From Selaginella moellendorffii (taxonomy: Eukaryota; Plantae; Lycopodiophyta), in contig NW_003314288.1 of assembly GCF_000143415.4 (NCBI RefSeq), forward strand, positions 84,002 through 148,001: a DNA stretch of 64,000 nt, written 5' to 3'. The notes beneath the pieces were generated by a model. The model searched no databases and was not told the DNA's origin. It was given only the letters and a program-made list of their open reading frames with translations. Positions within the stretch are counted from its first letter, which is position 1. Every line of letters starts with the position of its first letter. The position numbers were made by a program, and so were the translations under genes. This document shows positions 1 through 64,000 of this stretch, one piece after another.

Positions 1-9
1 TTCGATAGG

Positions 10-2590
10 TTGGGAAAGGCAAAATACTTCTCGAGGATTGACCTAAGGTCAGGATACTACCAAATCAGGGTAGCCGAGGAAGATGTCAAGAAGACAACCT
101 GTCGAACAAGGTATGGAAGCTTTGAGTTCCTGGTGATGCCCTTTGTGCTGTGCAATGCGCCGGCAACGTTTTCGGCGTTGATGAACCATATTTTTGTACC
201 CTATCTGGATCACTTCGTAGTCGTCTATATCGACGACATCCTGATCTATAGCGAGACGCTAGAGGAGCATGCCGAACACTTGGCGAAGGTGTTTGAGAAA
301 CTAAGGGAACACAAACTGTATGCTAAAGAGAGCAAATGTAACTTTGCTCAACAAGAGGTAAAGTTTCTCGGGCATGTGGTGGGCCAGGATGGGCTCAAGG
401 TGGACCCAGAGAAGGTCCAAGCGATCCAGGAATGGGAGCGACCATCCAATGTACACGAGTTGAGGGCATTCCTGGGGCTATGCAACTGCTATCGAAAGTT
501 TATCAGACACTATTCGAGAGTAGCCCTGCCCTTAACGGACCAAACAGGAAAAGGGAAGATGGTGTGGACAGCGGAATGCGAGGCGGCATTCGTCCACCTC
601 AAGGGGAAGTTGAGGAAGGCTCCCGTATTGGCATTACCAGACTTTGGTAAGGACTTTGAGGTAGAAACGGATGCTTCGGACTTTGCGTTGGGCGCAGTTT
701 TGAAGCAAGACAACCATCCGGTAGCGTTCTTCTCGAAGAAGCTGGACAAGGCTCAACGGAAGTGGCCTGCCCACGAGAAGGAATTGTTTGCGGTGGTCAA
801 GGCGCTCAAGGAATGGCGACACTACCTTGGGAGACACTTCAAGGTTTACACGGACAATGTGGCAACGAAACACTTCTTGTCACAGCCCGACCTAAGAGGG
901 AAACAAGGTCGGTGGGCCAATGCCTTGGCTGAGTTTGATTGCGAGATTCTGTACAAGCCTGGGAAGAGCAACATCATGGCGGATGCGCTAAGTCGAAAAG
1001 CGAGCTTGAGGTTGGCAATATCCAGCACAACAGCAACCTTCTGGGACGATGTGCGGACAGCATATGAGAATGATGGTCTAGCACAAGAAGTGTTGCTGAG
1101 GAATCTAGAGGCGCAGGAAGCTCACCAGAGAGGTGAGCTGCCAACGGAAGAGAAAACGGGCTATGTGGAACGCAACGGACTCATCTATTACAAGCAAACG
1201 AGGGTGTATGTTCCAGAAGGGGAACTAAGGAAGGTGGCCTTAGAAGAGTGTCATGACGGACCTCTTGCGGGACACGGCGGAGTGCCCAAGATGATGGGCC
1301 TACTCAAAAGGAAGTACCATTGGCCAGATATGGCTAAGGACGTACAAGACTATGTAAAGACATGTCCAACATGTCAGCAGGTAAAAGCCGTGACTAAGGC
1401 TAACGGGGGCTTGTTGCAAAGCATCCCAATTCCAGATCGCCCGTGGAAATGTCTTACGATGGACTTCATCACGGGACTCCCCCCAAGCGAGGGGTTTGAT
1501 GCGATATTCGTGGTGGTGGACCGATTTTCAAAAATGGCACATTTCATACCCACCACAACGGAGGTGGATGCGGAAGGTGTGGCGAAGCTGTTCTTCGAAC
1601 AAGTGGTTCGAGTGCGGGGAAGACCGGAAGAGATCATCTCAGATCGAGATAAGATCTTCACCAGTAGGTTCTGGAGGACTCTCCTGGAACAGTATCGCAC
1701 CAAGTTGAAATTCAGCACAGCCTATCACCCACAGACAGACGGACAAACGGAAAGGGTGAATAGGCAGCTGGAGGATTATTTGCGATGCTATGTCTCGGGA
1801 GACCAGACCGATTGGGTAAGTCATTTGGGACTTGCGGAAATGTGTTATAACAACTCACCACATTCGAGTATCGGGGTGAGTCCATGGGAAGTCATCAATG
1901 GGCGAGCTATTGAAGGTCCTGTGGAACTCAGCGTGGCCGAGTATCATGGAGAGTTGCCCGCAGTGGAGGCATTCACGGCGGAAAGACTTAGCATTTGGAA
2001 TCTAGTGAGGGATTCCTTGGAACGGGCTCAACAAAGGCAAACCAAATACGCGAACCAGAAGCGTCGGGATGTAGAGTTCCAAGCTGGGGAGAAGGTGTGG
2101 CTGAACACCAAGAACCTCAAACTACCAAGTGGGATCAGCCGAAAGTTGACCCAAAGGTAAAGATGCATGTATTCCTGTAAATGAATTGATCTTGAGTTCC
2201 TTAAGCAGGTTCGCGGGGCCTTACGAGATTGAGGCACGAATCGGTAAAGTGGCTTACCGACTCCGACTTCCTCGAGAGATGGGGAAGATGCACCCAGTGT
2301 TCCACGTGAACTTACTCAAGCCGTACTTTGAGGATCCGCTTCGCAAGGACCAAGTGAGACCTTTACCTGAGGTTATCCAAGGGGAAGAGGAATACGAAGT
2401 CGAGGCCATCCTCAATGCGCGCAAGAGCAAGCGACAAGGACGCGAGGTGAGAGAGTTCCATGTGAAGTGGAAAGGATTTCCACACTACGAAGCAACATGG
2501 GAACCAGAGGAGAACCTAGCGAACGCGCGAGATCTAGTGGAGGAATTTCTGCAAGGCAGAACTCTATGTACTTATGCAAAATTCAATTAA
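10..2590 (+). CDS. pol: pol polyprotein (5'-truncated by window); two segments 10-2156 and 2209-2590 joined across a 52-bp GT-AG interruption
   Basis: Removing 2157-2208 restores ISRKLTQR-FAGPYEIEARIGKVAYRLRLP, the canonical gypsy GPY/F motif. Confidence 0.85.
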
Positions 2591-2993
2591 AAATATCAAT
2601 TTGCCAAGTTGAGCAAGTGGCATATGTCGGGACCCGAAGGCGCGCCAAAGGTAAGCTAATTAGCATGGGTTGGATAGGTCGACCAGGCATAGGGCACTAC
2701 GTCCGACTCCCCGCGGGGATGTCGAATCCGTAGACGTATTCTACGGAGGTTGGGTTCGAGTCCCAACCCCCTAGTAAAGCAAGGCTGGGTTCAAGTCCCG
2801 ACCCCATACTAGGGCGTGGTGAGGTGAGGAGTATAGGGACACCTATATTCCGTTGTCATGGGCTCTTGGCCGGGGAGGCTAACTTAGGCACACCGCTAAG
2901 TGGGGGGATGCCCCCGGAGACATGGTCAACAAGTCGTAGGATAGAACGAGATGTTCGATGTGGGCATCGAACTTCTTCTATAGGTGGTGGAGT

Positions 2994-4167
2994 TGTAAGG
3001 AACCGACTCCCCAAGATGTCGTAGGCTAAAGGATCCCCAAAAGCTTGACCGAAATGACAAAGAGTTCATCGGATGGGACCAAGTCGAGGATCGAGTCCAA
3101 GACCGACTCTAGGACCGAGTTCGAGATAGAGTCCGGAATCGAGTTCGAGACCGACTCGGGGACCGAGTTCGAGTCCGAGTTCGAGACCGAGTTCGAGACG
3201 GAGTCCGAGATCCGAAATCGGGTCCGAGACCGAGTCCGAGGTCGAGTCCGAGGTCGGGTCCGAGATCGGGTCCGAGATCGAGTCCGAGATCGAGTCCGAG
3301 ACCGAATCCGAAGTCGGATCCGAAATCGGGTCCGAGATCGAGCCAGAGACTAAGTCCAAATACTAATACGGGTCAAGGGGTGAAAGCCCAAAGCGTGCGT
3401 CTCCCAGGGGGGGGGGGGGGGGCTGGGGGGGGGCTGCAGGGGGTTCCAAAAGTATAGTAGGGATAGTGAGGTCCAGGAACCAGTTTTGAAGGGACTCTCC
3501 AGTTGGGCTTCCAAACCGACTTGAGGTTGAGACTGGGACCGAGGGGCCTTGGGTGGGAGTGAGCATGGACTTGGCTGGTGCCGGAGGGGCCGTCCAAGGA
3601 AGTGCTCAAGAGCAGCTCCCACTCCCGAAAGGGAAACCGACTACGGTGCTCCCGGCTCAGGTGGAGTGGTGCCCCACTTGAGTACCTTGTGGCTCATTGG
3701 TCCTCGCCCTTCCGGGGGCTTGGGCCTTCCCTTCGGGATGGAAGAGGGGGGGTAGAGGTACCCATACCGGGCCGTTAGGCCACGGTGTTTCGCCCCGACG
3801 TCCCGAAGCAAGTGCTGCATCCAAGGCTTGGGATTTAGAGGGTCCCATGATCAAGTCTTGTGGTACCAAGGGGTGTTAGGAATCTGGAGGCTTGGTGTGC
3901 TTGGCTGCTTGTGCCTGCAGGGAGTGTAGCCGAACCTTAAGTCCAGTCTAACCCGGGGAGGGGGATTGGGAGAGATTTGGGAATCCGTAGATGGATGGCT
4001 AACACTCTGTTGCTCGTGCAATGAGTAGCTGAAACCAAGTAGGACCAAGTAGGAGCTGGTACCATAGGCGAGAACCTTGGCGAGGGAACTTAGCACAAGC
4101 CAAGGCAGAGTTGGCCGGATAGACGAGGTAAGCTGGCAAATTGTAAAGGAAAAATTTGTGGCTTACA
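2994..4167 (+). repeat. 3' LTR (~1.17 kb) containing a hexamer array (~3080-3350) and poly-G tract (~3406-3442)
   Basis: TGTAAG at 2994 and CTTACA ending at 4167. Internal similarity (GGGTGAAAGCCCAAA, CCAAA.GTATAG) to LTRs at 56417-58111 and 58557-59192. Confidence 0.8.
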
Positions 4168-5169
4168 GCAAGCTTACCCAATCCTTTTAGGGTGAAGAAG
4201 TCAACATAATTATTTATATCCACAACCATCTTCCCATAATGAGCACTAGCATGGTTCCTTATCATGCTTTGACAAGGGAAACTCCCTCAATTAGGACACT
4301 TTACAGTCTTTGGCTGTACAATATACACTCACATTCTAGATGCAATTCAGCAGACACTAGATTTTATGAGCCAAAAGACTATTGTGGGCTATTATACTCA
4401 TTTTAAGCCTTACTACCTTTATGATCTTGCTCTCAAGAAGCTCATGGTCAACTAAGATATTTCTCTTAACAAGCAAGAACTCTATTGCCATATTCAAGGT
4501 ATTGCTTCCTCCAATTCTAATGTGGTGGACTTGTCCCTAATGCTGAATGAGGAGTTAGTCCAGCCTCTAGCACTAGCAATTAAGAAGCAATTTGTTCCAA
4601 GAGGAACAATGCCTCCTCCACTTGGTGGTGATATAACTTCCCTACTAACACTACTACTGTTAATTCCTCTAGTCATTTTGGTGGTAACTAGCAACACTTT
4701 TGCATCATCTAGTGAGCAAACCTCTATTGCTATTATGAATGAGCCCTTCATTGGTAAAGACACGGTTGGAGGCTTTTTTAGCTTGCCTCCACCAGATCCT
4801 TCCTAACACCACCACCTCATAAAGATATTGGGGCTGTTACACATTTAGGATGTGTGAGCAACCTAACCCTCAAAGCTCTAGAATCCAAGCTTTATGCAAG
4901 AAGGGGTTGTTTAAATTTTTTATTGCCCAATTACAAAATGTCCATGCATTAAAATAAATATTTGCTGTCATAGTTTCATTGTTCATATGTTTTTAGTTTT
5001 ATCATTTTTGGTGCATTCTACATTTATAACAAGGCTGCTGAAACCAAGCTTTGAAACCAAAGTTGCTAAAACCACGCTTTGAAACCAAGGTTATAATGTA
5101 GATTTGTAATGAATAATACTCTTCTATTTCTAGGAAAATTGTGATAAGACAATTACAATGACTATTCCA

Positions 5170-8100
5170 CTTCACATTAGAGTTAAGTCATTAATATTCA
5201 AGATCCTAAACATGTCCCGCAAAAATGGGTCTTGCACTTCCCAAATCTGCTTAATAGCTTAGTGCCTCTTGGTGCCATCTTCTGGAGTGATCTTAACAAT
5301 CTTTTGTGGCCACACTTGAACATTCTTTATAGCCTCTAAAATCTTTCAGCAAGTCAGCATCCAATGACAAGTAGTCCAACTCTCTGGTTTTGACTATAGT
5401 TTATTTTTGAAAATTTAATAAATCCAAAAGAATAGATTTATGTAGGCACTTTTATATCTTTTCTGATTCTATCTATGTGGTGCAACATAAAAAAAGAATT
5501 CAGCTCAACATAAAAAGGTTCTCTTAGCATTGTATCATCTCTTTCTTACTTTGTTTTATGGTCAGTCTCAAGAAGGGAAGGACACAGTGATTTAACGTTA
5601 GAAAGAATGGATGACAACAAACATAAAAAATCAGAGCTCAATTCTCTCTCAAAATGCATCAAAATACAAGAGTAAAGAAACAGATGATACAACGCCAAAA
5701 GAACTTGTTCTTGTTGAGTTAGATTTTTCCTTTCATGTTGTACCACACAGACAAAATCAAAAAAAATATAAAAATGCTTACACAAACTTGTTCTTCTAGA
5801 TTTATTGGATTTTCAAGAACAGTTGTCCACTCCAAACCCAACTCTATCTCAAACTGCACCAAAATACAAGAGTAAGAAACAGATGATATAACGTCAAGAG
5901 AACCTATTCTTGTTGAGCTGGATTCTTCCCTTCATACTGCATCACATAGAAAGAATCAAAAAAAATATAAAGGTGCCTACACAAACCTGTTCTTCTAGAT
6001 TTAATGGATTTTCAAGAATAACTGTCCACTCAAGGCTCAACTCTCTCTCAATCTGCACCAAAATACAAGAGTAAAGAAACAAGATAATATAATGCTAAGA
6101 AAACCTGTTTTTGTTGAGCTAGATTCTTCCCTTCATACTGCACCACACAAACAGAATTAGAAAAGATACAAAAGTGAATTTACTCAATTTTCAAAAACCT
6201 GATCTTGTTCAGCTGTCAACTCTCTCTCAAACTACACCAGAATACAAAAGTCATATAAAAGATGATACAATGCCAAAAGAACATATTCTTACAAGAGTCA
6301 TATAAAAGATGATACAATGCCAAAATAACCTGTTCATGAGCTGCCTACGCATCCTGCCTATGCACTCTTGTCATTGAGTATCCACCCTACAATACAGAAA
6401 AAATCAGAAAAGAAAAAATCAGAAAAGAGATGATACAAAAGTACCTAAACAAGCCTCTTGTTTTAGCCTTAGACCCCAGCTACTGCACTGCCTTCTAAGC
6501 CTCCTTAACATAAACTAACTGCTTTCCAAACGCACTCTGGTGCCACCATATCCACTTTGTTCACTTTGTTCATATATAAACTCAGATATGGTGACTCATC
6601 CAAACATTCGAGGCCTGAAAACTGTGGAGAGTGTTTGGCAAGAGCAATCAGCCTGGACAATCTCTTCATATCTTTTGCCTGAATGAAGAGTGCACTCAAG
6701 TTCAGCCTGTCTTTCATATCTCCCAAATGAATAGGCACTAAGATGTTGACACCCCACGCACCACAGTAGCATACTATCCCACAACACCTTTTAAAGGCCT
6801 CAACGAGATCTATCTTGTCTTTGTAGATCCTGCGGCAGTTGATACTTATCTTGCCTTGTGCGACAGCTCACACCTTTTCCTGGTGAGGCATCTTCTTCTG
6901 CTGTGCAAGCTCACTGAATGGCATTTTCACCAGTTGAGAGAAAAAGTTGTCCACTGTACACCAAGATTGTTTTTCTCCAGTCATTTCCCGTGCCTTTCTA
7001 CTGCCTCCAAGAGTATGATCCTTAAAAGTAGCTCCCCCTGTTCACCTTTGTTCACGAGTTTGGATAAAGGATCTATGAAAATCCCATATCTGACTCCCAA
7101 CATGGCAATGCGCACATGCTCGCTGTACTGGTTGATATCTCTAGTCGTAACCAAGGTAAGCTTATACTGCCTAATTCCAAATACCGTTTGAAACGCCTCT
7201 ACTTTATCTGCATCTGTAGCACTCTCAAGCCATCGGTGAAGATCGTGGCAGGATTCAGATGCATCGATAGCAGGATCCTTGGCGAGGTTGCTCAGGTAGA
7301 GAGAGCACCAAAGCAGTCGGCCATACTTGAGCATCCACTCGTTACTAACCACCTCCTCAAAAGAATTCCCCTGTGTAGACGTAGCCGGCAGAAGTGTGCT
7401 GTTTTCCCCAATATCTCCCTTGAAGAAGACAATCCAAGGAGACAGAAGAAAAAACCCAGGGACCGGATTCGGACTCCGCGCAGAAGGATCCCACCACTCG
7501 TGTCCTAAGAACTTGCCGACCCTGGATGTAGTGTCCATGAACAGAGTTAAACATGTTCCACCTAACACTCGTGTAGATCTTCCAAGTGGGATGTACACGT
7601 TTTCTTCCCATCCACTTTGGAAGATAATAGCAACCGGGCTTCATCGAAGACGAACAGCAGCTTCAACGGTTGGCCTGTCTTCTCCATACCACCTTACAAA
7701 TATACCTCTTGAAGACTTCAGTGGCTTTAGTCTCCCATCTCGTCCATAGTTCCAACTGAGTACTGGCCTTTATCTTCTCTCGAGACTTAAGTTCCTGGTC
7801 AAGTTTTTTAATCCGATTCTCCACTCCCGGCCACAAGTCCTGTTTGCAAACACCTGCGGCGTCCACGGCTCCTCTTTCCCTAGTCCTCCACCGAGCTCCT
7901 CAATGCATGCGATCCAATAAGCCAGACAGTAGGTCATGCATGCGAGATGACCTGCGTGATCTCCATTTCCCAGTGCCTGCCTTGCACGGCCGAGGAAAAC
8001 ATCTCTAAAATATGAAGGCTGAGGATAACAGGAGCCAGAACCCCAGCGACAAGTAAATGGTCCACACCTGTTTCCGATATAACTCTCGAACCACCCTCGA

Positions 8101-8751
8101 CTTACCCCAGCCGCTGGACTGGAAGAGACCAACGATACGTGAAAAATCAGTCTCCTCTGATCTTGTTCAGGGCGTCGTAAAGCGAGTCTACTCCACTGCC
8201 CTCATACTCCATGTCAAATGCTCGACCTGTAACAGCAGCAAACAAAAACATTCATGCAAACTGACGCACTTACTTGCCCCCGTCGTTAACTGTCTGCCAT
8301 ATTGTGTCCTTGTACTGCTGCTGCTCCTCCGGTGTCAGCTTGTCCCAGCAATCTCTATAGATTTTATCAAACCATTACTCGCCGGATACACTCCCAAGAT
8401 TCGAAAAGAAGCGCTGGGTACTTCTCCAACACCATTCTCACTTTTGATTCCCGCGCCTTGTTGTCTACTTGCAGCGCCATTTCAAGTACATACCGTGGGC
8501 TGACGCCTTTGTGTTTCTCTTGCTGCTCTGGCGACAACTTGTCCCAACTCTCAAGCAGCAGATCCAGATACCTCTGCTTCCACTCAGAATTGAAACCTTC
8601 AAAATCATCGAACGATAGCTCATCTCCATCGATCGCGCCCTCTCTTCTACAGCTTGCAGCAGCTCCAATGTCTTCTTGTTCTCTTCTTGCCGTCTCCTCC
8701 TTCGGGCTTCTACCGAATCCTCTCCCCAAGCCTCTTACCTCTATCGGCCAT
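5170..8751 (-). pseudogene. Frameshifted multi-exon P-loop NTPase gene (QSSGxGKSR type) with C-terminal exon-repeat region; 3' end approximate
   Basis: Minus-strand translation gives Walker A-like IVGLFQSSGWGKSR (8095-8121), Walker B-like FVFDEAR (~7635-7655), LFMDTTSRV and YGRLLW. The motifs lie in different frames with stops between them. Confidence 0.6.
5480..6340. repeat. ~200-bp tandem repeat, 3-4 degenerate copies, each made of two micro-exon/intron pairs on the minus strand
   Basis: Units start near 5636, 5836, 6035 and 6216 (CTCAACTCTCTCTCAA..CACCAAAATACAAGAGTAAAGAAAC). Confidence 0.85.
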
Positions 8752-9630
8752 GAGCCGCCTCCGAGTTAGGGCTAGGGCGAAAAGTGGACGGCAGGGATGA
8801 ACTTGGAGAAGAATCTAGGGCTATAGAGTAATTAGGGTTTATGAAACGCTCAGGCATACATGACTACTTCCCGGGTCAAAGCAATCCTTTGCAGCGACAT
8901 GGTCATCGTACCCATTGCGTTTCATGGAATCATCCCAACTTCGCTTTGTCCAGGTGACCGTGGATAGTGGAGGCAAAGTTGTGCAAGCACTGCACTGTGG
9001 AGTTCATAACATGTTCTCATGGTTCTCAGGAAGTGGAGGCTGCAATGCAAGAGGACCAACAATGCTCAAAGTAAATGGTCTCACTGATTGGTAATAGCTC
9101 GAGCCCTCAAGGATACAGGGATGATGGTTAGAATGTATAGTAGAGAAGGTGATGTTTTTCAGGTTTGAGAGTCATGAGAGACAGGTGTGGAAGGAAGATT
9201 GACGTGACCAAATCACACATCCCTTATACTAAGAACCTCTATCGGCCATGAGCTAGGGCTAGGGCGAAAAGTGAGAAATGTAAAAAATCTAGGGAAAGAA
9301 ATCTTAGTTCCCACCACCGGATTCGAACCCTGTTCATATTGACACTTGTCGCCCGTACATATCCGTGCGACAGTGGTGGGAAAGCTCGATGTTTTTGGTT
9401 AAGGATGAGGATACCACGCACAAGCTTCAATGGGTCAAAGACAATTGGATGATATATGACTATTGCAAGGACTTCAAGAGGTTTTTGAGGCTACCACCAG
9501 AATGTTGACAAACAGCTACTTTAGCAATTATTCTTTCCATGTTTTCTGACAAATTAAAATAACTACTAGCTGTTTGTCTTCATACATTGACCTCATAGTC
9601 CATATAATCAATATGCTGTAAAAAACAAAA

Positions 9631-10070
9631 ATGGACACTATAAAAACTCATCTAATTAAATCTAGATGTGTGTATGTTTCAAAAATGTTAAAATTCATAG
9701 CATTTCTATTACTTCATTACATGCTTGCTTATAGCTTGGAGTCTCACTTAAATAATTCCAGTACATTTATTAATACACAGCTCTATAATAATACTAATAT
9801 AACCATTGATATGAACCAAACTAACAATTTAAATGATTATGACTGGGCTCCTAATATGACAACAGAAGTTAAAGTATGTAATAAATATAGAAATGCAATT
9901 GTTTGGCATTATGATAAAACTTTTAAAAGTAATGTATTTTTTGAAGAATGTTAATTTATATTACATGGAACTTATTTTATAGAAGTTAGTTTTAATGGAT
10001 ATGGTTTCATCCAAACTGATAAATGGTAAGGATGGCAAAATTGAGCTTTTACTATTACATGGGATTATCT
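9631..10070 (+). pseudogene. AT-rich remnant of a putative secreted protein
   Basis: MLKFIAFLLLHYMLAYSLES is signal-like and followed by N-x-S/T-rich sequence. The reading frame continues through several stops. Confidence 0.3.
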
Positions 10071-11056
10071 CAACACATATACAGTACAATTCATTAAAAA
10101 CCTTTAATAAAAATTTATTTTTATATAATATAATTCAATAAATACCTTTTAATAAAATAGAATCATGGTTTTAAATTTATCAATTTTGTTTTACTTAAAA
10201 AAACCTTTCTAGTAGTGGATATGGCTAGAATATACCTAGATATTTTACCATCTCATTTAGATTAATTTTATAAACATGTTTTGTGAGTTTCAAGTATACA
10301 GTTACGATATTATATATTAATATTAGTATAGTAGGATTTTGGTAGATATTAGATTGATTTCAATCCAGACCACTCACTCCAATATATAAGCTAGGGTTTT
10401 TTGGGCTAATTGATATGTATATTTCTTATATTTTCTTTCCATATTACATGCACTCATATTGATGGAGGTGAAGAGCAATTTTAATTATCCCTGAGGAGTG
10501 TTTGGATTTGGGATTTTTGTTTTAGCTTTTGAATTGTCTAAATCCCTCTTTTGTTCTAGTTTTTTCCATTTCTTTTTTTTTTGCTTTCATTTTTAGATTT
10601 AGCTTTTGTATTGTTTAGATCTCCCTTTCCTTTTAACTTTTTCCATTTCTTTTCTTTTGCTCTTTTTTTTTCATTCATCTTCATGGCAAAGCAACAATCT
10701 CTTCCTCTTTTGCCTCTAAAGCAATAGTTGGTGCAATTGTTCAATACCATATGATTGCAGTTGAATAGCCAAACTTAGTTGATGGCAACTTTCACAACGC
10801 ATGGTACAACTCTTCTTACTCTTGCGTTCAACTGGAGTTCTTCCATAGGAATCCTAGAGATGATGTGTATTATTGATTTGATCACTTCACAATAGTTGCC
10901 ACATATCATTTTTTGGGATGATATTTAATATTTGCATGAGTTTCCCATGTGCCTCTAATGGTGCTAAAATGGTATAATGGTTTGAGCACAACCACTCATG
11001 AGGATTGGAGTATTCTCTTGGACATCTTTAAATGTGTATTTGGACATATTGACAAT

Positions 11057-11573
11057 TGTGACAAGCTCAAAATTTACTAAATATGGAATATCCCTAGATT
11101 ATGAATTTGGACACGAGACGAACACCATTGTGTTTAAGACAATCTTTACATTCTGTAGATATACCAAATGAACAAATCCAAACACTTTTCATAAATAGCA
11201 TTTGGGACCGAAATAAGATTAACACAAAGGGCATGATAGCAAAGGTGTTTGATAGACATAGTAAGTTATTATTTAGTGAATATTGAGGGACTAGGCTTAA
11301 TATGCAAAATCTTATCAAGCCAATACAAGACAAAGCAAAAGAAAACTAACAAACTGGGCTAAGTATGTTTGGCTAAATAGACATTTAAGAATTCTATCCT
11401 TATACTCGTCTGGCCAAATATAGATGCAAAATCCAGTTTACTAACACTTAAACAAGAAGGATTGATAAAGGGTCCAGGAATATCGACCTCTTGCCATCAT
11501 GGTAGTAAGAAAAGAATATCCGAAAGGACTAACTAACATATAATTTTCGATACCCAAAGTCATATTCGCAACA
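11057..11573 (-). repeat. LTR (517 bp), same family as 59193-59708
   Basis: TGTGACA...CGCAACA termini; colinear similarity to 59193-59708. No matching TSD seen. Confidence 0.8.
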
Positions 11574-12103
11574 TTAGCGTCAACAACGTCCTGTTGATGC
11601 TATTGTAGTGGTAGACACTGAGATGCATTCTAAAAATAAGGAATTGTGCAAGTAATAAAAGGACATTGCACAAATAAATCAGTGACCTTCCATCTTTCTT
11701 TTGGGAGTATCATTAAAGGGTTCACTCAGCACCAATTCATTTAATGTTTACTTTCCAAGCTCATTTTTATAATAAGAGATTACCTATTATTCTCTCCATG
11801 TTGGTTAATATAGGTTCAAGTTTATCCTCTATTACTCAATCTATTGCCACACGTTGCCATCTATATTTATGTTGTGTGGCAAAATTGATTTTCATTCTTT
11901 ATAGCAATAACCATACAATGCATGTGTGTGGGATGAGGTGGATTTAATTGTGCATGTAAGCGATCTCGAGCTTGAGTTGTAGTCATTGCAAATAGTGTTG
12001 AATCAAGCTTTTGACCTCATCATTGGTATGGATTAGTTGCAGCGCAATCATGCGAAATGTGATTTGAGCTTTCTCCCCTTTATCTCATACTTCTTAATAT
12101 TTC

Positions 12104-12297
12104 TATAAGCAACCAAAGGGAACGACTTGAGAGACGATCCATGGGGTTCAAATATAGAGGGAAAGGGCCCATGAACAAAAGTGCACCCCCTTTTCCAATC
12201 GGTTGAGGGTCTTGGGATATTTGGGGTTAAGCGTCCTTGGGTTTGAATAGTATTGGGCTGGGTGACCTCCCGGGAAGTCCAAACTTAGGAGCTTACA
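12104..12297 (+). mobile_element. Cassandra TRIM solo LTR (194 bp) with 5S rRNA-derived segment
   Basis: Near-identical to 33676-33869. 5-bp TSD ATTTC at 12099-12103 and 12298-12302. Contains GTTAAGCGTCCTTGGG..AGTATTGGGCTGGGTGACCTCCCGGGAAGTCC. Confidence 0.9.
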
Positions 12298-13029
12298 ATT
12301 TCTTCCATTCCTCTCACTTCTATATATCTTTATCCTTTTGCTTCTACTTTTACTTCCATCACTTTTGTTTCCCATTACTTCCTCTTAAATTTCTATCTTG
12401 TTTCTCTCTTTCCTTTTCTGATCCCTTTAATGGTTTTTATGTTGTAACAGTTGACCAACTCATGAAAGAGTATGTAGATCTCTTTGAATTTAACCTATCA
12501 TCTGGAGCCAAGATTATAACACATCATTTTATTCCAACTAGGGATGCTTGTCTAATCAAGGTTTTTATTCATCTTCATTTATCCAAAGAGATCAAGATTT
12601 TATATACAAACATCAAAGAGATGTTGAAAAATGGAGTTATTCAAAAGTCACGCAATCCTTAGGCATATAAACCTCACGTGACAAAGTCTAATGGGAGTAT
12701 TGATTTTTACATTGATTATTGTCCATTAAACAAAATGTGTACCCTTTTCCTCACACTATTGATCTCTTGGATCATCTAAGGCACAATTTAATCTATGCAG
12801 CAAAAGGGGCTCATATTTATAATTCAAGGTAACTATAGAGTTGTGTTAGGACTTTATAGTCAAGTTTCGTGTTTGGGAATTTCTTCTTTTTTCCAGCATT
12901 ATAGAAAAAATAAATAAATTCCCAAACACGGAACTCAAAGAGATAAAGACTAACTGATGCCATCCCTATAAGCCCCTCCTACCTCAGTATATAACAAGCT
13001 TACTAGCAGCAAAAAGGTTGTTGTTTTAG

Positions 13030-13113
13030 ATGCTCATCATGTTTGTAATGCTTGCCATAGGCATGGACGTAGGAGGAATCTCACCTAGAGGATGGCGCTG
13101 GTATGGATCGTAA
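13030..13113 (+). pseudogene. Remnant of Trp/Cys-rich peptide gene family
   Basis: Translates MLIMFVMLAIGMDVGGISPRGWRWYGS*. Upstream 12895-12935 resembles the promoter region at 15938-15975. Confidence 0.65.
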
Positions 13114-13399
13114 GTTTCCTCTTGGGGATTATCTAGCAATTTTGAATGTATAAATATGAAGAACAAGTTGAGGGAACACACTCACCATTTCCTTTTTACA
13201 GCAAAAATCCAATATGAAATGCCACCTTTGGAAACACTTATTCGCCATTGATAAATCAAAGCTCTATTTTGTCAGTAGAAAGAGTTTACTGTATCCTAGG
13301 AAAATGCTGGTAAAAGCAAACGAAACGATCGATGAGAGGAATCACTACCACGCAGATATACCAATTGATGTTAATTATGCCCACGTGGCAGTACTTTCC

Positions 13400-14178
13400 A
13401 TACATGTACCATTCTTAATGGGTTGTGGCTCACCCATTAACTTGATCCAACCGTTGGCAGCTGTCGGATCGAGTCAGGTTCTCTACGAGAACGTGGCTGA
13501 CAATTGCCAAGTTCTCCAAAACCTAGCTGTCAGCTGTCAGATTCTGGAGAACCAGGCTACCAGCTGCCAATTCTGGAGAACCCTCTCATCCTTGAATAAC
13601 ATTCTTTCACATGTTCGTTAACGGTCTCGCCACAGCCCGTTAAGGCCGTTCCCGGGCACGGCCTTGCTCGTTCCCTCCAGAACGCACTTGCTGGGCTAAC
13701 ACCCAGCTTGCCCGTTCTGGGCAGGAACGTGCTCGCCCTACCCAGGAACTGCCTCATATATAGTTGAAATACATAGAAAGTTCTTCCGTGTCTCTTCACA
13801 GGCTGTGGCTCACCCGTTAACTTGATCTAGCCGTTGGCAGCCGTCGGATCGAGTCAAGTTCTCTACGAGAATTTTACTGTTGTCAGCCACATTCTGGAGA
13901 ACGTGGCTGACAGCTACCAGGTTCTGGAGAACGTGGCTGATAGCTACCAAGTTCTAGAGAATGTGGCTGACAGCTACCATGTTCTGGAGAACCCAACTGC
14001 CAGCCGCCAGGTTCTAGAGAACCCTCTCCTCCTCCAATAACGTTATTCCATGTGTCCATTAACAGTCTTGCCACAGCCCATTAAGGCCGTTCCCGGGCAT
14101 AGCCTCGCTCGTTCCCTCCAGAACGCGCTCGCCGGGCTAACGCCCGGCTCGCCCGTTCTGGGCGGGAACATGCTCACC
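13400..14178. repeat. Direct dimer of ~370-400 bp, each with an internal 30-bp minisatellite
   Basis: TGTGGCTCACCC.TTAACTTGATC at ~13424 and ~13804. Unit GTTCTGGAGAACGTGGCTGACAGCTACCA(G) repeated. Confidence 0.85.
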
Positions 14179-14399
14179 CTACCCGGGAACTGCCTCTTCG
14201 CTGCTAACAATTGAAGCCTCTAGAACAGGCCGTGGACGATCTAGAGCAGCGTGCATTGTCTCTCAACGACGACTACGTGCAACTCCTTGCATAGAAAAGA
14301 GATTTGCGTCATGGCGCCAGGCTCCACACGCTCATCCTTCACCACCAATCCAACAGGTACCTCGCAAATCTTCTCATCCAGCTCTAAGGAAGGTGCGAG

Positions 14400-15557
14400 C
14401 GCGGGGATCGAGCAAGGCAGGTGTTTATCAGCCATCCATGAGCCTAACAGATTCTCCTGGAACTTGATGCTTGGCGCTTATGCCCAAAATGCGGATCTTG
14501 AGGAAGCAAAAGAGCTGTTTGCCACAAAGAGATATTGTTGCATGGGTCTCTATTCTCACAGCTCATGAAAACCGTGGAAACTTGGAGGAGTGCCAAACAT
14601 TGTTTGATCAGGTTCTAGAATGGGATGTAGTTTGCTGGAACTCGCTACTTCCAGCATATGCCCATAACGGGCATATGGATCAAGCAAGCCAGATCTTTGA
14701 TGGAATGCTTAGTTTCTTGGACTGTTATGTATAATGGGTATTCCAGAAAAGGTTTGTTAACGACGCGCTAAATTTGTTCATGAGAATCCCCGAAACCAAC
14801 GAGCTCGGATGAACTGTTCTTGTCACCGCATATGCCCAGATTGGGCATATTGAAAAAGCCAAGGAGGTTTTCAGTAAAATGCACACCGCGACTTAAGCTC
14901 GTGGAACGCAATGCTAGCAGCAACGTCCAGTTTGAAAGAAGCAAGGTCTCTGTTTGATGGCATGCCACAGAGGAACGTTGCATCGTGGTCGACAATGATC
15001 ACCGCACTGGCCGAGAGAAACCAGCTCCAAGAAGCTCGCATTCTCTCCATCGAGCTCCTTATCACGATGACGTGGTGTGGACTGCCATGATCTTGGCCTA
15101 CTCCAACCACGGCCACCTCGAAGAAGCCAGGAAGATGTTTGCACGGATGCCACAACACGTGATGTTTTCTGGCAGCATGGCAATGGAGGGCGAGGCGAGA
15201 AACGAGATAAGTTTCCAGGGGATTTTCCTGACTTGCAATCACGGTGGGAAGCTCCGTGTGGCACTCGACTACTTTCGATCTATGGTGGCGGAGTACAGTA
15301 TTTCTCCAAATGTGATTCACTTCCAGGCGATGGCAGATGTGCTGGGACGAGCCGGGCTGGTTGCCAAGGCCGAAGGTCTGCTGCTGGTGATGCCCTTCCA
15401 GCCGCATTTCCTCGCGTGGAAGAGCTTGATCAGCGCTTGCAAAGTTCATGGTAACGGCAAGAACATCAATGTTGCAGCTCGTGCCGCAGAGAAACTCTTG
15501 GAGATGAAACCAGGGGACTCTGGCGCTTTACGTGCTCATGTCAGCTGCGTCACATGA
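14400..15557 (+). pseudogene. Frameshifted PLS-class PPR gene with E-like domain
   Basis: FSWNLMLGAYAQN, DVVCWNSLL, VWTAMILAYS and MPFQPHFLAWKSLISACKVH lie in different frames. Confidence 0.85.
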
Positions 15558-16161
15558 GTCAACAAGTACAACATTTAATTAATAGAATAACAGAAAATAA
15601 TTATAAGTAAATTAAATAAGAAAAACAAATCTAATGAATAAAATCTTGATAATTATTGATATCACTTCCATTAATTGGTGCAGATTGCTCTAGAATGCCC
15701 AAGAGATTGTCAAGAGCCTGCCAGTGAGAAAAGACAAACCACTTTGATTAATGTTGCGGGTGACTGGAAGCGGCCGTACTGAGTCTGTGGTCGAAACGGA
15801 AGCCAAGGTATTACGTTCATGTTTATATTAGCATGGAAGTTCTATGGAACTTTGAATCAAACTCTTGTAAAGTTTTGGCAAAGCTAGAAGAGGAATGCTA
15901 GAGTGACTTTGAAGATAAGGATTTGAAGGATTGGAGAAGCATTATAGGAAAAAGAAGAATTGGCAAACACGGAACCACTTTTACTGGACTAACTTTCAAA
16001 TATTCTTCCAGAGATAAGAAATAAGCGAAGCCATCCCAAGACAACTCCCCAGCCACCATCTAAATTATGCTGCCTCGAGCTATAAATACGAGCCCCTCCT
16101 GCCTCACAGATCAAACCATTTCTCTCTAATATACAATCCTACTTAGTCTGAGCAGCAAATC

Positions 16162-16359
16162 ATGGAGAACAAGGCTTTCTTGGTGATATTTTTGGCGCTT
16201 GCCATGTTTGTGATGGTGCTGGCCATGGGCGTGGACGTGGGAGGAATCGCAAAGGCTGCTGCCCAGCGCTGCCAGTCGGGGTGGTATTGGTATGACAACA
16301 GTTGCCACCGTTGCCAGAGGGGTTGGGTCTGGTGCAACAATCGCTGCTGGCACAACTGA
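16162..16359 (+). CDS. Secreted Trp/Cys-rich peptide (65 aa, 2 modules)
   Basis: Signal peptide + GVDVGGIAKAAAQR-CQSGWYWYDNSCHR-CQRGWVWCNNRCWHN. TATA box CTATAAATA at ~16080. Confidence 0.85.
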   Translation: MENKAFLVIFLALAMFVMVLAMGVDVGGIAKAAAQRCQSGWYWYDNSCHRCQRGWVWCNNRCWHN

Positions 16360-16821
16360 AACCTCCCGTTTCAAGGGGTAAACCCCAGCATCGTTCCTCT
16401 GAATTCATCATTCTGCAGTGCCAGGGTCTGGAAAGAAGAATAGTTTTCTGTATGGCATTGCATGGGATCCAACAATAATATATAAACTGTCCAGGCCTTG
16501 ATAAAAAATGTCTGTTCTCTCTATTTCTCATCTGGATTCACAGTTTCATTTCAAGAGTTTACTTCATTTTGACTCCAGGCCTGCCGACTGAGTTTTTCTT
16601 GCGTGGCAGTTTTACTTCCTTCTTCGTGTTGCAAACTTCGTCTATGCCCCACCCAGCATTATAGAAAAGAGAAGGAATTGACAAACACGGAACAACTAAC
16701 TTTTAAATATTCTAGATGCCTTCCCAAGAGCATTCTAGCGTCTTGAGCTATAAATATGATGGGCATCACCACCTCTCTCCAGTATACTAGAGATTGTTTC
16801 TCTTAGTTTTTGCAGCAAGTC

Positions 16822-16930
16822 ATGAAGGACATGGGGCCATGGTTTGTTGTGATGATGCTGGCCATGGGAGTGGATGTGGGGAGAAATCGCAACGGTATGG
16901 CTGATGCCCTCGATAATGGCGCTGATATGT
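16822..16930 (+). pseudogene. Decayed peptide-family copy
   Basis: GTGATGATGCTGGCCATGGGAGTGGATGTGGGG followed by a frameshift. Promoter duplicated from 15938-16090 at 16655-16760. Confidence 0.6.
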
Positions 16931-16999
16931 CATAACCAGAGAGCTATAAGCTCCTCTGTGTGGTGGTTTCGGAGATCTTTTGCAAATTTTTGGCTATAA

Positions 17000-17900
17000 C
17001 TCACAGTGTGGTCTCGAGTTGCATGACCGAAATGAAAGATAATGAATAAGAACGATTCAGGGATTGCTAGTGTATTCTAAATATGAAGAAGGGTTTAGAA
17101 AAACATAGTGTGGATAAGTACTAACCCAAACAATTCCATTCAAATTGGTGAAATGACCACCTTTTTACAGAGGCAAATGCAGACTCAAGACATATAGATG
17201 ATGCAAGAAGGATTTTAGAGGAGATCAACTTCAACGATCTGGTGTCATGAGTGAATGATTGTGGGCATTGCCAAGTCTCTCATATAATTCCCCTCAATGG
17301 AAAGAAGATATTGTCAAAGAGCGAACTAAATCCAAGGAACTCAAAGTGGCTTCATAAGTTGTGGCGCTCAGCATTTTCCTTAAGGCATCGGCATAAATTG
17401 TCACAGAGGGTGGTGGGATATGCACATGGTGATGACTCTCCAAGATGAGAGCTGAAAAAGACTGATCATCTCATCTCCAGGGAATATCCCAATATATCCT
17501 CACTTGGCACCTATACACACTAGGGGAGCTCGTCCTCGAGCTCTGAAGGCAGTCTTGGGGTGTTTACAGCTCAAATCATCTCTATCTGCAACAATGTTGT
17601 GAAAGAAGGGCTTTGGTAGTGGCTCAAAGCTAGTTTCCTGGTCATAAGGTAATTTGGTTCGAGACACGAAGAAGCTGCTCCAGCTCACTCTTCTCCTTGG
17701 CTTTTTGTGGGAGCAGTATGCTACTCCATCTACTAATAAGAAGAGGTACTTCATTGCTGCAGAATGTTGGAAATGTTTTGATGTGAAAAAACGCATGGAT
17801 CCTTTTGTTGGCTGCTCAAGCTCTGTTTGAGACTTTCCAGGACAGGAGGCACACATATCCGCATGGTGAAGAAAAATTGATGTCAAAACGTTTGAAGCTA
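17000..17900 (+). pseudogene. Highly degenerate PPR remnants
   Basis: Fragments such as IDDARRILEEINFNDLVS and MLAAQALFE, with many stops. Confidence 0.4.
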
Positions 17901-18639
17901 GAAAGAAAAGGAAAATGTAAGAACCGAATGATTAAAAAACCTCTATATGTATGTTGCTGCTCTAGATACTCCTTAAATGTAGTTGTGTTGAAGATGAACC
18001 TCGTTGAAGGAAAGGCAAGATGTGGCCATTGCTTGAACGTAAAAAGAATTTGCGTTAGTGATGCTTTTCACTTGAATTGGTCTGCTCCAAGCTGGTGTTA
18101 GCTTTGGTTGGTGAGAGTTTCTGACATCATAAAGCCAGACAAGACCCTAGCTGAGCCATGTGCCTTCCCAAGTGACGGCAAGTCTCCACATCAGCAAACA
18201 AGCCGAGTCATCCATCCGCCAAGTTCACACCCATACCATTATGTACATAACTATAGCAAAGCAATGAAGTTGAGAGAGCACTCCATATACAAAAATCCAG
18301 ACATATGGTATCAAGTTTGTTTTGATCCTGATGGTGAAACACTGGTAAACATAGCAATGCAATGAGAAAGAACGTGCTAGGGCTCTTGCAATCCTTGCTA
18401 GGGTGGAGCAGTAAATCCAAGAATGCAAGTGAGCACAATGTGAACCCAATCCTTGCCTTTGCCCTCATTATCACTCTGTGTGTAAGCATCCCTTCTAGAG
18501 ATTCCCACCACCTCCTCTTCCTCACTTTCCTTAGCCGTTTTCTCTAGAAACTAATGGCTTGGCTTCTAGTACTCCACTTTCTCAAACCACCCCAGCGGTC
18601 ACTTTGGCTGGCAGCTTGGATGCAGGATGGGAGAAGCTG

Positions 18640-19030
18640 CTCTAGAAGTTCAGAAGTGAAAACTTCACAATATTGAAGACTCAAGTCTAGTTAATTTTGA
18701 TGGCTAAAGATTGCTGGGACTTGGTCGAGGGAATTGAAGTGAGACCTCTTGACACTTGACCTTGACTTTAAGAACTTGAAAGCAAATTTGTTCTCGCCCA
18801 AAAGTGTTTCTTTTTACACATGCAACCTAATGAGACAATGGCAACATACATCAAGAAGCTCAAGGGCATTATGCAACAGTTCAAGCAAGTGGGTAAAGCA
18901 ATCTCAAATGACTATGCAAAAGCTTTCTTGCTTCACTTTGTCTCCCTAGAGTTGTAACAATCATCCTTCATGCTCTCATTTATCTTAGCTCTACTCTAAT
19001 CTTCTAGAGGAAGAGCACAAGATTGCTGAG
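18640..19030 (+). mobile_element. Ty1/copia gag-like remnant
   Basis: KDCWDLVEGIEVRP resembles copia gag N-terminus; degenerate. Confidence 0.35.
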
Positions 19031-20955
19031 TGTAAAGTTGGCAATTTAGGATTTCCTTAGATTGTGCATGAGTAAGCATTATTTCTTGCCAAGTAATTGT
19101 CAAATGGGGAGTCTGGGTGATGTTATAGAAGAGCTACGAGGCCCACAGAAAGTGCCTCATTTCTTCTTGTTAGCAACTTTGGTTGCAAGAGAATCCCAAT
19201 TTTCCTTGGTTAATTTTTCCAGATCAAAAAGATGCTGAGAGTATCCTAGGTTCATTTGGCTTTTTTTGGCTGTTCTTTTTTGCTGGATACGTTGATTGTA
19301 TCTCCTTCTGCATCTTGAGACTCTCTACATACATCCTCTTCCTACTATTTTATACACATACCTTCATTATTTAAGATCTTCTAGCTTCAGGGACAAAGTG
19401 AATATGATAAACCTCCTTGAGAGGTCCATTTGGAAGCTTGATCACCACCATGCCACAGCCTTCCACCTGCAGTGTTTATTTGTTGTTGTGGAGCCTTAGG
19501 TGTGAAACACAAATTTCAAGAGAGTCATATGAAATTAAGCACCACTATCCAACCATAACACCTCTAGAGTAGGCACCAATGACAAGTATTATCAACAACA
19601 AGTTGTTTTGAGTAAGTATATGCTGAGTGGCAGCCTTTTATGCACGGCATTCATACTCCACATGTCCCATCGTTTATAATAATTGCAAAGACCCTTTTTC
19701 TTCTTAGAGAAATTATTTTTAGAGGAAGTCAATAAGTGATGAGGATTGAAGAAGAATAAGTCCAAGGAGAAGTAGAAGTTGACACAAGGAGAAGTAAAAG
19801 TTGGCACAAGGGAAAATTGGCTTTATATCTATCAGTTGGAGTAGAATCTATGAGTTGAGTAACATATTAATGTCTAGAAAATGTTAAAAGTAAATGCAAA
19901 GAGTAGAGATTCATTAGGATATTCCTTTGCAATTTGGGCATACAAGTCTTTATTATGGAGATTTCATTGGAAGCATGGGACCTCACCTCTTTCTTATAGT
20001 CATTAAAAGTGTTCAAAAGTGTCCTTGGAGTGTTCCTTAAGAGAGAAATGTGATCTTGAGTGTTTGAGCATATGAGAGCTCAGATTGTAATGAGGATTGG
20101 AGAGATCTCAACATGGTTGGCTGTGGAAACACAACATACTTGTGCCACACGATGCCTCACGGTCATGTTCCTAGATAGGATTTCTAGTGGAATTGGGAGA
20201 AGGCTGGCTGCAAGCCCAATTTGTTCTTTCTGGCTTAAGAGTAGCACTTAGCTATTACAGTTTAAGGTCATGCACACTACATGATAGATCTGGCACTAGT
20301 TTTGTGCTAGCTAATGCAAGGGAGGGGGATGACAAGGCACTGGCTAGGCATCGTGGTAATGGTAGCAGTGCACAGCTTGCAAAAGGGATGCTGCTGTGAA
20401 ATCTTTTTGTGACTTGAATTCTGATATTTCAGCCTATAGATCCAGGGCTTATGGCAGTTTTCTTCTCCACTTGAGCTTTTCGCCATTTCTTTTACTTTCC
20501 TGCAATTTGTTGCAGTGAGTTTCATACCTTCCTATTAGACAACAAGTCTCATACACAGTCACAAGAGAGCTTGACTGTTCTTTCTCTTTCTTGTTACTAT
20601 TCAGAATTTGAGCTGTGACAATTTTGTAAAAGTGTCCATGCTTATGCATACAGAAATCTAGCTCTCATATTTCAAAGAATCAGCCTAGCTTTGCAAACCC
20701 CAAGTAGTGACAATAGAGTTTACTAGACAATATAGATCTGTTTATAAATTTTTGTGTACTCACAAGTGGAATAAGTGGTACACATTTGCATGGAAGTAAT
20801 ATCCAAGAAATAAACTTAGGAGAGATGTTGAGCTTGTAAAGCTTGAGAATCATTGTCTCCTTAGCAGTAATTTTTTTATAAACACAAAATTACTAAATAA
20901 ACATTAAAAGTATATAGTTTATTATTATCAGAAATTAGACTTCAGTTTTGAGACT

Positions 20956-21324
20956 TTAGTTTGAGACGTAGTTAGGATGCCCAGAGTCTCTGCAATTTCC
21001 AGAATAGTTGAGGGTAGCCTGGCACTTACAAAATACATGACTCCCACATTTTTCACTAGGCTGATTATTATAAACGTGTAGGAATTGTTGCTTGAGAGTT
21101 ACACCACTCACGGAAGGATAGGCTCCACTACAAGTAAAGATGGCACCAGAAACGAGAGAAGTATAAATAGTTCCATCGGTGTAACTTGATATTGCAGTTC
21201 GGCAATCAACACGAGAACCACAATAAAAAGAGCCATCACAATTATCACTAGCACAACTTGAGAAGCCAACGAAAACCACAAGAAGAAATGCAACAAGTGA
21301 GAACAGCTTGACAGACTTTCTTAT
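20956..21324 (-). pseudogene. Secreted Cys-rich KP4-killer-toxin-like ORF lacking ATG (ATA at 21322-21324)
   Basis: In-frame IRKSVKLFSLVAFLLVVFVGFSSCA signal, then DNCDGSFYC...KCGSH..CQATLNYSGNC. Confidence 0.55.
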
Positions 21325-21508
21325 AAAAAGATTAGTGTGATGAGAGAATGGAATTCAGAACACATCATCCTCGCGGACCGAGAACCTCTGCAGGTTCCAG
21401 TTGAAGTTGTATGCTACCAAATCCTCCAGGGTTATCAACATATGGGAAGAGTGTGATCCAACGGGTGAGATTGGCCATCAAACGTGGAATCTTTCAGGCA
21501 CCAAGCGT

Positions 21509-24018
21509 TTACTTGAGCAGCCGCAAAACATCGCCAACCAAATACAAAGAACCAGTGACCAAAACCTGAGAGAGAAACAACCGCTTACACCATAAAGAGT
21601 TTTAACCAAGTACCTGGAGATGAAGATTTGGATGGCGAGCGGAGCAAAAGCGCAGCCAATCAATGGCTGCTGGTAGCGATGGCATCACTGCACTGGAAAC
21701 TCCAAAATGGCATGAGCTATAGCCGTTTTCCAGGCCGGAAAGAAACTCTCGACGATAGTCTCCGGCTTTCGAATCTGCAAGATAACTCGCAAGCACTTCC
21801 AGTTGGAAAACTAGCTCGATATTTTACCTTTCTCCTTGAAGGACTCCCAGTGCTGCTGTAACACCTTTTGCCACGAGAGATCTGGATCAACGGGAGAATC
21901 GTGAGTGTTGTCAATTGACGTGTAGCTCGAGTACGGGGGTACGAATATCGCCAGCTCGAGTGAAATATCTACAAACAAGAAACATGAACTTTCAGCCAGA
22001 GAGCTTTGCTTCATCAAGTCGAAAAACCTTGTTGTTTGCAGATATCTAGCAAGGGTGGGAATAGAAGGTTGGGATCGCGCTTGGGCATGCAATTGAAGAG
22101 TAAGATCTACACAGACAAATAACACTGATATCGTTAGCCAACTCAACAAAATTCACCTGTCTAGAGTTCGAAGTTGGTGTGTTAAACTGCTTAATATCGA
22201 ATGCCGATATTTCTTCATTCTCTTTGTGGATGTTGTCGGCTCTAGCAGCGGAAGAAAACCACTTAGCACAGGCTTCCATACTTTCTGGGCTATGAGCCCC
22301 GTCCAGGTAGAAGCTTAGCTTCTTCTCACGGACAATCTCTGCTCTTCCTGCCCACCGCACTTCAACGAGCCCCTTAATGTATGAATCAGGTAAACGACCT
22401 TGCTCAAGAGCCTTCGCAACGAGAAAAGGAGGCTGGACTCTCAAGTAGAAGAGAACAATTAAACGCTTACCTCGTTCAGGATTGCTTTATGCTCTTGGTG
22501 ATCGGTTCTCTCCGCCCAGCCTCTGCAAAGCGCCACGGCAAGTGCAGCGTTGGTCCGTTGATGCTCTCCTTGCAGTCCAAGCTTTAAGTCTCCCAGATTA
22601 TAAGTTTCCAGAGGAGCAGCAGTTTCTAAAGGTATCTGCTCACAACGAATGCGTCAGTTCGGCCTAGATTTACACAAAAACAATGCCTACATTTAGCTCC
22701 AAAGCACGCTTCTTCAGAGCCTCCAATGCTTCAGCTGGCTGTGGCACTGTAACAGCTGGTACGCCTGCCTTCAACCGGTGCCAAGACGTCAGAAGAATAG
22801 ATAAATCTAGATACCAGTACCTTGAAAATCCCAGCCTTCTCCGTTGCAATTTCCGCGAGTGTGTTTCCTACAAACGAGCACGTCAGCAAGCGAACACGAT
22901 GATTTTAAAAAAAGGAAACCAAGAATCTCCATATGGTCGTAGCCGAGTGATGCTACTCCACAGATGGCTGGATTTCGAACCTGAGAAACAAAAGGACAAG
23001 TCAACTTCATCGGCAGCTTAGCTGCTTACCACATTGGTTGCATCACAGCGACCTCCTAAACCGACTTCCAAGATAGCAACGTCAACCTGTTGGTCACGAG
23101 TTAAGCCGTAAAGCAATATTAAAAAACATAGTCTAGTTTTCTCACATCCTCCGACGTAAACATCTTGAATGCCAAAATTGTGAGGAACCGAAAGAGACGT
23201 GGCATAGGGAGCCCCTGCTCGGCCTCATTTGCCTGCATTTGCCTATGAATTACAAAGAAAAAAGAACAAACCAGGTTAACCCACCTGGAGATGATCCCAA
23301 CACCACCAAAAATACTGGTTAAAAGTCTCCTCGGAGACCTCCTCCCTGGTTTAAACGAGCACTGTAAACTTGATAATGCCACCACAACACTTACCCGTTC
23401 AATCTAAATCGTTCTCTAATGTCTAGCAAATGAGGCGAGGTGAAAAGAGCAGTCCGGAAACCAGAAGCTCGCAAAATTCTCTCCACAAATGCACAAGTAG
23501 AACCCTGTCACAGACTAAGGCTCGTCAAAAAAGAAAGAAACTGGTTTTAAGTACCTTTCCCTTGGTTCCAGCCACATGAATTACGCTTAATTTCGATACT
23601 GGCTCCTCCAACCCGAGCAGCTGAAGGAGGAAAAAAAAAAAAGCTCGAGAAGAAACCAAAAACCGAAGAAAAAATGGTACCTTTAGATGGTCAGCAACGA
23701 GCTGGAAATGGTTCTCCCATCGGCTGCTATCGTGGGTGCTTGGCGAACGATCCAAATCCACCACTGCTCCCCCTCCTCCACGCTTCTTGGTGATTAGACC
23801 ATTGAGAATTTCGATAGCGTCCCGGAAGCTACGACGATGCGCCATCGCCAAGGACTGCGCACAACCCTACAGCAGGAGAGCACGACGACAAGCGAGTACT
23901 TTGACGCGCCAGGCTAGATAGCACTCGCTTTCACTCCACTCACCTGGGCGCCGGATCTGCGATCGTGTCCGCTCATCGCCGGGAGGATTCTCGAGTGGAA
24001 TGATTGAGCGAAGCGCAT
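21509..24018 (-). CDS. FPGS: Folylpolyglutamate synthase (multi-exon)
   Basis: [28 protein letters not shown] and C-terminal [19 protein letters not shown] probable first exon from ATG 24018 splices in frame (start uncertain; 23976 or 23845 are alternatives). Confidence 0.92.
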
Positions 24019-24417
24019 TTGAAATCACCGCCCTCTCCTAGGGTTGCCGGCAGCATTAGCCGATCGAGCTCCCGGGACCTGCATTCCACGGGAATCAATC
24101 GCTGGCGCTCGATCCGGCGCATCCAGCTCGCCGCGCCGCGCCGCGCGGATTCCCAGTGGCGCTCCTCGACGAGCATCATCGAAAAACCCTGGAAATATTT
24201 ACCAAGATATCGTCTACGTCTTTAGAGCGCGAAGGATAAAACAAAGGTAAATTTCTTAAAGAGCAAATAGACAAAAGATATCAAACTCTGCCAAACAACC
24301 TTGGCATTATTTACTTCGACACACAGTAAAAAAACGAAATCCAGTCACACAAACAAAGAACAAAGCACACACCATATAATCTCTTTTTACCATGTGGAGT
24401 AATGGTAAATTTCTTCC

Positions 24418-24789
24418 TCAGTTCTTGGAGCAGCCAGTACCAGTCCAGCTCCGCCCCAATGGGCACCGGTTGCAACTGTTGTTGTACCAGTACCAACCGG
24501 ACTGGCACTGGTTGCACTTGCCATTGTACCAGTACCACCCGGACAGGCACTGGTTGCACTTGCCATTGTACCAGTACCACCCGGACAGGCACTGGTTACA
24601 CTTGCTATTGTACCAGTACCACCCAGTCGGGCATTGGATGCACCTGCCACCGGACCAGTGCCAACCGGACCGACAGCTTTGTGCCTGGGCCTTTGCGATG
24701 CCATTGCCAATGTCCACGCCGATTAAGAGGAGCATGACTACCACTCCAATGAAGGCCACGCGAGAAGAGTAGCTCGCCACCATTGCCAT
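24418..24789 (-). CDS. Secreted Trp/Cys-rich peptide, 6-module variant (123 aa, 12 Cys)
   Basis: MAMVASYSSRVAFIGVVVMLLLIGVDIGNGIAKAQAQS + six C-x2-GW/R-x-W-x4-C modules. Perfect 42-nt repeats at ~24504-24597. Confidence 0.85.
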   Translation of the reverse strand: MAMVASYSSRVAFIGVVVMLLLIGVDIGNGIAKAQAQSCRSGWHWSGGRCIQCPTGWYWYNSKCNQCLSGWYWYNGKCNQCLSGWYWYNGKCNQCQSGWYWYNNSCNRCPLGRSWTGTGCSKN

Positions 24790-25589
24790 TAGCGAAGAAT
24801 TCTTCTTGATTGAGTTGAGTGAGATGAGAAAGATTTTGGAGAGAAGTTTGCTGTGAGAAGCTTTGATTTCTGGGATGGATGATGCCAATGAAGGCCGAGG
24901 AGGCATTTATAGTGCCGAGAAGTATGAAGAGATTACATGTAGAGTCAATTATAATAGACTTGTGGCCATGGTGTATACATGGTATATACAGGGGGTTTTT
25001 TGTACAGACTCTTGTTACTGTTTGAGCGGCTCTTGACTTGGACCAATGGAAAGAAGAAATATTGATAAGAATATGGCTAGCCGTGTTCTTCTGTTCTCTC
25101 TGTGGATGAATCATGTAATTTTTAGTAATTTTGTGTTTGTTCCAACACAACTTGGCCTGATCTCTGGTACAACATGCGTTCGTGTCCACTATAGTATACA
25201 TTACTTTTAGACTCTCTCGAAATTATTGCTTCTTCTTGGCTTGATCGGGTTGGGTTTTGGAGCTTGCAGACCAGGCAATTCCTATCTTATCCGAACACCA
25301 GCGCCGGCCAAACACCGCCAAAAAACTAAAAGACTGGTATAGATCTACGACAACAATTGATGCTGTAAATTGATTTTTGTGTTTACGGCATCAGTTGTTC
25401 TTGCTGTTCCGTTTGCTACGTAACAACACCAACATGAAATAAGGAGCGAAAGAACTGCCATCCAGGAAAAGCTCAGTGCCTGGAGACAAGAATCTAAGTA
25501 AACTCTCGAGATGAATTAAATAGTTTAATAACAACATTTTTACATCGCATCAAATCTTTTTATTCTTGGTGTGTTTGGGCTTAAAGACC

Positions 25590-25832
25590 TCAGTTTCTCC
25601 AGCAGCGGCCTTTGCGCCAGCTCCAGCCGCTCTGGCATCGGTGGCAGCTTCCGCCATACCAATACCAGTTTTTCGGGCAGGGGTGACAACGATTGTCATA
25701 CCAGTACCACCCTATCGGACAGCGCTGCGCAGCAACCTTTGCGATTCCTCCCATGTCCACTCCCATGGCCAGCATTATCACAAACATGGAAACAAGCCCA
25801 AGGCAAACCAGCTGAGTCTTGCTCATCGCCAT
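25590..25832 (-). CDS. Secreted Trp/Cys-rich peptide (80 aa, 3 modules; MSKTQL subtype)
   Basis: AAQR-CPIGWYWYDNRCHP-CPKNWYWYGGSCHR-CQSGWSWRKGRCWRN. Confidence 0.85.
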   Translation of the reverse strand: MAMSKTQLVCLGLVSMFVIMLAMGVDMGGIAKVAAQRCPIGWYWYDNRCHPCPKNWYWYGGSCHRCQSGWSWRKGRCWRN

Positions 25833-26912
25833 TGCTATATACTTTGACTGACGAAAAGAACAAGAAACCAAATCAGAACTATTAAAGAGCTTCTTCTGAT
25901 CTTTGAGCACTGAATCAGGATGATGGCTAGGAGAGAGATTGTGGAACCCTCTCTTGAGAGGGGTATCTATATACTCGCCCTTGCAACGACCGAGCAAGTT
26001 TCTGCGTGCATTGTTTGCGGATAACTTTGTGTCCCATCGGTTGACGCGCGCCGTTCGCTAGACTTGGTCTTGGGAAGGATCAGATTCGTTGACAAATTGA
26101 TTTTCTAAGTACGTAGTACTCTCAATAATACGGAAAAATAAACTTTTCGTCCTTCCACAACGACTTGACGAAGTCTGTCGTAGCAGTAAGCTCCAAAACG
26201 AGCGCTGTTGATATAATGTTAGTCAATTTGCTGCACCTTTTTGGTGCAACAACAAATCAGGGTCTTGCTCATCGCCCCTGCTGCTTCTGCTGCAAAGTAC
26301 GAGTTAGATCGGGAAATGCTTGCTCGGTTGCGAGTATATAGACACCCTCTCAAGAGGTTCCTGAACTCTTATTGTCGATTTATTATGTGATATTAATGGA
26401 AATTTCAACTAATAATGTTGGAGTGTTTTCTACCATGTGGTCGATCAATTTGCAGGAGCTGGGTCGCAGCAGATAGAAAGCATGCCTTCCACTTGGATCA
26501 TGCAAAGTCTCTCGTGATACCAGGCATGAGTCATCCTGCTACCTGTGTGATTATTTGTGGCACCCACTCGAAACGAAAGAGGTCCCCTGATGTTGCTCGA
26601 TAATGCGGTGGCCGGCTTCATCATGCAAGCTCTGCTCGGTAAAGCAAATCAGGTGGGCTTTATCTCATGGTTCCATTCCCAACACGAAGATATCCAAAAA
26701 GCTTAATCTTTATGTTTGTAAACCAAGAAAGTTTGCGGAGTAATTCCACCCGAGCTCACAACTCTCGAGATGAAGCAAAGTTTTATATGTATATTATTAT
26801 TGCTGCACGATACAAAGTGTCTTTTATTCTTGTTTCCAGACCCTGACAGTATGAAATCATAGAAATTACGAGTTGATTTGAGAATTGCAGTTACCCCTTA
26901 AAACCTGAGGTT

Positions 26913-27062
26913 TCAGTTTCTCCAGCAGCGATTGTTGGTCCAACCCTTTCGGCAGCGGTGGCAATCATTGTCATACCAATACCACCCTCTCGGGCATCGC
27001 TGGGCAGCAGCGTTTGCGATTCCTCCCATGTCCACTCCCATTACCAGGAGCAACACAAACAT
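26913..27062 (-). pseudogene. Peptide-family copy with damaged 5' end (MDKIRL subtype); residual 49-aa ORF
   Basis: MFVLLLVMGVDMGGIANAAAQRCPRGWYWYDNDCHRCRKGWTNNRCWRN*. The upstream KIRLACLG is out of frame. Confidence 0.7.
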
Positions 27063-27642
27063 AGCCCAAGGCAAGCCAGACGAATCTTAATGACCAAGAA
27101 CATCTTAACATTGACGTACACTAAAATAGAAAGAGCGCCAAATATTCTTCAGAAATCTGGAATCAATCTATGCATGGATGTAGAGCTTCCAGCTTTTGGT
27201 AACATCATAAATGTAAACACAACTGATCCAAAGCAATATAAATAACTAAGTGTTTTTGTTTTGTCAATGAAAAGCTGTTTATTTTGTCCCGAGACTTTGC
27301 CATCCTAGTCTCGACGTGGAACTTAAAAGAAGATGCAAAAGCTCTGGCATGTGACACGGTAGTCAGGAGGCAAATTTGTCAACGAATCTGATCTCTTTTA
27401 CAGACTAAGTCTAGCAGTTTTACCACATACGGCAACACTTATACACGCGGAAATTTGCTCAGTCGTTGCAAGGAACGTATATAAAACGCCCCTCTCAATC
27501 GAGACGAAATCATCACTTACACTTCTCTTCTCAGGAACAGGTTAATTATGTGCTTGCAACTCTTTAGGATATGAATTTGATTGTGTTTCTTGTTCTTTCC
27601 ACTTTGCAGGTCTATAGAATGGCAGTTGGAAAGTTTGTTGGC

Positions 27643-27647
<5 letters not shown>

Positions 27648-27675
<28 letters not shown>
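27648..27675. repeat. (AT)n microsatellite
   Basis: Direct read. Confidence 0.95.
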
Positions 27676-27678
<3 letters not shown>

Positions 27679-27911
27679 AAAAATCCATGCATTTTGCGAA
27701 CGTTACACTGCGACAACCATTTTCCAGAAAACACACCATATTTATCATTGATAATCTCAGAGCCTGAACATCGGAATAGATTTCACACAAGATTCTATAG
27801 GACTCCAAAACATTCCCGTTTCCAAGCCACAGTTTTATTCTACGTAGTTCTTCACCCATTCGACATTCGCTCCCATGGTTCCAGGCCCCAGAGATCACTC
27901 ACAAACTTTCA

Positions 27912-28145
27912 TTAATTGACGCAGCGGCTGCCATTCCAGCGCCACCCACGCTGGCATCGATGGCAGCTGTTGTCATACCAGTACCAATTGCATTGCACGC
28001 AGCGAGATCCATTCCAGTACCATCCCCTGCGGCAGCGCTGCGCCACCGCCTTGGTGATCCCCCCGACCTCCACTCCCACCGCCAGGAGCATCACAAACAT
28101 CACAACCAGGCCCAGGCACACCAATCGAGTCTTGCTGCTTGCCAT
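27912..28145 (-). CDS. Secreted Trp/Cys-rich peptide (77 aa; MASSKTRL subtype)
   Basis: AVAQR-CRRGWYWNGSRCVQ-CNWYWYDNSCHR-CQRGWRWNGSRCVN. TATA on minus strand at ~28263-28271. Confidence 0.88.
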   Translation of the reverse strand: MASSKTRLVCLGLVVMFVMLLAVGVEVGGITKAVAQRCRRGWYWNGSRCVQCNWYWYDNSCHRCQRGWRWNGSRCVN

Positions 28146-28439
28146 AGCAATCGGTCAATCAATCGATCAATCGATTGGAATTGGAGAAGAGAGAAGGAGC
28201 AAACCAAAGCGAAAGAACAAAGGAGCTCTAGAGAGTGTGTGGGGGATTGTAAGAGATGTGCTGTTTATATAGCGTCGAGAGTGTGTGGATAGATACAAAG
28301 ACCGCGCAGTTCCAGGCCAAAGTCTTTCATTACAATTCGCGCCCACCATTTGAAAAGACTCAATTAAGGTTTGCATTTGTTAAAATCGGTCACCACTTGG
28401 CATAATCCGCAACGTTGAGTTTGGACGGTCAGGATTGCA

Positions 28440-28865
28440 GATCATTTTCTCTGTTCTTTAGACGGGAATGGGGTCTTCTCAAGTTCGGGGTCGCGGCATT
28501 TGGATTTCTAGGGCTCTTGCTGGGGAGTGAGGGAGCGGCGCGATTCTCCCCTTACATTTTATGCGTGGAAGGAATGTGGTGCTTGTCTCACTCTCATAGG
28601 TATTTCTCTCTTAGTTTTTGTTTCCTTCTTCTTAGACAACAATGTATTTGTTTGTAAGGGGTCCTTTGCTGCTCATGGAGCTCGCTGTGCTTCTCATAAA
28701 CGCTAGCGCACGAAAGTCTTAAATTACTTTGTTACTGCAGGTTTCCAGAGACCTCTTTCTCAATGCATTCGCACAGGCCTTGAAAATTCTGGTGTCTAGT
28801 GCTGGAATTTACGCTGTTACAGTCGGAAGCGACTGTGGAGCTGCGAGAGCTTGTCGAGAAGAACA
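28440..28865 (+). pseudogene. Heavily deleted copy of 5' part of the GT4 glycosyltransferase
   Basis: Matches pieces of 39040-40187 (GGPLLLMELAVLL, GIYAV.VGSD, LRELVEK). Confidence 0.85.
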
Positions 28866-29412
28866 ATGTTGCCACCAATGTGTTTTTTTCTTTACAGACT
28901 TTTACACTGTTTGACTTGGACCAACGAAATATGACCATTGGCTAGCTATGTAATTCTGTTCACTTTTTCGATGAATCATATAGTTTTTAGTAATATCTTT
29001 GTTCCAACTTGGCCTGATCTCTCGTACAACATGCGTTCGTGTCCACTATTCTAGTACATTCTTGTGGATTTTAAAGGACAAAACCACATACACCAGACTC
29101 TCTTGGCTTGATCGGTTTTTGGAGCTTGCAGACCAGGCAATTCTTATCTTATCCAAACACCAGAGCCGGCCAAATACCACAAAAAACTTAAAGATCAGTA
29201 ACATAATTCTTGCTGTTTTGTTTGCTACATAACAACCAAAGAACTGCCACGCAAGAAAAGCTCCATGCTTGGAGACAAGAATCTACTCCAGATGAAATTA
29301 AACAGATCACATTTATCCTAATTAGGATTTAGGAGGATCTTACATCATTCAAACAAAACCTTCCGATTTATGGTGTTGATAGATTTTTGGGCTTATCCAT
29401 GACTCCGGATAT

Positions 29413-29615
29413 CTAAGGTTTTCCAGCAGCGGCCATTGCGCCAGCTCCAGCCGCTCTGGAATACCAGCATTTCGGGCAGCGATGACAACCATTGTAATAC
29501 CAGTACCACCCTCTCTGGCAGCGCTGGGCAGCTTTGCGATTCCTCCCCCCGTCCACTCCCATATCATCACAAACATGGCAACAAGCCCAAGGCAAACCAG
29601 CTGAGTCTTGCTCAT
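29413..29615 (-). pseudogene. Frameshifted peptide-family copy (MSKTQL subtype)
   Basis: MSKTQLVCLGLVAMFVM and AAQRCQRGWYWYYNGCHRCPKCWY lie in different frames. Confidence 0.8.
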
Positions 29616-30339
29616 CGCTGGACTGCTATTGCGAGTGAAAAGAACAAGAAACCAAATAAGCACTATTAGAGAGCTTCAAAGATCTTCTGAGCACTGAGTC
29701 TGTTAGAAGAGAAATTGTGGAAATCTCTCCTGAGAGGGGTATCTATATACTCACCCTTGCGACGAAGAAAGTTTCCGCGTGCATTGTTTGTGGATAACTT
29801 TGTGGCTCATCCGTTGGTCTTGGGAAGGATCAGATTTGTTGACAATTTGGTTTTCTAATACGCTTTTCGTCCTTCTATAATATAATGTTAATTTCATTAT
29901 TAATGCTATTTTAATGTCATATCATGCTAAACCACCATTCACTGCTTCTGGTGCAAAGTACGAGCTAGATTTATCGGGCAATAGTTGCTCGGTTGCGAGT
30001 ATATAGACACCCTCAGCTCTTATTGTCGATTTAATATATGATATTAATGAAAATTTGGCTGGAGTGTTTGGAATCACTTCTACCACGTGGTCGATCAATT
30101 TGCAATCAGCCAGTAGCATCGATTGTCTCACCTCGAGGCATGAGTCGCGCCCCTGCCGGAAAAACAGAGATCTCCGGGATCATGGATAAGCACAAAAATT
30201 TATAACTCAAGAATCAACACCATAACTCGTAAGGTTTTTCATGTTCACCAGGATCTTCTGAATATCTATGCTGTTTTAGATCTTGTGTATTAGAATAATA
30301 AAAAAATTCATCCGATGTAAAAATGTTGTTTGTGTGGTC

Positions 30340-31990
30340 AGGTCATTCAGCTTTTCTTGGGTGACGGTTGCTTCTCTCCTTTTGTCATGTTGGTGTTGTT
30401 ATGTAGCAAACTGAATAGCAAGAATAATTGATGCCGTAAACACAAATACCAGTTTACGGCATCAATATTTCTAGTAGATCTATACCATTTTATTGTTTGG
30501 CGGTTTTTGGCCGGCGCCTGATCTGCAAGCTCCAAAACCCAACCCGATCAAGCCAAGAAAAAGCAATAATTTCAAGAGTATGTGGCTTTGTCCTAACTAA
30601 ATAATGTACTAGAAGCTCATAATATAGTGGATACGAACGCATGTTGTACCAGAGAGCAGGTCAAGTTGTGTTGGAACAAACATAAAACTACTAAAAATTA
30701 TATGATTCATTGAAAGAGTGAACAGAAGAATCATATTCTTATCAATATTTCTTCTTTCCCTTGGTCCAAGTCAAGTATTATAGGTCAAGCCGCGGAGGTA
30801 ATGGAGAAGTTGGTTTGCCACGAGAGACTTTTAATTCAAAGAGTGTTGGAAACACAAGGTATGCTCTCGATCTGCGTCCCAGTGATCGATTAGATCCAAT
30901 CTTTTGTTAAAGTAAATATAATATACTACCATATTATTAACAGACTTCGTCAAATCGAGAAGGATCGTCGTACTTAGGAAACCAAGTTGTCAACGAATTT
31001 GATCCTTCCCAAGACCAAGTCTCCAAGTAAAATCGGCGCGTCAACCGCTGCCAAAAAACCACGAGGAAACTTGCTCGGTTGTTATAGAGAGACTCCCTCT
31101 TCTATCCAGAGGATCCGCAGAGACTCCTTGTTCTTTTTACTTGCAGTAGCAGTGTGTTCAGAGGTAGGATCTGGTCCAGCTACAATTCGGACTTATCTAA
31201 GTCTCGACGTGTACACAGTAGCACCCAGGAGGTAGTACCCAGGAGGCAGATTTGAATCTGATCTCTTTTCCAGACTAAGTCTAGCTAACACGATTGCTCG
31301 GTCGTTGCAGGGGGCGTATATATAACGCGCCTCACTCTATCAAGACGAAATCACCACACTTACACTTCTCTTATAATCCACAGGTTTTACTCTTAGAGTG
31401 GCAGCAATGGCGATGGACAAAATTCGTCTGGCTTGCCTTGGGCTTGTTGCCATGTTTGTGTTGCTCGTGATTATGGGAGTGGACGTGGGAGGAATCGCAA
31501 ACGCTGCTGCCCAGCGCTGCAAGTCGGGGTGGTATTGGTATGACAATGGTTGCCACCGTTGCCCGAGGGGGCGCAAAAATCGCTGCTGAAGCCTCTGCTT
31601 TTAAGGGGTAAGCGCAATTCTCAATTCAACTCGTAATCTCTATGAGTGCATTGCCAGGGTCTGGAAACAAGAATAAAAAGACACCGGACTGGTAACATGT
31701 TTGTGTGGAACAAATAAAATATATTTTTGTTTTTTTCTTTCTCTTTTTGTTTTTTTGTTTTTTCTTTTTTTGCTTCATCTCGAGAGTTTTGAGCTCCCGT
31801 GGCAATACTTCCTCATCGTCTAGCAACCTTTCTTCTTGGTTTACAAACTAGAAAATTAAGCTTTTTGGATCAATGGCTATCTTCGTGTTGGGAATGGAAC
31901 CCATGTTGTGAGACAACCACATGATTTGCAGGTGGAAGTAACTCGCATGATGAAGCCGGCTACGAACGCATTATCGAGCAACATTAGGTT
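30340..31990. repeat. Inverted segmental duplication of parts of 25030-27500
   Basis: e.g. TCTGCAAGCTCCAAAACCCAACCCGATCAAGCCAAGAA (~30522) is the reverse complement of ~25232-25270. 31600-31960 mirrors 26590-26905. Confidence 0.85.
31407..31589 (+). CDS. Secreted Trp/Cys-rich peptide (60 aa; MDKIRL subtype, inverted copy)
   Basis: MAMDKIRLACLGLVAMFVLLVIMGVDVGGIANAAAQRCKSGWYWYDNGCHRCPRGRKNRC. TATATAA at ~31318. Confidence 0.8.
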   Translation: MAMDKIRLACLGLVAMFVLLVIMGVDVGGIANAAAQRCKSGWYWYDNGCHRCPRGRKNRC

Positions 31991-32059
31991 CGAGATAGTC
32001 GGAGGACCTCTTTTGTTCCGTTTGGATTCGGTGCCACAGATAATCACGCAAGTAGCAGG

Positions 32060-32250
32060 ATCTCTGGCATCAGTGGCAACTTCCGCCATACCAATACCAG
32101 CTTTTCGGGCACCGGTAACAACCATTGTCATACCAGTACCACTGGCAGCGCTTGGCAGCAACCTTTGCGATTCCTCGCATGTCCATTCCCATGGCCACAA
32201 ACATGGCAAGGCGAACAAGGCAAACCAGGCAAACCAGTTGAGTCTTGCTT
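32060..32250 (-). pseudogene. Peptide-family copy, no ATG, premature stop
   Basis: SKTQLVCL...AAKRCQWYWYDNGCYRCPKSWYWYGGSCH*CQR. Confidence 0.75.
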
Positions 32251-32352
32251 TGCTCTATACTCGAAAAGAACAAGAATCCAAGATCTTCTGAAAGGAAACT
32301 TGTATTGATTTGATTATGGTTTTTTGTTCTTTTCTCTTGCAGAGTGGCAGCA

Positions 32353-32390
32353 ATGGCGATGGACCAATGGCTGCCACCGTTGCCAGACAA
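32353..32390 (+). pseudogene. Internally deleted peptide-family stub
   Basis: GTGGCAGCAATGGCGATGGAC, as at 31398, joined directly to CAATGGCTGCCACCGTTGCC. Confidence 0.6.
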
Positions 32391-32949
32391 ACTGGGATTA
32401 GAATAGTTTGAGCTGCGAAATATATTTTCTCTATTAATCTCTAAAGATTAAGCTTGGCTCACGATCAATATAACACTACCAACATTATAATATAGACATG
32501 TATCCAGAGCTAGCTAACCAGTGTAGCTACGACAGACTTTGTCAAGTCGATGTGGAAGGACAAATAGCTTTACTTCCGTATTATCGAGAGTACTACGTAC
32601 TTAGAAAACCAAATTGCCAGCGGATCTGATCCTTCCAAGACCAAGTCTAGCAAACGGCAAAGTTATCCGCGAACAATGCTAGCAGAAACTTGTTAACATA
32701 GATTGGCTTTTTCACACCCCAAAAGCTCATTAAAGGGCAGTAATATAGGTATAAATACACTTTTAATTGTGGCTGACAACTTTCCAGAAAACAGACCATA
32801 TTTATCATTGATAGTCTCAGAGCAGATTTCACACAAGATTCTATAGGACTCCAAAACATTCTCGTTTCGAAGCCACAGTTTTATTCTATGTACTTCTTCA
32901 CCCATTCGACATTCGCTGGCAGGCCCCAGAGATCACTCACAAACTTTCA

Positions 32950-33183
32950 TTAATTGACGCAACGGCTGCCATTCCAGCGCCACCCACGCTGGCATCGATG
33001 GCAGCTGTTGTCATACCAGTACCAATTGCATTGCACGCAGCGAGATCCATTCCAGTACCATCCCCTGCGGCAGCGCTGCGCCACCGCCTTGGTGATCCCC
33101 CCGACCTCCACTCCCACCGCCAGGAGCATCACAAACATCACAACCAGGCCCAGGCACACCAATCGAGTCTTGCTGCTTGCCAT
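32950..33183 (-). CDS. Secreted Trp/Cys-rich peptide, identical protein to 27912-28145
   Basis: Same 77-aa translation; one synonymous difference seen. Confidence 0.88.
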   Translation of the reverse strand: MASSKTRLVCLGLVVMFVMLLAVGVEVGGITKAVAQRCRRGWYWNGSRCVQCNWYWYDNSCHRCQRGWRWNGSRCVN

Positions 33184-33489
33184 AGCAATCGGTCAATCGA
33201 TCGATCGATCGATTGGAATTGGATAAGAAAGAAGGAGCAAACCAAAGCGAAAGAACAAAGGAGCTCTAGAGAGTGTGTGGGGGATTGTAAGAGATGTGCT
33301 GTTTATATAGCGTCGAGAGTGTGTGGATAGATACAAAGACCGCGCGGTTCCAGGCCAAAGTCTTTCATTACAATTCGCGCCCACCATTTGAAAAGACTCT
33401 TGAATTTGTTAAAATCGGTCGCCACTTGGCATAATCGCCAACGTTGAGTTTTGGACGGTCATGATTGCAGATCTTTTTCTTTTTTTAGA

Positions 33490-35055
33490 TCGATGATCAG
33501 GAACGATCAAGCGCAGCGCAGGATTGCTATCGCTTGTCAAGCTCGGCTTCGCAGCATTTGGATTTCTAGGGCTCTTGTTGAAAGAGTGAGGGAGCGGTGG
33601 GATGTTCCTCCGCATGGCCTACATTTTATGCGCGGAGTGCTTGTCTCGCATGAGCTCACTCTCACAGGTATTTCTTGTAAGCAACCAAAGGGAACGACTC
33701 GAGAGACGGTCCATGAGGTTCAAATATAAAAGGAAAGGGCCTATGAACAAGAGTGCACCCCTTTTTTCAATCGGTTAAGGGTCTTGGGATATTTGGGGTT
33801 AAGTGTCCTTGGGTTTGAATAGTACTGGGCTGGGTGACTTCCCGGGAAGTCCAAATTTAAGAGCTTACATTTGGTATCAGAGCGGTCTCAGGTCCGACTC
33901 TGTTGGTTGGCTAAGGGAATCGCACCATATGTTGATTGACGTCTGGCTGGAGCGAGGCTCTCAGCTTCCGTTCACGAGGGCGTGAACTTGCAGGGAAGCA
34001 TAGTGGATTGTAAGTGCCCTCGTGAACTTGCAGGGAAGCATAGTGGATTGTAAGCAACTAAAGGGAACGACTCGAGAGACGGTCCATGAGGTTCAAATAT
34101 AGAGGGAAAGGGCCCATGAACAAAAGTGCACCCCTTTTTCCAATTGGTTAAGGATCTTTGGGTTTGAATAGTACTGGGTTGGGTGACTTCCTAGGAAATC
34201 CAAATTTAGGAGCTTACATTTCTCTCTTAGTTTTTGTTTCCTTAAGGATGTATTTTGTTGTAGGGGTCCTTTTCTGCTCATGGAGATCGCTGTGCTTCTC
34301 AAAACACTGGCGCCACTGTCCAGTGGATTACTATCAAAGTGATGAAGTTACCGAAAATCTAAGGAATCCTGGTGAATGAATAACTTACCTAGTCTTGTTC
34401 TTGAGTGAATTGATTCTTTTGGTTCCAGCAAAAGGAGAAGAGACTCTCCGCGCAGCGGTTGATTCGGACTTCGTTTTCCTCAAGTGGATCGATTCTACGC
34501 TCCCAAAGTTCTGTGGTGGATTCCCGGTCACTACTTCACGCTCAATTATGTCAACGTATGCCCGAGATTGCTGCAGTGATGATAGACTCTCATGCCACAG
34601 CCGAGTATTGGAACAACAGGACACAACAGCATCTTGGGTAAGGAATAGAGCCTTCTTTCGATATCTTACGATATGAAAGTGCGTGATAAATCTTTTTAGT
34701 TCTCCAGGATAAAGATCCCAAAGGTGCATCTGGGAAATAGCAAACATCTCACGGAAGCAGCGCAAATTCCTCTCGCTCGTCATTTGCTCCGTCAGCATGT
34801 AAGAGAATCGCTCAGTATTTCGACCGCGATGTTATGTTCTCCGCGATCAACAGTAAGCTCTACTTAAACTTTTAAGCATGAAAGTCTGAATTTACGTGTA
34901 TTGCAGGTATTTCCAGAGGCGAAGGCCAGGACCTCTTTCTCAAGGCAGGCCGAAAACTCTAGGGTCTAGTGCTGGAATTTACGCTGTTACAGTCGGAAGC
35001 GACTGGATCGGGCAGCCAAAGTTTGAAGCGGAACTGCGAGAGCTTGTCGAGAAGA
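33490..35055 (+). pseudogene. Second truncated GT4 copy, interrupted by Cassandra TRIM
   Basis: Colinear with 38980-40187 with deletions and frameshifts. Confidence 0.9.
33676..34218 (+). mobile_element. Complete Cassandra-type TRIM (543 bp)
   Basis: LTRs 33676-33869 and 34049-34218 (TGTAAG..CTTACA). PBS TGGTATCAGAGC (tRNA-iMet) at 33872-33883. TSD TTTCT at 33671-33675 and 34219-34223. 5S rRNA-like segment in the LTR. Confidence 0.93.
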
Positions 35056-36472
35056 CACCAATGTGTACTTTTAAACTGTTTGACTTAGACCAACGAAAGA
35101 ATAAGAATATGACTATTGGCTAGCTGTGTAATTCTGTTCATAATTTTTGGTAATATGTTTGTTCCAACTTGGCCTCTCTCGTACAACATGCGTTCGTGTC
35201 CACTATTCTAGTACGTTCTTGTGAACTTTAAAGGACAAAACCACATAGACCAGACTCTCCTGGCTTGATTGGGTTTTGGAGCTTGCAGACCAGGCGATTC
35301 TTATCTTATCCAAACACCAGTGCCGGCCAAATACCGCCACAATCTAAAAGATAAGTAACATAATTCTTGCTGTTCTGTTTGCTACATAACAACACAGAAC
35401 TGCCACCCAAGAAAAGCTCAGTGCATAGTGCCTAATCTACTCCAGATGAAATTAAACAGCACAAACACCTTATCGTTTTATTTTAATTAGGATTTAATAA
35501 TCACAAAAACCCCTCAATTGAACCTCTTACAATTATGGCCACAGCTGTGTCTTGCTAATCACCATTGTCCTCGTGCTTAAATAGCACATTCCCAAACAAA
35601 AGTTTGTAGTTGGCTTTACGCTCGCTCTTGGCAGCATAGCAGTCGGCGTTCTTCCCCAATCGTGAAATGACAGAGGACTTTGTCTTTGCTTCTCCCCAGA
35701 TATAGAATCTAGGTCACCCATGATGGCGGAAAACATCAGAAATCCCAACCGTATTTCTAACATGGAAATTTTAGGGTTCTTCGTTTGCCTTTGCAGGGTC
35801 CCCCATGACTTCTTACTTGCAGTAGCAAAAGGGATCTGGTCCTAGTTACACTTGAAGTGAGAACAAATGAAGGTCATAGACATAACATCACCAACATGAC
35901 AGTAAATATTTATTTTGGTGAGGTAGTATATAGTCGCCCTTGCAACGACCGAGCAAATTTCTACGTGCATTTTTGGCGGACGCACGCCGCATTAGAGTTG
36001 GAGACTTGGTCTTGGGAAGGATCAGATTCGTTGACAAATTGGTTCCGATAATAGTACCACAGATAATGGACAAGTAGCAGGCTTCGAATTCTCTGGCTAG
36101 TACATAGTACCACGCGGTAATACGGAAAAAAAGCTTTCCAATTTTGTTTTCTTCCGTTCATACCGATCTGACGAAGTCTGTTAGTCAAATCGTAGCTCGA
36201 CACTGTCATGAAATGGTTACTAACCTGTTCTATATTGACTTCAACAAAATATTGGAGCTAGTCGATCACCAGAAACACTATTCGAATTATAAAAGTCTTC
36301 TCCATTACCTCAGCGACTTGACCTATAATGTTGCTCGAGAAATCTCTGGACTGGACATCCTGGTACCATAAAAGCTCGGTAAAGAAAATCACATTCCCCA
36401 GTGAGAGCCCTCATCACTTTATTCTATTTAGTTTTTTTTTTTGGCATGATTTCTTACCAGATTTGCCCAATC

Positions 36473-36700
36473 TCAGTTTCGCCCGCAGTGGCCATTCCGG
36501 CTCAAATCATTCTGGCATCGACAGCAGCTTCCATACCGATGCCAGTTTTTCTGGAAACGGTGGCAACTATTGTCATACCAATACCGTCCTCTCTGGCAGC
36601 GCTGGGCAGCAACCTTTGCAACTCCTCCGCCCACTCCCATGGCCAGCAGCATCATCACAAACATGACAACAAGCCCAAACCAAATCATGCCTATCGCCAT
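36473..36700 (-). CDS. Divergent Trp/Cys-rich peptide (75 aa; several Cys/Trp changed)
   Basis: AAQRCQRGRYWYDNSCHRFQKNWHRYGSCCRCQNDLSRNGHCGRN. Confidence 0.65.
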   Translation of the reverse strand: MAIGMIWFGLVVMFVMMLLAMGVGGGVAKVAAQRCQRGRYWYDNSCHRFQKNWHRYGSCCRCQNDLSRNGHCGRN

Positions 36701-37526
36701 AGCAAGCTTAGTGCTTAGAAGCCTAAGTACTGAGAGTGCAAAGAACGAGCTTTGACCTTCTGGATCTGGATGATGTTTAGAAGAAAGTGGGAAACCTCTC
36801 TTGAGAGGCGTGTCTATATACTACAACCGAGCAAGCATTATGTCATGCATTAATCTCACGAGGGAATATGCTAAGTCGTTGCCAGCCGTGGCAGGAGCAA
36901 AATAATTTATAGGTGGGAGTGTCTAAAATCACTTCTACTGATCGAGATGGGTACGCTTCTGATCAAGAGCATGCCTCCCAGGCATCAGTCATCCAGGGAA
37001 TTCGAAGCCTGCTACTTGCCTATTATCTGTGGCACCGAATCAAAAAGGAAGAGTTCCTCTGACTTTCTTGAAATTCTTCCGGATAATGTTGCTCGAGAAA
37101 ACGTTCGCTCACGCATTAGGTCGAGAATGCGTTCGTGGCCGGCTTCATTTTGCGAGCTCTCAACTTCTTGAAAGTCCAGCTCGGCAAAGAAAATCACGTT
37201 GACTGGTGTGGATTCAATCGCTGGCCTTGTCTCTTAGTTCCAGTCCCAACATGAAAGGGCTAATCTTCGAGTTTGCAAATCAAGAAGAACAAAGTCCAAG
37301 CAACACAACAAAAGAAGTAAAATGGCACCCAAGAGAAGCGCCTGGAGTCAAAATCAAGTAAACTCTAAATGAAAAATACATCTTTGACTTTCAAGGCCTG
37401 GACAATTTATATATATCATTGCTGGACGCAAGGTCATGCATCACAAGTTCCAGACCCTGGCACTGCAGCATGATCAAAGGCAATTACTGTTGATTCTTAA
37501 CTTGGGCTTCAGTTTGCTTCAAGGTT

Positions 37527-37700
37527 TCAGTTGCGCCAGTTCCAACCCCTCTGGCAACGGTGTTGTCATACCGATACCACCCCACTGGCAGCGCTGGGCC
37601 GCATGCTTGCGATTCCTCCCACGTCGACGCCCATTACCAGGAGCAACACAAACATGCGGATGAGCCCAAGGCCAGCCACACGAATCTTGTCCATCCCCAT
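37527..37700 (-). pseudogene. Frameshifted peptide-family copy (MDKIR subtype)
   Basis: MGMDKIRVAGLGLIRMFVLLLVMGVDVGGIA, then a shift before AAQRCQWGWYRYDN. Confidence 0.8.
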
Positions 37701-37885
37701 CGCTATAGACTTCAGTGCCACTGAATGAACAAGAAACAATATCCTAAAGAGTTAAAATCATATAACCTGGAGTTGGATCTTGAGAAAAGAAGACACGACC
37801 AGGCAACTTATATTGATTGCTGTAGAGATCAGATTCGACGACAAATTTGTCTGAGTCATATGGAATAGATTTTCCAAAATTAGTA

Positions 37886-37967
37886 ATATATATACATACA
37901 TACATATACACATACATACATATATATATACATACATATATATATACATACATATATATACATATAT

Positions 37968-37998
<31 letters not shown>

Positions 37999-38008
37999 TA
38001 AATATATA
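37886..38008. repeat. Compound (TA)n/(TACA)n microsatellite
   Basis: Direct read. Confidence 0.95.
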
Positions 38009-38441
38009 AAAATTATAATTTGACTTAACCAAAGACTTGGAACTCTTGTATGTACACTCACTATAATGGTACCAAAAGCCAGACGCTTTACTCCAGATTT
38101 CTGTAACCAGATTCTCTGCTTCAATCTCAATAGTTGGCATTCTTTGTTTATTAGTATATATCTATATATATTTTTTGTCATTCTGTGCACAGCTGTTTAA
38201 CGTTTTTTGGCTGCCCATATATTAAAAATCCATACATTGCGAACGTTACACAGCAACAACTTTTTTCCCGAAAACACTCCATAATTATCATTGACAGTCT
38301 CAGGGCCTGTACATCTCAAAAACTTGAATAGATCTCACACAAGATTCTACAGGACTCCAAAACATTCTCGTTTCGAAGCCACACTCTTATTCTATGACTT
38401 GCTCTCCCCCAAAGATATCACTCACAAACTTTGGCGATTCT

Positions 38442-38675
38442 TCAGCGGCTGCAGCGGCTGCCATTCCAGCGCCACCCGCGCTGGCATCGATGGCAGCTGT
38501 TGTCATACCAGTACCAATTGCATTGCACGCAGCGGAATCCATTCCAGTACCATCCTCCACGGCAGCGTTGCGCTACCGCCTTGGTGATGCCCCCGACTTC
38601 CACTCCCACCGCCAGGAGCATCACAAACATCACAACAAGGCCCAGGCACACCAATCGAGTCTTGCTGCTTGCCAT
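38442..38675 (-). CDS. Secreted Trp/Cys-rich peptide (77 aa; MASSKTRL subtype)
   Basis: CRGGWYWNGFRCVQCNWYWYDNSCHRCQRGWRWNGSRCSR. Head-to-head with GT4. Confidence 0.88.
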   Translation of the reverse strand: MASSKTRLVCLGLVVMFVMLLAVGVEVGGITKAVAQRCRGGWYWNGFRCVQCNWYWYDNSCHRCQRGWRWNGSRCSR

Positions 38676-38989
38676 GATCAATCGATTGATTGGAAGTCTA
38701 GGTAGGGATTTGGAGAAGAAAGGAGACAAAGCGAAGGAACTTGAAAGGAGCTCTAGAGTGTGTGTGTGGAGGGATTGTGAGAGATGGGGTATTTATATAG
38801 CGTGGAGGTGTGTGGATAGATACAAAGACCGCGCGATTCGAGCCCAAAGTCTTCCATTTCCATTCCCGCCATTTAAAAAGATCTTATATCATGGTCGCCA
38901 CTTGGCGTAATCGCCAACGTTGAGTTTGGACGGTCAGGATTGCAGATCTTTTCTTTGTTCTTTAGGGCGAGGACGATCGATGATCGGGA

Positions 38990-40698
38990 ATGGGAGGAGC
39001 GATTCCGGGCAAGCGCAAGGCGGGATTGCGCTCGCTGCTCAAGCTCGGCGTTGCGGCATTTGGATTTCTCGCCGGGATAGGGCTCTTGGTGGGGAGCTAC
39101 AGTGTGAGGCATCCGGCTGCTGGGATTTCTGGCGTTGATCGCCGCGATGCTCCTCCGCATGGCCTGCATTTTATGCGGGGAAAGAATGTGGTGCTTGTCT
39201 CTCACGAGCTCACCCTCACAGGTATTTCTCTCTTAGCTTTCTCTTCCCGTCTTCATTGGATTTGTTTGTAGGGGGTCCTTTGTTGCTCATGGAGCTCGCT
39301 GTGCTTCTCAAAAACGCTGGCGCCACTGTCCAGTGGATGACTATCAACAAGAGAGATGGTGCTGGGAGTGAAGTTACTGACAATCTCGAGCAGAGATTAC
39401 AAAACAAAGGAATCCTGGTGAGTGAAGAGCTTAGTTTTTTGCTTCTACTCTTGTTCTTGAGTGAATTGATTCTTTGTCAGCTGGTTCCAGCAAAAGGAGA
39501 AGAGACTGTCCGCGCAGCGGTTGATTCGGACTTGGTTGTCCTCAACACTGCCGTTGCGGGGAAGTGGATAGATTCTACGCTCAAGGAGTCGGATCAGCAG
39601 CGAGTTCTTCCCAAAGTTTTGTGGTGGATTCACGAGATGCGTGGTCACTACTTCACGCTCAATTACGTCAAACATATGCCCGAGGTGGCCGCAGTGATGA
39701 TCGACTCTCATGCCACGGCCGAGTATTGGAAGAACCGGACACAACAACGTCTCGGGTAAGGAAAAAAAAATCTTCTTTCGATATGAAAGTGTGTGACAAA
39801 TCGTTTTAGTTCTCCAGGATAAAGATCCCAAAGGTCCACGTCGTGCATCTGGGAAATAGCAAAGATCTCACGGAAGCAGCGGAAAATCCTCTCGCTCGTC
39901 ATTTGCTCCGTCAGCATGTAAGAGAATCGCTCGGTATTTCGGACCGCGATGTTATGTTCTCCGCGATCAACAGTAAGCTCTAGCCAAAGATTTAAGAGCA
40001 CGAAAGTCTTAGTTTGTTTGTACTGCAGGTGTTTCCAGAGGCAAAGGCCAGGACCTCTTTCTCAAGGCATTCGCTCAGGCCTTGAAAACTCTGGGGTCTA
40101 GTACTGGGATTTACGCTGTTATAGTGGGAAGCGACTGGATCGGGCAGCCAAAGTTTGAAGCGGAGCTGCGAGAGCTTGTCGAGAAGAACGGCATGCAGCA
40201 CGTAGTTCGATTTGTGAACAAGACGATGAATGTGGTTCCATATCTTGCTGCGTCAGACGTTCTCGTCCAAAACTCTCAGGTTAGTCAGTGCAAGAAAGAC
40301 GTGTACTCAAACCTTTTGTTTCTTGACGATTGTCCAGGCACGAGGAGAGTGCTTTGGAAGAATTTCAATCGAAGCGATGGCATTCAAGCTTCCCATTCTG
40401 GTAGTCTATCGCATCGGCTGTGCGAATGAATCAATCGGCTGATCAACATTTGCCTTCACAGGGTACTGCTGCCGGTGGAACCACGGAGATCGTCGTGGAC
40501 GGATCCACTGGTTTCCTTCACCAAGTTGGCAAGGAAGGTGTTCCCGACTTAGCCTCCAACATCATCAACCTCTTTCGAGATCCAAAGTTGAGAGCTCGCA
40601 TGGGTGAAGCGGGCTACAAGCGCGTCCAGGAGCAATTTCTCGAGCAACACATGTCCGAGAGAATAGGAAGAGTTCTCAAGGAAGTGCTGCAGCAGTAG
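38990..40698 (+). CDS. GT-B fold glycosyltransferase, family GT4 (Glycos_transf_1), about 7 exons
   Basis: VVLVSHELTLT-GGPLLLMELA, VLWWIHEMRGHYF, RGECFGRISIEAMAFKLP, GTAAGGTTEIVVDGSTG. Confidence 0.92.
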
Positions 40699-42901
40699 TG
40701 ACCTCTTCCTTTCGATTCGTGCCGCAGATATTGGACAGCAGCACGTAAGTCGCAGCCTTCTCCGGACTTATGACTGATGCCTGGTTTGCAGCGTGCTTCC
40801 CGAGCTGGATATCACGAGAAACTTTGCATGAACCGAGGAGTGTCTGCCACGCCAAGCTGTCGGGGACGAAGGGCATGCTCTCGATCAGCTCTCGGGCGTC
40901 CTGCTGCTGCCCGGCTCTCGCAAAGAGATCGACCATGCAGTAGAAGTGATTCTCGTCAGGTTGGATCTGATAGTCGGCTCTCATCTGGTAGAAGTTCTGC
41001 AGGGCCTCCTCGACCAGCCCGAGGTGGCTACACGCGTGAATGACACACATGAAGACGATGCCATCCGGCCTCTCTCCCTCGAGCTGCATCGACTGGAAGA
41101 GCGAGATGGCCGAGCTCTGGTGCCCCGCCAGCGCGTACCCGGCAATGAGGATCGTCCAGGAGAAGAGGTTCTTGCTGGCCATCGCCTCGAAAGTTCTCAT
41201 CGCGTCGGCGAGGTGGCCGACGTGAGCGTGCGCCGCCACCATCGCGTTCCACGAGAAGATATCCTGGACCGGCATCGTCTGGAACAACGCTCTCGCCTCA
41301 GCCACCATCTTGCTCTGTGCGAAGCCCCCCAGCATCGTGTTCCACGAGATCAAGCTGCAGTGGCTCATCCTCTCCAGCACCGAGCTCGCGTCTTCCATCC
41401 TTCCACTCCGGACGTAGCCCGCCATGACCGTGTTCCAGGACACCACGCACCGCCCAGGCATTCTCGCGAAGAACACACCAGCTCGGTCCATATCCCCGGC
41501 CTCGGCGTGGACTTGGATCACCAGGTTCCAGGAGCACGAATCATACTGCGGGATCCTCGAGAAGACTGCTTCGGCGTTGCTGGCCAGACCATTTTGGCTG
41601 TAGGCGCCGAGGAGAGAGTTCCAAGCCATGGAGTCGCGCTCGGCCATGGTTTCGAAGAAGAGCTCCTCGCAGTCTCTGATATGCCCGCCTTGGGCATATC
41701 CCTGGACCATGGCCGTGGAGGCCACCACATTCTTGGCAGGCATGGCGACGTAGAGCTCCCGCGCCTCGTACATATGCCCGGCTTGGGCATACGACGCTAG
41801 AACGATCGTCCACGCCACTGGGCTTTGCTCGGGCATCTTCTCCAGCAGAGCTCTCGCGTCTTTCAGCCTCTTCGTCTCCGCCAGCGCCGAGAGCATCGTG
41901 ATGTAGTCGCCCATGTCGCGCTCCGGCTTGGAGTGGAACATGGCGATGGCGAGATCCAGTCGGCCGTGCTCCGCGTAGCCGTTCATGATCGCGACGCGAG
42001 AGATCGCGTCGTGCTGCGGCATCTTCCGGAAGAGGAGCTCGGCCTCGCGGATCCGGCCGGAGTGTGCGTAGCCTCCCAGCATCGCGGTCCAGGACACGAC
42101 GTTGAGCTGCGGGAAGCGGTCGAAGAGGAGCTTGGCTTGGTCGACTCGATCGTTCCTGGCCTGCGCTTGGAGCATCGCGGACCAGCACACCACGTCCTGC
42201 TGTGGCATTCGATCGAAGACGCTCTTGGCCTCGTCCGGCTGGCCCGTGTCGACGAAGCCTTGGAGGATCCCTGTCCACGGGACGATGTCTCTCTCGGGCA
42301 TCTCTAGGAAGGAGCTCCACGCCACCTCCAGGTCTCCGTTTTGGGCGAATGCCAACACCATCACCGTCCACGAGAGAACGTCTCTCTCGGGCATTCTCCC
42401 GAAGATCTCGGTCGCTTGGGCGAGGTCGTTGTTCCTTGCGCTGGATTGCATGAGCTTGGTCCATGCTAGCAGGCCTCTGGACGGCATGGAGTCGAAAAGG
42501 AGCTTGGCTTGATCCAAATCCCCGGACCTGGCAAATGCCGTGAGGAGGATGTCCCAGCAGAAGCTCGACGGTGGCGTTGGAATTCGATCAAACAGCTGCT
42601 TGGCGAGATCCAGGGACCCGTTGAGAATGTAAGCGTGGACCATGAAGTTGTAAGAGTAGTCGTTTTGCCTGGGAATCCCGTCGAAGACGAGCTTGGCTTC
42701 GTCCAGCTTGCCACACTCGCTGTAAACTCTGATGAGAAGATTGCTGAGGAAGGTGTCGTGCCTGTAGGGGCTCTCCAGCATTTGATTGTGGACGCGCTTG
42801 GCCATGGAAACATTTTTCGTGACGCAGTAGCTCCGAAGGAGTTTGGCGAAGTAGTCTTGGGTCTCTCGAGTGGACGTGCAGTAGCTTCTCTTGACTCTCA
42901 T
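40676..42901 (-). CDS. PLS-class pentatricopeptide repeat protein with E domain, no DYW (741 aa, intronless)
   Basis: Many ~31-aa S-type repeats (FDRMP..DVV.W..M); MPFVPDSLAWQTLLGSCK...ATYVLLSNI. Confidence 0.95.
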   Translation of the reverse strand: MRVKRSYCTSTRETQDYFAKLLRSYCVTKNVSMAKRVHNQMLESPYRHDTFLSNLLIRVYSECGKLDEAKLVFDGIPRQNDYSYNFMVHAYILNGSLDLAKQLFDRIPTPPSSFCWDILLTAFARSGDLDQAKLLFDSMPSRGLLAWTKLMQSSARNNDLAQATEIFGRMPERDVLSWTVMVLAFAQNGDLEVAWSSFLEMPERDIVPWTGILQGFVDTGQPDEAKSVFDRMPQQDVVCWSAMLQAQARNDRVDQAKLLFDRFPQLNVVSWTAMLGGYAHSGRIREAELLFRKMPQHDAISRVAIMNGYAEHGRLDLAIAMFHSKPERDMGDYITMLSALAETKRLKDARALLEKMPEQSPVAWTIVLASYAQAGHMYEARELYVAMPAKNVVASTAMVQGYAQGGHIRDCEELFFETMAERDSMAWNSLLGAYSQNGLASNAEAVFSRIPQYDSCSWNLVIQVHAEAGDMDRAGVFFARMPGRCVVSWNTVMAGYVRSGRMEDASSVLERMSHCSLISWNTMLGGFAQSKMVAEARALFQTMPVQDIFSWNAMVAAHAHVGHLADAMRTFEAMASKNLFSWTILIAGYALAGHQSSAISLFQSMQLEGERPDGIVFMCVIHACSHLGLVEEALQNFYQMRADYQIQPDENHFYCMVDLFARAGQQQDARELIESMPFVPDSLAWQTLLGSCKVSRDIQLGKHAANQASVISPEKAATYVLLSNICGTNRKEEVTTAAALP

Positions 42902-42983
42902 CTACGTGGTTCTGATAGTGTCGAAAACCAGCCCATCAAAACTTTTTCAACTTTTGGATCAACACATGTACCTGGCGACGAAT

Positions 42984-44360
42984 TTAATAGCCATCTTCTC
43001 TGTCGAGCTCTTCTTTGTCACTGCTGTTGGCTGGAAATGTGATGAGGAGGTCCTTGTTGTCACGATAGGCTTGGACAAGAGCAGCAGCTTTATAAGCAAA
43101 AAAGCCGAGCAGCATGGGAGCAATCTGATAACAAAGCCTTTTAGCTTTCACACAGGAAGTAATCGAGGATCATACCTCCAGTTTGAAGGGAAGATCTTGG
43201 CATAACTGAGAAGAGCCCAGCCATAGTCCATAAAATGCAACCACCAGTAGCAACCGTGGGGACGATAGAGCAAAACGAATGCCTTGCAAGTTCTTCTCCA
43301 CGGAGTCTCTGAGGTCATTGCTAGTGAATCCAATCCTGCATGACACAACCTACAGAGTTGTAACAAGAAAACTTTAGACGTCCTTGCTTACGTCTTTCTT
43401 CTCTTCCTTTGTGTGAAAATCTGTGGCACCGTCAGTTCTGACGTCTTGTCAACTTGATTCGCAAGCAATTGCAAGTAGACCCAGCTGAAGGACTAGATTG
43501 AGTCGAGGAACGTTAAAGATGAGATGAAATTTTTACCTTCCAAACACACCGATTTCATAGCTGACAGCAGTCTGAAAATCACAAAATATCTTAACAGTAC
43601 GAAAACGAAGGAGATTGACACACCTCGGTTGATAAAAAAGCGAGACAATAGACACCAGTCACGAGTCCAACGCCAAGTGTTACAAGCGAAAGCTCCCGTT
43701 TCAACTACAAAAACACACATTACAACAAGTAAAACCAAATGAGAGACACTCTTACTGCTTCGTAATCCAGCAGGCATTTACGACGAAAATCATCTCTTTC
43801 CTTCTCAGCTTCCTGAAAGAGAACTTTCAAAGCCTGGATAATTTGGTGACAATGATATACTCACGAGTAGCTTCTGGTTATAATTCGCAGGAGCAGTAGA
43901 ATCCAGGCCCAAACTCCAATTCTTGGCCTGACTTAACCTTAGAAATCCACCACTCTCGGAAGAATCATCGTCCGTCTTTGAAAGGAAAAAAATCAGAGGA
44001 CAGCACGTCATAGAGAGGAGCACTTGCCTTTTGTTTCTCTGCAAGACGAGTCCTGATTTGTTCCAGCTTGGCCTCATCCTCTTCCTGGAGCTCCTTCTTC
44101 CACAATATATCCGACGCTCTGGAAATAAAATCCACATTCCCTCTGCGGCTTCGCAAGAATGCCTCAAAGAATTCCTGCGCTGAGAGCCTATCTGCTGGAA
44201 TCCACGCCAGATCAATCTCGGCAGCGAGAGAAAAAATTCCCACAATGCAGGTACCTGGCGGCTGCTGCTGCGCAATCGCTGCCACGGGAATCGTCCCTCT
44301 TCTCCTTCGAGCTGGAAATCGCAGCCGAGAGCACGAGAAATTGGGGCACAACGACGCCAT
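42984..44360 (-). CDS. Probable chloroplast membrane protein, CGL160/UncI(AtpI)-related (multi-exon)
   Basis: Transit-like MASLCPNFSCSRLRFPARRRR; LKRELSLVTLGVG, SSPRLLLVVAFYGLW, LLPMLLGFFAYKAAALVQAYRDN. Confidence 0.65.
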
Positions 44361-44580
44361 GGTCTCCCAAGAGCCCTAGAATTTGCCCAGACGCTTTGCC
44401 GCCTAATAGTGCTTGTGCGTTTGTGGTGGATTTTCGCCGCCATCGGGGCCGTCCATCTCGTCGCCTCGCGGCCGGAATCGGAATCCATCGGTTGGCATAT
44501 TCCGGAATGGAATGGCGGTGTCGCGACGGATCTATGGCGGGTAATGGCGGGCATTTGCTGCTTTGAAGCCTCGCATTTGC

Positions 44581-46449
44581 ATGGCCCTGGCTATGGCTGT
44601 CAAGAGCAAGGCGCCCGACGCCGTGAAGCTCTTTGTAGGTCAGATTCCCAAGCATTTGACGCAGGAGGAGCTCCTTCCAATCTTTGAGGAGGCGGGAGCC
44701 GTGTTTGACATCAACATCATCAAGGACAAGTCCACCAAGCAATCGCGAGGTAAAATCTCTAGCCTAGGAGCTAGTGTCATGCTAGAAATTCTTGTTTAGC
44801 TTCGAGAGCTTTGTCTCGTTTGTTTCATCGCATTTGGGAATCTTTTCTCTATCTTTTGCTGTGTTTTGGCTGAGATCTTATCGATTTTTCTTCTTCTTCC
44901 AGGCTGCTGCTTCCTTACTTACAGCTCGAGATCTGAGGCTGACAATGCCATTGATTTGTTCCACAACAAGAAAACCATCTCTCCGGTAATGGATTTTTTT
45001 TCTTTCTTTCTTGTCCGGTTTTTAAGTCGATTTCCAGATTTTGGTCGAGTAGATGAACAGTCCGATGCAAGTAAAATATGCTGACGGCGAGCTGGAGCGT
45101 TTAGGTACTGTTTTTCCCGCTCGTGCTTTTCTTCCACACTTGACTTATAGTTCTGGTCTTCTCAGAGCACAAACTCTTCATTGGAATGCTACCAAAATCC
45201 GTCACGGAGGCCGAAGTCCGTGATGTGTTCTCGGAGTATGGAAACATCAAGGAGCTACAAGTCATCAAAGGTTCCCAGCAAACTGCTAAAGGCAAGTTTT
45301 ACTCGTGCTCTTGGGACTTTAGCTGATATCATCGTTGCTTCTCGATTCCCAGCTTGCGCGTTTTTGAAGTATGAGACGAGGGAGGAGGCCGCCGGTGCTG
45401 TGGAGGCCTTGAACGGAATTTACAGAATGGAGGTAGCTTGAGAAGTTGTCGTGATGGTATATTATATTCAGCGCTTTCAGGGTGCGTCTTCTGCCTTGGT
45501 GGTGAAATGGGCCGACACGGAGAAAGAAAGGCAAGCTCGAAAGATGCAAAAGTCTCAAACGCTATCTCCTGCAACGAACGGTGCTTTGGCCGCTCCTTTG
45601 CCACAGCAACCTGCGTCTGCGTCATTCGGACCTCTTCCATTGGCGACACCTCAGTTTAATGGATTTGCGTATCAGGTATGTGTCCATTCATATATTCTCT
45701 ACGTTTCACAATCCACCTACAGGCTTCAACATACGGGATTGTTCCTTACCCAGCCTCTAGCCTTCAGAACCAGCCACTAATCTCTGGAATGACAACAGGA
45801 ACCACTCAATCTCTACCAGGAACACTCTCCGACATAGGATCGGGGGTTTTGACTCCTGTTCAGCCTGCTGGATATGTAAACAGTGCTTTCTCCAACGTTG
45901 CTGGACGACAATATCCATTAGCATATCAAGGAGCTTTGCTGGGACAAGCATATGCGGGTGCCACTACTACAGCCGTTGTCGGCTATAACTCCACTCCAGT
46001 CGCTCCAAAAGCTAAAGCCAGCATTACTCCTCAAGCTGAAGGTACTTTTCTCGGCTTGTTGTTTGTTTTTGTTTTTCTAGAGTTCCAAATTGTTTTCTCT
46101 ATTTTTTTGTTTTCCAGGTCCACCGGGGGCAAATCTGTTTATCTACCACATTCCTGCCGAGTTTGGTGATTCAGAACTCTCCACAGCATTTGCGTCTTTT
46201 GGAAACGTAATCAGCGCCAAAGTATTTGTCGACAAAACGACCGGAATCAGCAAGTGTTTTGGTAATGAGCCTTGTTCTTCGCTGCGATGTTTACTAAATC
46301 CTCCCTGTGCGTCTTTTGTAGGATTCGTCAGCTATGACTCGCCAGAGGCTGCTCAATCAGCCATCAATGTCATGAACGGGTTTCAATTAAGTGGAAAGCG
46401 GCTGAAAGTTCAGCTCAAGCGAGACAACAAACCAAACAAGCCATATTGA
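44581..46449 (+). CDS. CELF/Bruno-like RNA-binding protein, 3 RRMs (BRN1/2-like)
   Basis: [62 protein letters not shown]. Confidence 0.92.
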
Positions 46450-46939
46450 GAAAAACGTTTGTGAAGGTAAGCGAAAGGTAAGCAAATAACAGACAGAAGC
46501 TGGCTGACGCGCAGTTCTTTGTTTTGCAGTGGTTTGTTGATTGACAGTCACACCAAGTTTGGCTGACAAGAACCCGACTATCAGCTAAGGTGGGCAGTGT
46601 TTTGTATCCTGTGAGCAAATTATCGTTGCAATCCCTTGACTTGTATCATACCAGCATTTAGTTTGCTTGGCAAACTGCATTGTCTTGTGCTATTGCTGTA
46701 ATCGCTTCAATTGGAGTTTTATCTATTTCGTGCGTGTCCTGTTTTTGTTGACTTTGTGTCCCAAGTTTTTCTTTTCTCTTTTCCTAGTTTTGTCATTGCA
46801 GCGACAGTGTTGTTCATGAAGATTTTGTAGTGACAATCGCCAAAGGCTCAACTTCGTAAGCATTGTCTTGGTTTTTCTAGTGTGATGCGGGCTCTCGGAT
46901 TTGTTTCAGGTGTGCGCTGGCCCAGTGCTGTTTTCCTGG

Positions 46940-47712
46940 TTTCTGGAATTTTTGCCGCTCTCACAGCTCCGCATTCTAACGAGTTTTTCCAATCCCTGCA
47001 GGAAAATCCTTGATGATAAGTTTTGGGTGGAGATGATGGTGTCCTCGTTTATGAGGTGATTTGAGAAAAACAAACAGGTACTCTTTCTAATGCTACTCCA
47101 TTAATCTCAGCTTTACTCTTTCTTCCAGTCTTTGGTCTTACACGACTGCTACCAAAATCTCCGCGTTGTCAAGAACAGATCTCAGCTCAACTCATCACGA
47201 GAAATGGTAAACAAAACTAGCGTTTTTTCTTTTCTGGAATTTTGCCGCTCTCACAGCTCCACATTCTAACGAGCTTTTGCAATCCCTTGGGTGGAGAGGA
47301 ACTTATCCTCCTTTGTGAGGTGATTCTCTAATGCTACTCCATTTTACTCTTTCTTTCCAGTCTTTGGTCTTACACGACTGCTACCAAAATCTCCGCGTTG
47401 TCAAGAACAGATCTTAGCTCAACTCATCACGAGAAATGGTAAACAAAACTAGTGTTTTTCTTTCTGTTCTGGAATTTTGCCGCTCTCACAGCTCCACATT
47501 CTAACGAGCTTTTGCAATCCCTGTAGGATAAGTTTTGGGTGGAGAGGAACTTATCCTCGTTTGTACGAGATTTGACAAGAACAAACAGGTTCTCTCTATG
47601 CTACTCCATTACTCTCAGCTTTACTCTTTCTTTCTAGTCTCTGATCTTACACGACTGCTCCGCGTTGTCAAGGACAGATCTTAGCTCAACTCATCACGAG
47701 AAATGGTAAGCT
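46940..47712. repeat. Three tandem ~240-290 bp copies downstream of the CELF gene
   Basis: TTCTGGAATTTTGCCGCTCTCACAGCTCC at ~46941, 47232 and 47468. Each copy ends CTCAACTCATCACGAGAAATGGTAA. Confidence 0.9.
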
Positions 47713-48189
47713 AGCGTTTTTTTTTGTTTCGTTCGCTCGTGAAACACTCTTATGGACGAAACAAAACAAGGAGACTCCATCCATCGAATTTAATGAGAGT
47801 TCCTCGTTGACAGAAGAACTGACAATCGATCACTGGGGAAACTCCCATTAGTTTGGAGCTTCTCTCCAATCTTAACGAATTTTAACGCTCCAAGACTACC
47901 GTTGTGTGGCGTTTTTGCTTGACCGGATTCGAACCGGCGACTCTTTAATGTCAAAAGAGGCCAACGGCTCCTTCTCGGCTGGCCTGGTCTACACGGAGGA
48001 AGCTCGTAAGATACGAGGGTTTCTTGGTTTTTCTAGAAGAGAGCTTTCTCTCGCCAATCTTCCTAGATCTCTGGAGGGGCTCATTCATCGCGCGCGCCAG
48101 CGACCGATTCAACGCTGCTGTCAAGGCGGCTTGCGGCTTAGGGTTTTCGATGAGATTTCGCCTCGCCAAGGGGTTTCTAGCAGGGATTG

Positions 48190-51100
48190 ATGGACAGGGA
48201 CAGAGTCTGGGCGATATTTCTCGTCGCCGTGGTTCTATCGATCGCTCACGCGGCAGCGGCTTCGATCGGCAAAGAATGTGATGCTAGAGCAGTGAATTGC
48301 GAGGCCACGGTTGCCGAGGGAGCTTCGCTGCGCTGGAATTTCCTAAGAACAGTCGAGGTATGTGTTCCCGAGATATAATAATTGTCTTCCTTGTTCTTAG
48401 TCTCTCTCTAGAGAATGCGCGTTTGATCTGCTCTTTCTTGCCAGGTCAATCGAAGGCTCAAAGTCCCATTCGTTAGATGGCCTTTCGGACAAGACGATGC
48501 GGTATCGCCAGCTCCAGCTCCATCCTCAAGCGGTGACGGCTTAGACGAAGCCAGCATTCCAGGCCGTGTACCTCCGCCGGCTCCAGCTATGCCAGGTACT
48601 CGATCGTTCTCACAGGCAAGTCCTCCCAACTCTGTGACAAGCCTCGCAAGCTCGTCCAGCCCTTCGCGTGCTGCGGCAGTGGCCGTGGCAGTTCCCATTA
48701 CGGTGGTGGCTACGTTGATCGTGGTGGGAGTTTTGTTCTTCTGCTACCGCAAGTTTAGAACGCCCAAGCTGGTCCCGGATGAGAACAGCCACAGCAACGA
48801 GAAGGACGTGAATCCGCTGATCCCACCAAAGGGTCTATACTGGAGCGAGAATTCGGACGAGGGAGCTCGTCGGCCACCTCCGCATCACCGGCTTCCTCCA
48901 GTTCCGTCGAAGGGAAATCAGTTTGATACTTCCGGACTGTCCACGCCTACGTCTGTGTCGGTGCTACGTGCTTCACACTCGGTTCCACCAGCGAAGACAG
49001 CGGTCCTTCCGCCACCTCCGTCTCACTATCGCCCGAAAGCTGGAACTCGGTTTTCTAGAGACTATGATCTGGATCAACCCGGGGAACGAGAGCAAGCCGG
49101 TGCTCGATCTAATTCGAGATACAGTGATTTGGCAGACGAAGAAGAAGGGACTACGGCTGGTGTTTCGAAAGCGGAGCAAGCCATGCACGCATTGCCGGCT
49201 CAAGTATCAAACAGGCGATCGTCTGCTGCTAGATACGATCAAGTGACAAAAAGCCGGGAAGGAATGCAGGCTTTCTTACCGCCGGCGGCGCCTCCTCCTC
49301 CTCTACCCGTGCCACCACCACGAGGACCTCCGCCAGGACCGTCACCTCCGCCTCCACCACCACCGGGGCCGCTACAACCACGTCCAGGGCCTCCACGTCC
49401 AGCACCACCACCGCCACCTCCACCACCTGGACCACGTCCATCACCACCACCACCACCTCCACCACCTGGACCACGTCCATCACCACCACCACCACCGCCA
49501 CCTCCTGGCCCGCGTCCAGCACCAGCACCAGCACCACCGCCACCACCTGGGCCGCGTCCGTCGCCACCACCACCACCGCCACCTCCTGGCCCGCGTCCAT
49601 CACCACCACCGCCACCACCTGGGCCGCGTCCGTCGCCACCACCACCACCTCCAGGGCCACCTCGGCCACCTCCACCACCAGGCTCGAGAGCTCCGCCACC
49701 ACCTCCACCGGGTCCAAGGCCTCCGGGGCCGCCACCACCACCCGGTCCGCCGCCGCCGCCAGGTTTGAGAGGCCCTCCACCGCCTCCAGGTCCGCCAGGT
49801 GCGCCGCCTCCTGGCCCTCCTGCATTTGGCAAGCCAAAGCTTACGGTTGGGACATCCTCACCTTCAGAGGCCAAGACAGCTCAGAAGTTGAAACCACTTT
49901 TCTGGGACAAGATCAAGGCCAATCCAGATCACTCCATGGTGTGGAACAACATCAGTGGCTCGTTTGAGTAAGTAGACGCGCAGTGTTTTCGTTGTTGCTG
50001 TTATCTGACCGTTGGAATTGTACAACAGAGTTGACGAAGAGATGATGGAGTCTCTGTTTGGCCTCGCTGCACCGCCTGCTGGTGGCAAGCTGGCAGGAGC
50101 TTCTCGTGCGCCGGCTCAACCAAAGAAAGAACAGCTTATTGACGCAAGGAAAGCTCATACCATGGCAATTCAGCTTCGTGCTCTAGGATTAAGAAAAGAA
50201 GAAGTAAAAGACGCATTGTTGGAAGGTTAGTGTTTTTCTTTTTCCTAGTTGCATTTATATTATGAAAGACTAATGCTCTTTTGGCAACAGGTGACGGCCT
50301 CTCTGTCGAATCACTGGAGGCATTGACGAAGATGGCACCCACCGATGAAGAGGAACGCAGGTTGCGGAATTTCAAGGGAAACTTTGCCGAATTGACCTTG
50401 GCGGAGCAATTCCTTTTGCGCATTATTGAAGTTCCTTTCGCATTCCAACGGCTTCAAAGTATGCTGTTCAAAGAGCAGTTTGAGGACGAGCTCTTGCAAG
50501 TCGAGGATTCTCTAAAGATTTTCAAGGTACGTTTGTTTTTTCTCTTTCTCATTGTAATAACAATCTTCGTCTCTTACAGACTGCATGCGTTGAGCTCAAA
50601 GGCAGCCCGTCCTTGAAGAAGCTACTACAAGTCGTCCTGAGAATTGGCAACCGGATGAACGTGGGAACATTCAGGGGCGATGCCCAGGCTTTCAAGCTCA
50701 ACTCGCTCCTGAAGCTCTCGGACGTCAAAAGCGTCGATGGCAAGACCTCATTACTCCATTTCATCGTCCAGGAGGTAGTCCGGGCGGAGAACGCACAGGC
50801 CCGCAAGTCTCCCACCGCGCAAAGCCCGGCTCGTACATCCTCCTTCATGCTCGACAACAAACAGGTGGAGCTCGACAAAGCCGGGCGACAGGACATGCAA
50901 GACGACTTGAAGCAGATTGGCACGCAAGTCATCCTGGGGATCAACGCGGAGCTGGAGAACGTCCGGAAGGCAGATGGGCAGGATTTCGACACGCTCAAGA
51001 ACTCCGTGTTCAAGCTGGTTACTGGGCTCCAAAGCCTCGAGAAGAGCCTGGCGGCGTTGCGAGACACGGCACCATCGTCGCGGGAGAAGGGAGAGGAGGA

Positions 51101-51347
51101 GGAGGAGGAGGAGGAGGACGTGTTCCTGGACGTGATGACCAAGTTTATGTCACGGTCCGTGAGCAGCGTGGAGAGGGTCAAGCAGGAGTATGACACGGTG
51201 CTGGTGGCGGTGAAGAAGCTCAACGTCTACTTCGATGGCGATGCCAAGAAGGACGACGCCACCGCGTTCCAGATCTTCCACATCGTCAGCCAGTTCATCG
51301 TGATGCTGGAGCGAGCGTGCGCGGACACATTCGGCAAGAAGAAATGA
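48190..51347 (+). CDS. Class I formin (signal peptide, TM helix, Pro-rich FH1, FH2)
   Basis: TM AVPITVVATLIVVGVLFFCYRK; poly-Pro at 49280-49820; KLKPLFWDKI, GNRMNVGTFRGDAQAFKLNSLLKLSDVKSVDGKTSLLHFIV. Confidence 0.95.
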
Positions 51348-51656
51348 GCAAGCCAAGCAAGATCATCGATATCTTTCTTCTAGCGAGCCCAGCAAGGTCA
51401 TCCATAAGTTTCTTCGCGCCGAGCAAGATCATCTATATCTTTCTTCGTACGGTGGAAGCTTGGGATCGCTTCCGAGCGACCGAAGAGGATCGACGAAATC
51501 ACCATCGACGTGATCCTTGAGGACAAACTCTCGTCATTCTCGCCAGATTCATTGGAAGATCACCCAAGAACCACTGGTCAAACTCCCTGGACCGGCTCTC
51601 GTTGACCTTTGACCGATATAAACTTGGCTACTTCTATATTATGTGAAGAGAAGCTC

Positions 51657-53033
51657 TTAAGCGAGGAAGAGTGATGAAGTAGTGGCGTTTGGGCTTGAGA
51701 ATTCCTGGATGTTGGGCACGGCTGGGAAGCTCTTAGTGGGGATGGAGGTGATGGCCGCCACTAACGCCACCACCACGCAAAAACAAGTCACCATTGTGAA
51801 CAGCACGTAAAGATATGCTCGCCAGGCTTTATCTTTGCCGCTGTTCTTGTGGAGAGAGTGTGCCTCGGCCATCACTGTGGAGATTGTAGCCATGCTATCT
51901 ACGAATCCTCCCTGGAAAGCGTCCACTGTTGCTACTAGCACGATCGCTGCTGGGTCCTGGAAAAACAAGAAAGTGAGTCGCACACATTTTAGCAGCGAAT
52001 ATAGGAAGACATCACACCGCCGTGTCCGTGGCGGGGGAGAACTTCCCAGTGTACTGCAAAAGAGCGCGTTAGGACGTACCGTTATCTTTACGAGAAGGAG
52101 TCCTGGCGTGGCGAGCGAGGATAAGAGATTAGCGAGCAAAGTTCCCAAAGGAAAGAGCTCTAGCTTGCAATGATCGTTGAGCTTCACGGAGAGCGCGTGC
52201 CTTGTCCATGCTCCCAGTGGCGCGACGAGGCAGGCGAGCCAGAGTTTTCTTCTTGGGTGATCGAGCACGGCCAGGACTGCGACGAGAAGCCACAGAGAAG
52301 TGGCGGCCACGGACTTGCTGGGCTCTGCAAAAATCTTCTTCTTCTTCTTCTTCTCGGGAGCGACGGTGGACGATCCAAATGCGTCGTGGAACATGAGACC
52401 GGTGTCGAGGCCGATCTTGTAAGAGATGTAAGCGAGCTCGAGACCTGCATTACATATGTGCACACATGGTTTGCAGTGCTCAAGAGTCTTTCCATGAGCT
52501 TGATAGCAGTGTTACCTGTGATGAAACTCGAGAGGGCGAAGAACCAGTTCCCGTTGAGAGCGCTGGTAGCCATAGCTTGGTTCCAAAACGCAAGACTGGT
52601 TACACTGTCAAACACGACTTGGAGAGATGTGTTGCTGTTGGTGAAGAATCCAACCAGGAAGCAGCCCAGCTGAGGATCAAAGCCAGATACCATGGATCAT
52701 AGAGAAGCTCTTATACCGACTTAAGTTACCATGTTGGCTGGGATTTGTCTGAAAGGAGCCTCCAGCTGGGAAGAGAGTGCTTGGTATAACCCATTCTTGA
52801 TCACTACCTGAAAGAGCAAGTCTGAGAATGGTGCACTAGCGATCGAGAGAGAGAGAGAGAGCTACTGGGCTTCTGGGTGAGATAAGAGAAGGGAGAAAGA
52901 TACCCCAAAGACTCCAGAGACGATGGAGACGAAGGAGTTTACTTGAGTGATCTACACAAGAACAAAGTTAGATCAGTGGAAGAAAGAGCTTGCCGCTGGG
53001 AGAAGAACTCACCTGGTGTTGGTCTTGTTCCAT
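51657..53033 (-). CDS. Divergent CrcB/Fluc two-domain (FEX-like) membrane protein; 5' end uncertain
   Basis: LACLVAPLGAWTRHALS..FPLGTLLANLL; IPANM-LGCFLVGF; multiple TM segments. Confidence 0.65.
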
Positions 53034-54399
53034 CTTCTTCCACACTCCAAGGAAGAGCAGCCGGACCGGCTTATCCGGTGGAGTAAGGAGCTAGTGGAGG
53101 AGTCAGCTATAAAAGAGAAAAATCGTTTTTTTTATAAAAAAATGAAAAACAGCAATTGCTAATGTCTTCCTTGAATGCTTTAAGGCTTGGGGCAAGGCAG
53201 AATCTGTGGGTGGTCCGGCATCTCCCTTTTGCTGGGTGGGGATCACTCAATGGGTACTGCTTCTTTATTCGTACTGTAAATGCGAAGATTGATATATCAC
53301 CCGAGAAAAGATATGCAAATCCAGTGGCAGTGTCAGTGCTTGGATCGTTCATTTGAGGCTATTTGCACTCACATTGTGTTGTTGTGATCATGCCAAGTTA
53401 GCTTGAGAATGTCAACCTGGAAGTTCAAGCGATTAGTAACCTAGAAAAGCTTAAAAGTTGGATCTTTGTTAGAATCTCTTTCGTACAATAACGAGGTGGG
53501 TGAGAATTGACACCATTATGGAAGTTTGTTGACCACATTATAATGAATAGTATGCTTGTAGTTTTCACATCATGTTCACCAAGAAGCAAAAAAGCTGGGA
53601 AAGGTAAAAACAGTCCAAGATGTAACTTGTAATGGAGAGTAGCCATGTGGTTGCTAAAGTATAGGTAATAATGCTTGAGGAATCCAGAGTGTTGAAATAA
53701 TGTCTTCTATTTTTCACCTTTGGAAGGCACAATCCTCTTTATAGCTGCTTGCAGGAACGAGCACCACTCCAGCAGCCAAGCAGGAATTTGTGGTTAGAAT
53801 TAAGGATAATTTTGCTGTAACACTTATTTTAGAATTTTTAGAGCCTTTTTTGCACCAATCTTTACCCTTAAATGTTTATTTAAACAATATATAAAATAAT
53901 TTTTCCAAAAACTGTGAGAATATACGTGATAATAATCATAACAACTTTAATATATATTTATATATATTTATTGTCACATGTTTGTTATTTATCTCTATTT
54001 ATTAAGCCATATATTTACCACTATGACCACCACTGGAATTGAACCTTAAACCTCTATTCATGGGACTTAAACTCAAGACCTACTATGCACATCGATAGGC
54101 ATCTAGAATTAGCATGCACCCATACTTAAACTAACTTTTTGGATTAGGTTGGGGTTGACCAAATTAGTTTCTAGAGCCTCTATACAAGTAAAAATTTGTA
54201 TTTAAAGTGTTCAATATAAATTCATTTTTTAAAATTATTTTAGTATTTTATTAGTAGTTTTGTTCTCTTTTAATAATGAGCTCCAGATAGTTTGAACATT
54301 TTGATATTAATAGCTTCCCCAAATCATCTACTACAACTCTAATTGGATTTTGATACTTTAGGGAAGTCATATCAAACATTAGAGCAATCCAATACAACA

Positions 54400-57300
54400 C
54401 TTCACTTGCAAATTATTTAGCATTCCAAGCCAAAGATTGGTATACTAACAAAGTTCAATAGTACATAATTTGAATTCCATGGTTTTCATGTCAAGTAAAG
54501 CTTTGAATCACTATATACCCTAGCCAATATTCCACCCTGACTTCTTATATAGGATTGATTAGATCTTTTCTTATATTCTTTAAAATTTTGATCTCTTTGT
54601 TCAACACTTCACTAGCATGTTCAATGATATTGATCAAGAGTAAGTTTCTATTATTCTTGAGTGGCAATACTCAATTTCTATTTATGATGTCTAATATTTC
54701 TTTGGATTTATGAAGTTTTATTGGTACTTTATTCAAACCTCTAAAATCACACTCCTGATGTAACTCATTATAGAAGATGTCTTTTTTATGTGGTCTTTTG
54801 CTACTTAGACTTCTTTTAGCCTTCTTAAATTTACATTTACATTCTCTCTAGTTTTTATTCATTCAAACAAAATAAAGTAGTATTTTGTTGAGGTAGATAT
54901 TTCAAATTTTGGTTTGGATATTGTGTTGTTGCAAGAGGGACCAAATAGAAAATTCACCTAATTACTTTCCACTTTCAGAAATAAAAATTGTAAAGATAAA
55001 TTATGATGTTTTCAATAAGGACCTATTTGCAATTATAGACCCCTTTGAAGCTTAGCATAAGAACCTTGAAAATATATCTTTATGAATTTCCTTACTAATA
55101 TTCCACCTTCTTAGGGATTTGACAATGTCTTTATTATGGTCAATTGGTTTTCCAAAATGGCAATTTCTTGCTATATCAAAACACAATTGACAGAGAGCGA
55201 CTAGCTAAGCTTATTTATAAGTAGATTTTTTGTTTTCATAGATTGCCTCATGATATTATTAGTGATCATCCTCTTTTGCATAAAGAATAAATTGTCCATT
55301 TCTTACTCTTCAGATTAATGGGCAATTAATAGGATGATTGGGTTGATCTCCTTCCTTCTTCTGAGTTTGTACATAAAAATTCTTAGCACTCTTCAACACA
55401 TCATTCTCTATTCTTTATTGAATATGGCTTTCATCCTTAGTAGCTATATTTTTTCCTTTAGTATCTAATCTAACTAAGTTTGTAAGTGCATAGAATATGG
55501 CAGCACCAGCCATAAATGATTATTAGGATCTGTCCCCATAAAATAAAGAAGGTTACATTCTCAATATTGAGAATGTAAATGCTAAAATGACAAGTCATCA
55601 ATAAGTGATGCAAGATTCTCAAACCTATCCTCAAGCTTTTGGATCTACAACTTAATCTTTTAAGCCTAAAAAACTTTATTAAAAGAAGGTAAATTTAGCT
55701 CTGCACTTTGTGAACACTGAATATCAAGTACAATAACTACCGATGGCATGGAATCCTTATCTAAAAAATCTACAAATGCTAGAATAATAGGCTCATAAAA
55801 AATATGAGAAGAAAGCGAAGAAAGAAAAGGAGCTCGAGAAAAAGCATCAGCATCAGCATAGAACTCCTTAAGTGATGAACAACATCAAAATCATATCTAA
55901 AGCTTCAAAACCTATTAAATAGTATGACCAACCAAGTTCTTCCATTTTAATAATGAAGTAAATGTAGTATAATCACATTTTATTAGTGTCTAAAAACTAT
56001 GTAATATACATGAAGTTTCTTGAAACCCCAAATTGTTGCTAAACATTCCTTCTCTATTGTAGATTAATTCACCTTCACTAAATGTAATGTATAGTTGATA
56101 TATGTAATAGGATGGCATTGACTAAGCACATACAATCTCTCTTGCATCAATACACCTCTAAGATCGATATCAGAAGCATCCACGCACAAAATGAAATGTT
56201 GAGTGTAGTCAGGATATACCAAAAATGGAGGTGTCAACAATTCTTTAAATTTTGTAAACACTTACCACAGTTCATGGACCACATGAAAGATGATGTTGAC
56301 AACTTTAGCAATGCTTTTGATATTGTAGTATAATTAAAAAGATGATCAACGAAACAACTAAAATATTATACCTTGCTTAAAACTTATTTCACATCATTCA
56401 TACACTTTGAAGTAGGTGTGAGACACAAATCCCTAAGCTCCAAAGTGGAGCCAAAAGGGTGCCATGTGGTAGTGGCCGAAGTGAAAACCAAATGGTATAA
56501 AACATTTGGACTAAAAGCTCCGATTTGAAAGGTCAAGAGTGGGAGTGGAACTCCCAATGAAGTGCTCGAGGAACAAACATGAAGTGAGTAATAAATGAGT
56601 CTCTAGAAAAGAGACACAAGAGGACCGACACATGAAACATGGAAAAGCCCGAGATGGACTGAGATGGCACCTCGGGTCCATCTCGGACTCCATCTCAGTC
56701 CATCTCGGACTCTATCTCGGATCCATCTCGGACTCCATCTTGGGTGGAGTCCGAGATGGAGTCCGAGATGGAGTTCGAGATGGACTCGAAATGGAGTCCG
56801 AGATGGAGTCTGAGGTGGATCGAGATGGAGTCCGAGATGGACCCGAGATGGAGTCCGAGATGGACCTGAGATGGAGTCCGAGATGGAGTCCGAGATGGAG
56901 TCTGAGATGGAGTTCAAGATGGAGTCCAAGAAGGACCCAAGATGGAGTCCGAAGTCGAGACTGAGACTGAGACCGAGACTGAGACCGAGAATAGGACCGA
57001 AACTGAGACCGAGGCTGAGGCCGAGACCGAGCCCAAGCCTGAGTCCGAGACCGAGCCCAAGCCCAAGTTCGAGACCGAGTCCGAGTCTGAGTCTGAGTCC
57101 AAGTTCAAGTCTAAGAGGGTGAAAGCCCAAAGCGTTCATCTCCCAGACCCTAGGGGGTTTGGTGAGCTCCAAAAGTATAGCAGGGGGAGGACTCCAGTGG
57201 AGCCAATTTGGCTAAGAAAGGCCAGTTTGGCCCAAGAAGGCTATACCCAGGTGTTGGGTGATGGGATAACCATTGGGAAGTCCAAAGCTAGAGTGAATAC

Positions 57301-58556
57301 AGATCGACAAGCAGGGTAACTTGGTGAAGTGTTCAAAAGCTGGCTCTAGTTCCCCCAGGAGATTGAATAGTCGATGCTCCCAGTCCAAGTGTGGGTGGCA
57401 CTACTTACTTGGATACCTAGTGTGGCTCAACAGAACCTCGCTCTAAGCCCATGGCTAGAGCACCAAAAGGCGGAAGGTGGGGAGAGTACCCATGAGGCTC
57501 GTGTAAGGCCATAGTGTTCCAAGATGTTGTCCCAAAGTCCCAGACTATGGAAAGGAAGAGGAGTGGTCCTCTAGTGTAGTGCCCAATGATGCAGTCATGT
57601 GGTGAGAAAGTCCCAGAGGACAGTGGGACTTAGTGTTCGGGCCTATGGGCCTTGTCTGAGTGGCAGTGTTGGCGAACACGGCCATGGGCAGAAAAGGGAC
57701 TTGGTGGGGACTGTAAAAGGGATATTAGGGAACGCTGTTCCCCATGTTTGCGGGCATCTTAAGGATGCTAAGGAGTGGACCTAGGATGGTCACTCATGGA
57801 CGGATGGCCCAGTATTTGAGAGACGGGATTGCGATGTAAGTGGTATTAGACCACAAATGTGGCAAAGGTGAATGGGCATGGCCTTAGCATAACGAGCCGA
57901 TATGTCCGTAGTACCTTTGGGTGTTGGTCATAGGATTGGACACGTGGAGCACTTGGGCCAAGTGCAAAGGTTGAGTGGCGGGGATGCCATTCTCGGGGCT
58001 AGCATGCCCAAGTCCAAAATAGGAGTTACGGAGGTTGTGAGTGAGACTCCTCTAGGTGGTGGAAGGTGTGGTTAAGTGACTAAAGTAGAATGGAAAATTT
58101 AATTGCTTACAGTAGGGAACTTAAGAATAACTACAAGTTTATCAAGATCAACTTGCAAACCTTCACGAGATATATCATACCCAAGATAAGTCTTGTCTTT
58201 GGACCCAAACACACACTTTGACTGTTTTAGCTTTAAACCAATTTTTTATAGCTAATCTAACACGTTACAAATGTCCTGGATATGTTACTCCCATGTCGAT
58301 CAAAACATCATTGATAAAGCTAATAGTCACCTCTAGCATATAGTAAAAACTTTGTTTATCATACGTTGGAAAGTTTCTGAAGTGTTATTAAAACTAAATG
58401 GCATCACCAAAAATTCATACAAACAAAATGGTATATGAAAAAAAATCTTGAGAATATCTTCCTCAGCTATTGGCGCTTGTCAGTACTTAGAAGCAAAATT
58501 TAACTTGGTGAACCAATGACTTCTCCCTAGACAATTCAGAAGATTAATAGTGTGAT
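54400..58556. mobile_element. Degenerate gypsy pol remnants in both orientations
   Basis: Plus strand: GFDNVFIMVNWFSKMA (~55113). Minus strand: LVYPDYTQHFILCVDASD (56064-56261) and LYEFLVMPF (~58395-58425). Confidence 0.7.
56417..58111 (+). mobile_element. Solo LTR (~1.7 kb) with 12/6-bp repeat array
   Basis: TGTGAG...CTTACA termini. TSD GTAGG at 56412-56416 and 58112-58116. (GATGGAGTCCGA)n at ~56750-56950. Related to LTR 2994-4167. Confidence 0.88.
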
Positions 58557-59192
58557 TGTAGCCCATGTGGTTTTGACCCTTTATCCTATGGTGATTTACC
58601 ATAGGATAACACCACGAAGCAGAACCTAAACCCTCTTTATGCCACGTGACAGATGCCACGTGTCCAAAGGACAGTGGTGTGGAACTCGAGGTTCAGGGCC
58701 TTGAGGCACTGAATGAAGGAACGGTGCCAAACTCCCAAGCATGGAGCCAAGGAGTGACGGAACTGAACCACGAAGCAACTCTCGAGCATACAGCCCAAGG
58801 AGCAAAGGGACAGGAGCTCGGAGCAACTTGGAACAATCCTAGAGTAACCAGCATCCCAATGCCAGGACTAGCATGCAAAACGGAGCCAAACGAAGTCTAG
58901 CCTATTTCGGCATACCGGTGGCCTAACGCGAGGATATGGGTACTCTACCAGCTAGCATGGTGTGGAGCTTAGGCTTAGACCCAAGCCGGATACAGAACAA
59001 GGACAGGCACGCAAGCGGGAGTTAGACTATACCTTAGGTTGGTTAGCCATGCCCGACTTACCCACTATCCCTACTATACATTTGGAACCCCCCATAGCCC
59101 CCCCCCCCCATAGCCCCCCCCCCCCCCCCCATTGAGGAACACACGGTTTGGGCTTTCACCCCAAGCCTCCCTTAGTATCAGGAGTTAGTCTC
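58557..59192 (-). repeat. Partial LTR of the same family as 2994-4167, interrupted by another element
   Basis: Reverse complement of GGGGTGAAAGCCCAAA, poly-G and TATAGTAGGGATAGTG. Confidence 0.75.
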
Positions 59193-62100
59193 TGGGACAA
59201 GCTTGAAACTTACTAAATATGGAATGTTCCTAAATTGCAAATTTGGACACGAGATGAACACCATTGTGTTCAGAACAATCTCTACATTCTGTAGATATGC
59301 CAAATGAGCAAATCTGGACACTTTCCATAAATAACATTTGGGACCAAAATGAGACTAACACAAAGGGCATAATAGCGAGGGTGTTTGGCAGACATGGTAA
59401 ACTATCATCTAGTGATGTTGAGGGACCAATCTCAATATCACGGGGGTTCTTGATACTAGCAAGTGCAAGCCAATGACTCAAGTTTGTTAAACTAGGCCGA
59501 GTATACTTAGCAAGAAACACATAGGGTTCCTACCTTATGTTTATCCAATCTAAGTGCATGGTCATTGACCAGTTTCTCAACTAGCTCAAGTGGGAACTGA
59601 TAACGGGTCCATGGGTATCGAAAGTTACCTGTTGGCTAGTCCTTTCGGATATTCTTTCCTTACTGCTACGATGGCAGGAGGTCGGTATTGCAAGTCACAT
59701 TCGCGACACTCTCCCCCCCTAGGGAAGATCGATGTCCTCGTTGATGCATACTCAAGTCTAGAATACCACCAAGGAAACAACTCCATAAAAAGTTCACAGT
59801 ACTCACACTATATGAGAAATGCACCAACTTAAATGAGTTAAGGGGTAACCTCTTTGTCTAATGCGGATGCGCTACCAACTCAGACACCTTCCAGCCATTA
59901 CCGACAAGGAAATGACCAACAGAGTCAACCACCATTGCTGCTCTGGGAGTCACTCAGCTTACAAAAGTGTGATATGCCCCTGCCCGCAAGGACATAGAGA
60001 GAGAAGCTAGAGGCCCCAACCCTCCTGAGCAAAGAAACTAAACCTGTCAGTAAGGTTTAGATAGACTACTGTAAACAGGCAGTTAGAGTTGTTTACACAG
60101 TCACGCCCTTTTAACGGAATAAGAAACAGCGACAAAGAGGCGGGTTATGTGACCAGTCGATAGTAGCTACCCCATGACTAGAGATTTCACCATGCACACG
60201 AAGTGTCGAAGCCAATTTGCCTATACTGGCCCAAACTTAAAGATCAATATAGGGACCATATCAAAGTCATAGACAATGATATCTTAGAGATTTAATTATC
60301 AATGAATAAAGCTTAGATTAGAACACAAAAGTATTCCAAGTAAGTTATCATCCGATAAACTAGTATTATAGTATAGGAACCACCAAGATCACTATTATTG
60401 GATAACATAAAATTCACCATCCAAAAAAATTCAATAGCAAGTATATCATTAAGTAAACTCAATGATGAAACTTAACTATCGAAAATGGCAGATAGCATGC
60501 CAAACAATTCACAAAACACAACTCAAGGAACACAAAGTATCATTGACTAACAAGCACAAAGCCCGCGAATGTATCACCTAAAGGAGATAACATCTTAATC
60601 TATCGAAACTAACTCGAGCAACAATCAACAAAACATAATGAATGTGGTAAGACCAACAAACACGTAGTCATGCCAACCATTGCATCAGCCAATCTGAATA
60701 GATCCCAGTCAACAATACCAAGGAAGTCAAGTTGCCTAAGCAAGTGTCAGCAACGTCCTACTAATGTCTCAAACCCAAAAGACCAATCCAAAGCAAACCA
60801 CAAAGAATATGTGGTATTACGAAAAAGCTATAAACCATCAAAGAGATCAACTAACCATCATGAAAGATTAACAATCATCCTATCAATAAAGAGATGCAAA
60901 ATCATCAGCTAAGAAGGAATCCACCATCCCGAAAAATGGCAAATCATTCTATACCAACAATAATCAAGCAAAACTTTTTGCCAAGGATAATCAATTATCC
61001 TAGATGATAGTCAATCATCACCAATGATTGTTAGATATAAATGCTAACTTCAACATCGAAGCTAGGAGCCAAAATGCTTTACCCAACAACTTCAAACAAA
61101 TGGAACAATGAGCATAAAAACTCAAGGAACCGAAAGTTCAAAGAAGCCTATAGTTAAGTCTTGCCTAATAAATGATCACGAGTCTTGTAGGAACTAACTT
61201 CAATGCTAAAGAAGAAATCATGGTATAACCCACAATATCCCCTTCAACACATCCATAAGCCAAACTTTATAATGCTCAAGCTAATGAAGAGCATATTTGC
61301 ATCAATCCAAAAGTTAAGCACAATGGAGTTATGCTCAACAAGTGATCATTAAATGATCTTCTATGAATCCATCTATAGTAAGACGTAACTCACTTTGTAA
61401 CAAGCAAAGGAGAATCATCAATGATCGATATATCCCGAACTCAAATCCAACAAAGACTCAAACATTCTAATATCAATCACTAACTTTTCCTCTTGTAGAG
61501 TTAGCATAGTCCACGACTAAATCACCTTTCAAGGAAAAGCTAAAGCTCAACCTCTACTAAATAATCTCGTTTAGAACACAACTAACTCAAACTTGCCACT
61601 CAGTTCATTTGAATGTCAACATAGTTGCTAACTAGCAAATGTGCGAATGCTAATAACACAAAGCTACAACCAAATCATCAACACTATTGCTATCGAGACT
61701 AATGAAACTCAATATTAATCTTTGGAAGGATATCTCATTTCACTCATATCTCAATATCAACAATGTCAACAATAAGGCATCACTTCAATGCCATCAACAC
61801 CAGAACAAAGCTAGAAGAAAGCAAGAGTGAATCACCACTCAAAACTCTCTAACAACCAAGCTAGCCAAAGTCAAAGATACTTTACTCAATATCCGAGACT
61901 AATCCTTCAACAATACTCAACTACAGATAACACATCATCAAGGTGTGATTCACCACATCCATGACTCAATGAAATCCAACACTACGGACTAAATGTAACT
62001 AAATGATATTAACAGAGGTAGAGTCAATATGCCAACATGGAAAACCCATGTAAGTCTAACGACACGATCCTCCACAACACCATCTGGTAAAACAAGCCCA

Positions 62101-64000
62101 TCACTGTTAAATCATCATCGAGCAAAGCAAGTGTCAACAGTCCTCGACTAAGTCTACAAGTAATCACTAGTCGCAAAGCAACTAACAATCACTCCTCAAC
62201 TTGCCTTCACAAGACCCAAACACCAACTTTTATCATCAAGTTATATACTTATCCAACATGAATGTGATACCCCAGGTACGAGATAAAAGTTCATGGACAA
62301 GCACCAACCAAATGACTACTCGAATCCAACTCAACCGTAATAAACTCACTAAAACATTTAGCCACTAGCTCTGAGCATGCCTTGAAGAGGCTAGCTACGC
62401 ATAATCAACACTCAGTTGAAACTAAAGTGAAGACTATGAGATGGACTCATATCGGTACACAACCTCCTTATAGACAAAGCTATAGTATGGGTACCAACAC
62501 CTCAAACTCAAATAACTAAGTTGGACATCACCATCCTTAGCCAAGGTGTAGGGCCACCAAGACCAAGTCAAGATCAGTGAGAGCTTACTACTCTCATAGA
62601 GTTTAACGAAATGCAAGATGCAAACTACCACCAAGCACAACGCTTATAGAAGAAAGGCACAAAGGTCACCTTTCTTAGAAAAACACAACAACCACTTTTC
62701 TACACCGACTCTAGACTCTATCCAACTCAATTGCCTTAGCCCCAAAAGTTAGCATCCCTTTCGGGCTGCATCATACAAACTACATACTAAGGTCTAGGCT
62801 AACCGAAGTTAACTCCAACCCTTTCACTAGTTTGTATTGGCTTACAAAAACAGAATGGTTTTCAAGCAAAGTGACCGACAGATCAGCCATTGGAAAAACC
62901 TAAGAAAATTTGTGGAAAAATTTCCATCATAGAGAAAGAATGACTCTCAATCCAGGAATACAAACTTTCAAGACTCAACTAACTTCCTTCTACCAACAAC
63001 TTCATATAGGTTCATTTCAATACCAATTCTCATGACTCATAGCATGTTTAAGCATCAAACATCTTTTGCCCATTTTTCCGACATCCAACACTGATGTTCG
63101 CAAAATGCAAAGTGAACACCCAAGGCTTGATCACGAAGACCACATCTTTGAATATCCACATTGCACTAACACTTTTTTTCAATCATGTTCAAGATCCAAT
63201 ATGATGCCAAAACACTAATAAGAAAAATGACATGGAAAATCAAGGTTTAAGGAGAATTCCTCATCACTCAAAATAACAATGCCACTTCCACCAACACTAG
63301 TGCTAGTGATGTCAATGCCTCAACTACACACTGTCTCCATCCAACAATCTACTCCAAGTGCTAACGGATCAACTAATGAGGTATACAAATAAATGCTACA
63401 ACCCTTTTTCCAACACCTTATGGGCAAACCCTCAAGAACAAGGAACCAATTTAAGCTTAGCATAATGGACCACCATTAAAAATCCAATCAAAGCTACTAC
63501 AATGCTACTATATGTAAATAGACTAGCTTCACTATCAACCACTTTGGGGTTGATCATTGTTTAACCAAGCAACTTCGTAAACGCATTGCTCATTATCACA
63601 TGGATATGATATAAATATCACAATGACTTGATCATCAATTAAACAACACCATGAGCAATGCCAATGTCATTATTTCAAAGGTTCATGTGACTATCAAGTG
63701 CCAACTCAATTCGACAAAATGCAACATAAATGCCACACCCCACCAATAGAGATTTATAACACCGAAGACCACTAACTTTTGTTCACAACATGGGCAAACT
63801 CATGCCACTCTCTTTCCGACCAAACTCAAAACTAATCCAACACCAAGCTACTCAGAGAGCAATAGTAAGGTTCCTCATAAAAGAATTAAGCATTGTAACC
63901 CAAGTCTTCTAATACCAAGCCTAGATAAAATGGTATAGCGCTTCACCATTATCCATCCCATAACTCACTACTTGTAAGACCACCATAACCAACATGCATC
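59193..64000 (-). mobile_element. Degenerate gypsy element on minus strand: 3' LTR 59193-59708, PPT 59709-59721, long 3' region, integrase remnants
   Basis: GGGGGGGAGAG immediately precedes TGTCGCGA on the minus strand. Degenerate integrase-like coding around 63000-63600. Confidence 0.7.

Follow-up and report, generated by a model that had tools for sequence, protein, structure and literature searches.

A tandem array of small intronless genes in the spikemoss Selaginella moellendorffii encodes an undescribed family of modular tryptophan- and cysteine-rich proteins with predicted secretory leaders

The window analysed here is a 64,000-nt stretch of the Selaginella moellendorffii genome (contig NW_003314288.1, positions 84,002 to 148,001). 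Between 13.0 and 38.7 kb it contains a single family of small intronless genes, made up of nine open copies and six broken relics, which are built on a common plan: a hydrophobic leader, a GV[D/E]VGGIAKAAAQ linker and 1.5 to 6 modules of 14 amino acids (1.5 in g31407 and 6 in g24418, the range already reported in a preliminary description of this DNA). Chance is excluded as a source of these similarities by the tblastn E-values, which range from 1e-40 to 1e-95 between copies and from 1e-5 to 1e-29 for the relics. In the rest of the 64-kb window, tblastn detected no additional family copy and the remaining matches were low-complexity noise. All 15 loci of the preliminary description (eight "open" frames and seven "relics") are present, with coordinates that are exact or a few bases off; its open/relic split becomes nine to six, since the frame of g26913 is open. 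The array is neighboured by PPR, FPGS-like and glycosyltransferase genes.

Seven of the open copies are intact. On the minus strand, g24418 (24418..24789) has 6 modules, 12 cysteines and a mature part of 87 aa; its start is most likely the ATG at 24789 (MAMV..., as in g25590 and g31407) and not 24906. A tandem repeat of 42 nt lies within this gene (24482..24670, minus strand, 4.5 copies, 87% matches) and, as 42 nt equal one 14-aa module, the six-module gene grew by tandem repetition. Also on the minus strand are g25590 (25590..25832; 80 aa, three full modules, cysteine spacing 10-2-10-2-10), g27912 (27912..28145; 77 aa, three modules, six cysteines), g38442 (38442..38675; 77 aa, three modules) and g32950 (32950..33183), which encodes the same protein as g27912 with one synonymous difference and is, judged by sequence, a recent duplicate of it. 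The plus strand carries g16162 (16162..16359; 65 aa, two modules, TATA box at -81) and g31407 (31407..31589; 60 aa, 1.5 modules, four cysteines, TATA-like box at -90). The number of cysteines in g16162 is odd (5).

The two other open copies, both on the minus strand, are of a different kind. The frame of g36473 (36473..36700, 75 aa) is open but consensus cysteines and tryptophans have been replaced (C to F, W to R or H), so that this copy is probably decaying. The 5'-truncated g26913 (26913..27074) has an open frame; its leader start and promoter are absent and its RNA depth does not exceed 0.4, so that the label of relic given to it previously is right despite the open frame. Briefly, the six broken relics consist of a leader with a partial linker, a deletion into the first module and a stop (13003..13185, plus strand, delimited by tblastn); a leader with a frameshift after GVDVG (16837..16920, plus); a silent copy with frameshifts (29420..29618, minus, RNA depth <= 0.3); a copy with a damaged leader and an in-frame stop after module 2 (31956..32252, minus); a last-module fragment with a stop (32348..32416, plus); and a copy whose intact leader is followed by a linker frameshift and then a stop (37530..37700, minus). 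Together with dS values running from 0 to saturation among copies, these six broken copies bear out the birth-and-death evolution suggested earlier.

The consensus of the 14-aa module is x-R-C-x-x-G-W-Y-W-Y-[N/D/G]-[G/N/S]-[R/K/S]-C, its Cys, Gly and Trp being invariant across 16-18 of the 18 modules. Cysteines are spaced 10-2-10-2-10, and some last or middle modules are shorter (8, 7 or 6-3); intact copies have 4, 6 or 12 cysteines, with one exception, and contain neither a CC nor a CxC motif. Cleavage after AxA would yield cationic and aromatic mature peptides, as previously described, of 25-87 aa, with a net charge of +3 to +8, a predicted pI of 8.8-9.8 and a Trp+Tyr+Phe content of 14-24%. 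Upstream, the leader combines a positively charged n-region and a hydrophobic h-region of 15-20 aa, and A-x-A directly precedes the Gln; read from the sequence, it would be of the secreted cysteine-rich peptide (CRP) type. An A-x-A before an invariant Gln is a textbook signal-peptidase site, and cleavage there would leave, as the preliminary description proposed, an N-terminal Gln that may turn into pyroglutamate. In the linker, G-V-[D/E]-V-G-G is invariant.

Transcription was examined in stranded RNA-seq from three runs of one study (X29, X30 and X31). A neighbouring GT..AG-spliced transcript of the plus strand, with reads in the opposite orientation, confirmed that the library is stranded, and intergenic RNA depth was 0. 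The RNA-seq check proposed in the preliminary description gave sense, unspliced transcripts for g27912, g25590, g24418 and g32950. The most strongly expressed copy is g27912, with a depth of 28, 46 and 470 in X29, X30 and X31, no intron and a 364-nt Logan contig matching at 100%. Its transcript of about 470 nt (27756..28226, minus strand) was delimited by read ends, which pile up at 28222/28226 on the 5' side and at 27815 and 27756 on the 3' side; an AATAAA lies 72 nt past the stop. A TATA box (TATATAA, 28265..28271, minus strand) precedes the ATG by 126 nt and the outermost reads by about 40-45 nt, and is also kept in g32950 and g38442. For g25590, depth was about 1.5, 1.5 and 12 in the three runs, and its sequence is present in 10 transcriptome-like runs from 4 studies; g24418 is weakly expressed (depth 3.7, in X30 only, one of three runs); g32950 is transcribed at a low level, the consensus of loose read ends at 27882 matching 32906-32919. 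Relics are near silent and TATA boxes are confined to intact copies. Expression varies 10-20 fold across runs of this one study, as expected for an induced or tissue-specific gene.

Purifying selection acts on the coding sequence. Pairwise omega lies between 0.14 and 0.65, dN/dS stays well under 1 even for pairs of copies with dS above 1, and g27912 is separated from g38442 by 10 synonymous against 6 non-synonymous changes (p = 3e-4). In the pooled estimates, the linker has a dN/dS of 0.16, against 0.20 in the mature part and 0.50 in the n+h region; the linker, constrained as strongly as the mature part, is therefore more than a signal-peptide tail. Expression and purifying selection are both found, and not the silence and neutral evolution which, according to the preliminary description, would speak against a peptide family.

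Searches of protein families place these genes outside the described groups. With six family members as queries, none of the Pfam models for defensin, thionin, hevein, knottin, snakin, LTP or RALF was hit at E <= 10, in agreement with the earlier statement that the cysteine spacing fits none of these classes. Plant defensins (CS-alpha-beta) were rejected on this result, on the predicted mature part without helix and on the 10-2-10-2-10 spacing; thionin, hevein (CBM18), knottin/cyclotide, snakin/GASA, nsLTP and RALF on the same Pfam result (E <= 10) and the absence of CC/CxC; alpha-hairpinins (C-x3-C, two helices) on the C-x2-C junctions and a predicted all-beta structure. Three further Pfam candidates remained below their thresholds: Furin-like_2 (PF15913; at best 16.7 bits, E = 0.0084, with g24418, against a gathering score of 28), Ephrin_rec_like / GCC2_GCC3 (PF07699; at best 15.2 bits, E = 0.019, against a gathering score of 23.1, true members such as P0003 scoring 186 bits) and TNFR_ELAPOR1_6th (PF23091)/PF00020 (15.6 bits against a cut-off of 33.2).

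The AlphaFold2 model, built on 8 sequences, predicts one beta-hairpin per module (6 hairpins for 6 modules; mean pLDDT 76, about 80 in the hairpins), in agreement with the hairpin proposed for each module in the preliminary description. Cysteine-rich hairpin repeats are the only families that surface, weakly, in Pfam, Foldseek, VIA-align, ESM Atlas and phmmer. The furin-like, GCC2_GCC3 (Ephrin_rec_like), TNFR and NCD3G repeats (including Giardia VSP and protist CxxC proteins) share with our family a C-x2-C-x2-G-x-aromatic repeat, and their stacked rod with one disulfide-bonded beta-hairpin per unit is also what is predicted here. However, they belong to large receptors or surface proteins, whereas the spikemoss peptides measure 25-87 aa and have a strict 14-aa period and a W-Y-W-Y strand. 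Fold matches to this hairpin-stack class are all weak (Foldseek E >= 0.1, TM <= 0.39, Z <= 3.4), including those to 4-1BB, HVEM and OX40 (Foldseek E 0.2-0.6, TM 0.25-0.32; VIA-align Z 2.1-2.6). Where the targets are repeat proteins, their periodicity inflates phmmer E-values; the best phmmer match (P0001) is bacterial, which favours convergence.

Other comparisons concern short peptides. The tachyplesin/protegrin/arenicin class, indolicidin, lactoferricin and the puroindoline Trp domain combine a positive charge with a high content of Trp, Tyr and Arg, and are compared here for their possible mode of action. The spikemoss peptides, with a net charge of +3 to +8, resemble the beta-hairpin members in composition and in a predicted two-stranded, cystine-closed hairpin; however, those antimicrobial peptides are single hairpins of 17-25 aa, of animal or cereal origin and unrelated sequence, whereas here 1.5 to 6 hairpins would be joined without spacers. 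The Ib-AMP precursor of Impatiens balsamina contains several short modules of basic Trp/Cys plant peptides. Its modules (CC-x8-C-x3-C) are separated by acidic propeptides and singly released; the spikemoss modules abut and have a CxxC junction in common, so that they most likely remain one protein. Finally, in designed tryptophan-zipper hairpins (SWTWENGKWTWK) a W-x-W strand precedes an Asn-Gly type turn, as in WYWYNGK, but the returning strand here has Cys instead of a second W-x-W, so that a disulfide, rather than cross-strand Trp pairs, would staple the hairpin; we take this likeness as an analogy only.

The genes are real and the family is undescribed: new within the already known wider class of plant secreted cysteine-rich peptides, and of distinctive architecture. 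The traits of that class are found here (small mature domain, mostly even cysteine number, expression, omega of about 0.2, tandem array). As to function, we regard a cationic defence peptide as the likeliest reading, and binding to the cell wall or to glycans as its strongest competitor. We propose, with a confidence close to but below an even chance, that spikemoss-specific intronless genes produce secreted cationic aromatic hairpin rods acting as extracellular defence peptides. The data show that the genes are transcribed from individual TATA-box promoters, giving mRNAs of about 0.45 kb, and that the family grows and decays through tandem gene duplication, duplication of the 42-nt module and pseudogenisation. 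The product would enter the secretory pathway through its hydrophobic leader, which would be cleaved near the conserved linker, after AxA or earlier after A-x-G. Each 14-aa module would form one beta-hairpin, in which a tight Asn/Gly turn comes after the W-x-W strand, and the hairpins would stack head to tail into a short rod; C-x10-C being the sole pairing workable at any module number, each hairpin would be closed by its own disulfide. The released rod, charged +3 to +8 and studded with aromatics, may then act on microbial surfaces outside the cell; binding to the membrane interface or to wall polysaccharides would rest on Arg and Trp, and additional modules would increase avidity. Two observations accord less well with this defence reading: selection is purifying and not diversifying, which fits less well the arms-race pattern of many defence peptide families, and the constraint on the linker is unexpected for a disposable signal-peptide tail and counts against it.

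A third observation points to the wall and not to microbes, as the sole annotated kin of the family is fused to a cell-wall enzyme. Word-index searches of public proteins returned no annotated short family member, and exhaustive phmmer of 1.84 billion representatives recovered as only kin XP_024531936.1 (P0038, "putative pectinesterase 11" of S. moellendorffii), whose leader, used as a word-index query, returned P0038 alone. The family is thus uncharacterised, lineage-restricted and unannotated, as had been presumed. This protein is true kin of the window copies: it shares the leader, the GVDVGGIANAAAQ linker and 1.5 modules at 50-62% identity, and differs by a poly-Asp tract followed by a Pectinesterase domain. 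No pectinesterase is present in the window, so it sits at another locus; the join may be genuine or the product of merging gene models. On this rival reading, the module would act like a small carbohydrate-binding module, free here and a targeting head on the paralogous pectinesterase, the Trp/Tyr strip of the hairpin rod docking on plant wall polysaccharide, chitin or glucan. High aromatic content in small disulfide-rich all-beta peptides is also seen in small carbohydrate-binding modules, and the 21-24% aromatics of these 3-10 kDa, disulfide-rich, predicted all-beta peptides, as well as the choline-binding aromatic hairpin repeats among the weak Foldseek rows, agree with such a role. Nevertheless, we consider it unlikely: the fusion is known from one automatically built gene model, in which two genes may have been merged, no CBM1, CBM14 or CBM18 (hevein) Pfam match was obtained, and the language-model look-alike, "peritrophin-A" at 0.77, is under the lead level.

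The array might also encode ligands, that is, secreted CRPs read by receptor kinases in development or reproduction in the manner of EPF/EPFL, LURE or SCR-type peptides. Reproductive cysteine-rich peptides, too, are typically encoded in tandem arrays, and the small secreted-type product, the strong expression differences between samples and the purifying selection with conserved scaffold residues would suit signalling. We judge it quite improbable, because a range of 1.5 to 6 near-identical modules speaks for avidity or bulk action more than for a defined receptor epitope, the cluster contains no receptor gene (its neighbours being the PPR, FPGS-like and glycosyltransferase genes) and Pfam shows no similarity to known ligand families.

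The constrained linker also bears on the question of cleavage. AlphaFold2 draws leader and linker as one continuous helix (residues 3-34) and, with an h-region of 15-20 aa, the protein could stay membrane-anchored; left uncleaved, the leader with its positively charged N-terminus would then serve as a type II signal anchor and hold the rod on the cell surface or in the endomembrane lumen, and the G-x-x-x-G-G motif would drive helix pairing, as the invariant G-V-[D/E]-V-G-G and the linker omega of 0.16 might suggest. However, A-x-A immediately ahead of the invariant Gln and Asp/Glu with two Gly at the helix end suit a c-region, and such a tether seems very unlikely to us. That these are merely transcribed, functionless ORFs, young duplicates in neutral drift yielding no peptide, is scarcely credible: 6 of 15 copies are broken, one open copy is degenerate and the public annotation has no gene model, but dN/dS is well under 1 even where dS is above 1, the invariant Cys, Gly and Trp are present in 16-18 of the 18 modules, and expression and promoters are retained in intact copies and lost in relics.

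The defence and wall-binding readings can also be joined in a more speculative proposal, which we hold to be somewhat unlikely: a concatenable, disulfide-closed, tryptophan-zipper-like hairpin scaffold, used both as free peptides and as a pectinesterase targeting head, with a dedicated linker signal. Lycophytes would employ the free peptides for defence or adhesion, with avidity set by 42-nt slippage, and the G-x-x-x-G-G/AxA linker would serve specifically to direct processing or sorting. If true, the family would be more than one further orphan cysteine-rich peptide family and would form a structurally new class of plant peptide that undergoes a maturation step of its own.

Six-frame ORF listing, a motif scan and tblastn with the family as query located 15 loci of the Trp/Cys peptide family, all of them within 13.0-38.7 kb, and tblastn over the complete 64 kb found no further family copy outside this interval. 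The peptide-gene array proposed for this region in the preliminary description is therefore confirmed, and so is its total of 15 copies, but the division into eight open copies and seven relics is refined to nine open frames and six broken copies, since g26913 (copies are named by their start coordinate) is open although its leader is truncated. The open copies start at 16162 (+), 24418 (-), 25590 (-), 26913 (-), 27912 (-), 31407 (+), 32950 (-), 36473 (-) and 38442 (-). The broken copies, which are damaged by frameshifts, stops or deletions, lie at 13003-13185 (+), 16837-16920 (+), 29420-29618 (-), 31956-32252 (-), 32348-32416 (+) and 37530-37700 (-). Copies match one another with E-values of 1e-40 to 1e-95 (tblastn).

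According to the family alignment, the precursors begin with positively charged residues (MAxSKTR), followed by a run of 15-20 hydrophobic aa, a linker of the pattern G-V-[D/E]-[V/M/I]-G-G-I-[A/T]-[K/N]-A-x-A-Q and from 1.5 to 6 modules per gene. The consensus drawn from 18 full modules is x-[R/Q]-C-x-x-G-W-Y-W-[Y/N]-[G/N/D]-[N/G/S]-[R/K/S]-C, in which the Cys residues are invariant and G, W and W are each kept in 16-17 of the 18, and the Cys spacing of the family is 10-2-10-2-10. The product is modular, and its composition is cationic and aromatic: if cleaved after A-x-A, the predicted mature peptides would measure 25-87 aa, with a net charge of +3 to +8, a pI of 8.8-9.8 and 14-24% aromatic residues. 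Among the open copies, g16162 has 5 Cys, and g36473 keeps an open frame yet has lost consensus Cys and Trp residues.

Transcription was examined over 24200-30100, to which we aligned three stranded RNA-seq runs bearing the same species label (12% of each run was sampled) and one transcriptome-like contig set. The mean depth of g27912 was 28, 46 and 470 in the three runs, that of g25590 about 1.5, 1.5 and 12, and g24418 was covered in one run of the three (depth 3.7); g26913 and the relic at 29420 stayed at or below 0.4, and intergenic bins at 0. Expression thus differs 10-20-fold between samples, and g25590 is present, in part or mostly, in 10 transcriptome-like runs from 4 studies. First mates from the minus-strand peptide ORFs fall on the + strand, and reads of the adjoining transcript at 28337-28930, whose GT..AG intron (28597/28657) places it on the + strand, have the opposite orientation; this contrast shows that the library preserves strand and that the peptide genes are transcribed in the sense direction. 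No read joint occurs within the peptide transcripts, which are consequently intronless. A consensus of loose read ends at 27882 is identical to 32906-32919, which indicates transcription of the duplicate g32950 as well, its level amounting to a few per cent of that of g27912. Sense, intronless transcripts, as expected from the short ORFs first described, were thus obtained for g27912, g25590, g24418 and g32950.

Read ends of g27912 cluster at 28222/28226 (5') and at 27815 and 27756 (3'). The mRNA accordingly measures about 410-470 nt, of which at least 81 nt are 5' UTR and about 100-155 nt are 3' UTR. An AATAAA signal lies 72 nt past the stop codon, about 20 nt ahead of the major 3' end. An upstream block conserved across 3 copies of the g27912 subfamily contains CTATATAAA, located 126 nt 5' of the ATG and about 40-45 nt 5' of the outermost reads. 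TATA boxes of g16162, g24418 and g31407 are found at -81 to -128, and a conserved block, TTGCTCGGTCGTTGCA..GTATATA, is common to g25590, g36473 and g31407. No such TATA/promoter block exists upstream of the truncated g26913, from which the promoter and the first part of the leader are absent.

The coding sequences carry the mark of selection rather than the neutral evolution that would have spoken against functional genes, with dN/dS (Nei-Gojobori) of 0.14-0.65 across all pairs. Pooled by region, the ratio is 0.50 for the charged N-terminus and hydrophobic part of the leader, 0.16 for the linker and 0.20 for the mature part; between g27912 and g38442 there are 10 synonymous and 6 non-synonymous differences, where about 1:3.6 is expected (Fisher p = 3e-4). 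Divergence at synonymous sites runs from a dS of 0 for g27912/g32950 (one synonymous change) through 0.2-0.5 inside subfamilies to saturation between them, which implies duplications of many ages and, together with the six relics, bears out the birth-and-death evolution suggested earlier. Self-comparison showed that the youngest units (at 27.7, 32.8 and 38.2 kb; about 0.9-1 kb long) arose by duplications that took in the 5' end of the adjoining glycosyltransferase gene. Gene conversion homogenising just the CDS of g27912/g32950 was considered and rejected: near-identity spans about 550 bp, including promoter and UTRs, and this indicates recent duplication. Within genes, module number changes via slippage or unequal exchange of a 42-nt unit, which is tandemly repeated at 24482-24670 (4.5 copies, 87% matches).

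Searched exhaustively with phmmer, 1.84 billion representative sequences gave 174 hits, only one of which matches leader, linker and first module together. This protein, XP_024531936.1 ("putative pectinesterase 11" of S. moellendorffii), shares 50-62% identity with the copies in the window across 45-52 aa and consists of leader, linker and module, then a poly-Asp tract, then a Pectinesterase domain; the fusion may be real or a merged gene model. It belongs to another locus, since the 64-kb window holds no pectinesterase. Its run of about 20 Asp (residues 55-85) after the cationic modules is reminiscent of plant defence-peptide precursors in which an acidic pro-domain neutralises the basic peptide. 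All other hits are long proteins with CxxC repeats from protists and bacteria (Ephrin_rec_like, NCD3G, VSP or without a Pfam family), which we rejected as homologues, regarding their similarity as periodicity-driven or convergent. The best-scoring of these (L001:1001-3187) has 728 aa, about 20 tandem 14-aa repeats C-N-R-C-P-x-G-Q-H-Y-Y-N-x-R and no Pfam family at E <= 0.01; it is encoded on the 1.83 Mb metagenome contig ERZ25068400 ctg22155 beside a thymidylate kinase gene and a DNA polymerase III delta'-like gene, and is therefore bacterial. It shares with the spikemoss module the 14-aa period and the Cys/Gly/aromatic pattern, possibly through convergent evolution of hairpin repeats. When 5.8 billion clusters were searched by word index, g25590 and the family alignment recovered no annotated short member of the family, and the leader of the pectinesterase model returned that model alone; exact look-up showed the window's family products to be absent from a collection of 15 billion sequences. 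The family is accordingly unannotated, as had been anticipated. Neither the motif nor a Selaginella peptide family of this kind is described in the literature searched, and we regard the family as novel.

AlphaFold2, supplied with an eight-sequence family alignment, modelled the linker and six modules with a mean pLDDT of 76 (about 80 over the modules) and returned exactly 12 short strands, that is one predicted hairpin per module, in agreement with the hairpin initially suggested. Strand 1 would be formed by G-W-Y-W-Y, the turn by [N/D/G]-[G/N/S] and strand 2 by x-C-x-x; in the full g27912 precursor the hairpins follow one predicted helix over residues 3-34 (leader and linker). Disulfides would pair C(i)-C(i+11) within each module, the only scheme under which no Cys is left over whether a peptide has 2, 3 or 6 modules. 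This makes for a distinctive architecture, in which the module is like a tryptophan zipper, strictly periodic, predicted to be disulfide-closed and variable in copy number. No plant antimicrobial or signalling peptide family is among the Pfam matches at E <= 10, where Furin-like_2 (16.7 bits, cut-off 28), Ephrin_rec_like (15.2, cut-off 23.1), TNFR_ELAPOR1_6th (15.6, cut-off 33.2) and a few DUFs all remain below threshold. Foldseek found no PDB match at E <= 0.001, its weak rows comprising a Chlamydomonas mastigoneme, 4-1BB, HVEM, OX40, R-spondin furin repeats, ELAPOR1, the insulin/IGF1 receptor Cys-rich region and choline-binding proteins. VIA-align (Z <= 3.4, to the cysteine-rich domain of class C GPCRs and TNFR modules) and the ESM Atlas shape search (TM <= 0.39, same furin/TNFR-type families) gave no significant match; the ESM Atlas language-model feature search peaked at 0.77, below lead level, and the PDB sequence search yielded chance LIM-domain rows alone (E >= 0.23). 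The module is thus predicted to work like a furin/TNFR-type disulfide hairpin, below every tested family threshold, and the likeness may be convergent.

We propose that the leader would direct the product into the secretory pathway, that the precursor would be cleaved in or ahead of the conserved linker, that one disulfide would close each hairpin and that the peptide would act extracellularly, where Arg and Trp could bind microbial surfaces with an avidity rising with module number. Such a role in defence is our leading reading, held tentatively and at slightly less than an even chance, because the peptides are cationic and rich in aromatic residues, the genes form a tandem array shaped by birth and death, and expression varies 10-20-fold between samples. 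The main rival, to which the pectinesterase fusion and the aromatic richness point, is a carbohydrate or cell-wall binding module, and we consider it rather doubtful. That the peptides serve as signalling ligands is unlikely, and membrane-tethered mini-proteins, a partly orthogonal reading suggested by the length of the h-region, the invariance of G-x-x-x-G-G and the low linker dN/dS, are a shade less probable again. Finally, neutral, functionless ORFs are very unlikely; transcription, promoters and selection, as three independent lines, show that these are real genes.

Plant cysteine-rich peptides form a major, under-annotated share of innate immunity and cell-to-cell signalling. To our knowledge, seed plants are the source of nearly every known family. 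The present loci constitute a new family inside this known kind of (here putatively) secreted peptides, and add to it an expressed, selected lycophyte member entirely missed by current annotation. Public gene sets of this model lycophyte still omit ORFs of this type, which are intronless, 60-125 codons long and strongly supported by RNA. The unusually simple architecture of the family, a strictly periodic predicted Trp/Cys hairpin varying in copy number among paralogues, should make it easy to synthesise and an attractive peptide scaffold.

Other genes and repeats accompany the array. The Glyco_trans_4_5 gene starting near 38990 (E = 7e-44 for 39256-39759) had its 5' end duplicated along with the peptide units; this stretch occurs at 28337-28930 (+) and near 33451-33730 and 38920-39270. 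Transcription and splicing persist in the partial copy at 28.4-28.9 kb (GT..AG introns 28597/28657 and 28597/28739). A PPR-repeat gene inside the cluster (14251-15557, +), with shifted-frame ORFs at 14251, 14471, 14911 and 14985, is probably a pseudogene or carries frameshifts or introns. A multi-exon folylpolyglutamate-synthase-like gene (about 21800-23900, -), recognised by a weak Mur_ligase_C match and two sequence motifs, separates g16162 from g24418 and so splits the array. At 13892-14022 (+), a 30-bp unit repeated 4.4 times in tandem, to which the stretch at 13475-13755 is related, gives a VLENVADSYQ-type repeated ORF on one strand. An interspersed repeat of about 250-600 bp (25032-25482, 28911-29331, 30339-30775 and 34876-35496; both orientations, 73-77% identity) lies between peptide genes and contains pieces of ORFs, for example VPTQLGLISGTTCVRVHYS; probably a transposon remnant, it may have aided unequal exchange. 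Microsatellites, (AT)15 at 27646-27675 and (ATAT/ATAC)n at 37886-38008, are situated directly downstream of two units of the g27912 subfamily.
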